Positions 1 through 64,000 of a DNA stretch of 64,000 bases are shown here, piece by piece; the stretch's first letter is position 1; each line of letters opens with the position of its first letter. The stretch is from an uncultured delta proteobacterium (lineage in GTDB: Bacteria > Desulfobacterota > Binatia > UBA9968). Location: positions 352,001 through 416,000 of the forward strand of contig CAVUZH010000019.1 in assembly GCA_963745835.1 (NCBI GenBank), written 5' to 3'. The translations under genes and the position numbers were made by a program. The notes beneath the pieces were generated by a model, which saw only the letters and a list, made by a program, of their open reading frames with translations, was not told the origin of the DNA and did not search any database.

Positions 1-1324
<1,324 letters not shown>

Positions 1325-1395
1325 GGTGAACCTCCAGGCGCTCGTGGAACTGATTAATCCCTCTCATATAGCCAATAAGAGGGGGGGATTCAACC

Positions 1396-1671
1396 TTACT
1401 CGTTCTCGTTGAACCTTTTGTCGATTAGCCTCTCGATCGCTTTGACCGCTTGTTCAGCGTCCTGACCAGCCGCTTCCACTTCGATGGTGCTTCCCTGGGT
1501 CGCCGCCAACATAAGCACGCCCATGATGCTGCGGCCGTCGGCTGATTGACCGTCTTTCGAGATAGTGACTTGGGCTGAAAAGCGGTTGACGGTTTGAACC
1601 AGCAGCGCTGCGGCCCGCGCATGAACCCCGAGTTTATTTTTGATTTCCATTTTTTTAACGACCTTGACCAT
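1396..1671 (-). CDS. ptsH: HPr-family phosphocarrier
   Basis: GVHARAA (His15) and SIMGVLML (Ser46) motifs. Confidence 0.95.
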   Translation of the reverse strand: MVKVVKKMEIKNKLGVHARAAALLVQTVNRFSAQVTISKDGQSADGRSIMGVLMLAATQGSTIEVEAAGQDAEQAVKAIERLIDKRFNENE

Positions 1672-1674
1672 GGA

Positions 1675-2541
1675 TCATTTTTCGATGTCGCGATGTTTGA
1701 CATGAATGCGGAATTTGCCGCCATTCAGTCTTTTATGTAACTCTTCCACTAAAACCACCGAACGATGACGCCCGCCGGTGCAGCCAAGGGCGACTGTCAA
1801 ACTGCTCTTCCCTTCGCGCTCGTAAAGCGGCAAGGTAAACTCCAGCAAGGAATACAGCCGATCGAGAAAAATCCGGGTTTCTTCATTCTTCAGGACGTAT
1901 TCTTCCACCTCGCGCTCCAAGCCGTCATGAGCGCGCAATTCACTGACAAAGTACGGATTGGGCAAGAAGCGAACGTCCAGGATCATATCGGTGTCATGGG
2001 GAATGCCGTACTTGTACCCGAACGACGTCAGAAAAACGTTCATGCTGCGGGAATACGGCGACTGGCAGAACCGTTCTTCCATCTCCCGCTTGAGCTCATG
2101 CACGTTCAGGTTGCTAGTGTCGATCACTTTGTCAGCCAGTTCACGCATTGCCTCAAGCGCCCGGCGCTCACGCGAAATCCCCTCTTGGATAGGTTCCTCG
2201 CCTGCAAGCGGATGAGGTCGCCGGGTCTCACTGAACCGCCTCAACAATACTTCATCCGAAGCGTCGAAAAAGAGCACTTGAACGTGGTGCCCGGCATTGC
2301 GCATATCGGCCAGAACCCCCGGCAACGCTTGCAGAAATTGCCCGGCTCTCAGGTCGACGCCGAGAGCGATCCGAGTGATTCCTTCGTTGTAACCGACGCA
2401 GAGATCGATAAATTTTGGGATAAGCGGCGCGGGTAAATTGTCGATGCAGAAAAAGCCGTTATCTTCCAAGGCCCGGATTGCGACACTTTTCCCGGACCCC
2501 GAGAGACCTGTGACGATGATGACTGCTAGATCATCCGTCAT
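1675..2541 (-). CDS. rapZ: RNase adapter RapZ (P-loop)
   Basis: GLSGSGKS, CIDNLP, ETRRPHPL, GCTGGRHRSV. Confidence 0.97.
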   Translation of the reverse strand: MTDDLAVIIVTGLSGSGKSVAIRALEDNGFFCIDNLPAPLIPKFIDLCVGYNEGITRIALGVDLRAGQFLQALPGVLADMRNAGHHVQVLFFDASDEVLLRRFSETRRPHPLAGEEPIQEGISRERRALEAMRELADKVIDTSNLNVHELKREMEERFCQSPYSRSMNVFLTSFGYKYGIPHDTDMILDVRFLPNPYFVSELRAHDGLEREVEEYVLKNEETRIFLDRLYSLLEFTLPLYEREGKSSLTVALGCTGGRHRSVVLVEELHKRLNGGKFRIHVKHRDIEK

Positions 2542-2547
2542 AGCAGA

Positions 2548-3009
2548 TCAAAACTTCTGATCTTCGGTTGCAATGATGTCGTAAAGATCCTGGCTGCTCC
2601 CGGCAGTCAATAGCCGGCGCCGCAAATCCGGATCCTTCAGCAAACGCGAGATTCTCGCCAGCGCCTTCAAATGATCGGCCGCTGCGTCTTGAGGGGCGAT
2701 CAAGGTAAAAAACAAATAGGTCGGTTCGCCGTCAAGGGATGCGAAATCAACTCCGTGCAAGCTGCGTGCAAACAAACCCGATATCTTTTCAACCGTCGGC
2801 AACTTGCCATGAGGGATCGCCACGCCTTCGCCGATCGCTGTGGTGCTAATCTTTTCCCGATCCTGCAAAACGCGCAACACCTGAGCAGGATCGAGGCCCG
2901 ATGGTTTATCGGCGAGCTGATTGGCCATCTCCTCGAGGACTTCCGACTTTTCTTTTCCGCTGAGGTCTGCAATGACCCGCTCGAGGGTTAAAAAATCGGT
3001 AATCTTCAC
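2548..3009 (-). CDS. ptsN: PTS EIIA(Ntr)
   Basis: REKISTTAIGEGVAIPH, HLKALARISR; rpoN operon context. Confidence 0.95.
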   Translation of the reverse strand: MKITDFLTLERVIADLSGKEKSEVLEEMANQLADKPSGLDPAQVLRVLQDREKISTTAIGEGVAIPHGKLPTVEKISGLFARSLHGVDFASLDGEPTYLFFTLIAPQDAAADHLKALARISRLLKDPDLRRRLLTAGSSQDLYDIIATEDQKF

Positions 3010-3323
3010 TCTGGCGGCTTTCTTCTGGGCTCGAGCTTTATCTTATCCTTTTGCTTTCGCAATTGTCGTTTCAAGTTGTCGGTCACGAGATCGATGGCTG
3101 AATAGAGATCTTCCGTTTGTTCTTTAGCATGTATGACGCCAAGGGCGTGCAGTTCCACTTCGGCTGTCTGCCGTTCTTTAGATTCAACTGAAAGAACCAC
3201 ATGAGCATCTAAAGACTGCGAAAAATATTTGCCCAGCCGATGCATTTTCTCTTCCGCGTACTGCTTCAATGCGTCCGTGGGCTGGGTGTGACGAAAGGTA
3301 ACGGAGACTTTCACGTCGCTCAT
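3006..3323 (-). CDS. hpf: ribosome hibernation factor HPF/RaiA (short form)
   Basis: TDALKQYAEEK, DLYSAID; directly downstream of rpoN. Confidence 0.92.
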   Translation of the reverse strand: MSDVKVSVTFRHTQPTDALKQYAEEKMHRLGKYFSQSLDAHVVLSVESKERQTAEVELHALGVIHAKEQTEDLYSAIDLVTDNLKRQLRKQKDKIKLEPRRKPPE

Positions 3324-3347
3324 CGCGCTGCGCTTTCCTTTGATTTC

Positions 3348-4817
3348 TTATTTACGAAAAAACGGCTGGCGCCGCTTTGAGGAGGGAAGAATACCCATCG
3401 CTTCGCGGTACTTGGCCACGGTTCGGCGCGCTATGTCTATGGAACAATCTGATAGCAGTGCGGCTATGTGTTGATCGCTGAACGGTTTGCGCGGATCTTC
3501 GCCGGCAATGATGCCGCGGATCTTCTCTTTAACGCTCTCGCTGGCGACATCCTCTCCGTTTCCGCTTCTGAGACCGCTCTGGAAAAAAAACTTAAGCTCG
3601 AACAATCCTTGCGGCGTGTGGACGTATTTATTGGCCGTTGCACGGCTAACGGTAGATTCGTGCATATGAATATCTTCGGCGACATCACGCAGAACCATCG
3701 GCCTTAATTGGCTAACACCGTGGTCAAGGAAATCCAGCTGGAACTTGAAAATACTTTGAGTCACTCGGTAAAGGGTTTGCTGGCGCTGCTGAATGCTTTT
3801 AATCAGCCAAGTGGCGGCACGTACTTTTTCCTGGAGATACTGCCGTGCCTGCTCTTCCGCCACTCCCTCTTGCCCTACCATGCGGCGGTAAAGCGGACTC
3901 ACGCGCAACCGCGGAACGCCATCATCATTCAGATAGATGACATACTCGCCGGCGATTTTTTCGACAAAAACATCGGGTAAGACGGTGCGCACATCGTCTT
4001 GTTCAAAACCGCGCGAAGGTTTCGGTTCAAGGGATGTAATCAGATGCGCCGCATCGGCGATCTCATCGATGGTGGTCCCCAGATCACGCGCAAGCTTCTC
4101 ATACCTTTTAGACTCTAGAAAACCCAGATGATCGGAGACGATCCGAGCTGCTAAGCTGTCGCCGAGCTCGAGGTTTTGCAATTGAACCAGCAAGCACTCG
4201 CGGAGATCGCGCGCCGCGACGCCAACGGGATCGAAGAATTGAATGCGCTTTAAGACCCTTTCGGCTTCCCCCGGATCGGTTTGAGTAGCGGCGCAAATCT
4301 CGTCCACAGTCAACGCCAGGTACCCATTTTCCGAAAGGTTCTGGATGATGTATTGCCCGATCATCGACTCGCGTTCGGTAATCTTTGAAAGCCGGAGCTG
4401 CCAAAGCAGATGATCTTCGAGGGAGGTTTTTTTGGTTAGACTGTTCTCCCATGAGGGAGGTGCGTCGCCGTCCTCCGAACCGGCTTCGGCGGTTAGGGAG
4501 CCATGCATGGAGTTGGAATGGGTGTCGAGGTATTCCTGCCAATCATAGGTGCCTATTTTGTCGACCGCCGAAAGCTCCCGATTGACCACCGGCTCGGTTA
4601 GCCCAACCTCGCCGGCGTTTTCGCTTCGCGATTGATCGCTAGTCTCGCTTTCCTCGTTTGACCCCTCTTCCAGCGCAGGATTCTCCTGTAGCTCTTTTGT
4701 GACCATGTCTTCCAGTTCGACGCGTGACAGCTGCAGCAGCTTGATCGCCTGCTGCAGCTGTGGCGTCATAACCAACTGCTGGGCGAGCTTTTGAACTTGT
4801 CGAATTTCCAGAGCCAT
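3348..4817 (-). CDS. rpoN: RNA polymerase sigma-54
   Basis: MTPQLQQAIKLLQLS and RpoN box ARRTVAKYRE; start moved to MALEIRQ at 4817. Confidence 0.98.
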   Translation of the reverse strand: MALEIRQVQKLAQQLVMTPQLQQAIKLLQLSRVELEDMVTKELQENPALEEGSNEESETSDQSRSENAGEVGLTEPVVNRELSAVDKIGTYDWQEYLDTHSNSMHGSLTAEAGSEDGDAPPSWENSLTKKTSLEDHLLWQLRLSKITERESMIGQYIIQNLSENGYLALTVDEICAATQTDPGEAERVLKRIQFFDPVGVAARDLRECLLVQLQNLELGDSLAARIVSDHLGFLESKRYEKLARDLGTTIDEIADAAHLITSLEPKPSRGFEQDDVRTVLPDVFVEKIAGEYVIYLNDDGVPRLRVSPLYRRMVGQEGVAEEQARQYLQEKVRAATWLIKSIQQRQQTLYRVTQSIFKFQLDFLDHGVSQLRPMVLRDVAEDIHMHESTVSRATANKYVHTPQGLFELKFFFQSGLRSGNGEDVASESVKEKIRGIIAGEDPRKPFSDQHIAALLSDCSIDIARRTVAKYREAMGILPSSKRRQPFFRK

Positions 4818-4818
4818 A

Positions 4819-5541
4819 CTAGAACTTAAACCCCTCCCCCAAGTAAAATTTTCTCGCCTTCGGACTCTCCGAAATGTCTTCGGGCGTCCCTTGTTCGAGG
4901 ATCGAGCCCTCATTCAAGATGTAGGCGCGATCGCAAATCCCCAGCGTCTCCCTGACATTGTGATCGGTGATCAAGATGCCGATGCCGCTTGTAATTAACT
5001 CGCGGATGATCTTTTGGATCTCCGCCACTGCGATGGGATCGACGCCGGTAAAAGGCTCATCGAGCAAGACGAACTGGGGCGACAGCACCAGCGCCCGGGC
5101 GATTTCGACTCTGCGGCGCTCGCCCCCGGAAAGAGTGAACGCTTTGTTTTTAGCCAAATGAGCTACGCCGAGCATGGTCAGCAATGTTTCACAGCGCTCT
5201 TGACGCTCGACGCTGTTGAGATCGAGGGTTTGAAGAATCGCCTGCAAATTATCTTCAACGGTCAAACGCCGAAACACCGAAGACTCCTGCGGCAGATAGC
5301 TAATGCCGGCCCGCGCTCTCTGGTATATCGGCGCGGCGGTCAAATCTTTATCGTTCAACAGCACTTTTCCCTGGTCCGGATGAACTAAGCCCACCATCAT
5401 GTGAAAGGTCGTGGTTTTACCCGCTCCGTTCGGGCCGAGCAGGCCCACCACCTCACCGCCATGAACCTCTAAATTGACTCCATTGACGACGCGGCGACCA
5501 CTATAGCTTTTCGCCACCGCCTCCGCCCTCAAAACACTCAT
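4819..5541 (-). CDS. lptB: LPS export ABC ATPase
   Basis: [32 protein letters not shown]. Confidence 0.97.
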
Positions 5542-6113
5542 TTTGCCGTGCTCGAGCCGGCCTCAGACTTAGCATCATCCTTCTTTTGCAATTCCTCCGG
5601 AAATATCGTCACCTGCACTCTGACTGAGTCCTTGCCTTCGGCCACAGCACGGTCTTGATCGATATAGTAGATAATACGCGAACCCGTGATTTGGCTGTTG
5701 CCTTGTCGCATCACTGGATTTCCGGTTAATGTGACGGTCTTGGCCTGGTCGTCGAATATTGCTTTATCTCCGGTTGCCATCCGATTGCCCTGCACCGCGT
5801 TTACTTTTCCGTCCGCGATGATCTGTTTGATTTGTTTCATCTCGGGATCAAACACGGCGGTCAACGTTTCGCTACGCATGGTCATTTCCGACTGGATTGT
5901 CACTACCCGGCCTTTGTAAGTGATGGTATTCTTCTTTTGATCAACTTCCATCCAATCCGAAGTGATATAGATCGGCTCCTTTTTGTTAAAATCAAAAGCG
6001 CTCTCATCACTTTTGCTTTTGCCGTCATCCCTGGATGCGCCGCGTACGGGAGCGACGATAAACCCGGCCAGCAAGATTACTGCAAGCCTAAAAGTTAAGT
6101 TCGGAGACTTCAT
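5538..6113 (-). CDS. lptA: LPS transport periplasmic protein LptA
   Basis: Signal peptide, PIYITSD, LTGNP OstA-type pattern; synteny. Confidence 0.9.
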
Positions 6114-6124
6114 GATCCTCGCAG

Positions 6125-6736
6125 CTAGCTGTCGCCGGACTTAGCTTTTTGCTTAGCCAGCTTCTCGGGTTCCAATTTGGTCTTTACGTCACGAAGCAAG
6201 CGCACTTTGCTGTCTCCCAAATCAACCTCCATGCTGGAGCCTTGCAAGTCCAAGCCTTCACCACGCAACGTGGTCCGCTGCGGCATGACAATCTGTTCCT
6301 TTGCCGGCAGGTAAATCGCTTCTTGTGACTTCAGTAGATAGCCGCTGTAAGAAATCTCGATGCCGCCCTCGAGTTGCATCTTCTCTAGCTCTTTATCGTT
6401 GAGATAGACGTGAGCGATCTCAGCCGATGCTTCGGCTACCTCTCCTTTTTTATCGTAATATAGAAACCGAGGTTTCTGGATGACCGCTTGTCGCTGATCT
6501 TTATCGTAATTTGCTTCCTCGCCGCGCAGTTCCCATACCGTTCGGCCATTTTCAACTTTGGCTCGGCGAAAATCTTTGATACTGAGTGCCGACTCGGGTA
6601 ACTGATCCAATAGTTGAATAGGATTTTCTCTGATGTCGCGCAGCTTATTCGCCCAAATCTCTGCCGTGACCTTATAGCCAACCCCTCCGAGCGACGCCAA
6701 AATTGCCGCTAACAATAAGAATCGTCTTTTACGCAT
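6125..6736 (-). CDS. lptC: LPS export protein LptC
   Basis: N-terminal TM anchor, WELRGEEA beta-jellyroll pattern; synteny. Confidence 0.85.
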   Translation of the reverse strand: MRKRRFLLLAAILASLGGVGYKVTAEIWANKLRDIRENPIQLLDQLPESALSIKDFRRAKVENGRTVWELRGEEANYDKDQRQAVIQKPRFLYYDKKGEVAEASAEIAHVYLNDKELEKMQLEGGIEISYSGYLLKSQEAIYLPAKEQIVMPQRTTLRGEGLDLQGSSMEVDLGDSKVRLLRDVKTKLEPEKLAKQKAKSGDS

Positions 6737-6787
6737 TGGACAACCGAGTTACGAACGTACCACTCTTTGCTAATTCTGTAAAGCAAT

Positions 6788-6812
6788 AGGCATGAAAATT
6801 GCTCAGCAATTT
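6788..6812 (+). promoter_or_regulatory. sigma54-type -24/-12 box oriented opposite to the lptC-rpoN operon, overlapping a 17-bp palindrome
   Basis: AGGCATGAAAATTGCT = GG-N10-GC; AAATTGCT-C-AGCAATTT at 6796-6812. Confidence 0.5.
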
Positions 6813-6846
6813 ACAATTTCAGCAAGTTAGCGATATCATGAGCTAT

Positions 6847-7368
6847 TTAACCGGCGAAATTCCACTTATTCTGCGCCTTTAGCAATAATTCCGCGACCTC
6901 GCGAACGGCGCCTCTACCGCCCGGTCTTTCGGTCACGTAATCGACGGATCGGAATAATTCCTCCCACCCATCCTTTACCGTTACCGCCAAACCAACGCGG
7001 CGGAGGATCTCTGCATCACCGATATCATCGCCGATGTAAGCAATCTGAGTCTCCGCCAAACCTGATTGGCGCCGGATCTCTCCATACGTAGTGGCTTTAT
7101 TTTGAACTCCCTGGCGCATGATCCGAAGGCCCAGTTCTTTGGCTCGATACCGCACGGCTTTGGAATTTCGCGCGGTGATAAGACCGACCTCAATACTTGC
7201 CCGCATGAGCAAAACGATGCCTTGCCCATCGCGCACGTCGAAGTGCTTTGTTTCCACTCCTCGGTCGTCGAGGATGATGCGGCCATCGGTCAACACCCCA
7301 TCGACATCGAGCAGAAGCAATTTTATAGCTCTGGCCTTGTTTCGGACCGCTGTAGAAATGCGCTTCAC
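6847..7368 (-). CDS. kdsC: KDO 8-phosphate phosphatase
   Basis: DVDGVLTDG HAD motif, YIGDD, GGRGAVRE. Confidence 0.96.
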   Translation of the reverse strand: MKRISTAVRNKARAIKLLLLDVDGVLTDGRIILDDRGVETKHFDVRDGQGIVLLMRASIEVGLITARNSKAVRYRAKELGLRIMRQGVQNKATTYGEIRRQSGLAETQIAYIGDDIGDAEILRRVGLAVTVKDGWEELFRSVDYVTERPGGRGAVREVAELLLKAQNKWNFAG

Positions 7369-7377
7369 GGATGGGAG

Positions 7378-8346
7378 TTAAAGGCCAGCTTTTAGGAGAT
7401 CGTGGAGATGAATCACACCCGAGGGTTTGCCATCCTCATCGAGAACAAACAGGCTGGTGATGCTGTGTTGCTCCATCAGTGCGACCGCTTCCGCGGCGAG
7501 AGAATCAGCCGCTATGTTCTTGGCATTCCGGGTCATCAGCTGTTTGGCATTGTATCTGAAGATATCACCTTTGGATTCCAAGCCACGTCGCAAGTCGCCG
7601 TCGGTGATGACTCCCGTCAGTTTCCCCGCTGCATCGACAACCCCGGTGATCCCGAGCCGCTTCGAAGTGATCTCGAAAAGAGCGTCCTTGATGGGCGTGT
7701 CTTCGCGAATCAGAGGAAGTTTATCGCCACGATGCATGAGATCTTCGACGCGCAAGAAAAGCCGTCTGCCTAAAATTCCTCCGGGGTGCCGCATCGCGAA
7801 ATCTTCTTGATTGAATCCTTTCGTCTCGAGAAGTACCACCGCTAACGCGTCGCCCATGGCCAGAGTTGCCGTGGTGCTCGCAGTGGGGGCCAAACCTAGC
7901 GGGCACGCTTCTTCTCTCACGCTGACATCGAGAACCACGTCCGCTGCCTTTGCCAGGGTTGACTCTGGATTCCCGGTCATGACGATCATCTTCAGAGCGT
8001 GCCGCTTGAAGTGGGGGATGATCTTGAGGATTTCTTCAGTTTCTCCGCTATTGGAAACGGCAAGAATGACGTCGCCCTTCATGACCATGCCTAAATCACC
8101 GTGAAGCGCATCGCTTGAATGGAGAAAAAAGGAAGGCGTACCCGTGCTCGCCAAGGTTGCCGCAATCTTGCGACAAATCAGACCCGATTTACCCATCCCG
8201 GTGACAACCACCTTGCCGTTGCATTCGCCGAGCAACTTGATGGTCTTGCAAAAATTTTCATCAAGACGATCCAGCAGAGATCGAAGTCCCTCAATCTCGA
8301 TGTTCAACACCTCTCTGGCACGGGCCAAAATGGCTTTTTGGTTCAC
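7378..8346 (-). CDS. kdsD: arabinose-5-phosphate isomerase (KpsF/GutQ)
   Basis: GMGKSG, HGDLG, APTASTT, HPGG, tandem CBS domains. Confidence 0.97.
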   Translation of the reverse strand: MNQKAILARAREVLNIEIEGLRSLLDRLDENFCKTIKLLGECNGKVVVTGMGKSGLICRKIAATLASTGTPSFFLHSSDALHGDLGMVMKGDVILAVSNSGETEEILKIIPHFKRHALKMIVMTGNPESTLAKAADVVLDVSVREEACPLGLAPTASTTATLAMGDALAVVLLETKGFNQEDFAMRHPGGILGRRLFLRVEDLMHRGDKLPLIREDTPIKDALFEITSKRLGITGVVDAAGKLTGVITDGDLRRGLESKGDIFRYNAKQLMTRNAKNIAADSLAAEAVALMEQHSITSLFVLDEDGKPSGVIHLHDLLKAGL

Positions 8347-9173
8347 GAAACCGAACTACCTTTCACCATCTCGTCGATCTGTTTCACGGCTCCGATTAAT
8401 TTTTCAAAATCCTTCAATTGCAAAGAGTTCGGGCCGTCACTCAAGGCCTGATCCGGGTTTTCATGAACCTCCATGAATAATGCGTCGACCCCGACAGCCA
8501 CCGCCGCGCGTGCCAATGCTGGGATATACTTGCGCTCGCCGCCGGACGCGTGACCGAGTCCGCCAGGTAGCTGCAAGCTGTGAGTGGCGTCAAAGATCAC
8601 TGGATATCCGAGCTCGCGCATCCACACCAGCGAGCGCATGTCAGAAACAAGATTGTTATACCCGAACGAAACTCCGCGCTCTGTCAACAACACCCGATCG
8701 TTCCCGGTTGAAAGTATCTTATCGACAACATTGGCGATATCCCAAGGCGCAAGAAATTGGCCTTTTTTGACGTTAACGACTTTGCCGGAATTGGCCACAG
8801 CGACGACGAAGTCGGTCTGCCGACAAAGAAACGCCGGAATCTGCAAAACGTCGGCGATCTCCTGAACCGCGGCTACCTGCGCCGATTCATGAACATCGGT
8901 TAAGACCGGCACACCGATTTTGCGTTTAACCTCAGCGAGAATCTCCAATCCACGCTCCAGTCCCGGTCCACGAAATGAACTCGCCGAAGATCGGTTCGCC
9001 TTGTCATAAGAAGACTTAAAAATGTAAGGAACACCTGCGCGATCGGCCGCTTCTTTCAGCAACGAGGCGTGCCGTAACGCGGATTCCTGGCTTTCGATGA
9101 CACAGGGCCCCGCGATGACCGCCAGTGGTCGACCGGCGCCGATTTTAAAATTGCCTATCTCAACCAGTTTCAT
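8343..9173 (-). CDS. kdsA: KDO 8-phosphate synthase
   Basis: AGPCVIES, DKANRSS, QIPAFLCRQTD. Confidence 0.98.
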   Translation of the reverse strand: MKLVEIGNFKIGAGRPLAVIAGPCVIESQESALRHASLLKEAADRAGVPYIFKSSYDKANRSSASSFRGPGLERGLEILAEVKRKIGVPVLTDVHESAQVAAVQEIADVLQIPAFLCRQTDFVVAVANSGKVVNVKKGQFLAPWDIANVVDKILSTGNDRVLLTERGVSFGYNNLVSDMRSLVWMRELGYPVIFDATHSLQLPGGLGHASGGERKYIPALARAAVAVGVDALFMEVHENPDQALSDGPNSLQLKDFEKLIGAVKQIDEMVKGSSVS

Positions 9174-9202
9174 AGTTTCGATTCAAAATGGCACAGAGAT
9201 CG

Positions 9203-10858
<1,656 letters not shown>

Positions 10859-10989
10859 TCAGTTGGCACAATCTCTAGATAATGCTCCGCTCTTCAATCT
10901 TCAGAAATCGACTCCTACGGCCTCTACGGCCTCTCGCCAGCTCGGCAACATGAAGATGAACTTCAATTCTACAGGTGCCGATGTTCCTT

Positions 10990-11763
10990 TCACTTGGTAC
11001 GGCCTCTTAGGTAACGCTCCGCTTTCTGCAAATCTTCAGGAGTATCCACTTCTACCGATCTCTCGTCGACCTCCGCGACATGAATCCGGTAACCATATGC
11101 CAACGCCCGCAGTTGTTCCAAACTTTCGATCTGCTCCAGTGCGGTCGGACGCAAGCGGGCAAACTTCAGTAGAAACTCACGCTGGTAGACGTACAAGCCC
11201 AGGTGGCGGTTGCCCCATAATCGCCTTTTTACACTAGGCCGAACTTTGCCGCCGTTCAGATCGATTCCATCGTTGCGCGAGTAAGGAATCGGTGCCCGGG
11301 AAAAATACAGAGCGAATCCTTTGCGGTCGATTACGACTTTGACAATATTCGGGTTGAGCCACTCGTCCTGATCGAAGATTGCGGTGCAAACGGTGCCCAT
11401 CGGAATTGATCGGTCACGCTTCATCGGCCGAACCGCGCGGGTGATCGTTTCTGCCTGAATAAACGGCAAATCACCCTGAACATTGACCAGGATATCCGCC
11501 CTGACTTTGCGCGCCACCTCCGCGAGCCGATCCGTTCCACTCGGATGGTCCCTGGCAGTCATAACGACTTCGCCGCCGAAATTTCTTACGGTTTCTTCGA
11601 TGCGCAGATCATCGGTGGCTACCACAACTCGGTCCAATTCTTTAGCGCGTGAGGTGCTTTCGTAAACATGCTGGATCATCGGCTTGCCGCCGATCGAGGC
11701 TAACGGCTTTCCCGGAAGACGGGTGGAACCATAGCGCGCCGGGATAATCGCCACTACTGACAT
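10990..11763 (-). CDS. kdsB: CMP-KDO synthetase
   Basis: IPARYGSTRLPGKPL, NVQGD, ESLEQLR. Confidence 0.97.
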   Translation of the reverse strand: MSVVAIIPARYGSTRLPGKPLASIGGKPMIQHVYESTSRAKELDRVVVATDDLRIEETVRNFGGEVVMTARDHPSGTDRLAEVARKVRADILVNVQGDLPFIQAETITRAVRPMKRDRSIPMGTVCTAIFDQDEWLNPNIVKVVIDRKGFALYFSRAPIPYSRNDGIDLNGGKVRPSVKRRLWGNRHLGLYVYQREFLLKFARLRPTALEQIESLEQLRALAYGYRIHVAEVDERSVEVDTPEDLQKAERYLRGRTK

Positions 11764-12047
11764 AAACGTGCGCTTCAGAAGTGTGATGACTGCGTGAGAA
11801 AGGTCAAAGTTGCGTTCTCGTCGTCGAAATAAAAAACCGCAATGGCTTTCAGCGAAAGCACATCACGGAATTCAATAATACGCCCAGGCTAAAAGGGTGT
11901 CAATGTGATTTGCTGTAGCCGAACCATCCTACCTCGCGTCCGGCATCGAGTCGCACCAGTGGCGATCATGGTAAGCGCGGCAATCCAACTTGACTAATCA
12001 ATGTCCTCCTATGATAGGAGTGATCGGGAAGTAGGAGGACGAGCGGG

Positions 12048-12983
12048 ATGGCGGACTTTATAAAAATCGATGCGGGATTTGCGACCATCGGACAGGGCGC
12101 CGGCCCCATGATGGTGACCTGGAAGGCCGGATTATTTAAAAAGCACGGCCTCGATGTTGACAAACCCCGTATCATGGGCGGCGCCAAAGGAGTTGTCCGC
12201 GGCCTAACCATCGGGGAAATTCAGTTCGGCAATTTGGCAGCGCCGGCGCCGTTGAGATCTAATGTCAAAGGCGAAACTGATTTGATCTTTTTGACCGGCG
12301 GCATAAATCAACAATTCGTCATGGCCCGCCCGGGAATAACTGGCCGCGAACAGCTCACCGGCAAAAAGATAGGCTTCGTCGGCGATGGCGGTCTGAATGA
12401 CGCGCTGGTGAGTTTCATTATCGAAAAATTGGCAGCCGCGGGCATAAAAGGCATAGAGAAAGAACCTGTTCCCGCCGGCGGCGATCAGCAAATCGCATCG
12501 CTCATCAGCCAAAAATGCGATGCCATAGTCATCACTCCGCCAGAATCGATTGACGCCCAGCGAAAAGGCTGTAAGTACCTAGTCGATTTCGCCGAGCATG
12601 GCCTTAATTATGCGCTTGGCGGGATTGCCGCGCGCCGCGATTATGTCGAGAAAAATCCCGAGATCACAAGAAAGTTTATCAAAGCATATGTTGAGGGGAT
12701 GCACCGCTACCGGACAGACCGCGATTTTACGGTGAACGTCCAGGCTGAATATAGCGGCATTGCGGATCGCACGATAGCGGAAGAAACCTACGATCTCACC
12801 CGCCCGGGTATGCCGCCGGTTCCTTATCCGGTTGTTGCTTCGCTGCAAGTTTTGCTTGATTTTATGTCCAAGGAAGTTCCTGAGGCGAAGAATGTCGATG
12901 CGCGGCGCTTTGTCGACGATCATTTCATTCGAGAGCTTGAGGAAAACGGATTTATTGCTGCGCTTGCCGGTTCCAAGAAGTGA
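12048..12983 (+). CDS. NMT1/SsuA/TauA-family substrate-binding protein (no clear signal peptide)
   Basis: GLFKKHGLDV, LTGKKIG, YVEKNPEITRKFIKA patterns. Confidence 0.8.
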   Translation: MADFIKIDAGFATIGQGAGPMMVTWKAGLFKKHGLDVDKPRIMGGAKGVVRGLTIGEIQFGNLAAPAPLRSNVKGETDLIFLTGGINQQFVMARPGITGREQLTGKKIGFVGDGGLNDALVSFIIEKLAAAGIKGIEKEPVPAGGDQQIASLISQKCDAIVITPPESIDAQRKGCKYLVDFAEHGLNYALGGIAARRDYVEKNPEITRKFIKAYVEGMHRYRTDRDFTVNVQAEYSGIADRTIAEETYDLTRPGMPPVPYPVVASLQVLLDFMSKEVPEAKNVDARRFVDDHFIRELEENGFIAALAGSKK

Positions 12984-13053
12984 ATCTTCGGCGGCGTGCT
13001 GAGAAATTGCTCCCTTCTATGTCGCTGACCATAGGTTCGTTTAGGAGAAAGCC

Positions 13054-13827
13054 ATGCGCATGATGTTTCTGAACCACTCTTTTAAACGTCACTCCGCCGA
13101 GCTTGAGACTCATATCCAGCGACTTCTGAAAAGCTACGCCTCGCCCGAGACCACCTTTGAGCTCGCCTATCCCGAAGATCTTGGCGGCGGTGAAGTACTG
13201 AGCCTACTGGAACAGGGAAAGGCACTATCAGGGCTGCACCACATTCTGGAAACACCCGCTTTGGTCAAAAAAGCCATCGAAGCCGAGCAACTACGATTCG
13301 ATGCGGTCATCCAGAGCAACACTTTCGATCCCGGTGTCGAAGCCAGCCGGCTTGCGGTGCGCATACCGGTCATTGGGCTGCTGCGCGCGTCGTTACATTT
13401 TGCAGCGACGATTTGCGACCGGTTCGGCCTGATCGTGCCGCTGCCGTCGCATATGCCTCATACCATGAGATTAGTGCAATCCTACGGCATGACTCGATTC
13501 GTAAGCGGTATCAAAACCGTGAACCTTTACGACACCGGTGACTTGTCCGGATATCACGATCTCGTCGTTGAACGGACCCTCGCCGTAGGACAAGAGCTTG
13601 TTGAACAAGGAGCCCAAGCGATTATTCCACTCGGGGGCAAGATTTACCCATACGTTGTAACGCCAGAAGAGCTAGGGCCCAAACTCGGTGTGCCGATCAT
13701 CAATACCAAAGCCGTCGGCGTGAGCTATGCCGAACTGATGGTCAGATGTCGAATCACACACAGCCAACGTGCCTATCCATGGTCGGCCGGGCTAAATCCC
13801 GAGAACGTGTCTATGCGCCAGCAATAG
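13054..13827 (+). CDS. Asp/Glu/hydantoin racemase-family protein
   Basis: FDAVI..FDPGVEASR..VRIPVIG, GAQAII, GVPIIN fold pattern. Confidence 0.75.
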   Translation: MRMMFLNHSFKRHSAELETHIQRLLKSYASPETTFELAYPEDLGGGEVLSLLEQGKALSGLHHILETPALVKKAIEAEQLRFDAVIQSNTFDPGVEASRLAVRIPVIGLLRASLHFAATICDRFGLIVPLPSHMPHTMRLVQSYGMTRFVSGIKTVNLYDTGDLSGYHDLVVERTLAVGQELVEQGAQAIIPLGGKIYPYVVTPEELGPKLGVPIINTKAVGVSYAELMVRCRITHSQRAYPWSAGLNPENVSMRQQ

Positions 13828-13984
13828 CTCCTTGGTATGATCAACAGGCCAATGATTGATTGTTGCATTGCACAGTTAACAGTTCAAAAGGAAGGAAGAC
13901 ACCTCTGTTGAAATCACGACACCCCAGGCCTGCGAAAACCATCGCATCATTTCACATGGCAGTGTCGCCGGCGGAGGATAGATT

Positions 13985-15079
13985 ATGATTATCGACGCTG
14001 ATGGGCATTTCTTCGAGACCGAAGAGATTTTCGAAAGATACATGGAGCCCGACCTGCGAAACTATCGGCCTCGCCTTCTGAGCGACGAAGACGGCCACAA
14101 TTTCTGGGTGGTCGACGGGCAGACATCTTACAAGCGACCATCGATCAAGGGAGCTGGCGCTCCGGGCACCGCAGCGCCTCCCGGAAAAAAAATCCAGTCG
14201 GCGCGCCGCGCTTCCGCCGGCAGCCAGACGTTAACTAACATAAAGGAGCGGCTCGATGACTTGGACAAAGAGGGTATCGACATCCAATACCTCTACCCGA
14301 GTTTTTTGCTCCACATCAATGCATTGGCCGACGGCATACTAGCGATGGGGGTGTGCCGTGCCTACAACACTTGGCTGGCGCAGGCTTGCCGGAAGGCGCC
14401 GGATCGGCTGAAAGGGATCGGCGTGGTTTCTCTACAGAATGCTCATGGCGCGGCAAAAGAATTATCGCGCATCAAAGATCTGGGCATGACCGCCGTGATG
14501 ATTAACGGCACTGCCGGCAGCAAACGGCTGGACCATCCGGATCACGATCCATTCTTTGCCGAAGCGAACCGCCTGAACCTACCCATCGCCGTTCACTTCA
14601 GCCTTCAATTTCCAGTGGTCGACAAGCTCTTTGAGCATCATTTTCCCAACCGTGTACTGGCGGGTATTTTCCCAATCATGGCGGGCCTTACCAGCGTGTT
14701 TTGTTCGGGTTTGCTGGACCGCTTCAAAAAAATCAAGTTCGCGTTTCTTGAAGGCGGCATCAGCTGGGTGCCTGCCCATGTCGAGCGCATGGATGATCAC
14801 TTTGAAAACCCGCGCTATGGCGCGCGGGACCTGATTAGCCATCCACCGAGCGAATACTTAAAATCGGGACGGATATTCTTTGGCTGTGAGGGTAACGAGC
14901 CCTTTCTGCCCCGGGTTATAGACGATCTTGGCGAAGACTTACTTATGTTTTCTTCCGATTATCCCCACGCCGACCGCACCGAAGGGACCGCAGGTTATCT
15001 AAAAAACCGCAATGATATTTCTAAAGTCGCGCGGCAAAAGCTGCTGGCCGATAATGCCCAGCGTTTTTACGGTATATGA
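13985..15079 (+). CDS. amidohydrolase_2 family (decarboxylase/hydratase-like)
   Basis: IIDADGH, CRAYNTW, FLEGG, FSSDYPH, NAQRFY. Confidence 0.9.
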   Translation: MIIDADGHFFETEEIFERYMEPDLRNYRPRLLSDEDGHNFWVVDGQTSYKRPSIKGAGAPGTAAPPGKKIQSARRASAGSQTLTNIKERLDDLDKEGIDIQYLYPSFLLHINALADGILAMGVCRAYNTWLAQACRKAPDRLKGIGVVSLQNAHGAAKELSRIKDLGMTAVMINGTAGSKRLDHPDHDPFFAEANRLNLPIAVHFSLQFPVVDKLFEHHFPNRVLAGIFPIMAGLTSVFCSGLLDRFKKIKFAFLEGGISWVPAHVERMDDHFENPRYGARDLISHPPSEYLKSGRIFFGCEGNEPFLPRVIDDLGEDLLMFSSDYPHADRTEGTAGYLKNRNDISKVARQKLLADNAQRFYGI

Positions 15080-15214
15080 GATTCGTGGCGTGTTTAGATC
15101 GGGCTTCAACCATTCAGCTGCGATCGGAGATATGGTCGTGCAATGCAAATATCTAAATTTGACTGAAGCGAATATCAACCGGCACGTCTAATCATATATA
15201 AGGAGGAGAAAAAT

Positions 15215-15631
15215 ATGAAAAAACAGATATTTAAATTGGTTGTAGTCGCTGTCACTGCCTTATTCTTTGGTGGTATCGCCAGCGCGCAGGACACGAAATC
15301 CGGAAAAACCGGCAAATCGTCGGCGGACTCTCAAACGATGGAGAAATCGACCAAGGCGAAATCGGGGACAGCAACCGGCGAGGTCACCTCTGTGGATGCC
15401 AAGTCGGGGCAGCTGACTGTCAAGGCCAAAGGTAAGGACCTCGATTTGATGGCCGAGTCCAAGTCTGCCAAGAACGCGCTGGGTAAGGTAAAGATAGGCG
15501 ATACTGTCCAAGTTACCTACACCGACAAGGACGGCAAGATGGTTGTCAGCTCGGTGAAAGCCGAGTCCAAGGGCATGAGTAAATCGGAAGAGAAAACGTC
15601 CGGCACAAAGGCTGAAAAGAAACAACCTTAG
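15215..15631 (+). CDS. small secreted Lys/Ser-rich OB-fold-like protein
   Basis: AAGGAGG RBS, signal peptide ending ASA-Q, GEVTSVD...VKIGDTVQVTY. Confidence 0.75.
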   Translation: MKKQIFKLVVVAVTALFFGGIASAQDTKSGKTGKSSADSQTMEKSTKAKSGTATGEVTSVDAKSGQLTVKAKGKDLDLMAESKSAKNALGKVKIGDTVQVTYTDKDGKMVVSSVKAESKGMSKSEEKTSGTKAEKKQP

Positions 15632-15655
15632 CTTGGTTTGTCGGCAGTTCTTAAG

Positions 15656-15687
15656 GGGGTAGCCGACGGATCGGCTACCCCTTTTTT
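15656..15687 (+). terminator. rho-independent terminator
   Basis: GGGGTAGCCGA-CGGA-TCGGCTACCCC followed by T6. Confidence 0.9.
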
Positions 15688-15817
15688 GTTCGTTTTCAAA
15701 CCTTTATAGGACCAGCGGACGAGGCTCATACCTGCCGAGGAGCTTATTGCTTTCAAGGTTCTTGTCTACTAGACTTTTGACTATAAGGCAGTAGCTGTTT
15801 GTGTCTCAAAAGGAGGA

Positions 15818-16006
15818 GTGGAGATGGACCTGCCGAAATGCCAAAAGTGTAACAACGGGATTTTGATTCCGTTATCCGACTATGGGCAGGATGGTGCTTC
15901 GGTGATGTTTAAAGCCTGGGCCTGTACCAATCCGGATTGCGGGTTCTCTTTGCGAGTAGATAAAGGTGAAGTGACTTACGGCAAGAGAATTGAGCCGAAG
16001 CATTAA
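15818..16006 (+). CDS. small zinc-ribbon-like protein
   Basis: AGGAGG RBS; CQKC...CTNPDC. Confidence 0.7.
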   Translation: MEMDLPKCQKCNNGILIPLSDYGQDGASVMFKAWACTNPDCGFSLRVDKGEVTYGKRIEPKH

Positions 16007-16052
16007 ACCACCTCCCCAATCCTCGATCAGCATATCTCTAGACGCTGCTATC

Positions 16053-16709
16053 TCATGCCGGCAAGCTTTGATTGAAACTTTGAATCGCCTTACCAAACAG
16101 TTCGCAGCCTCTCTTTAAAGCTTCTAAACATTTCTTTTGAGTTTTGTCGTCTGTGGCATAACGTCTGAGGATTTCAGGGGCAATCCACTCATGCCCCGCT
16201 TCGTCGGCAAGTAAGGTATCGCGGTAAACCGATGCGGTCTGCGGGTCGATGGATTCAACCCGTGCGATAAACGATTGTGAGGTTCTCGGGAAAAATTCCT
16301 CGTGACCGAATTGAACACTGGCGATCAACTCACAAAGCGACTCTAACGAAGCATGATAATCCCACAGTTCCTTTAGTTCTTTCAGTGGCTGATTCCAAAG
16401 CGCGTCGGGATCGCCATTCAATTCAGCAATTCTTTTGCGCAGGATGGACGTGTGTTTCAATTCATTGACCACATACTCGGACATGGGCTGTTGCAGATCC
16501 AGATCGGGAATTTGTCCAACCCAGCGGGCAGTGACTTCGGCGGCCTTGCGCTCCATGACCACGCCGAACTGCAGGCGCCGCAACACAATCGCCGGGCTGA
16601 GCGGCTTTTCCGCGCCGTAACTCTTCCGTTCGGCATTCATCTTCTCCCAGAACGCCTCCCGGCAACTGATTAACTCGGCAAGAAACTCTTCCGCTTTCAG
16701 AGCTTCCAT
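16053..16709 (-). CDS. ferritin-like / di-iron helical bundle protein
   Basis: Two ExxH motifs (NELKH, DEAGH) plus ER and EE helices; GGAGG RBS. Confidence 0.7.
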   Translation of the reverse strand: MEALKAEEFLAELISCREAFWEKMNAERKSYGAEKPLSPAIVLRRLQFGVVMERKAAEVTARWVGQIPDLDLQQPMSEYVVNELKHTSILRKRIAELNGDPDALWNQPLKELKELWDYHASLESLCELIASVQFGHEEFFPRTSQSFIARVESIDPQTASVYRDTLLADEAGHEWIAPEILRRYATDDKTQKKCLEALKRGCELFGKAIQSFNQSLPA

Positions 16710-16849
16710 TGGTTAGTTCCTCCGCAAATCGAGCGCATGCTAATTGACAGCAGGCGCGTTTTGGGTTTTAACTTACAGGAAATTCCGCCGCTGTAAAGGC
16801 TTCTTGTCCCAGGAAAATCTTGGTCGGCTGACAATCGAATGTAAACTGT

Positions 16850-17605
16850 ATGGAATCCCAAGAAGCTAAAATTTACGTCGACAACTTGTATAAGGACCTG
16901 TACGAGCACTGGGATCGCAAGATCAATCAAGGTCCATTCATGAGCCGACTGCGCGATGGCACTTTGCCATTGGCGTGCTTGCGGCGGTTTTTCAAAGATT
17001 GGGGGCTCTTCTCAATCGAAGTGGTGGCTTTGAACGCGGTATCTTATTACGTCCACTTACCTTTTTTCGTGCGCAATTATGATTTGTTGCCGGCCTTTAC
17101 AGATAAGATCGCCGAAGAGTTGGTTTCTCCCAAACCCCCGGGCCACACATTGATTCTGCTTGAAACAGCCAACGCGCTAGGGCTGTCCAAAGAAGAGCTC
17201 TTTGAGCAACCAGCGTCGGCCCCCGGGCGCGCAATCAGCGATTATTCACGGCGCGTATTTCAGGATGGCTCGATAATCGAGCTGTGGGGCGCCCATGTTT
17301 ATGAAGAAACGCTCGGACACTGGGCCAAGCAATGGGGCGAGGCCTTGGTATCGCATTACGGCCTGAGCCAACGGCAGGCGATTTATTTTACCGCGCACGC
17401 TGAAGCCGATCTGGTGCAGCATGAAGAGCACATGGGCCATGGGCCGCTAAACCGGATGATCCTGCAGCGCATCCTGGAACAAGGATTGACTGCAACTAAG
17501 CTCGGCTATGATCCAAAATACTGCGGTTTTACCATGGTCGATTTGCACGCTCTGATGGAATGGCACGCTTTGGAGAATCCGTATCAATCGGCCAATCCCG
17601 CCTAA
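16850..17605 (+). CDS. heme-oxygenase-like di-iron enzyme (CADD/PqqC/TenA fold)
   Basis: EE..(8)..H, HVYEE, YFTAHAEADLVQH ligand pattern. Confidence 0.75.
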   Translation: MESQEAKIYVDNLYKDLYEHWDRKINQGPFMSRLRDGTLPLACLRRFFKDWGLFSIEVVALNAVSYYVHLPFFVRNYDLLPAFTDKIAEELVSPKPPGHTLILLETANALGLSKEELFEQPASAPGRAISDYSRRVFQDGSIIELWGAHVYEETLGHWAKQWGEALVSHYGLSQRQAIYFTAHAEADLVQHEEHMGHGPLNRMILQRILEQGLTATKLGYDPKYCGFTMVDLHALMEWHALENPYQSANPA

Positions 17606-17692
17606 AGTTTTATCATCTGTGCTATGCCCTATCCGCAACATTTCACGTCGCGCCAAATTACTATCGCAATTGGTATTTAGAAAGCTGGTTGC

Positions 17693-18631
17693 GTGATCCG
17701 CGTCAGAGCGGTAGCGGTTGGGTTGCTTTTATCGTCGTGTTTTTTTTGTTTCCTTGCCGGCGCAGAGCCGCCCGGCAACTGGCAAATTCGCGCGCCATTA
17801 CCTTCATCTCGCACCGAAGTCGCCGCCGCCGAAATCGGCGGGAAAATTTACGTGATCGGCGGCTACGGCAAGAGTGGCAATTTGGTTGAAGCATACGATC
17901 CACAAAAAGATCGCTGGCATCGGCGCGCTTCGCTGCCCAAACGGCTACACCATACCGGCGCCGCGGCGGTGAACGGAAAGCTCTATATCATCGGCGGCTA
18001 TATCTCCGGCACGGGTCCGGTCGACACAGTTTACGAGTACGACCCGGCCGTCGATCGCTGGACGGCAAAAAAGCCGATGCCTGCGGCCCGAGGCGCGCTT
18101 GCGGTCGGCGTAATCGCAGGAAAGATTTTTGCGGTGGGAGGCGTAGGCCCGGACGGAAAGAACACTGCTGCCAATCAGGCCTATGATCCGCTTAGAGATC
18201 ACTGGACCCATCACGCACCGATGCCAACTCCCCGAGACCATCACGCCATCGCTGTTATCAATGGAAAACTTCATGCAATAGCAGGTCGCATCAACGGAGA
18301 TCACGATCGCAGCATCGGGGTTCATGGAGAATACGATCCGGCAACCGATGGTTGGAGTATTCGCCCGGCGATCCCGAGCATCAGAAGCGGGATTGCGGCG
18401 GCGACTCTCAACGGCAGAATTTTTATTTTCGGCGGCGAGTATGGCCGCAAGACACAGAACCGGGTCGAGTCCTTCGACCCGCTGAACAACCAATGGCAGA
18501 GCTGGGCGGACATGCCGACCGCGCGGCACGGACTTGGCGCCGTAGCCTGGGGAGAATCAATCTACGTCATCTCTGGCGGACCTAAGCCAGGAACAAGTTT
18601 TTCCTCGGCCAATGAAGTTTTTACCCCGTGA
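17693..18631 (+). CDS. secreted Kelch-repeat beta-propeller
   Basis: Six repeats of IYVIGG..E.YDP..W. Confidence 0.92.
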   Translation: MIRVRAVAVGLLLSSCFFCFLAGAEPPGNWQIRAPLPSSRTEVAAAEIGGKIYVIGGYGKSGNLVEAYDPQKDRWHRRASLPKRLHHTGAAAVNGKLYIIGGYISGTGPVDTVYEYDPAVDRWTAKKPMPAARGALAVGVIAGKIFAVGGVGPDGKNTAANQAYDPLRDHWTHHAPMPTPRDHHAIAVINGKLHAIAGRINGDHDRSIGVHGEYDPATDGWSIRPAIPSIRSGIAAATLNGRIFIFGGEYGRKTQNRVESFDPLNNQWQSWADMPTARHGLGAVAWGESIYVISGGPKPGTSFSSANEVFTP

Positions 18632-18664
18632 ATTAAGCTATGCAGCCGACGAGAGACGCAGCCA

Positions 18665-19678
18665 CTACTCTCCGGTGTTGAAGAAACTGAAAATCCGATA
18701 GGGTAGCCAATTGAGATCGCCGGGAAATCTTCCGGATACGAATCCAACATGACCGCCGGAATCTGGATATTCCAGAATGACACATGGGGAAACTTCTCCG
18801 GACTCCGGCAATACAGCAGCCGGAAGAAACGGATCGTTGCGCGCATTGAGTAGCAGAGTCGGAACGCGGATATGCGCCAGACGCCGTTTGCTGCTCGACT
18901 TGTCCCAGTAATCTTCGGCGCTATCGAAGCCGTGCACCGGAGCGGTAAAAAGATCGTCGAGCTGACGAAATGTTGATGCCGCGCGCACCCGTCGCAGATC
19001 AATTTTCAACTCGTGCCTAGCAACCTTGTACAGTGACTTCTGCTTGAGCGTTCTGAGAAAATAGCGCGTGTAGATCAGTTTACGACAACCGCGATCCAAC
19101 ACACCGGCAGCGGCTGCCAGATCTATCGGAGCTGAAACAGCCGCCGCTTTCTCGATAATCTCAAGCGCCCGGTCGCCCTGCTCGCCGAGCCACTTGAGCA
19201 GCACATTGCCGCCGAGCGAGACACCGATTGCGTGTATTTTCGCTCTCGGATTGTTCTTTTTAAGCCGCCGGAGAATCCAGTCGATCTCGCTCGAATCGCC
19301 TGAATGATAGGCGCGCACCAGGCGGTTGTGCTCGCCACTGCAGCCGCGAAAATGCGGTATCACGCCGCGCCAACTTCGGCGCCCTGCATAATTCATCAAG
19401 CTTTGAGCGTAGTGACTGCTGGAACAGCCTTCCAGCCCATGAAAAAGCACTAGCAGATTCGCGCTGCCGTCGCTGGAATCGAGCCAATCGAGATCGATAA
19501 AATCGTTATCGGGAGTTTCCCAACGTTCGCGCCGCAGGCAGAGATGCGTCTCGCGCTTGAGAAAGTAAGCATAGAGGGTCTGCAGATGACCGCCCGGCAA
19601 CCACCACGGCGCCCGGTATTCTCTGAGCCTATTCTCTCCGAACGAAAATTTTGCGGAGTCACGCCAGTCAGTTTCCAT
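18665..19678 (-). CDS. YheT-family alpha/beta hydrolase
   Basis: GHLQT, FHGLEG, GVSLGG, NARNDP, GGHVGF; start placed at METDW. Confidence 0.9.
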   Translation of the reverse strand: METDWRDSAKFSFGENRLREYRAPWWLPGGHLQTLYAYFLKRETHLCLRRERWETPDNDFIDLDWLDSSDGSANLLVLFHGLEGCSSSHYAQSLMNYAGRRSWRGVIPHFRGCSGEHNRLVRAYHSGDSSEIDWILRRLKKNNPRAKIHAIGVSLGGNVLLKWLGEQGDRALEIIEKAAAVSAPIDLAAAAGVLDRGCRKLIYTRYFLRTLKQKSLYKVARHELKIDLRRVRAASTFRQLDDLFTAPVHGFDSAEDYWDKSSSKRRLAHIRVPTLLLNARNDPFLPAAVLPESGEVSPCVILEYPDSGGHVGFVSGRFPGDLNWLPYRIFSFFNTGE

Positions 19679-19683
19679 ATTGG

Positions 19684-19826
19684 AAAAATTCGAAATCCGA
19701 AGCTCGAAATCCGAAACAAACCAAGCCAATCAACTCGCGTCACAATTTTGAAGCCGAAACCGCTAAATTTGGAGGATTCGAATTTTGAACATTCGAATTT
19801 GTTCGAGTTTCGGATTTCGAATTTTT
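19684..19826. repeat. long imperfect inverted repeat built of 7-nt CGAAATC units
   Basis: AAAATTCGAAATCCGAAGCTCGAAATCCGAAACAAA ... TTTGTTCGAGTTTCGGATTTCGAATTTTT; related copy at 29695-29830. Confidence 0.8.
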
Positions 19827-19859
19827 ATTTTTTCCGGCCAGCTTGTTGCTTTCGCGCGA

Positions 19860-22818
19860 TCATTTTCCCGACTTCGGCAACGTCGCTGGCGGCACGAAAC
19901 CATGGCGCAGCGTGTTCTCGGAGATGGTTCTGGGCTCGAGAAACTGCAGTAGATAATCCGGCCCGCCTGCTTTCGATCCGATGCCGGACAGCTTGAGTCC
20001 GCCGAACGGTTGGCGCTCCACCACTGCGCCGGTGATGCCGCGATTGACGTATAAATTGCCCACCCGGAATTCCTTGCGCGCCAGTTCAATATGCGCCGGG
20101 GAGCGGGAAAATACCCCACCGGTCAGGGCGAAAGAGGAGCGGTTGGCAATCTCGAGCGCGTCCTCGAAGTTCCGTGCTCTGATGATCGAGAGCACCGGAC
20201 CAAAAATCTCTTCCTGAGCTAACCGGCTCTGCGGCGCGACTTCGCTAAAAATTGCCGGGCCGACAAAGAAGCCTCCTTCCGGCGCGGCCATGTGGAGCGC
20301 GCATTGCGCCTCCTTGATACCGACGTCAATGTAATTCTCAATGCGTTCTTTGGCCTCAGCATCGATCACCGGTCCGATAAAATTGCGCGGGTCTGCCGGT
20401 GGGCCGATCTTGAGGCTTTTCACCGCTTCGATGATCCGCGACAGCAAGCGATCGTGCACCTCGTTGAGCAGAATAATCCGCGATGCGGCCGAGCATTTCT
20501 GGCCCTGATAGCCGAACGCCGAGTCGATAATGTGAACAACGGCCTCATCGAGATCGGCGTCGTTATCAACGATCACGGCGTTCTTGCCGCCCATCTCGCA
20601 TACCACTCGCTTGACATGAGTTTGGCCCGGCTTGAGTCGTATAGGCCTGCTTTAATATTTCCAGCCCCACTTCCCGCGAGCCGGTAAAAGCAATGGCGTG
20701 AATACTCTGCTGGCGCACGAGATGCGCTCCCAGAGGGCCGCCGCCTTGAAGCAAGTGACACGCCGGCCGGGGCAATCCCGCTTCACGTAAAATATCGAGC
20801 AGATGAGCGGCCATTAGTGGTGATTGCTCGGCTGGCTTCATGATCGCGCAGTTCCCGGTCACCAGCGCAGCGGCGGTCATGCCAGTGAGAATGGCCAAAG
20901 GAAAATTCCAAGGCGCAATGATCGCGGCGATGCCCCTGGGCTCGTATAGATAGACATTGCTCTCGCCGGCGAGATGTTGCGTGATCCGCGGTTGGGCCAG
21001 CCGGAGCATCTCGCGGGCATAATATTCGAGATAATCGATCGCTTCGATGACATCGCCATCTGCTTCACGCCAGCCCTTACCGACCTCCAAGACTTCCGAC
21101 GACGCGAGCTCCAAACGTTTGCGCCGCATGATTTCCGCCGCACGCAGAAGAACCTCGGCGCGTTTTTTGGCAGGCGTGGCGCGCCACTTCGGGAAAAAGC
21201 CGGTTGCCGCATCGATAGCCTCGTCGGCCTCTTCTGTGCTGGCTATCTTTACTCGGCCAACAACTTCCTTAGGATTGGCCGGGTTTAGCGACTCTAACCA
21301 TTCGCCACTGCGTGCCGCTTTCGTCTGTCGTTCGATTCGCTCGCTGGTGGCCTGCAGCGCACTGTAAAATTGAGCCCGGTTCTCCGGACGCGCAAAATCG
21401 ATGGCCGGCTCATTGCGAAAGGGCGAAGTTTCGCCCGGATGAGCCGATTGCGGATGACTCGGAGCGGTTCGAGCCGTCGCATTAGGCGCAGCGATCAGAG
21501 TCTCGATGTCCTTCTTATCGGCATAGGTCTGCCGTAGGAAAGAAGTATTCGAAGTGTTCTCCATCAGGCGGCGGATCAGATAGGACATTCCCGGAAGCAG
21601 CTCGCCGACTGGAAGATAGACACGAACCCTCTGGCCATTTTCGATGATCGCCCGGCGAAACGGTTCGGCCATGCCGTAGAGCATTTGAATTTCATAGCCG
21701 TTGGGCGGCACACCCAGATGATTGGCTGTGACAATCGCATGGGCGAGACTACGCAGGTTGTGGCTGCCGAAAGCGGCATCGACGACGTCATGGCTTTCCA
21801 GCAACAAGCGGCTAAGCCGTTCGTAATTGGCATCAGTTTCCGTCTTAGCTAAGAATACCGGAACGGGCCAATTTTTCTGCTGCGCCCATGCTACCTCGCT
21901 GTCCCAATAGGCTCCTTTAACCAGTCGAACGCCGATGCGCCGGCCGCGCTGTTTGGCCCAGCCAATCAAATCGGCCAAATCGCTCCCGGTGTCGCGCAAA
22001 TAAGCTTGAACCGCCAGCCCCACTCGGGGCGACTCTGCAAACTCTTCCTCTTCAAGGAGCGCCCGGAATATTTGAAACGTAAGCGGCTTAAACGCGTACT
22101 GTTCCATATCGATGGTTATGGCGGCATCGAGCCGCGCTGCTTCGCGCAGGATCGAACGTAACCGCTGCCGCACGATGACTTCAGTCTCGGGATCGAGCGG
22201 ATCGAAGCGTGCGCACAATGAAGAAAGCTTGACCGAAAGGTTGACCCGGGGAATCGCTCCAGACGGCGACTCATCGATTTGCGGCCGTGTCGGCCATGCC
22301 GCCGCTGCTGCCGACAGACTGCGGAGCAAATTCAGATAACGGTTCTGCATCGCAACAGCTTCGCCATCGCTGACTGTGGCCTCGCCGACCACGTCCAGGG
22401 TAAAGGCGGCCGGTTCTGCTCTGAGCCCGGAAAGAATCGGGATCAGTTCGTCAGCCTGCTCTTCAGCGATGAAGCGTCGGGCAAAACTCACAACATTGCG
22501 GCGCACCACCGGAGCAACCCATCTACCGGCCTGGAGCGCTTGGGCGACATAGACCAGCCCGCCTAATGCGTGGTCCACCCGGGCGAAGTATTCTTCCAAG
22601 TGCCGGCCGATTTCCGTCGAAGATTGCAGGCTCGGCAATACGTCGACAAAGCGGAACAAAGCAGTGCGTAGCGAATCATCTTCCAGCGACCAATCGATCA
22701 TTCGACCCAACAGATCGCGGGCTTCGAAGATGGACGGCTTGTGTTCTGCGGCCTTCCGGTAAAGTGATCGGGCCAGTGTCTGAACCGCTTGCTCGGTGGT
22801 GTTCGGTCGGGTTGTCAT
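19860..22818 (-). CDS. putA: bifunctional proline dehydrogenase/P5C dehydrogenase, one-base frameshift near 20632
   Basis: RLVKGAYWD, YLIRRLMEN, AFTGS, EMGGKN, GQKCSA, EEIFGP; removing one A restores TQPGQTHVKRVVCEMGGKN. Confidence 0.9.
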
Positions 22819-22998
22819 CTCATTTGTAAATGATAGCTGAATCGCGGGCGATCAAGTGACCGCCGCTGTTTGTGTTTCTGTAGAACATCATAATACGATC
22901 GCGGCCAGCGGTGAAAGTCAGCTCGCCGATCGCGTGTTTTTTCTGCGCCAACGAAGTAAGAACGTATGTCGTGAGAGCACCGTAGAATAGATCAACGA

Positions 22999-24714
22999 AT
23001 GAAACATTCTATGAACGAGCCTGTCCAACCACCGTCTTCAACCATCACCGGCGCCGAAGCCGTGGTTGAGATGCTGCGAGCCCACGAAGTCGAAGTGATC
23101 TTCGGCCTATGCGGCGATACCAGTTTACCGTTTTACGACGCGCTCGCGCGCCTGCCGCATGGCATGCGTCACATCCTCGCACGTGACGAGCGCTCCGCCG
23201 CCTACATGGCGGACGGCTACGCGCGCATATCGGGCAAAGTCGGCGTATGCGAGGGCCCGAGCGGCGGCGGCGTGACGTACATCGTTCCGGGGCTAGCCGA
23301 AGCCAACGAATCTTCCGTGGCGCTGCTCTGCATCAACTCGGATATTTCCGTTGTCGCGCGCGGTCGCTACACCTTGACGGCACTTGACCAAGGCGCGCTC
23401 ATGCGCCCGGTGACGAAGTGGAACAAAGTTCTCGATCGCGCCGGAGACATACCTGCGGTTTTTCGACAGGCGTTCCGGGAAATCACCACCGGCCGCCCCG
23501 GTGCGGCGCATATCGCTCTCCCCTTCGACGTACAAAATGGTTTCGTGAATCGCACCGAGGTTTGGGGCGAGGCAAAGTTCGGCAGCTATCCGGCCCAACG
23601 CACTGCACCCGACATGGATTCGGTCGAGCACGCCGCTCAGCTGCTGCGCGCGGCGGCCCGGCCGGTTTTTATTTGCGGCGGCGGTGTCGTCGTCTCCGCA
23701 GCGGAATCGGAACTGCTTGCGCTCGCCGAGCGGATCTCGGCTCCGGTAGCTACGACCATCAGCGGCAAGGGATCCATCGACGAACATCATCCCCTTGCCG
23801 CCGGCGTAGTCGGCTCCAACGGCGGGACGCCCGAAACCCGTTCCATCGTCGATCAAGCCGACCTAATCGTTTTCGTCGGCTGCCGCGCCGGCTCGGTGAC
23901 GACTGAACGCTGGCGCCATCCCGTGCCGGGCAAAGTGAAAATCGTTCATCTCGATGTCGACGCTGCGGTGCCCGGAACGAATTATCCAACCGCCGCCGCC
24001 GTTATCGGCGACGCCAAACTGGCACTGAGAATGTTGGATGAAGCTCTGGGAGACGTGCGGCGGCCACTCGATTCTGCGCTCGTGCAAAACGCCAAAGAGC
24101 AGAAATTCGCCAAGTTCCAGTCGCTCGCGGAATCGGCAGAAAAACCGATCAAGCCTGAGCGCGTGGTCGCCGCGCTCGCTGGCGCGATCGACCGCGATGC
24201 CATCATTGTCGCCGATGCCGGCACACCGTGTCCGTACTTGTCCGCCTACTATGAACTGCGCGGTGCGGGCCGGCGGTTTTTCTCCAACCGCGCTCACGGG
24301 GCTCTCGGTTACTCGCTGTCCGCCGCGATCGGCGCTCACCTCGCCAAGACCGCAGTAAAATGCATTTCAGTGATGGGCGATGGCAGCTTTGGATTTAGCT
24401 GCGGCGAGCTCGAGACCGCCGCGCGCTATTGCCTGCCGATTACTTTTGTGGTGATTGCAAACGCCAGCTACGGCTGGATCAAAGCCGGTCAGAAGTCCGG
24501 CTACGGCAAACGTTACTTCTCGGTGGATTTCGCTGCCACCGATCACGCCGCCGTCGCCAGCGCCTTCGGCGTCAAAAGCTGGCGTGTGACCGAACCCGTA
24601 AATGTTGCGACGACGCTGAAAGAAGCACTGGCGTACGGCGGTCCCAGCTTAGTCGATATCGTCTGCCAGCCGCTCGAGGAAGCCAACGCTCCGGTCTCGG
24701 AGTGGATTGCATGA
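22999..24714 (+). CDS. TPP-dependent acetolactate synthase-like enzyme
   Basis: RDERSAAYMADGYAR, GDGS...N TPP motif. Confidence 0.9.
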   Translation: MKHSMNEPVQPPSSTITGAEAVVEMLRAHEVEVIFGLCGDTSLPFYDALARLPHGMRHILARDERSAAYMADGYARISGKVGVCEGPSGGGVTYIVPGLAEANESSVALLCINSDISVVARGRYTLTALDQGALMRPVTKWNKVLDRAGDIPAVFRQAFREITTGRPGAAHIALPFDVQNGFVNRTEVWGEAKFGSYPAQRTAPDMDSVEHAAQLLRAAARPVFICGGGVVVSAAESELLALAERISAPVATTISGKGSIDEHHPLAAGVVGSNGGTPETRSIVDQADLIVFVGCRAGSVTTERWRHPVPGKVKIVHLDVDAAVPGTNYPTAAAVIGDAKLALRMLDEALGDVRRPLDSALVQNAKEQKFAKFQSLAESAEKPIKPERVVAALAGAIDRDAIIVADAGTPCPYLSAYYELRGAGRRFFSNRAHGALGYSLSAAIGAHLAKTAVKCISVMGDGSFGFSCGELETAARYCLPITFVVIANASYGWIKAGQKSGYGKRYFSVDFAATDHAAVASAFGVKSWRVTEPVNVATTLKEALAYGGPSLVDIVCQPLEEANAPVSEWIA

Positions 24715-24773
24715 GAAGGCGCTAGGCATCAGGCAAAAGTTTTCTTTCTTTCCATTAGCCGTTGCCTAATGCC

Positions 24774-25235
24774 TCAGTTCTTCAGTCGCACCTTCGAGCC
24801 GAATTGGGCGCAGTCTTCGTCGGTTTTGAGTCCAGCGGCGCGGATGCCGTGGGCGGCGAGTTCCTCGTCGCGCTCCTGAGTATCGCCGGTGACGCCGACG
24901 GCGCCGAGCAGCTCGCCATCGGCGTCGCGAATCAGCATGCCGCCGCCCTCGGGGAAAATCTGGTCGTCGGAAGCGCGGATCAGATACTGCATGAACAGCG
25001 GCCGCTCTTCGGTGCGCATGCGCACCAATGATGACGAGCGGCCGAGTGCGAGCGCGGCGTAGGCCTTACCGAAAGCCATCTCGAACCGCAGCATCGCGGA
25101 ATCGTCCTCTTTCTGGAATGCTTTGATCTTGGCGCCGGGCTCGACGACGATCACGCTCATAGGCCGGCAGCTCTGCTCACGAGCGCGGGCAAAGATGGCC
25201 GCGATGATCCGATTGGCTTGCTCCAGAGAAATCAT
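24774..25235 (-). CDS. GlcG/HbpS heme-binding protein
   Basis: AFGKAYAA, GGGMLI, GAVGVTG...DEELA. Confidence 0.88.
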   Translation of the reverse strand: MISLEQANRIIAAIFARAREQSCRPMSVIVVEPGAKIKAFQKEDDSAMLRFEMAFGKAYAALALGRSSSLVRMRTEERPLFMQYLIRASDDQIFPEGGGMLIRDADGELLGAVGVTGDTQERDEELAAHGIRAAGLKTDEDCAQFGSKVRLKN

Positions 25236-25342
25236 GCCGACCTCCTCGCTTGCCCAGGCATCGATTCAATCATCCGCGAAGATTGACCACATCTAACTTT
25301 GGCCCTGCCAAGCCGAAGGCCGGTATGCCGTTCGCTAGAACT

Positions 25343-26197
25343 TTAGCTGAACAGCACGGTTGCCAGCTCTGAGCGGTACTTGTCTGTCAGCGGATGGTCG
25401 GGCCCCAGCACTTCGAAGATCTGCACCATCGCTTTGCGCGCGCCGTCGTCCCGGAACTCGCGATCGCTTTTCACGATGTCAAGAAACTCACTCAGAGCCT
25501 CTTCGAATTTTTCATTAGCGGCCAACGCCTGAGCAAGTTCGAAGCGGGCCTCTAAGCTGTCCGGCTGAGCGGCCAGCTTCTGTCTCAAAGTCGCTTCGTC
25601 GACACTCTGATCGCCCTGCAGTTGCAAGCGCGCAATTAGACGATCGGCGATCTTTCGTTCTTCGGCGGCTGGCGAGATTCTTTCCAGAGTCTCCAGTGCG
25701 CCATCCCGATCGCCCGCATTCATCAGCACGCGGCCCAAGCCAAGTAACGATTTTGCGTGCGTCGGTTCTGCATCGAGAATGGACTGATAAATCGTCTGGG
25801 CGTCGGCTGATTTTCCCTGCTCTTCCAGGTCGGCTGCCTCATCGGCCTGCTCATCGTACTCGGAAGGCAAATATCTCGACAGCATCTCGCGCACCGCCGG
25901 CTCCGGTAACGCGCCGGTGAACTCGCCGGCAATCTCTCCATCCTTTATCAACTTGACTGCCGGAATACCCTGGACGCCGAACGCGCCCGCAATTGACGGG
26001 CTCTCATCGACGTTAATCTTGGCGAGCACGAACTTGCCGGAGTATTCGTCCGCCAACTTCTCGAGCACGGGGCCTAGTACCCGACACGGACCGCACCAGG
26101 GCGCCCAGAAATCAACCAGAACCGGAACCTCGTGAGAACGCTCCAGCACGTCAGCCTCAAAGTTATCCTCACCAGCTTCAATGGTCCAATCGTTCAT
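25343..26197 (-). CDS. cnoX: thioredoxin-TPR chaperedoxin (CnoX/YbbN)
   Basis: DFWAPWCGPC plus TPR C-terminus ending YRSELATVLF. Confidence 0.9.
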   Translation of the reverse strand: MNDWTIEAGEDNFEADVLERSHEVPVLVDFWAPWCGPCRVLGPVLEKLADEYSGKFVLAKINVDESPSIAGAFGVQGIPAVKLIKDGEIAGEFTGALPEPAVREMLSRYLPSEYDEQADEAADLEEQGKSADAQTIYQSILDAEPTHAKSLLGLGRVLMNAGDRDGALETLERISPAAEERKIADRLIARLQLQGDQSVDEATLRQKLAAQPDSLEARFELAQALAANEKFEEALSEFLDIVKSDREFRDDGARKAMVQIFEVLGPDHPLTDKYRSELATVLFS

Positions 26198-26229
26198 ATG
26201 CTCAAGGTAATCGATTCGTGCAACAAGAT

Positions 26230-26475
26230 CTACTTGGCGATAATCTCCTTGGCGAAATTGCGGACCTTCGCCGCCACCGGACGCATGCAGTAAACAATCG
26301 TTTCCTGTATCTCGTCTTCGCTGGCGCCATTCTCGCGTGCCTTGTCCAGGTGAAGCTTGGCGCCGTGTTCGTGCCCAATGGCGAAGTTCACCGCCATCAA
26401 GATCAGCTGAGCGGTTTTCGCATCAAGAGATCCTTCTCGATACTTTAAATTAAAGAACTCGGCTTCTTTTGGCAT
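26230..26475 (-). CDS. carboxymuconolactone decarboxylase/AhpD-like small protein
   Basis: LDAKTAQLI...HLDKARENGASEDEIQE; AGGAGG RBS. Confidence 0.85.
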   Translation of the reverse strand: MPKEAEFFNLKYREGSLDAKTAQLILMAVNFAIGHEHGAKLHLDKARENGASEDEIQETIVYCMRPVAAKVRNFAKEIIAK

Positions 26476-26502
26476 GACATACCTCCTAATGTTTTATTGG
26501 GC

Positions 26503-26994
26503 TCATTTACCATAGGAATTCGGCTCGAAGCGTGCGCCGTTGAGAGTGTACTCGCTTTTTACGTCTGTCGGATTGCGAATCGTTTGAATCACGTAGCATC
26601 CCGCTTCAGCATTGCGGAGGACTTTGGCGATTTTTTCGGCGGGCTCTGTGGATGTGACTTCGCAACGCGTCTCAACGCCCAAACCCTCCGCCCGAACTGT
26701 TTCCAGTAATACCGAACCTTCGTTCTTAAAGCGCGCGGTCACCAAGACCCTCGCTTTATCGATGTGCGTTTTGAGCATTTCCCCGTACCGGGAAATCTGG
26801 GTGAGCAGTCAAAATCCAACTGCAAGCCCGAAGTACGCTAGTGGCGGAGGCGCCGAGTTGTCGCCGCCGATCCGCTCGGCTTCGTCGCAGTAGACGGTAA
26901 AACCTCGCGCATGGCCTTCTTTGCGCATCCGCTCCATGGTCTCGGCATCCGCCTCCAAGACGATTTCCCGTTTCACTTGCATGTCATCAGTCAT
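26503..26994 (-). CDS. OsmC-family probable selenoprotein (TGA at 26809-26811 read as Sec)
   Basis: Two track ORFs are in frame: DEAERIGGDNSAPPPLAYFGLAVGF-U-LLTQISRY...AEAGCYV; hairpin ATTTCCC-GGTACG-GGGAAAT just after the TGA. Confidence 0.85.
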
Positions 26995-27207
26995 AAATTT
27001 TTTCCTCATGAAAGTTTGCGATGACCTGCAACATACGTGGATTTGAGCTGTCATTGCAACTTACTCGCAAGGCCAACGGAATTGTTCAGTCAACGCATCC
27101 GACTTGATTAAAGCCGAAGGCGGAGAGGGACGACATAGGACCGCAAAGCTTTGATGACGGCGGGGCCTGGCGGCCGGCCTTTTGCCGCTAGATTGCCAAC
27201 TCCAGAG

Positions 27208-28323
27208 CTATTCCTTTGATCGTTGCTCGTCAGCCAAAGATGCAGGGTAGGTCAACCGCTGTCTCTCCCCTTCTATATATTCTTCGGAGTAAAGATCCAG
27301 CAAAGCCCGTAGCAGAGCAAACACAACCGGGCCTAAGACAATTCCCAGCGCGCCGAACAGCGCAATGCCGCCCAATATGCCAAAGAAAAGAAGCAAAACT
27401 GGAAGACCCAGGCGATTACCGATTAGTAGCGGCTTTAAGACATTGTCGACGGTTCCAACAACCCCCAGACACCAGCCCATGAGTAAAAAACCCCGCAGCA
27501 TTTCGCCCTGAAAAAGGAGATAAAGACAGACCGGAATCGAAACCAAGGTCGAGCCGCCAACCGGCAGCAGCGCAAAAAAGGCCGTGACTACTCCCCATAA
27601 AGCGGCAAAAGGAACACCCGCCACCCAATAAGCCAATCCCGCTAGTAGTCCCTGGATGACGGCAACTACAAACGAGCCATGGATTACCGCAAGAACCGCG
27701 TCGACAATGTTTTTGAACAACCGCTCTTGATGCTCACGGTCCATCGGTAATAGCCGCTGGATACGGCGGAAGAAATCTTTGCCATCACGGAGCAGAAAAA
27801 AAAGTGTGAACAGCGCAATGATGAAATTGGCAATCACCAGCAAGATGTTCTGGGCGACGCCTTTTACCTGGGAAACGATGAAACCCGAAGATACCTGCGC
27901 GCCTTGGGCCAAGATCTCTTTCCAATTGATTTTGAAGTCGATCAGGCGAAACGAGATCACATCCCACCAGATAAGAATGCTCTGCACCCATGGCGTCTCT
28001 GCCCACCGGGCAAGACCGTCATCGGTCATCAGAGAACGCACCGTCTGCACCAGTGTGATCGCCTCGTCGGTCAAAAACCAGCCGAGCTCGATTCCCGGAA
28101 TGATGACGAGCATCGTAATCGCAACGATCACGATCAGGGCGGCCGGCGTGGCCTGCCAGCGCAACAATTTGAGCAGCCAGGCATAGACGGGATAGACCAG
28201 GATCGCCAGTATCACGGCCCAGGCAATCGCCTTTAAAAAAGGCGTAAGAATTAGAAAGGCGAAATATAGAATGAGCAGAAGCAGCGCGAAGAAAAACGCC
28301 GTGCCCAACCATTGACGATTCAC
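27208..28323 (-). CDS. AI-2E family transporter
   Basis: FFLLRDG, DNVLKP, GGIALFGALGIVLGP; multiple TM segments. Confidence 0.93.
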   Translation of the reverse strand: MNRQWLGTAFFFALLLLILYFAFLILTPFLKAIAWAVILAILVYPVYAWLLKLLRWQATPAALIVIVAITMLVIIPGIELGWFLTDEAITLVQTVRSLMTDDGLARWAETPWVQSILIWWDVISFRLIDFKINWKEILAQGAQVSSGFIVSQVKGVAQNILLVIANFIIALFTLFFLLRDGKDFFRRIQRLLPMDREHQERLFKNIVDAVLAVIHGSFVVAVIQGLLAGLAYWVAGVPFAALWGVVTAFFALLPVGGSTLVSIPVCLYLLFQGEMLRGFLLMGWCLGVVGTVDNVLKPLLIGNRLGLPVLLLFFGILGGIALFGALGIVLGPVVFALLRALLDLYSEEYIEGERQRLTYPASLADEQRSKE

Positions 28324-28562
28324 ACAAACCCCCTACCGCTAGATTCGGCTAGCCAACTCTACGCACAAGGTTCATTGGCTGCAAGCTATGTTGCGGGTTG
28401 TTCAGCCAGTTGCCACAGAGCAAGTTTGCTACTGCGCTGTAGCAAATCAACTACTCCTCGGAGACTGCGAGCGGCGCAGCGGATATTGTTCCGAATTAAT
28501 TCAGCAACTTGGTTTTGACCTGCATCATCGTTCGGCTGGTACAACCCTTGCGCTAAAGGGTT

Positions 28563-29684
28563 TTGGTGAAAGCACGACCATACATCGGCTACCGACCGCA
28601 GCTCAGAATTCAGGATCTTCGATCCGATCAGCACAAAGCCAAAGCTCGTCCATACGAGACGCTCCGGGCAGGCTCCGAGCCAAGCCGAAGATCGATTCAT
28701 CCAAAATGGACCGCAATTTTCGTTGTGGTTGTCACGCTGGCCGCCCTTGCGATTGTAGCCGAGGCGCAGCAGCCAAAAAAAGTCTGGCGGATCGGATTTT
28801 TATCCTCGATGGCTCCCGGCCCTTATGCGCATTTGTATAATGCCTTTCAGCAAGGGCTAGGCGATCTAGGCTATATCGATGGGCAAAACGTCATGATCAA
28901 AGCAAGATGGGCCGAGGGTAATACCGAACTCCTGCCGGGGTTAGCCGCGGATTTGGTAGAACAAAAAGTCGATCTCATCGTTTCAACCGGGGGGACTCTC
29001 ACCGCAATGGCGGCAAAAGCGGCGACGACCAACACCCCGGTTGTTTTCACCGCCGGCGGCGATCTTGTCAGAGTCGGACTGATTTCCAGCCTGGCGCGGC
29101 CAGGCGGTAATCTCACCGGACTGAATTTGCTGACCACCGAGCTCGGCATCAAACGTCTCGAGCTGTTGAAAGAAGCCTTCCCAAAAATTCGCCGCGTCGG
29201 CATTCTGGGAAATCCCACAAATCCAAACCACACGACTCAAGTAAACGAAACGCAAGCCGCGGCAAAGGAGCTGGGCCTGCAGGTCCAGGTACTGGAGGCG
29301 CGTAATCTGAACGAGGTGGAGGCCGTGTTTTCAAATCTATCTGAAAAGAGCGTCTCGGCGCTGCTCATGCTGCCGGATGCGATGCTCAATGCGCACCGGG
29401 AACGAAGCGCGGAGCTGGCAACCAAAAGCCGCGTTCCGGCGATCTTCGAATTCAAGGAGTTCGTCGAAGCCGGCGGTCTCATGAGCTACGGGACTAATAT
29501 CGTAGCCGTGTACCGGCGCGTCGCGGTCTATGTCGACAAGATTGTGAAAGGTGCCAAGCCGTCGGACCTGCCAGTGGAACAACCGACGAATTTCGAATTC
29601 GTGATCAACCTAAAGAGCGCTAAGCAGCTGGGATTGACCATTCCACCCAATGTCCTGGCTAGAGCAGATCGAGTCATACGATGA
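28563..29684 (+). CDS. SBP paralog 1 (true start uncertain, probably near 28700)
   Basis: Family motifs; signal peptide ends AEA-QQ. Confidence 0.9.
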   Translation: MVKARPYIGYRPQLRIQDLRSDQHKAKARPYETLRAGSEPSRRSIHPKWTAIFVVVVTLAALAIVAEAQQPKKVWRIGFLSSMAPGPYAHLYNAFQQGLGDLGYIDGQNVMIKARWAEGNTELLPGLAADLVEQKVDLIVSTGGTLTAMAAKAATTNTPVVFTAGGDLVRVGLISSLARPGGNLTGLNLLTTELGIKRLELLKEAFPKIRRVGILGNPTNPNHTTQVNETQAAAKELGLQVQVLEARNLNEVEAVFSNLSEKSVSALLMLPDAMLNAHRERSAELATKSRVPAIFEFKEFVEAGGLMSYGTNIVAVYRRVAVYVDKIVKGAKPSDLPVEQPTNFEFVINLKSAKQLGLTIPPNVLARADRVIR

Positions 29685-29694
29685 CCTGTTTGAA

Positions 29695-29830
29695 ACCCGA
29701 AATTCGAAATCCGAAGCTCGAAACAAATCGAAACGACAAAGGGGGGAAAACTCTGAACGGTGCTCGGGAACTCAAATTCCGCTTTCGCGTGCGTTTGTTT
29801 CGGATTTCGATATTCGGATTTCGGATTTTC
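29695..29830. repeat. heptamer-based inverted repeat (same family as 19684-19826)
   Basis: CGAAATTCGAAATCCGAAGCTCGAAACAAA ... TTTGTTTCGGATTTCGATATTCGGATTTCGG. Confidence 0.8.
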
Positions 29831-29839
29831 TTTAGATGG

Positions 29840-29883
29840 ATTCCCCCAACGTGCTGTCACGAGCCGATAAGGTGATCAGATAA
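29840..29883 (+). repeat. orphan SBP tail remnant
   Basis: IP-NVLSRADKVIR* with no gene body. Confidence 0.85.
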
Positions 29884-30268
29884 GTCCGATCCCGACGAGT
29901 TTGATGCGAGCAACGTCATAGGAGCCCTGGCCGGTTTTCATCACCGCTCGGCTGGTTTAGCAGCAAGCTTTGATTCAGAGATTAATGAGACAAAAAGCCG
30001 ACAATAGACTATGGTTGGGCCTCGCTTCCGCCGCAATCGGGAATAGCCAAGTCAAAGTATCGACGATCTGAGATCGGTGTGAAGTTTTGCAGTCTCCTCT
30101 CGCTCGCAAGCCATGCGGGCATGGCGGAAGCGTAGCAGCGGAATTTGCAACATCGACTTAGGTTTTCGACTACGTTGCAGTACGCCTTTTCTATCCTTGG
30201 CATCGGCCTACAACGAGCAAAGCAGATCAATCCAGCACCACTCCATTGGATGCGTCACCGCTAATGGA

Positions 30269-30331
30269 GCGGCCAATCAAATCGGTGACGATCCCGCGTC
30301 ACCTCCTGGCGCAGCGATTAAAATGATTTGA
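30269..30331 (+). repeat. degenerate orphan SBP tail remnant
   Basis: AANQIG-TIPRHLLA... Confidence 0.6.
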
Positions 30332-30389
30332 TAGCGCATTCGCCTTTCGACTTGCCGGGACACCTTCCAGTGCACTGACAAAAACTATC

Positions 30390-31379
30390 ATGCGAAAATT
30401 TTCTTTCACGGTCCTCATTGGCGTGCTGTTAGCATTGTGCGTTCCGGCACATGCGCAGCAAGCGGCGAAAGTTTTCCGCATCGGCTTCATGGCAGGTGTG
30501 AGTCCGCCTCCCGCCGAACCTTCGCGCTCCAACATAGAAGCTTTCCGCCACGGCTTACGAGAATTCGGTTACATCGAAGGAAAGAACGTCGTCATCGAGT
30601 CCCGATGGGCCGACGGTAAACTCGATCGACTTCCGAACCTCGCGGCGGAGCTCATTGGCCTTCAGGTCGAAGTTATCGTAACAGGCGGAACACCGGCGGT
30701 CATCGCCGCCAAGCAAACCACCAGCACAATTCCGATTGTTGCGGCAAGCGCAGATAACCTGGTAGAGGCGGGCGTGGTTGCAAGTCTCGCCCGGCCGGGT
30801 GGAAACGTTACCGGGTCGACGAGGGTCGATGCGGACTTCAGCGCAAAGCGCTTGGAGCTTCTGAAAGAAACCTTTCCCAAGCTTACTCGTCTAGCTGTGC
30901 TTTCTCATGGCGCCTTAGGAGGTGATAAGGAGGAGCTGGAAGAAACTCAGGCAGCAGCCGCCTCTTCAGGCGTTCAGATTGAATCCTTCCAGGTACAGGA
31001 CTCGAGCCGGTTTATCAGCGTTTATGCCGAGATGAAAAAAAAGCGCGCCGATGCCCTGATCATTTTTACCAGTAGCTTCACTTCATTTCACCGGAGAAAA
31101 CTCCTGGAACTCGCCACCGAAAGCCGTCTGCCAACCATGTGTGCCCAGGCGGCGTGGATCGATGCTGGTTGTTCCATGTCCTATGGACCGAATCTTACCG
31201 AATTTTACCGGCACGCAGCTTACTTCGTCGATAGAATCTTTAAAGGCGTCAAGCCAGCAGATCTTCCAGTGGAGCGTCCGAGAAAATACGAGCTGATCAT
31301 CAATCTAAAAACAACAAACCAGATTGGGCTGACGATCCCGCCGAATATTCTGGCGCGAGCGGATCGGGTCATTCGATGA
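30390..31379 (+). CDS. SBP paralog 2
   Basis: Family motifs; intact ORF. Confidence 0.93.
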   Translation: MRKFSFTVLIGVLLALCVPAHAQQAAKVFRIGFMAGVSPPPAEPSRSNIEAFRHGLREFGYIEGKNVVIESRWADGKLDRLPNLAAELIGLQVEVIVTGGTPAVIAAKQTTSTIPIVAASADNLVEAGVVASLARPGGNVTGSTRVDADFSAKRLELLKETFPKLTRLAVLSHGALGGDKEELEETQAAAASSGVQIESFQVQDSSRFISVYAEMKKKRADALIIFTSSFTSFHRRKLLELATESRLPTMCAQAAWIDAGCSMSYGPNLTEFYRHAAYFVDRIFKGVKPADLPVERPRKYELIINLKTTNQIGLTIPPNILARADRVIR

Positions 31380-32395
31380 GGCCTAAGCCCAAATCAGCAA
31401 GCGCAAAAGAAACCCCGATGAAAGCTAAGCTTGCGGGGTTCCTTTTAAGCGCCACGGTCCTTGTGCTTTGTGTTCCTGCCGATGCACAGCGACCAACGGG
31501 TAAAATTACGATTGGCTGGTTGTCTGCTGTTGGCGAGGGAAGCACCGGTCAACAGGAAATTATTCGAATTCTTCGTGAGTTCGGCTATGTCGAGGGCAAA
31601 AATATTCACTTCGAATTTCGTTATGCGCAAAACAAGCTCGATCGCCTCCCGGCTTTGGCTGAGGAGTTGGTCAGTCATAAAGTCGATGTACTCATTACAC
31701 CGGGCACACCGAGCGCCTTGGCTCTACGTAATGCTACTAAGACGATCCCGATAATTTTTGTCGATGTAACCGATCCAGTTGGGGCCGGGTTGGTCAAAAG
31801 CCTGGCCCGGCCTGGAAGCAACCTTACTGGTTTCAGCAGTATCGAGTCGGTACTGGTGGGAAAACGGCTGGAGTTGCTCAAGGAAACACTCGGTGATCTT
31901 TCGCGAGTAGCCGTGCTCTGGGATCCGCAGAATTCCGGCGCCCGACACGAATGGGAAGAGAGCCAACGCGCGGCGCGCGATCTGGGGTTGCGGCTTCACT
32001 CGATGGAAGTTAGTAGCGCCGATCAATATGAGCGGGTATTCGATCAAACATTCAAGACGCGCGGCACCGGGTTGGCGGTACTGTCGAATGCATTAGCGGC
32101 TTCTAGTCAGCAAACAATCGTTGATTTGGCGGCGAAACACCGGCTCGCGGCAATCTATTTTCGCAGGGAGTTTGTGGCTCTAGGTGGTTTGATGTCGTAC
32201 GGACCGGATCAGACTGAGCGCTTCAGGCGCGCAGCCGCACTGATCGACAAAATCCTCAAGGGCGCAAAGCCCGCCGATCTCCCAATCGAGCAGCCGACCA
32301 AATTCGAATTAGTGATCAATCTAAAAACAGCCAAGCAGATCGGCGTAACGATTCCGCCAAACGTGCTGGCGCGAGCGGACAGAGTGATTCGATAA
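31376..32395 (+). CDS. SBP paralog 3 (alternative start 31418)
   Basis: Family motifs; ATGA overlap with paralog 2. Confidence 0.93.
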   Translation: MRPKPKSASAKETPMKAKLAGFLLSATVLVLCVPADAQRPTGKITIGWLSAVGEGSTGQQEIIRILREFGYVEGKNIHFEFRYAQNKLDRLPALAEELVSHKVDVLITPGTPSALALRNATKTIPIIFVDVTDPVGAGLVKSLARPGSNLTGFSSIESVLVGKRLELLKETLGDLSRVAVLWDPQNSGARHEWEESQRAARDLGLRLHSMEVSSADQYERVFDQTFKTRGTGLAVLSNALAASSQQTIVDLAAKHRLAAIYFRREFVALGGLMSYGPDQTERFRRAAALIDKILKGAKPADLPIEQPTKFELVINLKTAKQIGVTIPPNVLARADRVIR

Positions 32396-32421
32396 CGTGA
32401 CGTGACGCAACGAGCAACAGT

Positions 32422-33408
32422 ATGCAAGCTTTGATTGCTGCCATTGCGGTGTGCGCGACATTGTCCGCGCCTGGCTCTCACGCCTCGGCGCAAACTGCGC
32501 GTGGAGTTTACCGTCTCGGCTTTCTCTCCCCGTCTGGTACCCTCGAGCCTTCCATCCCGGGCACCGCAAACCTTGTCCCCAAGCTGCTGCGGGATTCCGG
32601 CTATGTCGAAGGCCGAAACTTGGAAGTACAGCGCCGCTTCGCTGACGGCAGAATCGACCGTCTGCCACAATTGGCGAAGGAACTGGTCGATTTGCGCATG
32701 GATGTAATTGTCGCCGTCAGCCCGACTGCCATCAAGCCTGCACTCGATGCGACCAAAACAATTCCCATCGTCATGGGATTCGGTAAGGATCCTGTCAGAG
32801 ACGGATTCATCACCAGCCTTGCCAAACCCGGCGGAAACATAACGGGTGTCGTCGTTGCGCCCGAAGACGTGCTTGCAGGTAAGCGGTTGGAATTGATCAA
32901 GGAGGCCGTCCCGCAGGCGGAGACCATCGCCCTTCTGGGGACAGGTGAGCCGAGCTCGCGATTGCAGGTTGAAGAGGCACAGAAAGTTGCGCCGGCGCTA
33001 AATGCGAAACTTCGAGTAGTTGAACTGCAGGACGGCGACTACGAGAAAGCCTTCCGGTTCATCGTGCAGGAGAAAGCCGGCGCCATGTTCGTGCTCGCAA
33101 GCCCAATCCTCAACGCAGGGCGCGATCGCATCATCGAACTCGCCGTGAAGCACCGTGTTCCGGCAATTTATGAGTGGCCGGAGCAAGCAGAGATCGGTGG
33201 TATGATGGCTTACGGCAGCAGTCTTGCAGCGTTATCACGGCGGGTGGCCTGGTACGTCGAGCGAATTCTGAAAGGGGCGAAACCCGGAGATCTCCCTGTG
33301 GAGCAACCGACGAAGTTCCAGTTGGTGATCAATCTCAAAACCGCCAACCAAATCGGTCTGACGATTCCACCGCACATTCTGGCGCGAGCGGATAGGGTGA
33401 TCAAATGA
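32422..33408 (+). CDS. SBP paralog 4
   Basis: Family motifs; intact ORF. Confidence 0.93.
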   Translation: MQALIAAIAVCATLSAPGSHASAQTARGVYRLGFLSPSGTLEPSIPGTANLVPKLLRDSGYVEGRNLEVQRRFADGRIDRLPQLAKELVDLRMDVIVAVSPTAIKPALDATKTIPIVMGFGKDPVRDGFITSLAKPGGNITGVVVAPEDVLAGKRLELIKEAVPQAETIALLGTGEPSSRLQVEEAQKVAPALNAKLRVVELQDGDYEKAFRFIVQEKAGAMFVLASPILNAGRDRIIELAVKHRVPAIYEWPEQAEIGGMMAYGSSLAALSRRVAWYVERILKGAKPGDLPVEQPTKFQLVINLKTANQIGLTIPPHILARADRVIK

Positions 33409-33640
33409 GGCTGAGAGTCATTCAGGTCGTTATAGCTGTTCTGCTCTTTGCGCTTAGCTTTCCAGCCCAGGCGCAGCAGCTCAAGAGCGCCCTCGGATAG
33501 AATTCCTAACTATCTAGTCTCTTCTGTTTTTCCCAAGGGGCGCATTGTGCTTTTCGCAGCCGGCTATGCGAGCTTGAGTAGCTAGAGGGAAAGAACATTG
33601 CCATTGACATGGTGATATTCACAGACAAAACGGGATCGCT
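33405..33640 (+). pseudogene. decayed SBP 5' fragment
   Basis: MRLRVIQVVIAVLLFALSFPAQAQQLK, then frameshifts and stops; EGKNIAID remnant. Confidence 0.75.
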
Positions 33641-33904
33641 CCATTGTCAATCGCAAGACGGGCCAAGTAGTTGCTGTTCGTCGGACAGATCGAATTTCTG
33701 GAATGGACGCCGGACGATCACCTGAGACATCCACGATTTCCAACCTACGCAGCGATAAAGACCCGCACGTGATTATCCATGAGTAGCCGAATCAAGTCTG
33801 ATCTCCCCTGTTATCGAATTGCAACGCCTGAATGGCCTTTGGACGAAAAAAACCAGGTTTTCACGGGTTCCCTTTATAGCATACCCGTTGCCGTGGGACA
33901 GTGA

Positions 33905-34891
33905 TTGGTGAAGAAACAGCTCTCCTGGCTCGCCACGCCTCTACTGCTCGTCTGCCTTTCTTCCGTTGAGGCGCAGCAGCTCAAAAAAGCTCCTCGGCTC
34001 GGTTTTGTCGCCCTGAGTTCTTCAGTAGCCGGGGGAGGAAATCTCGAAGCGTTCCGCCAAGGACTTCGCGATTTGGGCTATTTCGAGGGCGATAATTTTT
34101 CGCTCGAGCCGCGTTGGGCTGATGGATGGGCAGAACGACTGCCCGGCATTCTCAACGATCTGATCCAGCAAAGAGTGGACATCATCGTGATTAGTAGTGC
34201 CGCCGGCGCGCTCGCGGCGAAAAAAGCGACCACGACGATTCCCGTCGTCTTTGCCGCAGTCACCGATCCTTTCGAGAATGGCCTTATCGCCAACCTGGCT
34301 CATCCGGGAGGCAACCTGACAGGAACCTCGTTAGCGGTTGGTGAGGGGTTTAGCGGTAAATGGGTAGAGTTTCTGAGAGAGGCTGTTCCGAAAGCTACCA
34401 GCTTTTCGGTGCTATGGAACCCGGGTCATCCCGTGGCGGCTGTGTTCGCCAGAGAGGCCGAATTGGCCGCTCGAGCTTTAGGTATCCGTCTGCGCTTTTT
34501 TGAAGCCCGTGATCCCAAGCATCTTGATACGGCACTTGCAAATATCGAAAGAGACCGCTCAGCGGCGCTCCTGGTAATCGCCGATCCCATTTTCTTCACT
34601 CAACGAAAGCTAATTGCGGACTTCGCAATCCGTCAGCGCTTACCGTCAACTTTCCTATTCAGAGAATTTGCCGAGGCGGGCGGCCTGATGTCTTACGGCC
34701 CGAGTATTACAGACTCTCACCGGCGTGCTGCCATATATGTGGACAAGATCCTGAAAGGCGCAAAGCCGAGCGATCTACCGGTGGAGCAGCCCACGAAGTA
34801 TGAGCTGGTCATAAACCTGAAAACAGCCACGCAGATCGGCGTAACGATTCCGCCCAACGTGCTGGCGCGAGCGGACAAAGTGATCAAATGA
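33905..34891 (+). CDS. SBP paralog 5
   Basis: Family motifs; intact ORF. Confidence 0.93.
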   Translation: MVKKQLSWLATPLLLVCLSSVEAQQLKKAPRLGFVALSSSVAGGGNLEAFRQGLRDLGYFEGDNFSLEPRWADGWAERLPGILNDLIQQRVDIIVISSAAGALAAKKATTTIPVVFAAVTDPFENGLIANLAHPGGNLTGTSLAVGEGFSGKWVEFLREAVPKATSFSVLWNPGHPVAAVFAREAELAARALGIRLRFFEARDPKHLDTALANIERDRSAALLVIADPIFFTQRKLIADFAIRQRLPSTFLFREFAEAGGLMSYGPSITDSHRRAAIYVDKILKGAKPSDLPVEQPTKYELVINLKTATQIGVTIPPNVLARADKVIK

Positions 34892-34989
34892 TTTCCGCCG
34901 GGAGAATCATTCGCTTTTTGCGCTAGGCGTTATGTTGTTGGTTATTAGCTTTTCAGCGCAGGCGCTGCAGCCTGAAGAGGCGTCCTAGG
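34888..34989 (+). pseudogene. SBP signal-peptide-only fragment
   Basis: ALGVMLLVISFSAQALQP. Confidence 0.6.
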
Positions 34990-35103
34990 AATGTGCGCAT
35001 CTGGGGCGGCATCCAATTCAGAAATTCACTGGAAGTGGGCTATGACATGGGTCAGAAGATCGCCGCTTATCTGATCGATAACTCTCTCAAGCCGGTGCGT
35101 TGA
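34990..35103 (+). pseudogene. 3' fragment of a PAP2/vanadium-haloperoxidase-like gene
   Basis: NVRIWGGIQFRNSLEVGYDMGQKIAAYLIDNSLKPVR* resembles the R-x-x-GGIHF C-terminal motif with His replaced by Gln. Confidence 0.7.
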
Positions 35104-35329
35104 AGAGGTTGCAACGGCTACGCCGCTGCGCCAGTACGTGATCTGCATCGCCGCGGGATCAGGATGAATAGCTAGACGTACTGAACTCGAGCTATATGGA
35201 GTCCGCCATTTCGAGCCATAGGCAGAGCGCATACTCACCCACTCCTTAAGTATGCTAATCAATGCTGCCCGGCCGTGTTTCCGCCCAACGTTCTGACTTT
35301 CGCAGATAAAGTTTTGCGCTAGCCGAACG

Positions 35330-35409
35330 ATCTAAAATCAAAATCAAAAATCTAAATCGCTAGGGTCGCGCCGAATGCGCTGGCGCGCACGAACAAGGTG
35401 CTCAGGTAA
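35330..35409 (+). repeat. AAAATC repeat plus orphan tail remnant
   Basis: ATCTAAAATCAAAATCAAAAATCTAAATC, then VAPNALARTNKVLR*. Confidence 0.75.
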
Positions 35410-35414
35410 AACCG

Positions 35415-36392
35415 ATGAATGGAAAGCTCGCTTGGCTGATCGTTTTATGCCTCCTCGCATCTATCCAATTGGCGCAGGCACAGCCACGGATCTATTCGGT
35501 AGGACTCCTTTCACTCGGAACCACTGTCACTGCGGAGGTTCAAGGCTTGCGCGACGGTCTGAGGGCAGCCGGATACGTTGAGGGAAAGAATCTGATTTTT
35601 GATGTAGGAGTAGCGAAAACTTATGAGGAACTACGTCCGGTTGCGCAGTCTTTCGTAGAGAAGAATTTCGACGTCATTGTCAGTACCGGTGCATCCGCAC
35701 CGCTCATTGCCAAACAATCGACACAAATCATTCCGATCGTGTTTCTCGGTGGTGCCGACCCTGTTCAAGTAGGACTCGTTAAATCACTGGGACATCCCGG
35801 AGGGAACATCACTGGAATCGCTCGCTACAGGGACACTGAAATCTACGGAAAACGGCTTGAGGTTTTCAAGGAAGCTGTGCCGAATTTGCGAAGAGTCACT
35901 GTGCTTTACAATGCCCGCGGTGAAAATCCGACGCATTTCGCAAGCCTTAAATTGCTCCAAAAAATCGCACCGAGGCTGGGCGTCACGCTCATCGAAAAGC
36001 CGATCAAAACAGTCAGTGAAATGGAAAACGTTATTTCGGATATCTCCAGAGATATCATGGATGGTTTGTTCCCGATATGCGCCACGATGTTCAGGGATTT
36101 GACTAAGTATATGGCTGAGACGGCAAGTCAAAGAAAGGTTGCGTTGTTCGGTTGCAGCCCTCTTGTAGTGACGGATTTCGGGGCTCTGTTGTACTACGGT
36201 GCGGACAATTACCGAATGGGACAACGAGGTGCCTGGTACATTGACCGCCTTCTCAAAGGCGCCAAGCCGCAAGATCTGCCAGTAGAAATTCCGAGTTATT
36301 TCGAAATGATCGTAAATCTAAAAACTGCCAAGCAGCTCGGCCTAACGATTCCGCCCAACGTGCTGGCGCGAGCGGATCGAGTTATTAGATGA
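35415..36392 (+). CDS. SBP paralog 6 (divergent)
   Basis: Family motifs; intact ORF. Confidence 0.92.
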   Translation: MNGKLAWLIVLCLLASIQLAQAQPRIYSVGLLSLGTTVTAEVQGLRDGLRAAGYVEGKNLIFDVGVAKTYEELRPVAQSFVEKNFDVIVSTGASAPLIAKQSTQIIPIVFLGGADPVQVGLVKSLGHPGGNITGIARYRDTEIYGKRLEVFKEAVPNLRRVTVLYNARGENPTHFASLKLLQKIAPRLGVTLIEKPIKTVSEMENVISDISRDIMDGLFPICATMFRDLTKYMAETASQRKVALFGCSPLVVTDFGALLYYGADNYRMGQRGAWYIDRLLKGAKPQDLPVEIPSYFEMIVNLKTAKQLGLTIPPNVLARADRVIR

Positions 36393-37416
36393 AAGTAGTC
36401 GTGAGTGGTCAGCAGTCAGTCTCAAAAACGCATTTTGTTTAACGCTCAGCGCTTTGCTCGTTTCGCTTTCATAGCGGCGGCGGCGACGTAAGAATTCCCA
36501 CGGGTCGGCATCGCCACAGGCGATCGAGAAGAACGCCGAAGCAGCACGCATCGAGTTCCATCCGGCAGGCCTGCGCGAGATGGGGTATATCGAAGGAAAA
36601 AATATCTTGAGTGAATACCGATTTTATGGCGAACAATTTGAACGTATTCCCACAGTCGTAAACGAGCTCGTACAGAGCAAGGTAGACGTCCTCGTACTTG
36701 AGAAACTTCCGGGCTATTCGGGCAGCCAAAGAAGCGACCAAGACTGTCCCTATCGTTATGGTCACGACACAAAATCCCGTCGAGGCTAAGATCGTCGACA
36801 GTTTGGCACGGCCGGGAGGCAATATTACCGGGGCTAACGAGACTTACACCGAGATTTAAGCGGGAAGCGTCTTGGAGTTACTGAAGGAGGTGCTCCGGCG
36901 CGGCACTCGCGGGAATGGTCTCGGGACGTCAAGGCCCGATGCTGAGACATCAGGATCCGCCATCGCTTATCGTGAATATGAGGCCGCCGCCGGCCCTCTG
37001 AAGCGTTCAAGCTGCAATCTCTCGAGGTACGCGGACCCGAAACCTGACTTCAACCGTGTTCTCCAGGCGGCGAAGGGACGTGTCGATGCGCTGATGATTA
37101 TACATAACGCCTTCATAGTGAATTACCGTATGGAAATTGCCGACCTGGCGATTAAACATCGCTTGCCCAGTATAAATGAAGGTAGCGCATACGTCGAAGC
37201 TGGGGGCCTGATGTCGTATGCCACCAGCGACGTCGAACTTTACAGGCGCTCTGCGTGTGTACATCGATAAAATCCTAAAAGGCGCCAAGCCCGCGGAATT
37301 GCCGGTAGAGCAGCCGACAAAGTTCGAACTACTGATCAATCTGAAAACAGCCAAGCAGATCGGCCTAACCATTCCGCCAAACGTGTCTGGCAAGGGCGGA
37401 CAAGATAATTAAGTGA
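36389..37416 (+). pseudogene. SBP paralog 7, multiple frameshifts
   Basis: Family motifs spread over three frames. Confidence 0.85.
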
Positions 37417-37738
37417 AAACGAGTACGAGGATCATTCAGCTTGTGTTCAGCACTATGCTCTTGGCCCTCGGCTTTGCCGCCCATGCCCAGCAGGCGGGTA
37501 AGATTAGCCGAATAGTTTACGTTTCGACGGCAGGCGATCCCAAGAATCCTAGATCTGAGAGAGAGGCATTCCAAGAAGGGTTACGGGATTTCGGCTATGT
37601 CGACGCGCCACGACCGCGCTCAAAAGTGTTCAGCCAACGGGAAACGTCGCGTTCACCATTGATCTCGATATTGTCAGGCAGATTGGCTTGACGACTCCGC
37701 CGAATGTCTTGGCGCGGGCGGATCGGGTATTCAAATGA
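37413..37738 (+). pseudogene. internally deleted SBP (5' 64 codons plus tail)
   Basis: MKTST...GLRDFGYVD, about 70 unrelated nt, then [19 protein letters not shown]. Confidence 0.85.
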
Positions 37739-37783
37739 AAAAGCAAAAGTAAAAATTAAAAATGAACAAATAGCCATGGGGAC

Positions 37784-38761
37784 ATGAAGAAAAAAATCTC
37801 GGTCATTACTCTTATCGCCATGCTCCTTGGGCTTTGTTCAATCGCCAATGCGCAGCAGCAAGAAAAAATTCCACGGATAGGTTTTCTTTCCGTCGCTTCT
37901 ATTGCGTCTCTGTCGCCCCGGCTCGATGCCTTCCGGGAAGGACTGCAGAAGTTCGGTTATGTCGAAGGCAAAAACATCGCGTTTGAATACCGATCCGCCG
38001 AAGGAAAAACCGCTCGGTTGCCGGAGCTGGCGTCCGAGTTGGTTCGTCTCAAAGTCGATTGTATCGTGACGGCCGGGACGGTGCCGACTCGCGCTGCCAA
38101 GCAAGCCACCAATACAATCCCGATCGTGATGACAAGTCCCGGCAATCCTGTTCAGTCAGGGCTTGTTGTTAGTCTTGCACGCCCAGGCGGAAACCTAACG
38201 GGGGTGAGTTCGTTTTCCTCGGACTTGGCCGGCAAGCGGCTCGAGTTGCTCAAAGAAACTATTCCAAATCTTTCTCGGGTTGCTACTTTCTGGAACCTGA
38301 GCAGTACGGACCTCTTCCGCAAAGAGACCGAGCAGGCGGCGGAGTTGCTAAAAGTGCAGCTCGTAGCAATAGAAATTCGCAGTCTTGACGGTTTACAAGA
38401 CGCTTTCGGATCCCTTGCTAGGGAGCGTGCAAACGCTGCCATCATAGGCGGCGGCGGGTTTTTCGTCACTCACCAAACGAGAATGATCGAGTTGGCGACA
38501 AAGCACCGGATGCCGGCGATGTATCCGGAGCTGGAATTCGTGCTGGCCGGAGGCCTGATGACCTACGGAACTAGCGTTCCCGATCTGTACCGGCGTGCGG
38601 CGACGTACGTCGATAAGATCCTCAAAGGTGCAAAGCCCGCCGATCTGCCCGTTGAGCAACCAACGAAGTTCAAATTGATCATCAATTTATCAGCCGCCAA
38701 GCAGATCGATCTCGCGATTCCGCAGAAGGTGCTGGCGCGGGCGGATAGGGTGATTCGATGA
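37784..38761 (+). CDS. SBP paralog 8
   Basis: Family motifs; intact ORF. Confidence 0.93.
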   Translation: MKKKISVITLIAMLLGLCSIANAQQQEKIPRIGFLSVASIASLSPRLDAFREGLQKFGYVEGKNIAFEYRSAEGKTARLPELASELVRLKVDCIVTAGTVPTRAAKQATNTIPIVMTSPGNPVQSGLVVSLARPGGNLTGVSSFSSDLAGKRLELLKETIPNLSRVATFWNLSSTDLFRKETEQAAELLKVQLVAIEIRSLDGLQDAFGSLARERANAAIIGGGGFFVTHQTRMIELATKHRMPAMYPELEFVLAGGLMTYGTSVPDLYRRAATYVDKILKGAKPADLPVEQPTKFKLIINLSAAKQIDLAIPQKVLARADRVIR

Positions 38762-39829
38762 ACACGTGGAGTAATGGAGTGGTGGAGTCATGGAGTGGTG
38801 GGTCAATCCGGATGAAAGCAGTACTCCAATACTCCAACATTTCAATTCTCCGATTGAGATTGTGTCTTACCCTTTGCGCCATGCTCTTTGCACTTTGCGC
38901 GTCCGCCGAGGCGCAGCAGGCAAAGAAGATCCCGCGCATCGGATTCCTAGGTGCTGCCTCCGCTTCCGCCAACTCGGCGCGGCTCGAGGCATTCCGGCAA
39001 GGGTTGCGCGAGCTTGGCTATGCCGAGGGAAACAACATCATCATTGAATATCGATATGCAGACGGCAGACCCGAAGGTCCTCCCGACACTTGCAGCGGAA
39101 CTGGTCGGTCTCAATGTTAATGCCATCATTTCAGGTGGTGCAGCAGCAACCCGCCCCGCGAAGCAAGCAACCGCTACGATTCCCATTATAATGACAGGAG
39201 ATAACGACCCTGTTGGGTCTGGGTTCGTAGCTAACCTTGCGCGACCTGGAGGAAACGTTACTGGGTTGTCCACTCTTACGAATGAACTCAATGGAAAACG
39301 GCTGGAGCTTCTCAAGGAGATGATTCCTAGGCTCTCGCGCGTGGCCGTTCTGGGCGTTCCAAACACCCCGCGTAATGACAAAGCGTTAAACGAGACGGAA
39401 CTTGCCGCAGGCGCGCTCAGAATCCAGGTTCAATACCTCAACGTACTAAGCCGCGAAGATATTGAGAGTGCATTTCGAGAGGCAGGCAGTGGGCGCGCCG
39501 ACGCAGTCCTCTTGCTGGGCGGCTCGGTGTTTGTTCTTGAGCGAAGGCAGATTGCGGCGCTTGCGGTGAAGAGCCGACTCCCGACGATACATTACAGGCA
39601 GGAGTTTGTGGAAGACGGTGGGCTTATGAGCTATGCGACAAGCCTTGCCGACTTATCTCGGCGTGCTGCAATTTATGTAGACAAGATCCTGAAAGGCGCA
39701 AAACCCGCCGAGTTGCCCGTCGAGCAACCGACCAAGTTCGAGCTAGTGATCAATTTGCACGCGGCCAAGCAGATCGGCCTTAGGATTCCGCTGAACGTAC
39801 TGGCGCGGGCGGACAGGGTGATCAAATGA
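38758..39829 (+). pseudogene. SBP paralog 9, single frameshift near 39070
   Basis: Track ORFs 38758-39120 and 38951-39829 join. Confidence 0.85.
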
Positions 39830-39880
39830 CATTTTGGATTTTCGATTTTAGATTTTGGATTGAAAGCCGGAAAAGAACTG

Positions 39881-40962
39881 ATGAACGCATTTTCTTCTAA
39901 GTCTCTTTCTGACAATCCAAAACCTGTCCTGAGCCGTGTCGAAGGGTCGGCAATCCCAAATCGAAAATGGCTGGAGCTTTGGGTATTCATTTTGGTGCTC
40001 CTGCTGACCGGGGCTGTGGTTCAAGCGCAGCAGCCGGCAAAGATCCTTCGCATTGGGTTCCTGGATTCAAGTACTGCTTCTGGTAGCACGGTCCTCGTGG
40101 AGGCGTTCCGACAAGAGCTTAGCAACCTTGGTTGGATCGAGGGAAAGAATATCAGCGTCGAGTACCGATTTGCAGAGGGAAAACCTGGGCGGCTGCCTGA
40201 CCTTGCCGCGGACCTAGTTCGTCTTAAGGTTGATCTAATTGTGGTTTCGGGGGGGCCGACGCCGTTCGCGGCGAAGAAAGCAACTAGCACTATCCCCATC
40301 GTAATGGCGACCTCTACGGATCCAGTGGCTGCAGGTGTGGTTGCCAGTCTGGCTCGGCCGGGAGGAAATGTCACCGGTCTTTCGGGTTTATCGCCCGAAC
40401 TCGGCACCAAAAGGCTGGAGATACTCAAGGACGCAATTCCACAGCTGGTCCGAGTTGCGCTTCTGCGGCCGCCGGGAAATGACATAACTTCTATCATCAC
40501 CATCAGACATCCAAGTGAAGGAGCTCAGGTCTGCGGCGCCCGCACTAAAGCTAAAAATCGAGGAGATCGGGGCACAAGCTGACGCCAAAGGGTTAGAAAG
40601 CGGATTTCAAACCGCAAAGCAGAAGCAGGTAGGGGCGATTATGACAACAAGTGGTCGCACTTTTTTCGCCGAAAGAAAGCGGATCGTCGAGCTTGCCGGC
40701 AAATACCGGTTGCCGGCTATTTACCCGCAGAAGGAGTATGTTGACGCCGGCGGTCTCATGTCCTACGGGGCGGACATCGCTGACTCTATTTCGGCGCGCG
40801 GCTGGTTACGTGGACAAGATCTTGAAAGGCGCCAAGCCGGCTGATCTGCCGGTGCAGCAGGCGACAAAGTTTGAATTCGTCATCAACCTTAAAGCGGCAA
40901 AACAAATCGGTCTGACGATTCCGAACCGTGTGCTGGAGCGGGCGAATCAAGTGATTCGGTGA
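39881..40962 (+). pseudogene. SBP paralog 10, frameshifts near 40500 and 40790
   Basis: Three track ORFs join; closely similar to 58111-59205. Confidence 0.85.
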
Positions 40963-40997
40963 GGCGTGAGCCGTGAGGCGTCAGGCGTCGGAGCAAG

Positions 40998-42038
40998 ATG
41001 GTCTTTAATCTAAAATCCAAAACCTGTACTGAGCGACGTCGAAGTATCCAAAATCTAAAATGGGTGGGGATTTTTGCAATCGTTCTCACGCTTGCGGCGT
41101 GGGGGACCAGGGCAGAGGCGCAGCAGCCAACAAAAATTCCGAGGGTAGGATATCTAACCCTCTCGCATCTTTCCGCAATCACCAACCGCACCGACGCATT
41201 TCGCCGAGGTCTGCGTGACCTTGGGTATGTCGAAGGGAAAAATATTGTCATCGAGTGGCGACCCGCAGAAGGAAAATTCGATCGTCTCGCCGCGCTCGCC
41301 GCCGAGCTTGTGCGGCTCAAGGTGGACGTTATCGTCACAGGTGGCGAGGCAGCAACCCGTCCCGCTAAGGAAGCCACCGCATTGATTCCCATCATCATGA
41401 CGCAGGACGACGATCCCGTTGGAGCTGGTTTTGTCGCGAGTCTCTCAAAACCGGGCGGGAATATTACTGGATTGTCCACGCTCGCGCCGGAGAGAAGCGC
41501 AAAGCGACTGGAGCTTTTGAAGGAAATCGTTCCCGGGCTCTCGCGTGTAGCTATCTTCGGTACTTCGACAGAACCGAACAATGCGCGAGAGTTAAAAGAG
41601 ATCGAAGTCGCCGCAGAGGCATTGGGAATTAAGCTTCAATACCGAGACGTACTAAGTCTCAAGGATGTTGAGATTGCGTTCAGAGCTGCGGTCAAGGACA
41701 GGGCTGGGGCAGTTCTAAAGAACGTGTCCGGCCCCATCACTAATGCTCACCGGAAAGAGATCGCAGAGCTCGCTATTAAGAGCAGGGTCCCAGTGATATA
41801 TGGCCGGCGAGAACCCGTCGAAGCCGGGGGGCTCATGTCATATGGCGTGAGCGTTGATGACTTGGACCGACGTGCTGCGATCTACGTGGACAAAATTCTC
41901 AAAGGCGCGAAGCCGGCCGATCTTCCCGTCGAGCAGCCGACAAAGTTCGAGCTGGTGATCAATCTGAAAGCTGCGAAGCAGATCGACCTAATGATTCCGC
42001 CCAACGTGCTGGCGCGGGCGGATAAGGTGATCAGATGA
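40998..42038 (+). CDS. SBP paralog 11
   Basis: Family motifs; repeat-derived leader NLKSKTCTERRRSIQNLKW. Confidence 0.93.
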   Translation: MVFNLKSKTCTERRRSIQNLKWVGIFAIVLTLAAWGTRAEAQQPTKIPRVGYLTLSHLSAITNRTDAFRRGLRDLGYVEGKNIVIEWRPAEGKFDRLAALAAELVRLKVDVIVTGGEAATRPAKEATALIPIIMTQDDDPVGAGFVASLSKPGGNITGLSTLAPERSAKRLELLKEIVPGLSRVAIFGTSTEPNNARELKEIEVAAEALGIKLQYRDVLSLKDVEIAFRAAVKDRAGAVLKNVSGPITNAHRKEIAELAIKSRVPVIYGRREPVEAGGLMSYGVSVDDLDRRAAIYVDKILKGAKPADLPVEQPTKFELVINLKAAKQIDLMIPPNVLARADKVIR

Positions 42039-43030
42039 ACGTGTTGCGCAAACTCGTTTACTTCGCATCAGCCACTATGCTCTTAGGCTTCCGCACAGCG
42101 GAACCACAACAACCGACAAAAATACCGCGCATTGGTTACGTCTCCGGCACAGGCAACTCTACGGACCAGGGACCCTATGTCGAAGCACTGCGACAGGGGC
42201 TGCGAGATCTCGGTCATGTTGAAGGACGAAGCTTCGCAATCGAGTTTCGCGGCGCGGAGGGAAAGCTGGACCGTATTCACGGCATCATAAATGATCTCGT
42301 GAAACTTAAGGTCGATGTGCTCGTCGTCCCAATTCGAGCGGCAATTTTTTCTGCAAGGGAGGCGACCAATACCATTCCTATCGTCATGATAGCTGGTACA
42401 GATCCAGTTGCGGATGGGCTGGTCAATAGCTTGGCACGTCCAGGCGGGAATATCACCGGGCTTAGCACGCTTACCCGGGACTTAGGCGGAAAGCGGTTTG
42501 AATTGCTTGCAGAAGTGCTTCCGCAACTGTCGCGAGTCGGAGTACTCAACAAATCAGACGAACCATCCGCAGCTGCTGGTGTTTTCGAGCAGTATCGGAC
42601 TGCGGCGAACGCTCTGAAAATACAGATCCAATCTCTGGAAGTGCGCGGTCAGAATCCCGATTTGGAGGACGCATTCCGAACTGCGGTCAAGGGGCGCGTG
42701 AATGCGATGATCACAATCACGAGTGCCCCGCTTTTTCTACAGCGAAAGCGAATCGCCGATTTGGCAATAACGCACCGCCTACCGACGCTCTATCAAGGAA
42801 GTGCCTGGGTGGAAGCAGGTGGACTCATGTCCTATTCAATAAACGAGATCGAGGCTTTTCGTTATGCCGCGACCTATGTGGACAAAATATTGAAAGGTGC
42901 CAACCCCGCTGATTTACCGATCGAGCAGCCGACGAAGTTCGAATTCGTCATCAATCTGAAAGCCGCCAAACAGATCGGCCTCACGATTCCGCCAACGTGC
43001 TGGCGCGGGCGGATCAAAGTCATCAGATGA
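42035..43030 (+). CDS. SBP paralog 12 (compensating indels in the tail)
   Basis: Family motifs; tail reads PPTCWRGRIKVIR. Confidence 0.9.
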   Translation: MNVLRKLVYFASATMLLGFRTAEPQQPTKIPRIGYVSGTGNSTDQGPYVEALRQGLRDLGHVEGRSFAIEFRGAEGKLDRIHGIINDLVKLKVDVLVVPIRAAIFSAREATNTIPIVMIAGTDPVADGLVNSLARPGGNITGLSTLTRDLGGKRFELLAEVLPQLSRVGVLNKSDEPSAAAGVFEQYRTAANALKIQIQSLEVRGQNPDLEDAFRTAVKGRVNAMITITSAPLFLQRKRIADLAITHRLPTLYQGSAWVEAGGLMSYSINEIEAFRYAATYVDKILKGANPADLPIEQPTKFEFVINLKAAKQIGLTIPPTCWRGRIKVIR

Positions 43031-43130
43031 CAGAGATCAGAGGTCAGATGTCAGAGATCAGAAAGATCGACGCGACAGCAGATAACTAAAAAAATCATTC
43101 TTCTTTGCTCTATGCTCGCTGCTCCTTGCT

Positions 43131-44066
43131 TTGTGCTCTGCAGTCGATGCGCAGCAGCCAACAAAGATCCCACGGATAGGATACCTAAGTACAGTCTCCC
43201 CTGCCGTTAATGCCACTCGGATCGAAGCATTACGTCAGGGGCTGCGCGAGCTTGGATACGTTGAGGGAAAGAACATTCTCATTGAGTGGCGATATGCAGA
43301 GGGGAAAGTAGATCGCCTACCATCGCTTGCCGCGCAACTAGTGCATCTTAAAGTCGACCTCATCGTCACGGCTGCTTCGCCACCAACCCGTGCAGCCAAA
43401 GAATTAACTAGCACGATTCCCATCGTCATGGCATTCGACGATGATCCTGTTGGCTCGGGATTTGTCGCCAGCCTGGCCCGACCTGGAGGAAATATTACGG
43501 GTCTATCCAGTCTTGCGCTGGAGATAGGTGGAAAACAACTCGAGCTTTTGAAGGAGATCATTCCCCGACTCTCGCGCGTGGCCATTCTCGGAACTTCGAC
43601 CGTCCCTCAGTATGCAAATCTGGTAAAAGAGATTGACCTTGCGGCAAAAGCGGTGGGCGTGAAGGTTCAACATCTAGACGTGCTAAACGCCAGTGATATT
43701 GAGAACGCGTTTGGAGCCGCAAGCAAGGCGCTGGCGGGCGCAGTGCTGGTGATTGGGAGTCCCATTCTCAATTCTCACCGAACGCAGATTGTAGTACTCG
43801 CAGCAAAGAGTCGGTTTCCGGCCATATACAGCAGGCCAGAATACGTACAAGACGGCGGGCTTCTGTATTACGGCACCAGCTTCCCAGACTTATTCCACCG
43901 CGCCGCCACTTACGTGGACAAAATCTTGAAAGGCGCCAAACCCGGTGATCTCCCAGTTGAGCAGCCCACGAAATTCGAGCTGGTCATCAATTTGAAAAAC
44001 GCGAAGCAAATCGGCCTCACAATTCCGCCGCAGGTGCTGGCGCGGGCTGATCGAGTGATTCGATGA
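43131..44066 (+). CDS. SBP paralog 13 (leader from 43027 appears frameshifted)
   Basis: Family motifs; signal peptide incomplete in this frame. Confidence 0.88.
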   Translation: MCSAVDAQQPTKIPRIGYLSTVSPAVNATRIEALRQGLRELGYVEGKNILIEWRYAEGKVDRLPSLAAQLVHLKVDLIVTAASPPTRAAKELTSTIPIVMAFDDDPVGSGFVASLARPGGNITGLSSLALEIGGKQLELLKEIIPRLSRVAILGTSTVPQYANLVKEIDLAAKAVGVKVQHLDVLNASDIENAFGAASKALAGAVLVIGSPILNSHRTQIVVLAAKSRFPAIYSRPEYVQDGGLLYYGTSFPDLFHRAATYVDKILKGAKPGDLPVEQPTKFELVINLKNAKQIGLTIPPQVLARADRVIR

Positions 44067-44079
44067 AAGTAGTCGGTCA

Positions 44080-45081
44080 GTGTCAGTAGTCTCTAAAAAC
44101 GTACTTTGTTTAACGCTCAGCGCTTTGCTCATTGGGCTTTGCACGTCCGTGGGAGCGCACCAGGCGAAGAAAGTTCCGAGGCTTGGTTATATATCGGCAA
44201 CCGATCGCGCTACCGATGTCAGCCGCGCCCAAGCAATTCGCACGGGACTCCGCGATCTTGGTTATATAGAAGGACAGAACATTACGATCGAGTACCGCTA
44301 TGCCGAGGGAAAGCGCAATCGATATTCTGACCTTTTAGCCGACCTAGTTCATCTAAAGTTAGACGTCATTATAGTAGCCGGCGGAGACCCGCTGATTCGC
44401 GCGGCCATGAAGGTAACCACCACCATTCCCATCGTTATGACGGGTGGCGGCGCTGACCCGGTCGAGGCTGGGTTGGTTGAAAGCCTTGCTCATCCTGGCG
44501 GTAACGCCACCGGCATTACAAACGTCTCCACTGAATTAGGTGGGAAGCGGCTGGAACTGCTCAAAGAAATCGTGCCCAAACTCTCTCGTGTCGCGGTTCT
44601 TTATGATCCTGCACTTCCGGCCGGCGTAATCGACATGAAAGAGAATCTCCCAGCCGCGGCCCGGCAACTGAAACTAACTCTTCTCGCTTGGCAAATAGGA
44701 AGTGAGGAGGATTTCGAAAGAGCATTCGCTGGCGTGAACAAGGACCGTCCGGATGGACTCTACGTCCTCGGCGGCGCGCTTATTCGTGCTAAACGAAATC
44801 TTATTGCCCGCTTTGCGTTAAACAGCCGGTTGCCATCGACGTATTTCCAAAAAGAACCGGTAGATGCGGGCGGGCTCATGCACTACGGGGTGGACATGGA
44901 AGCTAGCTACCGGCGCGTCGCTTATTTCGTAGATAGGATTCTCAAAGGCGCTAAGCCAGCCGAATTACCGGTCGAACAGCCGACAAAGTTCGAGTTAATG
45001 ATCAATCTGAAAACCGCCAAGCAGATCGGCCTGACGATTCCCCAGAACGTGCTGGCGCGGGCGGACAAAGTCATAAAGTGA
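44080..45081 (+). CDS. SBP paralog 14
   Basis: Family motifs; intact ORF. Confidence 0.92.
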   Translation: MSVVSKNVLCLTLSALLIGLCTSVGAHQAKKVPRLGYISATDRATDVSRAQAIRTGLRDLGYIEGQNITIEYRYAEGKRNRYSDLLADLVHLKLDVIIVAGGDPLIRAAMKVTTTIPIVMTGGGADPVEAGLVESLAHPGGNATGITNVSTELGGKRLELLKEIVPKLSRVAVLYDPALPAGVIDMKENLPAAARQLKLTLLAWQIGSEEDFERAFAGVNKDRPDGLYVLGGALIRAKRNLIARFALNSRLPSTYFQKEPVDAGGLMHYGVDMEASYRRVAYFVDRILKGAKPAELPVEQPTKFELMINLKTAKQIGLTIPQNVLARADKVIK

Positions 45082-46091
45082 AGGTCCTAAGGAGCAAGCG
45101 GTCATTCGTCAGCCGAAGCGTGATCGGGCCGGCTCTTGCCGTCCTACTCTTTGCGATGTGCTCCTCGATTGAGGCGCAGGAGCCAACAAAAATCCCTCGC
45201 ATAGGATTTCTCATTGCCACGACACCCTCCGCCATTTCGGCGCGCCTGGACGCATTCCGACACGGTCTGCGTGAGCTTGGCTATGTCGAGGGAAAAGGAA
45301 TCGCAATCGAGTACCGATGGGCGGAGGGGAAAGTCAATCGGATGCCGGAGCTTGCGGCCGAACTAACGCGACTCAAGGTCGACCTCATCTTCTCAACCGG
45401 TCCGCGATCGACCCATGCCGCAAAGAAAGCAACTTCTACAATTCCCATCGTCATGGGGTTTGACAATGACCCGGTTGGCAATGGATTCATCGCCAGCCTG
45501 GCGCGGCCTGGTGGTAACATCACTGGTTTGTCGATCCTTGCCCCTGAAATTAGTGGAAAGCAATTGGAGCTTTTGAAGGAAATCCTTCCGGGACTTTCTC
45601 GCGTGGTGGTTTTAGGGACTTCAACGCAGCCCGGCAACACGCAAGCATTAAAGGAGGTGGAAGTCGCCGCAGGCACGCTCGGAGTGAAGCTTCGCTTCAT
45701 CGACATATTAGATCCAAAGGATATTGGAACCGCATTGGCAACGGCGGGCAAGGAGCGCGCTAACGCAGTCCTCGTGCTCAACAGCCCGGTCTTTAATTCT
45801 CAACGAACATACATTGCAGACCTCGCAGTAAAGAACCGGCTACCGACGACATACTGGGCGACAGAATTTGCCGAGGCCGGCGGTCTCATGACCTACAGCG
45901 TGAGCTTTACCGATTTATTCCGGCGCTCCGCAACGTACGTTGACAAAATTCTCAAAGGCGCGAAGCCCGCCGACTTGCCAGTCGAACAACCAACCAAATT
46001 TGAGCTGATCATCAATTTGAAAACTGCCAAGCAGATCGGATTAACAATACCTCCGAACGTGTTGGCGAGAGCGGATCGAGTCATTCGATGA
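45078..46091 (+). CDS. SBP paralog 15
   Basis: Family motifs; GTGA overlap. Confidence 0.93.
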   Translation: MKVLRSKRSFVSRSVIGPALAVLLFAMCSSIEAQEPTKIPRIGFLIATTPSAISARLDAFRHGLRELGYVEGKGIAIEYRWAEGKVNRMPELAAELTRLKVDLIFSTGPRSTHAAKKATSTIPIVMGFDNDPVGNGFIASLARPGGNITGLSILAPEISGKQLELLKEILPGLSRVVVLGTSTQPGNTQALKEVEVAAGTLGVKLRFIDILDPKDIGTALATAGKERANAVLVLNSPVFNSQRTYIADLAVKNRLPTTYWATEFAEAGGLMTYSVSFTDLFRRSATYVDKILKGAKPADLPVEQPTKFELIINLKTAKQIGLTIPPNVLARADRVIR

Positions 46092-46181
46092 CCGAACAAT
46101 CCGAAATCCAAAATCTCAAATCTAAAATCGTACGGCGATCCCGCAGAAGTGCTGGCGCGAGCGGATAGAGTGATCAGGTGA
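46092..46181 (+). repeat. empty mini-unit: AAAATC repeat plus orphan tail
   Basis: CCGAACAATCCGAAATCCAAAATCTCAAATCTAAAATC, then IPQKVLARADRVIR*. Confidence 0.9.
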
Positions 46182-46198
46182 CAGCAAGCACTGCAGCG

Positions 46199-46890
46199 AT
46201 GGAGATAAGAAGAAAGCAACTGCGGGGTCTCGTTATATTTTTGCTCTTGCTCCCGGGTTGCAGCCAGGCTGCCGGGCCGGCAACATTGTTTCCTTACCGC
46301 GCTCGACGGTTGGAACAAAATACCGTCCATTGTTGTCTTAGGGCAGGAAGGAGACTCGAGAAATCAGTTGGTGAGCTGACGCGGTCGATTTCTGGAATCA
46401 ACAGCTCACCGAGATCGGCAGTGGATTTAGATTGGGGCCGGTTAAGTTTGTAAGCGAAATCCTGCCAGCCACCGAACTTGCGGCGTTGAGTCAGGCTATG
46501 CTCGATGGGCAAAGGGCACTGGTCGGTCCGCCATCAGGTTTTATGCAGATGAAGGGAGATTTGATCATAGCGTTGTCTGACGGGGCTTTTGTTTCCTTCG
46601 CAATGTCTTTCCAAAACACCGACAAACGTCTCATCGCTATCCGTAGCTTTCATACCGCGCCGTTCCGGTTCACCAATGTCGGTCGCAACCTCATGGCCCA
46701 CGAGTTGGGCCATGCGATAGGACTCGGGCACAACGACGACCGGAGTAAGCTCATGTGCGGTAGACCCGCGCCTTGTCGGCCGGACGCCTTTCGTTCCGAC
46801 GCGGAGCGGTTTTTTCCTCTGATGGAAGAAGAAAAACAATCTCTACTAAAGCTTTATCCGCCGACGTGGAAGGACGTGCACACAGATTAG
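46199..46890 (+). pseudogene. metzincin (matrixin-like) zinc metalloprotease, disrupted
   Basis: HELGHAIGLGH plus LMC Met-turn; signal-like N-terminus in another frame. Confidence 0.75.
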
Positions 46891-46904
46891 AGTGGCAACG
46901 AAGA

Positions 46905-47202
46905 ACAGACTGCCGCAGAGATTTTGTTGTCAGCGGTGGTTTGATGTTCTACGGTGCCGATCGTTTGAACCGTTGAGGCGGGTCGCCGCTTGGTAGACAA
47001 AATGTTGAAGGGCTGTCCCGTGCGACAACTACAAGCGTGTTGCATATTACGTCGACAAGATCGTCAAAGGCGCCAAATCGTCTGAACTGCCCGTGGAACA
47101 GCCGACGAAATTCGAGCTGGTGATCAATCTCAAGACGGCGAAGCAACGGGCTCACGATTCCGCCGAATGTGCTGGCGCGGGCGACAGAGTGATGCGAAGT
47201 AA
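46905..47202 (+). pseudogene. SBP 3' fragment
   Basis: DFVVSGGLMFYG...[39 protein letters not shown]. Confidence 0.85.
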
Positions 47203-47243
47203 CATTTTGAATTTTCGAATTGCGGATTTTGGATTAAGCCGGG

Positions 47244-48299
47244 ATGAAGAAACCGATGAACGCTTTGCGGGATCGGAAGTGTCTTTCCGACAATCGGAAA
47301 TCGGCAATCCAAAATCTAAAATTGCTGGAGTTTCTTACAATCCTTGCATTGCTTGTCGGGTGGGCAGGAACGGCTCAAGCGCAGCAGCCGGGAAAAGCCC
47401 CGCGCATAGGATTTCTCATTACTTCCTCACCTGCAGCAATTGCGCCACGCATGGATGCATTCCTGCAGGGTCTGCGTGAACTCGGCTACGTGGAGGGGAA
47501 AAACATTGTCATTGAGCGGCGACATGCAGAGGGAAAATTTGATCGGCTACCCGCGCTCGCGGCTGAACTAGTGCATCTTAAGGTAGACGTCATCGTCAGC
47601 AGCTGGTCCAACAGCAACGCGTCCGGCTAAAGAGAGCAACTTCTACAATTCCGATTGTCATGACGTTCGATGATGACCCGGTCGGTAGCGGCTTCGTCGC
47701 CAGTCTGGCGCGACCCGGAGGGAACATCACCGGATTGTCGACCCTTTCCCCGGAGATAAGCGGAAAACAATTGGAGCTTCTGAAAGAGATTGTTCCAGGC
47801 TCAGCCGAGTGGCTGTCATCGGGACTTCAACCAGACAGGGCACCGCACAAGCTTTAAAGGAAATGGAAGTCGCCGCAGGCGGCGTTCGGAGTGAAGCTTC
47901 AATACCTGGATATACAGATCCCAAGGATATTGAGAGCTGTATTCCGAGCGGCGAGCAAGGAGCGCGCTGACGCAGTCCTCGTGCTGCAGAGTCCCGGTTT
48001 TTAATTCTCAGCGAGCACAGATTGCAGACCTCGCGGTAAAGAACCGGCTCCGGCGATATACCCGAGGCGACAGAATTTGTCGAGGACGGCGGACTAATGA
48101 GCTACGGCGTGAACTTCAGCGACTTGGACCGGCGCGCCGCTACGTATGTGGATAAAATTCTGAAAGGCGCGAAGCCCGCCGATCTGCCAGTCGAGCAGCC
48201 GACGAAGTTCGAGCTGGTGATCAATCTGAAAACGCCAAGCAGATCGGATTAACGATTCCGCCGAACGTGTTGGCTAGAGCAGATCGAGTCATTCGCTGA
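47244..48299 (+). pseudogene. SBP paralog 16, multiple frameshifts
   Basis: Family motifs in several frames; similar to 45078-46091. Confidence 0.85.
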
Positions 48300-48388
48300 C
48301 CGAACAATCCGAAATCCAAAATCGCAAATCCAAAATGGATGAGATTCCGCCGCACGTGCTAGCGGGAGCGGACAGGGTGATTCGGTAG
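48300..48388 (+). repeat. empty mini-unit: AAAATC repeat plus orphan tail
   Basis: CCGAACAATCCGAAATCCAAAATCGCAAATCCAAAAT, then IPPHVLAGADRVIR*. Confidence 0.9.
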
Positions 48389-48392
48389 AGAA

Positions 48393-49382
48393 ATGATAAG
48401 GGGCAACAAAATACTCAAGTTTCTTCCCTTTGTTCTGCTTGTCGCGCTTTCCTCGTATGCGGACGCTCAGCAGTCAACGAAAACATCGCGACGGATAGGT
48501 TACCTAGGCGGTGGATCGGTCGAACTCGAAAAAGTCTGGCTAGATGCTTTTTTACAAGGACTGCAGGAATTAGGGTATTTCGAAGGCAAGAACATCATCG
48601 TCGAGCGACGCTACGCGGATGGACGGTACGAACAACTGCCGGCCCTCGCGGCGGAACTCATCCGTCTTAAAATAGACGTCATCCTTGCCGCAAGCACGCC
48701 GGTAGCGGATAGCGTCAAGAAGACGACTAACTCAATTCCCATCGTAATGGTCGTCGCAGATCCGATCGGTACGGGGCTCGTTGCCAGTCTAGCGCGGCCG
48801 GGAGGGAATATAACCGGCCTCTCGGATTTTCACGCGAATTTAGTGACGAAGCGTTTGGAATTGCTCAAAGAGGTTGTCACGTCATTGTCTCGCGTCGCTG
48901 TTCTCTCGAATCCGGCGAGCCCCACATGCTCGACACAATTGAAAGACCTCAACACAGCCGGACCGGCGCTGGGCCTTACGCTCGTTGCCATAGAGGCGAC
49001 AAATCCGGAAGATCTCCCTAACAGTTTTTCTAGAATAAAAAAGGAACGGGTCGGAGCGGTCTTTGTTTGTGGCGACCGGATGTTCAACACTCACCGAAGG
49101 CAAATTTTCGAGCTCGTGAACAAAAATCAGTTGCCGGCAATTTATTCAACTAAGGAATATGCGGATAGCGGCGGCCTGATGTCTTATGGTGCGAACTTTC
49201 CTGAGTTGTATCGCCGTGCCGCGACATACGTGGACAAGATTCTAAAAGGCGCCAAGCCCGCCGAGCTTCCCGTGGAGCAACCGACGAAGTTCGAGTTGGT
49301 GATCAATCTTAATACGGCCAAGCAGATCGGGTTAACAATACCTCCCAACGTGCTGGCCCGGGCGGATAAAGTAATCAAATAG
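48393..49382 (+). CDS. SBP paralog 17
   Basis: Family motifs; intact ORF. Confidence 0.93.
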   Translation: MIRGNKILKFLPFVLLVALSSYADAQQSTKTSRRIGYLGGGSVELEKVWLDAFLQGLQELGYFEGKNIIVERRYADGRYEQLPALAAELIRLKIDVILAASTPVADSVKKTTNSIPIVMVVADPIGTGLVASLARPGGNITGLSDFHANLVTKRLELLKEVVTSLSRVAVLSNPASPTCSTQLKDLNTAGPALGLTLVAIEATNPEDLPNSFSRIKKERVGAVFVCGDRMFNTHRRQIFELVNKNQLPAIYSTKEYADSGGLMSYGANFPELYRRAATYVDKILKGAKPAELPVEQPTKFELVINLNTAKQIGLTIPPNVLARADKVIK

Positions 49383-49426
49383 CATTTTCGATTTTAGATT
49401 TTGGATTGAATGCCGGAGACAAACCC

Positions 49427-50458
49427 ATGAAAGCACTTCCTTCGAAGTCCTCTTCGCAAATTTCAAAATCCAAAATCGAAAATCCAAAATGCCGGGTGCT
49501 TTCGCTCAGTGCTTTGGCGCTCGTGGCGGTTAGCACTTTGGTCTCGGCGCAGCAGCCGAAAAAGATGCCGCGGGTCGGCTACCTGAGCGCGTCCTCGGCT
49601 TCCGAAGCATTGGTGCGCACAAACGCCTTCCGTCAGGGGCTCCGCGACCTCGGCTATGTTGAAGGAAAGAACCTTATTGTCGAGTTGCGCTACGCCGACG
49701 GAAAATTCGACCGGCTTCCCACGCTTGCTGCCGAGCTCGTGCGGCTCCCGGTAGACGTCATCGTCAGCGCGGGTCCTTCCGTGACCAGCCCTGCCAAGAA
49801 AGCGACTACCGATATCCCGATCGTCATGACGAACGACAGCGATCCCGTCGGCAGCGGGTTCGTTACCAGCCTCGCGCGCCCCGGCCGAAACGTAACCGGC
49901 CTCTCCAACCTCGCTCGGGAGTTAAGCGGTAAGCGAGTCGAGATTTTAAAAGAGCTCCTTCCCCAGCTAACTCGCGTAGCTATTCTCGGGGCCATCGCCA
50001 TTCCCGGAAACACACAAGCAACCAAGGAGACCGAAGAAGCCGCAGCAGGTTTGCAGCTGCAGACAGAGTATTTTGACCTACGCGACTCAAAGGATATCGA
50101 CCTTGCATTCCGCGCAGCGAGCAAATGGCGCGCCGACGCAGCCGTGGTGCTGAACGGTCCACCCCATATTCAACGACTCATTCCCGCCGCTGCAGCGAAG
50201 ATTCGGCTGCCCGCCATCTATTCCAATTTGTCCATGATGGAAGACTCCGGCCTGATGAGCTACGGCACGAACCTCACCGACCTCGACCGCCGCGCCGCCG
50301 CATACGTCGACAAAATCCTCAAAGGCGCCAAGCCCGGCGATCTGCCAGTCGAACAACCAACCAAGTTCGAGCTGGTGATCAATCTCAAAGCAGCGAAGCA
50401 AATCGGTCTCACCATTCCGCCGCACGTGCTGGCCCGGGCCGATAGGGTGATCAAGTGA
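49427..50458 (+). CDS. SBP paralog 18
   Basis: Family motifs; GGAG RBS; repeat-derived SKSKIENPK leader. Confidence 0.93.
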   Translation: MKALPSKSSSQISKSKIENPKCRVLSLSALALVAVSTLVSAQQPKKMPRVGYLSASSASEALVRTNAFRQGLRDLGYVEGKNLIVELRYADGKFDRLPTLAAELVRLPVDVIVSAGPSVTSPAKKATTDIPIVMTNDSDPVGSGFVTSLARPGRNVTGLSNLARELSGKRVEILKELLPQLTRVAILGAIAIPGNTQATKETEEAAAGLQLQTEYFDLRDSKDIDLAFRAASKWRADAAVVLNGPPHIQRLIPAAAAKIRLPAIYSNLSMMEDSGLMSYGTNLTDLDRRAAAYVDKILKGAKPGDLPVEQPTKFELVINLKAAKQIGLTIPPHVLARADRVIK

Positions 50459-51444
50459 GAATGGCGGAACCAGTCATCCGAGTGGGTGTCGCTATGCTGC
50501 TCCTAGCTACCATTGCGATTAGCGAGGCGCAGCAGAGATCTGGAAAGATCGCTCATATCGGTTTTCTCGGGATCGATCGGTCTGCGTCCACCGTGACCCG
50601 AGAGAAAGCCTTCCTTCAAGGACTTCGCGAACTCGGTTGGATCGAAGGGCAGAACCTTATAATCGAGCGCAAGTATTGGGAGAATCGATCCGAGCGACTA
50701 CCGGCCCTCGCTGATGAATTAGTTCGTCAAAAATTAAATATAATAGTGACGACTAGCGGAACGGCGGCGTGGGCCGTGAAGAAGGTCACAAATATCATCC
50801 CTATCGTTATGGTTACGTCAGCGGACGCGGTAACTCAGGGGCTGGTCGCCAGCCTAGCGCGGCCGGGCGGGAACGTCACCGGGTTAACCAATATCTCTAC
50901 GGATGTGATCGGGAAGCAACTCGAAGTCCTCAAAGAAGCTTTCCCGAAAGTCTCACGGGTGGCTGTTCTGTACTGTCCTGCATCAGGAGGACTGATAGCC
51001 GAAAACCGATGGAGTGAAATAGAAGCCGCAGCCCGAACCCTAAAACTTCGCCTCCAGCCCATAGAGGTAAGCGGCCCCGGAGAGATCGATCCTGCACTTC
51101 GAGCGGCGACTTCCGAAGGTGCTGATGCTATTTTCGTACACGACTGCTCGGTGATCCCAACGAAGGCTGTAGACCTAATAGCCAAGACCAGACTACCGGC
51201 AATATATCCTACCAGCCGATTTGCGGAAGCAGGTGCTCTGATGGTCTACGGACCCAGTGGGACGGAATTAGCACGGAGAGCTGCGTACTTTGTGGATAAA
51301 ATTCTCAAAGGCGCCAAACCTGCCGAGCTTCCGGTGGAGCAGCCGACGAAGTTCGAGTTGGTCATTAATCTGAAAACGGCCAAGCAAATCGGTGTGACGA
51401 TCCCACCGAATGTATTGGCGCGAGCGGATAAGGTGATTAGATAA
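50455..51444 (+). CDS. SBP paralog 19
   Basis: Family motifs; GTGA overlap. Confidence 0.93.
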   Translation: MRMAEPVIRVGVAMLLLATIAISEAQQRSGKIAHIGFLGIDRSASTVTREKAFLQGLRELGWIEGQNLIIERKYWENRSERLPALADELVRQKLNIIVTTSGTAAWAVKKVTNIIPIVMVTSADAVTQGLVASLARPGGNVTGLTNISTDVIGKQLEVLKEAFPKVSRVAVLYCPASGGLIAENRWSEIEAAARTLKLRLQPIEVSGPGEIDPALRAATSEGADAIFVHDCSVIPTKAVDLIAKTRLPAIYPTSRFAEAGALMVYGPSGTELARRAAYFVDKILKGAKPAELPVEQPTKFELVINLKTAKQIGVTIPPNVLARADKVIR

Positions 51445-51524
51445 CTCTGAGCACGAGCTAACAACTACAGAATCCTCTTACCTCGTGCATTGACTTAGTT
51501 CACTTGCTAGTTTAAAAAAGAACT

Positions 51525-51770
51525 ATGATCAAGCTCAACGTTCATGAAGCCAAAACTCATCTCTCACGTTATTTAGAAAGACTCGCGCGGGGAGAAACGA
51601 TTCTCCTATGCAAGCGCAACATACCGATTGCGGAAATTCGCCCGCTGCCGCGACAGCGCAATACCAAACGTCCGATCGGCCTGGCGAAAGGGAAGTTCAA
51701 GGTTCCACGTAAGTTTTTTGAACCTCTGCCCGCGGAACTGGTGGACGCATTTGACGGCAAAAAGCCGTGA
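51525..51770 (+). CDS. Phd/YefM-family antitoxin
   Basis: NVHEAKTHLSRYLE...GE.I...RPIG...F.EPLP. Confidence 0.92.
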   Translation: MIKLNVHEAKTHLSRYLERLARGETILLCKRNIPIAEIRPLPRQRNTKRPIGLAKGKFKVPRKFFEPLPAELVDAFDGKKP

Positions 51771-52153
51771 GGATTCTACTAGACACCGTCACATTCTTGT
51801 GGGCCGTGACGGATGCTCCTGAGCTCTCCAACGACGCGCGGGAGTTGTTCGAAGATCCCGACAATGAGATCTATCTGAGTTCGGTTTCTACTTGGGAGAT
51901 CGCCGTTAAGTATTCTCTCGGCAAGCTGCCGCTTCCCGAGACGCCGGCAAAATTTGTCCCAATACAGCGAAAGCAGCACGACATCGATTCCCTTCCACTG
52001 GATGAAGAAGCGACTCTGTATCTGACACGGCTTCCGCTTCTTCATAGAGATCCGTTTGACCGGATGATCGTGTGCCAGGCAGTTGTGCAGCATCTCGTGA
52101 TACTGACTCCCGATGAGCTGATCAGCCAGTATTCGGTGCGGACGATCTGGTAA
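51767..52153 (+). CDS. vapC: VapC/PIN-domain toxin
   Basis: ILLDT..LW, S.VS.WEIA.K, HRDPFDRM; GTGA overlap with the antitoxin. Confidence 0.93.
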   Translation: MRILLDTVTFLWAVTDAPELSNDARELFEDPDNEIYLSSVSTWEIAVKYSLGKLPLPETPAKFVPIQRKQHDIDSLPLDEEATLYLTRLPLLHRDPFDRMIVCQAVVQHLVILTPDELISQYSVRTIW

Positions 52154-52182
52154 GAGTGATCACCGCCGCGCAGCGTACTTCG

Positions 52183-52320
52183 TTGACCCCTTTGAGAATC
52201 TTATCCACGAACACCGCTGATCGACGGCACGTATCTACGATGTTCGCGGCATAAGAAAGCACCCCACCAGACTGCGCAAACTGCTGTCCACCAGCGATAG
52301 TCGGCGGACTTACGCCCCTA
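52183..52320 (-). pseudogene. inverted SBP fragment
   Basis: Minus strand reads PTIAGGQQFAQSGGVLSYAANIVDTCRRSAVFVDKILKGV. Confidence 0.85.
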
Positions 52321-52329
52321 ACAATGCGG

Positions 52330-52450
52330 GCCAAAGCGGGGGAGCTTCCGATTCAACTGGCCGACGAAATTTGATTTCGTCGGCAATCTCAAACTGCTAA
52401 GCAGATCGCTCGACTATACCGCCGCACGAGCCGACAGGGTGATCAAGTGA
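52330..52450 (+). pseudogene. SBP tail remnant
   Basis: AKAGELPIQ-PTKFDFVGNLK-AKQI...RADRVIK*. Confidence 0.8.
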
Positions 52451-53434
52451 GATTGAATCAGAGAATCATTCAGTTCGGTCTAGCTGCTATGTTTTGGTCG
52501 CTTAGCTTTTCCGCCGAGGCGCAGCAGCCGAAGAAAGTCCCGCGGATAGGTTATATGTCATTAAGCTCTGGCTTTGGGGCCAGCGATGAAGCGTTTCGAG
52601 AGGGCTTACGACAGCTCGGTTACATTGAGGGACACAACATAGTGGTTGATGGCGCTTTGTAGACGGCAAATCTGAACAATATGATTTTTTCGCCGCTGAG
52701 TTCGTTCGCCTTAAAGTTGATGGCATTGTAACGGCCAGTGGGTGATGAACCGATCATTGCTGCCATGAACGCTACCAAAACAATCCCGATTATCATTCCG
52801 ACTGGCTCTGATCCACTTGTTCGCGGCTTCGTCGCTAGTCTCACGCATCCCAATGGCAACGTCACGGGCGTCAGCTATATGCTCCATGAATTAAAAAGGA
52901 AGCGCCTGGAACTGCTCAAAGAAATAGTACCCAGGCTCTCGCGCGTGGCCGTCCTCGGCAATTCAACTAACGTAGGCAACGCGCAGCAGTTAAAAGAGAC
53001 GGAACGAGCCGCAGGAGTATTCGGGATGCAGCTTCAATCGTTGGACGCAGTAGACGCTAGGGGATGTTGAATCTGCGTTCGCAGCTGCGCGCAAGCTGCG
53101 GGCTGACGCACTGGTTGTACTTCGGGGTCCTCTGCTTAATGTTGAGCGAACAAAGATAATTGAACTCGCAGGAAAGAGTCGGCTGCCGGCTACATACCCT
53201 CAGAGCAGATATGTGGAAGAGGGCGGGCTTATGAGCTACGGGGTGAGCGTTGCCGCATTAGAGCGGCGCGCGGCCACGTATGTAGACAAGATCTTAAAAG
53301 GCGCAAAGCCGGCGGATCTCCCTGTGGAGCAGCCGACCACCTTTGAGCTTTTCATCAACTTGAAGACAGCGAAGCAGATCGGAGTCGCGATACCGGCGAG
53401 CGTGCTGGCGAGGGCTGATCGGGTGATCAAGTGA
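52447..53434 (+). pseudogene. SBP paralog 20, multiple frameshifts
   Basis: Track ORFs 52447, 52738 and 53213 join. Confidence 0.85.
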
Positions 53435-54459
53435 CAACGGCGAGTAAACAGCGAGGAATCAGCAGAACGACTCGACACGGGGTCAGCAAAATCCTGCTGA
53501 TTATCTTCTTTCTGATACCGCCTGCTCTCTTAGCAACTGTGACACAGGCGCAGCAACCCTTACATATGCCACGTATTGGTGCGTTACATTTAGGCACAAC
53601 CAAAGCGGCCGCCGCGCCATTTGAAGCCTTCCAACGCGGAATGAGGGAGCTGGGCTATGTAGAGGGTAAGAATATTACGATCGAGTACCGATATGGTGAC
53701 GGTAACGAGGAGAAGTACGCGTTTGTGGCAAGCGAGCTTGTTGCTCTTAAACCGGCGGTGATCGTCACATGGGGAACCGATGTGGCGGCGGTCGTAAAGA
53801 AAACGACCAGGACCATTCCGATAGTTTTCGCGTTGGCGGATCGGCCCGATATCTTAGGGCTCGTGGATAACCTTGCCCGTCCTTCGGGTAATCTGACCGG
53901 ACTCACGACGCTGAACTTTGAGCTCAGCACGAAACGATTGGAGTTGCTGAAAGAAACGATTCCGTCACTTAGTCGGGTCAGCGTATTGGCGATGTCCCAT
54001 CCGTTGGTCGCGATTACGTTTAAGGAAATTCAGGCAATGGCTCGTTCTTTGGGAATCCAGATTCAGCTAGATGAGATCAAAGGTGCGCCCGACATGGCCC
54101 GTATTTTCAAGCAACTTACCAACGATTCAGCAGGTGCGGTTTTGTTGTTGCCAGGCCGCGAAGTTGTCTTTGGTCCTTCGGCCGTAACAGTTGCCATTCA
54201 ACACCGCCTACCTACTATGGCTAGTCAGACTGTAATCGCTGATGCCGGTGGGCTCATGAGTTATGGGGCTCGCGTTAGCGACATGTCTAAACGTGCCGCA
54301 ACTTATGTCGATAAGATTCTTAAAGGAGCCAAGCCGGCTGATCTGCCGATCGAGCAGCCAACGAATTTTGATTTCGTCATCAATCTGAAAGCCGCCAAGC
54401 AGATCGGTTTGACCATTCCCCCGAACGTCTTAGCCCGAGCGAACAGAGTGATCCGATGA
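53431..54459 (+). CDS. SBP paralog 21
   Basis: Family motifs; GTGA overlap. Confidence 0.93.
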   Translation: MTTASKQRGISRTTRHGVSKILLIIFFLIPPALLATVTQAQQPLHMPRIGALHLGTTKAAAAPFEAFQRGMRELGYVEGKNITIEYRYGDGNEEKYAFVASELVALKPAVIVTWGTDVAAVVKKTTRTIPIVFALADRPDILGLVDNLARPSGNLTGLTTLNFELSTKRLELLKETIPSLSRVSVLAMSHPLVAITFKEIQAMARSLGIQIQLDEIKGAPDMARIFKQLTNDSAGAVLLLPGREVVFGPSAVTVAIQHRLPTMASQTVIADAGGLMSYGARVSDMSKRAATYVDKILKGAKPADLPIEQPTNFDFVINLKAAKQIGLTIPPNVLARANRVIR

Positions 54460-54512
54460 GCGTGCGCAATCCAATCCAAAATCGAGAATCCAAATCGAAT
54501 GATTCCGCCAAA
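54410..54512 (+). repeat. 103-bp junction block, copy 1 (tail + spacer + start of orphan tail)
   Basis: 102/103 identical to 61331-61433 by manual comparison; the orphan tail ends at 54546. Confidence 0.95.
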
Positions 54513-54579
54513 CGTGCTAGCGCGAGCGGACAAGGTCATCCGCTAAAAATTCCGAGTTACACGTTTCTGATTTCGAGGT

Positions 54580-55390
54580 ATGAATCCAAAATATCTCTTG
54601 ATGGGTGCTTTGCTCTTTGCGCTTTATTCAACGGCCCAAGCGCAGCAGTCGGCGAAAACTCCCCGGATAGGATTTCTAAGTACTGGCTCGCCATCCAACG
54701 TACCGGCCCGCCTTCAGGCGTTCCGGTACGGTCTACGTGAACTCGGCTATGTTCACGGCAAGAATATTGTGATCGAGGAACGCTATGCAGACGGCGAAGT
54801 AGATCGGCTTACCGCACTTGCGCAAGAGCTTGTACATCTAGAAGTGGACGTGATTGTTACCTCTGGTCCATCGCCCACCCGTGCTGTCAAGAAAACAACC
54901 GCCGCAATTCCCATTGTTATGACATGGGACTATGACCCTGTTGACAATGGCTTGGTCGCCAGCCTTGCCCGGCCCGGCGGCAACGTTACGGGTATCCACA
55001 CTGGCACCGGAGATTAGTGGAAAGCAACTGGAGCTCTTGAAAGAAATCATCCCCAAGCTCTCGCGCATGGCCGTACTCGGGACCGCAAACGTTCCGGGCA
55101 ATGCAGAAGCGTTGACAGCGACCGAGGTGGCCGCAGAAGCGCTCAAGGTGCAGCTGCAATACTTAGAGACACAAAAGGCAACGATATCGCGACTGTATTC
55201 CAATCCGCGCGTAAGGGCGTGCCGACGCAATGCTCACGCTGGCGAGCCGCGTTCTTTTTTTTCACCGCACTCAGGTGGCAGATCTCGCCGTAAAGAACCG
55301 GCTCCCAGCGATATACGGCGAAAGCGAACATGTCGAAGCTGGCGGGCTTATGACGTATCGCGTGAGCATCGTCGACTTGTTCCGGTGGTA
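54580..55390 (+). pseudogene. SBP paralog 22, frameshifted and 3'-truncated
   Basis: Three track ORFs join; similarity stops after IVDLFR, no tail. Confidence 0.85.
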
Positions 55391-55628
55391 TCGAGAGCCG
55401 CCTCGTCTTTCGTATAAAAGACGGCTCGATTCACGACGAGAGGGTATTCTTCACGCATTGGCAAGGTATTTACACTGCAGAACTACCGTCTGGGAGTTAA
55501 GATTCCCGCTCCTTTTCCGTGTCACTTCGTGGAGTAGTGCAGCACTCGGCGCCGACACGCGCAGCACCCATCAGCAATGAAACTGTTTTAAAAACTACTT
55601 TTTCTACAGGCTCGTTAGGCCGCTCTCC

Positions 55629-55663
55629 AAAAAAGAAGGGGCCGGCAAACCGACCCCTTCTTT
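55629..55663 (-). terminator. rho-independent terminator of the minus-strand cargo gene
   Basis: AAAGAAGGGGTCGG-TTTG-CCGGCCCCTTC followed by T6 on the minus strand. Confidence 0.85.
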
Positions 55664-55691
55664 AATCGACCGAGTTTCAGGCCTCGATGCG

Positions 55692-56471
55692 CTACTTCGC
55701 GAAGCAGGCCGAGTCATCAATCTCGCCCGGCCAATCAACCGGTACCAACGTGGTGCAGTGATAGAAGCGTAGCTGGAGTAGCTTCAGTCCCTTGTTGTCA
55801 TAGCTCCAGAAGTAGTCCTGCAGGACGTCCGAGAACAACGGGATACGCTTGTAGAAGGCGCCATCGATCGTGACGTTGTAGAGATACAACAGGTTTGCCG
55901 TCACGTTCTCGAACTTCGCCGGGCGGCCGCTGGCATCGAGTGTCAGCTTGTTGGTGGTGCCGCACACTTCTGTAATGCCATCGTCGGCCAAGCCGCAAAG
56001 CATCATGACTGCCGTACCGCGCGGGTTACCCAGCGCGCGGACGAAGACGGAGTACACGCTGGTGCCGCTGCCGCAGACGTAGTAGTCGCCTAGGTCAGGA
56101 ATGCCATCGGGATCGACCGTCCCATCGGCGTTGTACAGTGTGCATTCGTCATTTACACCGGGCTGGTCATTGATCACGCCACTGTCGGCTGGGGGAAGCT
56201 GGAAGCTTGCTGAGCCATCCGTGCCGTTCCGGTCGAGCACTCCGAAATCCAAACCCTCGATCAGGTTGATCTTGGTCGTGCTCTCACAAGGAACGAAGAT
56301 CGTGTGGCCCTGCGTGCCGGTCATGTCGGCCTTCTTGCCCTTGGGCACGCAGATGATGTTCAAATTGTAGTGCGGCCCATTGGGAGCACCATTACCGGTT
56401 TGTCCGTACGTAGCGCTCGTGCCCAACCCAAGGGCGAGAACCAGCCCCATGCAAAAGATAGATCGGTTCAT
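55692..56471 (-). CDS. secreted Cys/Asp-rich hypothetical protein
   Basis: GAGGAG RBS, signal peptide, GNGAPNGPHYNLNII, several Cys, own terminator. Confidence 0.85.
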   Translation of the reverse strand: MNRSIFCMGLVLALGLGTSATYGQTGNGAPNGPHYNLNIICVPKGKKADMTGTQGHTIFVPCESTTKINLIEGLDFGVLDRNGTDGSASFQLPPADSGVINDQPGVNDECTLYNADGTVDPDGIPDLGDYYVCGSGTSVYSVFVRALGNPRGTAVMMLCGLADDGITEVCGTTNKLTLDASGRPAKFENVTANLLYLYNVTIDGAFYKRIPLFSDVLQDYFWSYDNKGLKLLQLRFYHCTTLVPVDWPGEIDDSACFAK

Positions 56472-56639
56472 TTTTTCTCCTCTTTGTTTTGGATTCCGAT
56501 CACCCTGCTGAATTTAGTTCGTTGGCTGACATAAAGCGCACTCATTTGTAATTGTGAGTCACAAACCTCCTTTCTGTTGAGTACGCCCAAGAGCTCAAGG
56601 AAGGCAAAAGTCCACTGGCTGATCGTGAGCTACTTGGCG

Positions 56640-56655
56640 AGCAAAGCAAGTGCCT
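56640..56655 (-). promoter_or_regulatory. candidate sigma54 promoter for 55692-56471
   Basis: Minus strand AGGCACTTGCTTTGCT = GG-N10-GC. Confidence 0.5.
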
Positions 56656-56878
56656 TTATTTATTTTGCGCTAGAATCTCCGCATTGATGTACATTTACCT
56701 CTAAGTCCCACATGGACGACTTTTAAGGTGAGCAGAAAAATACTATTGTTGTGCTCGAACGTACAAAATCGGATCGGGGCGACCACTTTCACTTATTATA
56801 ATCGTCATCGGGCGGCGATTTACGTGGAAGAATCCTGAATTTTCGATGCAGGACGAAGAGATAAATAGAAGATGTTGC

Positions 56879-56996
56879 ATGCCGGTGGAGCAACCGACCA
56901 AATTTAAGTTAGTGATCAATCTTAAAACCGCAAAACAGATCGTCTTTGACGATCCCGTCGAATATATGGGCCCGTGCGGACAAGGTCATAAAGTGA
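56879..56996 (+). pseudogene. SBP tail remnant
   Basis: [37 protein letters not shown]. Confidence 0.88.
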
Positions 56997-58114
56997 TTTT
57001 GGATTTTAGATTGCCGATTTTCGATTATGTGGGAAGACGCGTGAAAGTAATTTCTTTGGAGCGAGTTTCCGCTTCTTGTTCCGGAAATCGAAAATCGAAA
57101 GCCTGTACTGAGCTAAGTCGAAGTATCCAAAATTCGAAAATGGTTGGGGCTATCGGTAATCGCTTTCTCGCTCGTGGTGTTGGATGTGTGGCCGCGGCGC
57201 AGCAGCCAATGAAAATCCCGCGGATAGGATACCTAAGTGCTGCTTCACTTTCCGCTATTTCGGAGCGTGTGGAGGCGTTCCGGCAAGGGCTGCGTGAGCT
57301 TGGGTACGTCGAAGGAAAGAATATTGTGATTGAATGGCAATCCGCAGAGGGAAACCTAGATCGCCTCCCTGCACTCGCCGCCGAACTCGTGCGTCTCAAA
57401 GTAGACGTCATCGTTACCAGTGCTTCGACGCAAACTCCTGTTGCCAAGGCAGCAACTTCAACGATTCCCATTTTTATGGCGCAGGACGGTGATCCCGTTG
57501 CCGCCGGGTTCGTCGCCAGCCTGGCGCGGCCTGGCGGAAACATCACCGGGTTGTCAACCCTTTCTCCGGAGGTAAGCGGAAAACGACTTGAGCTTTTGAA
57601 GGAGATTATTCCTAAGCTTTCCCGCGTGGCTGTTTTCGGAAGTTCAAATAACCCGGGCAATACCCAATCGCTCAAGGAGATTGAAGTAGCTGCAGGAGCT
57701 TTCGAGCTGCAGCTTCAATTTCTAGACGTACTAGGTCCTGAGAATATTGAGACTGTATTCCAGGCGGCCAGCCATGGGCGTGCTGATGCGGTTCTCGTCC
57801 TAGCGGGTCCTGTGTTCTTTTCTCACCGAAGACGGGTCGTAGACGTCACGGTAAAGAGCCGGCTTCCGGCGACCTATCCCAGGCAAGAATTTGTGGAGGC
57901 CGGTGGACTTGTGACTTACAGCGTGAACATTACCGATTTGCACCGCCGCGCAGCAATTTATATCGACAGGATCCTGAAAGGCGCCAAGCCAGCGGATCTT
58001 CCCGTCGAGCAACCGAGCAAATTTGAGCTGATCATCAATTTGAAGGGCGCCAAGCAGATCGGCCTGACAATTCCGCCGCACGTGATAGCGCGGGCCGACA
58101 GAGTGATCAAATGA
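56993..58114 (+). CDS. SBP paralog 23 (start uncertain; signal region looks scrambled)
   Basis: Family motifs; GTG overlaps the remnant stop. Confidence 0.88.
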   Translation: MILDFRLPIFDYVGRRVKVISLERVSASCSGNRKSKACTELSRSIQNSKMVGAIGNRFLARGVGCVAAAQQPMKIPRIGYLSAASLSAISERVEAFRQGLRELGYVEGKNIVIEWQSAEGNLDRLPALAAELVRLKVDVIVTSASTQTPVAKAATSTIPIFMAQDGDPVAAGFVASLARPGGNITGLSTLSPEVSGKRLELLKEIIPKLSRVAVFGSSNNPGNTQSLKEIEVAAGAFELQLQFLDVLGPENIETVFQAASHGRADAVLVLAGPVFFSHRRRVVDVTVKSRLPATYPRQEFVEAGGLVTYSVNITDLHRRAAIYIDRILKGAKPADLPVEQPSKFELIINLKGAKQIGLTIPPHVIARADRVIK

Positions 58115-59205
58115 TTTTTGGATTTGCGATTTTGGATTTTGGATTGCGGAGAAAAGCAGTCAGGGAAATAATCCGGTCCGAATCTCTTTCCGTGAACAAT
58201 CTAAAATCTAAAATCCAAAAACTAAAATGGCTGGGGATCGTCGCGATCGCTTTCACATCCGCCTTTGATGCGGCTGAAGCCTCGGCGCCGCAGCCAGGAA
58301 AAATCTTCCGCGTAGGTTTCCTCGAACCAAGCACTGCTTCTGGTATCGCGGTCCTCTTGGATGCGTTTCGGCAAGAGCTTAGCAAGCTTGGCTGGATTGA
58401 AGGAAAAAACATCATCATCGAGTATCGGTTTGCCGAGCAAAAATCTGAGCGCCTACCTGAGCTTGCGGCGGAGCTGGTTCGTCTAAAGGTTGATTTGATC
58501 GTGACCTCAGGCGGACTGACACCGTTAGCGGCGAAGAAAGCAACTAGTACCATCCCCATCGTGATGACGAACTCTGTGGACCCCGTGGGTGCAGGTTTGG
58601 TTGCCAGTCTGGCGCGGCCGGGCGGCAATATCACCGGGAACTCGGGTTTATCGCCCGAGCTAATTACCAAAATGCTAGAGATACTCAAGGACGTGATCCC
58701 CAAGCTCAACCGAGTTGGACTTCTGCGGTCGGCGGTCGGCGTAGCAACAGACCTCCAACTGAAAGAGCTCAGGCCTGCGGCTGTGGCACTGAAGCTAGAA
58801 TTGGAGGAGATCGAGGCTCAACCCGACGCCAAAGGCTTAGAGAGCGCGTTTAAAACCGCAAAGCAGAAGCAGGTCGGCGCGATCATGGTGAACCCCGGTC
58901 GCCGCTTTGCCGCCGAAAGAAAACGGATCGTCGAGCTTGCCAGCGAATATCGGTTGCCGGGTATTTACTTTTCTAAGGAGTATGTCGATGAGGGCGGTCT
59001 CATGTCCTACGGAGTGGATTTCGATGACCTGTTCCGGCGCGCGGCTGTTTACGTGGACAAGATCCTGAAAGGCGTCAAACCGGCTGATTTGCCGGTGCAG
59101 CAGGCGACCAAATTTGAATTCGTGATCAATTTAGAGGCCGCAAAACAGATTGGTTTGACGATTCCAAACAACCTGCTCGAACGTGCGAATAAAGTTATCA
59201 AATAG
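58111..59205 (+). CDS. SBP paralog 24
   Basis: Family motifs; hairpin-derived leader; ATGA overlap. Confidence 0.93.
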   Translation: MIFGFAILDFGLRRKAVREIIRSESLSVNNLKSKIQKLKWLGIVAIAFTSAFDAAEASAPQPGKIFRVGFLEPSTASGIAVLLDAFRQELSKLGWIEGKNIIIEYRFAEQKSERLPELAAELVRLKVDLIVTSGGLTPLAAKKATSTIPIVMTNSVDPVGAGLVASLARPGGNITGNSGLSPELITKMLEILKDVIPKLNRVGLLRSAVGVATDLQLKELRPAAVALKLELEEIEAQPDAKGLESAFKTAKQKQVGAIMVNPGRRFAAERKRIVELASEYRLPGIYFSKEYVDEGGLMSYGVDFDDLFRRAAVYVDKILKGVKPADLPVQQATKFEFVINLEAAKQIGLTIPNNLLERANKVIK

Positions 59206-59278
59206 ACAGTCGGCGATCCCGCGAGAATCAGAGATCCCGCCGCACGTGCTGACGCGAGCAGACAAGGTGATCAGATGA
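59206..59278 (+). repeat. orphan SBP tail remnant
   Basis: IPPHVLTRADKVIR*, whose ATGA starts the next gene. Confidence 0.9.
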
Positions 59279-60348
59279 AAATCAGGAGTAATGGAGCGTT
59301 GGATTCCTGGAGTGTCGGGTCACTCCGGTTAAGAGCATCACTCCAGTATTCCAAACCTCACTTCACTCGATACCGATTGAGATCGTGCGTTACCGTTTGC
59401 GCTCTGCTAGTTGTGCTTGGCTCGTCGCCTGATGCACAGCCGGGTACGACGAAAACTCTTCGTCTCGGTATTCTTGAGCCGGGCGGGTCCACGAACGTGT
59501 GCAACGACGGCCTTCGACAAGGGCTGCGCGGGCTGGGGTACGTAGAAAAGGAGAATCTAGCGATAGAAGCGCGTTATGCTGAGTGGAAGCCGGACCGACT
59601 GAAGCGCTTTGCTAGCGAGTTGGCTCAACTCAAGCCTGACGCGATCTGGACTCATGGACCGATCTCCGTTCGTGCGCTCAAACCGGTTACCGCGACAATT
59701 CCGATCATTCTCGGTGTTTCCCGCAATCTGGTGGAACTGGGAATTGTTGCCAGTCTCGCGCGGCCAGGCGGCAACGTTACCGGGATGGACTTGCGTGATG
59801 ACGAGATACTAGGGAAACGGCTGGAACTATTTAAAGAAGCTCTGCCGAAGAGTTCCCGTGTGGCCGTTCTGGCGGATCCTAATGATACCGGTCACGCATC
59901 CATTCCAAAGAACATAGAACAGGAGGCTCATGCTCTTAGGGTTCAGCTGCAACGTGTTGAGACGAGCGGGCCGGAAGATTTCGACCGAGCGTTCGTCACC
60001 ATGCTGCGTGAGCAAGCTGACAGCCTGATCCTTCCAGAAAGCCCACTCTTTTCCCAAAACCGACACCGCATATTCAAGATTGCAATCGGCAAGCGACTTC
60101 CCACAGCCGCGGGAGGATCACATTTCGCCGAAGCAGGTAGTCTGATCTCGTATGGAGCGAACGTCTTCGATGTATGTCAACGTTCTGCTTTTTTTGTGGA
60201 CAAAATCTTCAAAGGCGCGAAACCGGTAGATCTTCCGATCGAACGGCCCACCAAGTTCAACCTTGTCATCAACCTCAAGACCGCAAAGCAGATCGGTGTT
60301 ACGATCCCGCCCAACGTGCTGGCGCGGGCGGACAGGGTGATCAAGTGA
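59275..60348 (+). CDS. SBP paralog 25 (divergent)
   Basis: Family motifs; intact ORF. Confidence 0.92.
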   Translation: MKIRSNGALDSWSVGSLRLRASLQYSKPHFTRYRLRSCVTVCALLVVLGSSPDAQPGTTKTLRLGILEPGGSTNVCNDGLRQGLRGLGYVEKENLAIEARYAEWKPDRLKRFASELAQLKPDAIWTHGPISVRALKPVTATIPIILGVSRNLVELGIVASLARPGGNVTGMDLRDDEILGKRLELFKEALPKSSRVAVLADPNDTGHASIPKNIEQEAHALRVQLQRVETSGPEDFDRAFVTMLREQADSLILPESPLFSQNRHRIFKIAIGKRLPTAAGGSHFAEAGSLISYGANVFDVCQRSAFFVDKIFKGAKPVDLPIERPTKFNLVINLKTAKQIGVTIPPNVLARADRVIK

Positions 60349-60384
60349 CCCTTCTTCGATCGTGTTCGCAACGGTGAATGCGTC

Positions 60385-61380
60385 ATGCTTAAAGGCCCGA
60401 TTTGGCTATTCGTACTTATCATTCTCGGCTGCGCTAGTGTTATCGAAGCGCAGGAACAGAAAAAGATAGGGATTTTGTCCGGCGGCTTTGCTGAATCAGC
60501 ATCCGCTAGTACGGAAGCTCGCCAACCGAGAACCAACGTCCCCAACCTTCGCCAACACCTGCAAGAGCTTGGATGGACCGAACGCCGAAACGTACGATTT
60601 GAGGAAAGGTACGCAAAAGGTCAACTGCGGCAGCTTCCCGAATTTGCGCGCCAGCTTGTTAACAACAAAATGGATGTAATTGTCGCCCATGCTCCGGCTG
60701 CTGTTCGTGCCGCAAAAGACGCAACGACATCCATTCCCATCGTCATGGCTCATGGCGGCGACCCCATCGCTCAGGGCTTTGTTGCCAGTCTTGCGCGACC
60801 CGGAGGCAATGTGACAGGAGTCGCCAATCTTTCTGCTGAGCTGAGTGGCAAACGACTCGAACTCCTCAAAGACGTGTTGCCTAAGCTCTCCCGTGTCGCT
60901 GTGCTATGGAATCCGGACGCGCCTGGACCAACCCTTGGGTTTAGGGAGTTGGAATCCGCAGCCAAGCTTGTCGATGTGCCTCTCGAATCTTTGCGCGTGC
61001 ACGGTCCGAAAGAGTTCGAGACAGCTTTCAAAATAGCCAAAGAACGGGCGAGCGGCTTGATCGTGATTCAAGATGTTATGACGGTTAGCCATATCAAAGA
61101 TATTGTGAAATTAGCGGCTCACCATCGGATAGCGGCCATTTACACGGAAAGCGAATGGACCGAAGCTGGCGGGCTGATGTCCTATGGGCCAAGCTTTTTT
61201 GACTTGGAGCGGCGCGCCGCAGTCTATGTGGATAAAATCCTCAAAGGCGCAAAGCCCGGCGATCTTCCTGTCGAGCAGCCAACAAAATTCGAGCTGGCGA
61301 TCAATTTAAAGACCGCGACACAGATCGGCCTGACCATTCCGCCGAACGTCTTAGCCCGAGCGAACAGAGTGATCCGATGA
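60385..61380 (+). CDS. SBP paralog 26
   Basis: Family motifs; intact ORF. Confidence 0.93.
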   Translation: MLKGPIWLFVLIILGCASVIEAQEQKKIGILSGGFAESASASTEARQPRTNVPNLRQHLQELGWTERRNVRFEERYAKGQLRQLPEFARQLVNNKMDVIVAHAPAAVRAAKDATTSIPIVMAHGGDPIAQGFVASLARPGGNVTGVANLSAELSGKRLELLKDVLPKLSRVAVLWNPDAPGPTLGFRELESAAKLVDVPLESLRVHGPKEFETAFKIAKERASGLIVIQDVMTVSHIKDIVKLAAHHRIAAIYTESEWTEAGGLMSYGPSFFDLERRAAVYVDKILKGAKPGDLPVEQPTKFELAINLKTATQIGLTIPPNVLARANRVIR

Positions 61381-61433
61381 GCGTGCGCAATCCAATCCAA
61401 AATCGAGAATCCAAATCGAATGATTCCGCCAAA
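61331..61433 (+). repeat. 103-bp junction block, copy 2
   Basis: 102/103 identical to 54410-54512. Confidence 0.95.
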
Positions 61434-61515
61434 TGTGCTGGCGCGGGCAGACAAAAGTAATGAAGTGAAAGCGTGGCAGAAGGTGAGAGAGTTCGCTTCT
61501 GTGGGGGAAATTGCA

Positions 61516-62490
61516 ATGATGAACCCGATTTCGACACTGTTTTCGGCTGCCCTGATTCTTATCTCACTGCACGTGGCGGAAGCGCAGACACAAGCAACGA
61601 CTTCACGGATCGGTGTTTTATATCTCGGTGCGCCCAACGTAAATGTCGATGTATTCATTCACGGGCTGTGGGAATTGGGTCATATTGAAGGGAAGAACAT
61701 TACTATCGAGTACCGCTTCGCGCAGGGAAAGGAAGATCGTCTTCCTGACCTTGCGACAGAACTAGTCGGACTGAAAGTGGACGCGATCTTCACCGCAGGG
61801 ACACCGGCAATTTTCGCCCTCAAGCGAGCGACTAAGACAATCCCCATTATTTTCTTCGGCACTAGCGATCCGGTTGGCACCGGTGCTGTCGCGAGTCTGG
61901 CCCACCCCGGTGGCAACATCACGGGCATAACTACGCAAGCCTCCGACCTATGGCCCAAGCGGTTAGAGCTGCTTAAGGAAATCTTTCCTAAGCTCTCAAG
62001 GGTCGCCATGCTTTGGAACAAGGGCAATGCCGGTATGGCGCTCGAAGCAAAAGCGACTCAAGAAGTGGCAGAACCGTTGGCTCTTACGGTACAAGATCGC
62101 GGCGTGAAAGACCCTAACGAGCTCGATACAGTATTTGCGGTGATGACGAAGGATCGACCAGATGGATTTCTAGCGTTAATGGATCCTGTCCTTAATTCTT
62201 ACCGGAAGCGGATTATAGATTTTCTCGCACAAAATCGACTGCCGGCGATGTTCGAAAACAGTGATTGGGTCGAAGCTGGCGGGCTTATATCGTACGGCCC
62301 CAGTTTTCCTGCGGCTTTCCGTCGCGCCGCCGTTCTAATGGACAAAGTCCTCAAGGGAACGACACCAACTAAAATACCGGTGGAACAGGCGAGGAATTTT
62401 GAGCTAGTGATCAATCTGAAAACCGCCAAGCAGATCGGTCTAACGATTCCACCCCATGTGCTGGCGCGGGCGGACCGGGTGATTCGGTAA
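61516..62490 (+). CDS. SBP paralog 27
   Basis: Family motifs; start moved to MMNPIST (the track start lies in a tail remnant). Confidence 0.92.
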   Translation: MMNPISTLFSAALILISLHVAEAQTQATTSRIGVLYLGAPNVNVDVFIHGLWELGHIEGKNITIEYRFAQGKEDRLPDLATELVGLKVDAIFTAGTPAIFALKRATKTIPIIFFGTSDPVGTGAVASLAHPGGNITGITTQASDLWPKRLELLKEIFPKLSRVAMLWNKGNAGMALEAKATQEVAEPLALTVQDRGVKDPNELDTVFAVMTKDRPDGFLALMDPVLNSYRKRIIDFLAQNRLPAMFENSDWVEAGGLISYGPSFPAAFRRAAVLMDKVLKGTTPTKIPVEQARNFELVINLKTAKQIGLTIPPHVLARADRVIR

Positions 62491-62497
62491 AGAAACT

Positions 62498-63490
62498 GTG
62501 AGCCGCGACTCGATAATAGGCCGTCGGAAACTCTCGGCGTGTAGGTTCGTTGTTTGCGCCCTACTCCTTGCGCTTTCCGTTCCCGTCGAAGCACAGCAGC
62601 CAAAGAGAATCGGAATTTTGACCCTTGCAGCCGATGATCCCATGCTGACGATGCTTCGCCATGGGCTACGCGAACTCGGTTATATCCACGGGCAGAATAT
62701 TATTGTCGATCACCGATTCGCTGCAAACAAGTTGGAACGTCTTCCTGATCTTGCCGCGGAACTGGTCCAGAGGAATGTGGACGTGATCGTGGCGAGGGCT
62801 ACGCCAGCGGTTGAAGCAGCCAAAAACGCTACGAGTACAATCCCTATCGTCATACACTCGGCGGACCCGATCACTTCCGGATTTGTCACCAACCTTGCGC
62901 GGCCAGGCGGAAATATTACAGGTCTGTCCACCATGGCACCAGAGCTTGCAGGCAAGCGGTTGGAACTGCTCCGAGAAATCGTTCCAAAGCTTTCGCGCGT
63001 AGCTTTTTTGGCCCATCGTAGTGATCCAGCGCACCGGCAGTTTATCAAGGAAGCACATGAAGCCGCCGAGAGATTCGGCATTATGTTTCAGCCGCTCGTT
63101 ACAGACGGACCCCAAGACTTTGAAGCGGTCTTCTCGACGATCGCAAGAGAGCGCGCAGGGGCCGTGATTGTCCAGCCCCTCTTTACGGCAGTACTCGGAC
63201 AAGGTGAACGGATCGCCCAACTATCTATGAAGCACCGTCTACTGTCGATCTCAGACCCCCGGAGATTTGCCGAGGCAGGAGGCTTAATATCCTACGGACC
63301 AGATTTTGACATTTTGTATCGTCGCCTCGCCACCTACATCGACAAGATTCTGAGAGGCACGAAGCCCTCCGACTTACCAATCGAGCAGCCGACGAAGTTC
63401 GAGCTGGTCATCAATTTAAAAACCGCCAAAGAGATCGGCCTAGCCATTCCGCCCAACGTGCTGGCGCGAGCGGATAGGGTGATTAAATAA
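62498..63490 (+). CDS. SBP paralog 28
   Basis: Family motifs; intact ORF. Confidence 0.93.
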   Translation: MSRDSIIGRRKLSACRFVVCALLLALSVPVEAQQPKRIGILTLAADDPMLTMLRHGLRELGYIHGQNIIVDHRFAANKLERLPDLAAELVQRNVDVIVARATPAVEAAKNATSTIPIVIHSADPITSGFVTNLARPGGNITGLSTMAPELAGKRLELLREIVPKLSRVAFLAHRSDPAHRQFIKEAHEAAERFGIMFQPLVTDGPQDFEAVFSTIARERAGAVIVQPLFTAVLGQGERIAQLSMKHRLLSISDPRRFAEAGGLISYGPDFDILYRRLATYIDKILRGTKPSDLPIEQPTKFELVINLKTAKEIGLAIPPNVLARADRVIK

Positions 63491-63528
63491 GGCAAAAGTG
63501 AAAAAGCAAAAGTGAAGAAAGAAAACAC

Positions 63529-64000
63529 GTGAAGCGAGATGCCGCTGTCGGGCTGTTCGCATTACTAATTCTTGCGGTTGCCGTCGCGCTGCTTGCTGTC
63601 GCTGTGGTCGTTGAGGCGCAACAGGAAAAAATTCCGAAAGTGGGGATACTCCGAGTACGGCTTGCCGCATCCGGTACGTTAGTGGATGGGCTACTGCACG
63701 AGCTTCGAGCGACCGGCTATACCGAGGGCAAAAACATTTTGTTCGAAACTCGCTTGGCGGAAAATAGGCCGGAACGCCTTGGAGCTTTGGTCGATGAACT
63801 CGTTCAGCTCAAAGTTGACGTGATCGTCACACTTGCGAGGGCTGAAACGTTAGTCGCTAAAAGCGCTACAAGGTCGATTCCTATTGTTGGTCTCAACCTG
63901 GGCAATGATCCGATCGAATCGGGTATCGTCGAGAGCCTTGCCCGGCCTGGCGGCAACGTCACGGGATTTAGCCCCCGCACAGCGGATTTAGTAGGCAAGC
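63529..64000 (+). CDS. SBP paralog 29 (cut by window edge)
   Basis: VEAQQEKIPKVGIL...GYTEGKN...SLARPGGNVTG. Confidence 0.9.
   Translation, partial: MKRDAAVGLFALLILAVAVALLAVAVVVEAQQEKIPKVGILRVRLAASGTLVDGLLHELRATGYTEGKNILFETRLAENRPERLGALVDELVQLKVDVIVTLARAETLVAKSATRSIPIVGLNLGNDPIESGIVESLARPGGNVTGFSPRTADLVGK

Follow-up and report, generated by a model that had tools for sequence, protein, structure and literature searches.

Why would the last 45 nt of a gene occur again and again without the gene, and in many cases with the same left edge? The question is raised by a 64,000-nt stretch of DNA (here, the window) in which a tandem array of PF04392 (ABC_sub_bind) paralogues extends over 28563..63490 on the plus strand, as placed by ORFs, Pfam and nhmmer. 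Each array gene terminates in (K/R)VI(K/R) and a stop codon, and its last 45 nt are referred to as the tail. The first-pass annotation of the window interpreted tails lacking a gene body as att-like scars or empty cassettes, and the tail itself as a DNA-level element, a recombination site and/or a module for translation initiation. The data discussed below suggest, with a probability of roughly 0.6, that orphan tails are what remains of an internally deleted paralogue, and that homologous recombination has spread and refreshed these stubs.

Orphan gene ends in a tandem array

The genome carries 98 full-length PF04392 solute-binding-protein genes, and PF04392 is present in 120 of the 120 homologues listed, among which one named entry hints at Candidatus Binatia. 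Array proteins reach 154 and 197.5 bits, the cut-off being 25.9. The match ends at residue 335/337 (profile position 292/293), which places the tail inside the conserved domain and not in an appended extension. The source genome is a metagenome bin with 9.3% contamination, and 29 of the 98 family genes are broken copies, for which assembly errors are a possible cause.

Orphan copies were located with a six-frame peptide search and a codon HMM (873 nt, built from 61 family genes, with the IPP codons at HMM position 829). In the window, tails without a gene body are found at 29839, 37694, 46137, 48344, 54502, 59234 and 61423, as previously annotated. Two further sites on the earlier list, 30269-30312 (E 0.053) and 35365-35409 (E 0.29), are detected as well; both are weak and decayed. 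Genome-wide, the 45-nt tail profile lies inside 90 of the 98 full genes and has 18 copies outside them, while comparison 45-nt blocks of similar detectability have 6, 4, 2, 2, 3, 1, 2 and 1. Among such blocks, again genome-wide, are two of 15 residues (96 copies inside and 6 outside; 95 and 4), two others (87 and 2; 85 and 2), LSGKRLELLKE (93 and 3) and RPGGNITG (88 and 1). Other conserved segments are thus not orphaned as often as the tail (18 versus 1-6 per block).

The neighbouring block is absent beside 13 of the 18 outside copies, which constitute the short orphans. Eight of these 13 come after a heptamer run, (AAAATCN)n, and in these eight the homology begins at the IPP codons or no more than a few bases away. 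Short tail-only matches (n = 15 at E < 10) start at HMM 805-836, seven of them at 826-829, and the longer 3′ remnants (n = 7) start at HMM 655-780. The proposed shared left edge is therefore sharp in the heptamer-run copies but not in the others; at 37694, at C22 250577 and at C24 384304, decayed homology continues further upstream.

The isolated copies in the window differ in form. The orphan tail at 29839..29883 (plus strand; MDSPNVLSRADKVIR followed by a stop; HMM 829-873, E 8.9e-5) stands immediately 3′ of an ATG. Upstream of it lie two heptamer runs, 29692-29724 and 29798-29828, arranged as a palindrome, and the next ~500 nt hold no gene. The predicted RNA fold of 29685-29885 is not significant (z -0.87). 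The remnant at 30269..30312 (plus strand; IPRHLLAQRLK and a stop; HMM 805-850) has decayed KQIG-like bases upstream and is not a sharp-edged orphan. At 37413..37738 (plus strand; ORF 37413..37691; HMM 810-873) lies an internally deleted family pseudogene, in which the signal peptide and ~45 codons are fused to the last ~35 codons, with the tail at 37694-37738. Gene 58111..59205 ends 28 nt before the orphan tail at 59234..59278 (plus strand), and gene 59275..60348 starts at the ATGA of this tail, an overlap start that opens 357 codons.

The longer 3′ remnants reported before (about 46893-47193, 52330-52450 and 56880-56996) are borne out by HMM matches. The one at 46893..about 47200 (plus strand; HMM 605-741 and 693-866) has a broken tail followed by reverse-orientation heptamers. 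At 52183..52450 lies a rearranged remnant whose two parts are in opposite orientation: 52183-52306 (HMM 623-746) reads on the minus strand and the adjacent 52330-52450 (HMM 742-873) on the plus strand. The third, 56880..56996 (plus strand; HMM 758-873), is followed by a GATTTT run predicted to pair with an AAAATC run downstream.

The tail-run-tail module

A recurrent unit in this material is a module composed of a gene tail (tail1), a stop/ATGA, a heptamer run and a second tail (tail2). All copies in the window lie on the plus strand. In the module at 46047..46181 (tail1 46047-46091, run 46092-46136, tail2 46137-46181), tail1 is the end of gene 45078..46091, and the GTGA at the tail2 stop starts a lipoprotein-like ORF at 46178. 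At 48255..48388 (tail1 48255-48299, run 48300-48343, tail2 48344-48388), tail1 is the end of a frameshifted copy (47427-48299) and the next gene begins at 48393. The module at 54415..54546 comprises tail1 (54415-54459), a spacer at 54460-54501 (AATCCAAAATCGAG x2), an ATG and tail2 (54502-54546). In that at 61336..61468 (tail1 61336-61380, spacer 61381-61422, tail2 61423-61468), tail2 is frameshifted and fused into ORF 61420..62490. Moreover, a complete but decayed module without an upstream gene (5 mismatches in the peptide search) occupies 35278..35409, with a tail-like part at 35278-35322, an additional decayed copy absent from the earlier list, a heptamer run at 35323-35364 (TRF 35330-35358) and tail2 at 35365-35409; the gene after it begins at 35415.

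Beyond this genome, 25 module copies were read in 18 genomes representing 12 genera. Of these 25, 24 have ATGA or GTGA at the stop of tail1 and one (L018) ends in TAA; tail1 shows a codon choice of its own, TTGGCTAGAGCCGACAAAGTAATCCGATGA, across genera. The heptamer run matches a "B-type" paralogue over its 5′ leader and N-terminal coding stretch. In L010, tail1, ATGA and run lead into an intact B gene (a 304-codon ORF, MIEQSKIQNLKSVGLFAIV...), and the intact B genes at 40998, 49406 and 58111 in the window are preceded in the same way. The stub junction in L012 (..AAAATCGGTAGGCG followed by ATTCC) agrees with the intact ..AAAATCGGTGGGGC. Since tail1 and run precede intact B genes and also unrelated sequence, together they are an ordinary gene end plus leader.

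In the run-type modules the tail copies are separated by 28-70 nt of heptamer repeats. The run is conserved to 0.75, compared with 0.74-0.80 for coding tails. Period 7 accounts for 17 of 29 TRF rows, or 20 of 29 if periods 14 and 21 are included. Of 28 strict AAAATC runs, 22 have a PF04392 family gene within 300 nt. Inverted pairs of heptamer runs are predicted to form hairpins. The run might have arisen by tandem duplication: in 29 of 61 genes its best local match falls in the INLKT codons (75-89 nt from the end of the gene), but the score does not exceed that of shuffled sequences, 108 of 500 of which reach it.

The second tail differs from the first. In 18 of the 25 modules a stop closes the IPP frame of tail2 ahead of any ATG, and in 4 tail2 is broken; amino-acid deviations number 46/350 in tail2 versus 11/350 in tail1. 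The diversity of tail2 by codon position (0.25/0.19/0.47) is close to that of the 98 working tails (0.24/0.17/0.50), and the tail2 set resembles a random sample of working tails, the IPQS subtype included.

Recombination, decay and translation at gene ends

Several observations point to exchange between gene ends. In modules 54415 and 61336, 92 columns running from tail1 codon 3 to tail2 nt 11 are identical, between flanks of ~70-75% identity (the paralogue level), which shows gene conversion with its ends inside the tails. A comparable pattern recurs in the 8 module pairs with a spacer identity of at least 0.9; there, the identity is 0.88 in tail1, 0.74 in tail2 (equal to the baseline) and 0.53 downstream. 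Tail2 and the sequence following it are accordingly inherited separately from tail1 and run. Upstream of tail1, identity drops gradually, as in the family overall, with no unit edge.

The working genes carry a related signature. For synonymous codon diversity, Hobs/Hexp is 0.72 in the tail and 0.90 elsewhere in the gene (0 of 10,000 permutations as low), and codons ending in G have frequencies of 0.48 and 0.29 in the same comparison. Synonymous diversity declines toward the stop (0.90 > 0.81 > 0.72), and no other part of the family is as uniform at the DNA level as the last ~130 nt of the gene. Moreover, orthology and identity blocks break inside tails; the tail thus serves as a preferred substrate for homologous recombination. 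To this extent, the notion of a DNA-level element holds in part.

Orthologous stubs show decay. Between G000 and G004 (the L007 pair), identity is 0.76 in tail2 and 0.74 in the spacer, against 0.93 and 0.95 in the flanks. Between G000 and G005 (L020, for the 48255 module) it is 0.91 in tail2, 0.95 downstream and 0.77 upstream. At 46137, tail2 differs between G000 and G005 by ~12 substitutions plus a gap of 2 bases (hand count), with nearly identical sequence downstream; the GTGA/ATGA is kept, together with an in-frame 6-nt indel behind it.

Together, these data lead us to the following model. A stub would be the last 14 codons of a family gene whose body is gone, and its origin may have been an internal deletion joining about codon 15 of a B-type gene to that gene's own IPP codon. 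The sharp-edged stubs would then be copies of one composite module; that modules exchange by gene conversion with ends inside tails is shown above. Where tail2 and a working tail undergo conversion or unequal crossing-over, the module would move to new neighbours, and the same recombination would renew tail2 up to where homology stops, while stubs would decay between such events. The shared sharp left edge would thus arise because one old deletion product has been copied by recombination between look-alike gene ends and refreshed to the limit of homology. Tail2 would have no function as a tail; its last ~15 nt would matter only where the next ORF starts at an overlapping NTGA, and these nucleotides are plausibly the sole part of tail2 still working.

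Some data fit this model less well. The origin event is deduced rather than seen, and a filled/empty orthologous pair was not found: 59100-59700, 61000-61900 and the C3 1409648 module gave paralogue-level matches only. Among public sequencing runs, the best contains 0.42 of the words, and contigs from these runs on 45000-48600 are short, derive from many organisms and stack at conserved gene ends, which leaves their joints uninterpretable. The same junction precedes two tail subtypes, IPPN... and IPQS... (L019, L038, L043), and this requires crossovers in the first ~8 nt of tail2 or a repeated origin. Run-to-mid-tail junctions in L042, L044 and L051 indicate that junctions arose more than once. 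In L004 and L011, which belong to different genera, the spacers are identical (46/46) and the tails differ at 8-9 of 45 positions, a pattern that could reflect selection on the module and not refreshment. The paralogue tree (98 rows) is too noisy to assess co-duplication of flanking genes, as indels shifted 32 of the 98 translations out of register. The contamination and broken copies mentioned above also count here. They also speak for the view that the modules are assembly artefacts of a repetitive array in a metagenome bin; this is hardly credible, however, given modules in 18 other, separately assembled genomes and orthologous copies in G004 and G005.

Selection for a role in translation is another way to account for the module. 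In this scenario, run and tail2 form a working translational relay between gene A and the next gene: translation would restart at the ATGA, pass through a short ORF in the A-rich run, terminate within tail2 or at its end, and be handed over to the next start. The near-constant ATGA/GTGA at the tail1 stop, the coding-like conservation of the run, the retained GTGA/ATGA and in-frame indel at 46137 and a short B-frame ORF that terminates within tail2 in several modules (read by eye) are consistent with such a relay. Gene ends of the family have features that would suit coupling: TGA is the stop in 69 of 98 tails versus 1015 of 2417 long ORFs, and at 35 of 63 junctions the downstream gene uses the overlap frame, where one third would be expected. 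After 6 of 15 orphans or remnants, a full family ORF begins at an overlapping NTGA; such starts are, however, no more frequent there than at junctions between whole genes (22/63). SD-like GGTGA/AGGTG motifs are no commoner at coupled than at other junctions (10/22 vs 21/41), many modules have their own ATG further on (36-58 nt past tail2 in at least 6 of the 25 from other genomes, read by eye), tail2 is broken in some, and in the L007 pair spacer and tail2 diverge faster than the flanks. A selected relay is thus doubtful, and of the proposed translation-initiation module, the TGA preference and the overlap starts stand but neither an enrichment at orphans nor a link to an SD-like motif does.

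It is likewise rather unlikely that a 91-nt unit (A-type tail plus run) is a self-spreading, conversion-driven insertion at the LT/IPP boundary that turns the native tail into an orphan. Such a module would be a new kind of protein-free "selfish" cassette with tails as homology arms, confined to one gene family in at least 12 genera, that supplies its host gene with a new end and sets an A-rich leader and a short relay ORF ahead of the next gene. Co-inheritance of tail1 and spacer with a sharp drop at tail2, the likeness of tail2 to random working tails and the recurrence of the tail1 codon choice across genera speak for it. Yet the gradual fall in identity upstream of tail1, the lack of a filled/empty pair, and the occurrence of tail1 and run before intact B genes and unrelated sequence argue against it. 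If true, this would be one of the rare protein-free insertions that spread by gene conversion within one family.

The original proposal, that the tail is an attC- or att-like site and the orphans empty cassettes or excision scars, rests on a repeated 45-nt segment with a common edge between genes of one array, and is very improbable. The genome has 13 PF00589 matches, none of them on C19, C22 or C24; the nearest on C3 is ~139 kb from the array there, and the only near one is ~3 kb from a gene pair on C14 that lacks a short orphan. In the 1.4-1.6 kb before the C22 and C24 orphans no recognisable recombinase was seen (ORFs read by eye). The module fold is not significant (z 0.27), no inverted repeat is seen in the tail, and Rfam at gathering score has no match in 28000-64000. 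Furthermore, most gene boundaries lack an orphan (13 short orphans for 98 genes), orthologous orphans decay, and the tail is the end of a Pfam domain.

Relation to known systems

The orphan tails illustrate the turnover of a very large tandem binding-protein gene family in uncultured soil bacteria, in which paralogues recombine at the conserved gene end, and a stub of 45 nt can last and spread over long periods without working as a tail. For annotation, care is needed before short tail-type ORFs, or N-terminal extensions through heptamer runs, are called as genes. The literature covered on PF04392 contains nothing on gene tails, and no published account of the tail-run-tail module was found there or in a search for work on substrate-binding proteins of Binatota.

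The array resembles integron attC cassettes in having genes in the same direction with a repeated element at their ends. Unlike attC, the repeat is coding and forms the end of a protein domain, there is no integron-type integrase nearby and no attC-like fold, and orphans occur at a minority of boundaries. Elements that integrate into gene ends leave duplicated 3′ ends (attL/attR). Here, too, a full gene end is followed by a partial direct copy downstream, but heptamer repeats of 28-70 nt separate the copies, with neither integrase nor cargo. Period-7 tandem repeats in intergenic spacers, with inverted pairs and predicted hairpins, are reminiscent of STRR, the heptanucleotide tandem repeats of cyanobacteria, and of REP/REPIN elements; the lineage and the units are different, however, and the strict AAAATC runs are mostly tied to one gene family.

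Stop/start overlaps (ATGA/GTGA) mediate translational coupling in the E. coli trp operon. The NTGA overlaps that open the next family ORF and the preference for TGA stops are similar, whereas the genes here are paralogues and not members of one pathway, orphans show no overlap enrichment, and coupling is predicted from sequence. A further parallel is concerted evolution of tandem paralogues through gene conversion and unequal crossing-over, which leaves pseudogene stubs behind in the array; with it the present array shares identity blocks within paralogue-level flanks, lowered synonymous diversity at the most conserved end, remnants of several lengths and orthology breaks at gene ends. In contrast to that system, one specific stub form (tail, heptamer run, tail) recurs in many copies across 12 genera, with a stub of just 45 nt and a common edge.

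Orphan tails in the gene array

From 28.5 kb to the end of the window, ORFs of ~330 codons form a same-strand array, and their products are solute-binding proteins of Pfam family PF04392 (ABC_sub_bind), with scores of 154 and 197.5 bits versus a cut-off of 25.9. The match extends to profile position 292 of 293, and therefore the "tail", the last 45 nt of the gene from the IPP codons, is the end of the conserved domain. A codon-based HMM of 873 nt, trained on 61 family copies of this genome (G000), detected 98 full-length copies there, with arrays on contigs C3, C14, C19 (carrying the window at 352001–416000), C22, and C24. The ORF is intact in 69 of the 98 and broken in 29, the breakage being either real or assembly error. 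The family is abundant in public data, with at least 8000 homologues (E≤1e-30 for 8000/8000 scored candidates); one named homologue (72% identity) carries the label Candidatus Binatia. Three homologues of 571–578 residues (P0003, P0004, and P0014; >90% of the 337-residue query covered, 56–58% identity) may be two tandem genes fused through stop loss. The array is interrupted at 55692–56471 by a 259-codon ORF on the minus strand, which begins like a signal peptide and matches nothing in Pfam.

The first-pass annotation reported tail copies lacking a gene body, and such copies were found at 29839, 37694, 46137, 48344, 54502, 59234, and 61423. Two further sites noted there, 30269 and 35365, are present but weak (E 0.053 and 0.29, respectively), while a decayed copy at 35278 was absent from its list; the HMM search showed its three longer 3′ remnants to be real. 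As a control, a separate HMM was made for every 45-nt block of the gene, and matches inside and outside the 98 full genes were counted. The tail block matched in 90 of the 98 and 18 times outside, compared with one to six outside matches for similarly detectable blocks: LSGKRLELLKEIVPK (93 inside, 3 outside), RPGGNITGLTTLSPE (88 and 1), RAAKKATKTIPIVMT (89 and 2), GYVEGKNIVIEYRYA (88 and 1), two further blocks (96 and 6; 95 and 4), and two others (87 and 2; 85 and 2). The adjacent block is missing in 13 of the 18 outside copies. Left edges of the short matches fall at HMM positions 805–836 (IPP = 829), seven of them at 826–829, and the longer remnants begin at 655–780. Neither randomly placed left edges nor equally many orphans of other segments, which the annotation named as evidence against its claim, were thus observed, and this test does not refute it. 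The orphan tails are real and non-random. At 52183–52450, a family fragment (HMM 623–746) is inverted and adjoins its expected successor (HMM 742–873), a small inversion within a remnant.

The module, its spread, and its putative origin

A heptamer run, (AAAATCN)n in either orientation, precedes 8 of 13 short orphans, and TRF bears out the period of 7. Most run-preceded orphans share one module: the end of a whole gene (tail1), whose stop overlaps ATGA, a run of 37–70 nt (the spacer), a 7–8-nt junction (GTACGGCG, GGATGGCG, and similar), and an orphan tail (tail2) starting with ATTCC. The runs are not particular to orphans, since 22 of 28 strict runs in G000 have a family gene less than 300 nt away. 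In "B-type" genes, paralogues whose 5′ leader and N-terminal codons include the run (window 40998, 49406, and 58111; L010 in another genome), the ORF from ATGA translates the run into ..SKIxNxKS.. before entering the signal peptide. The stub junction AAAATCGGTAGGCG (L012, from another genome) resembles the first signal-peptide codons of B-type genes, AAAATCGGTGGGGC in L010. We infer from sequence that the module arose by internal deletion of a B-type gene, which would have lost everything from about codon 15 to its own IPP codon. The pseudogene at 37413–37738 has the same type of internal deletion with different end points. A filled/empty orthologous pair for the module was searched for and none was found; therefore, conversion-driven insertion is also a possible source of modules.

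A 136-nt module from genome G011, searched against 61 genomes from its family-level group, gave full-module matches in at least 20 genomes of 12 genera among the matches listed. Twenty such places were retrieved, and 25 copies of the module were read, which represent 18 other genomes and 12 genera (24 copies, 17 genomes, and still 12 genera without L003, from the unpublished genome G018). The module is old and widespread. At 15 places (L010 and 14 others), chosen because the BLAST match to the G011 module ended before tail2, tail1 and the run lead into a B gene, intact or nearly so, in two, an IPP-edge stub in two, a mid-tail-edge stub in three (L042, L044, and L051), and unrelated sequence in eight. 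Stubs occur with both edges, and thus run-to-tail junctions arose more than once; the lineage with the IPP edge has been the most successful, but others exist. At L039–L041, L045, L046, and L048–L050, all in other genomes, the same gene end and heptamer run precede unrelated sequence; AAGAGGAGG and ATG lie immediately 3′ of the run at L041, and a start codon follows closely at L045. Such a run may serve as a leader more generally.

Tail2 is apparently not a working tail. In 18 of 25 modules, a stop closes its frame ahead of any ATG; four have an ATG one codon upstream of tail2, and in three the ATGA frame coincides by chance. Moreover, tail2 is frameshifted or stop-containing in 4 of 25 copies, and its amino-acid deviations amount to 46/350 codons versus 11/350 in tail1. 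It decays in three orthologous comparisons within the genus: in G004, tail2 and spacer identities are 0.76 and 0.74 with flanks of 0.93 and 0.95; in G005 (L020), tail2 is at 0.91, downstream at 0.95, and upstream at only 0.77; and in G005 at 46137, tail2 has about 12 substitutions plus a gap of 2 bases (manual count) next to near-identical downstream sequence. Nevertheless, diversity by codon position in tail2 (0.25/0.19/0.47) is on a par with that in the 98 working G000 tails (0.24/0.17/0.50), and an IPQS-type tail is also found behind the same junction (L019, L038, and L043). Because divergence within one genus is 9–25% (more at 46137), a relic from the 12-genus ancestor would be expected to be unrecognisable. 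Decay within the genus together with a fresh look across genera argues that tail2 must be renewed rather than inherited unchanged.

Recombination and translation starts at gene ends

The modules at 54415 and 61336, 7 kb apart, have 92 identical columns in common; the block starts at codon 3 of tail1, spans the spacer, and ends at nt 11 of tail2, with paralogue-level similarity on both flanks. Among 300 module pairs, spacer identity is ≥0.9 in eight, where tail1 is at 0.88, tail2 at 0.74 (equal to the baseline), and the sequence downstream at 0.53. The co-inherited piece is thus tail1 plus the run, and the break comes where tail2 begins. Two of three orthologous comparisons show a paralogue in place of the upstream gene, the switch lying within the module or next to it. 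Synonymous codon diversity is 0.90 over 70 conserved columns, 0.81 over the 24 columns that precede the tail, and 0.72 in the tail itself, and none of 10,000 random column sets gave so low a value; the comparison with SLARPGGN proposed in the first-pass annotation likewise sets the tail (0.72) below that motif (0.88). The share of G-ending codons is 0.48 in the tail, up from 0.29. Homologous recombination has a hotspot in the tail. Spacers are identical between genera in L004 and L011, which may be due to selection for a leader role of the run or, alternatively, to refreshment from working leaders.

TGA terminates 69 of 98 family tails and, for comparison, 1015 of 2417 long ORFs. A stop-overlapping NTG starts a family ORF (≥270 codons) at 22 of 63 gene-to-gene junctions, and the downstream gene is in the overlap frame at 35 of 63. 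Coupled junctions have SD-like GGTGA/AGGTG no more often (10/22) than others (21/41). A non-family lipoprotein-like ORF (MEIRRKQLRGLVIFLLLLPGC...) lies within the array at 46178–46890, and its first ~240 nt are near-identical in G005, far closer than the surrounding family genes. Its start, which overlaps the stop of the tail2 at 46137, is retained in G005 while the front of that tail2 decays, which fits a role of the last ~15 nt only. Hence, of the suggestion that the tail is a translation-initiation module, one part holds, in that the very end of the tail is probably part of the next gene's start region; however, orphans and remnants are followed by overlap starts in 6 of 15 cases, no enrichment over 22/63.

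Heptamer repeats and comparison with known elements

Between 28000 and 64000, the spacers between array genes are largely tandem heptamer repeats (e.g., 39831–39861, 40959–40988, 43022–43062, 49464–49490, 58198–58228, and 63492–63525). The units are AAAATCN (both directions), GTGAGGC, ATCAGAG, and GCAAAAG-like, and the period is 7 in 17 of 29 TRF rows. A GATTTT run after the stop and an AAAATC run before the next start are predicted to form a long hairpin around the start region; that at 56985–57165 has a z of −2.08, while comparable pairing at 29685–29885 is not significant. Some runs are split by a ~25–30-nt insert (..AAAACCTGTACTGAGC....GTCGAAGTATCCAAAATC.., read as ..KTCTE..RSIQN.. in ORFs), which may be a small nested repeat element (spacers of L012, L015, L023, L028, and L029; window gene starts 40998 and 56846). 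AAAATC runs also lie in frame inside two minus-strand ORFs (G000:C13:364823–364850 and 368090–368124), whose downstream sequence (..LVAYV..LPxYMxP..LPLTPNGK..), judged by eye, resembles non-ribosomal peptide synthetase adenylation domains. The run may insert into coding DNA.

The proposal that the orphans are att-like scars or recombination sites was not borne out: no PF00589 match lies near the arrays with short orphans, the module folds no better than its shuffles, and Rfam matched nothing at its gathering score in 28000–64000. In G000, PF00589 has no match on C19, C22, or C24; the nearest on C3 is about 139 kb from the array, and one on C14 is some 3 kb away from two family genes without a short orphan. 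Reading the ORFs in the longer stretches upstream of the C22 and C24 orphans revealed no recognisable recombinase. Twelve Y1_Tnp (IS200/RAYT-like) matches occur in G000 (including C3:1438596–1438922), one of them about 9.5 kb from the C3 array end and none on C19, C22, or C24. The idea of a DNA-level element survives in part for the tail, as a hotspot of homologous recombination, but not for the orphans, which are stubs and not sites. The array-spacer heptamers resemble cyanobacterial STRR repeats, and the module is a variant, itself new, of known processes.
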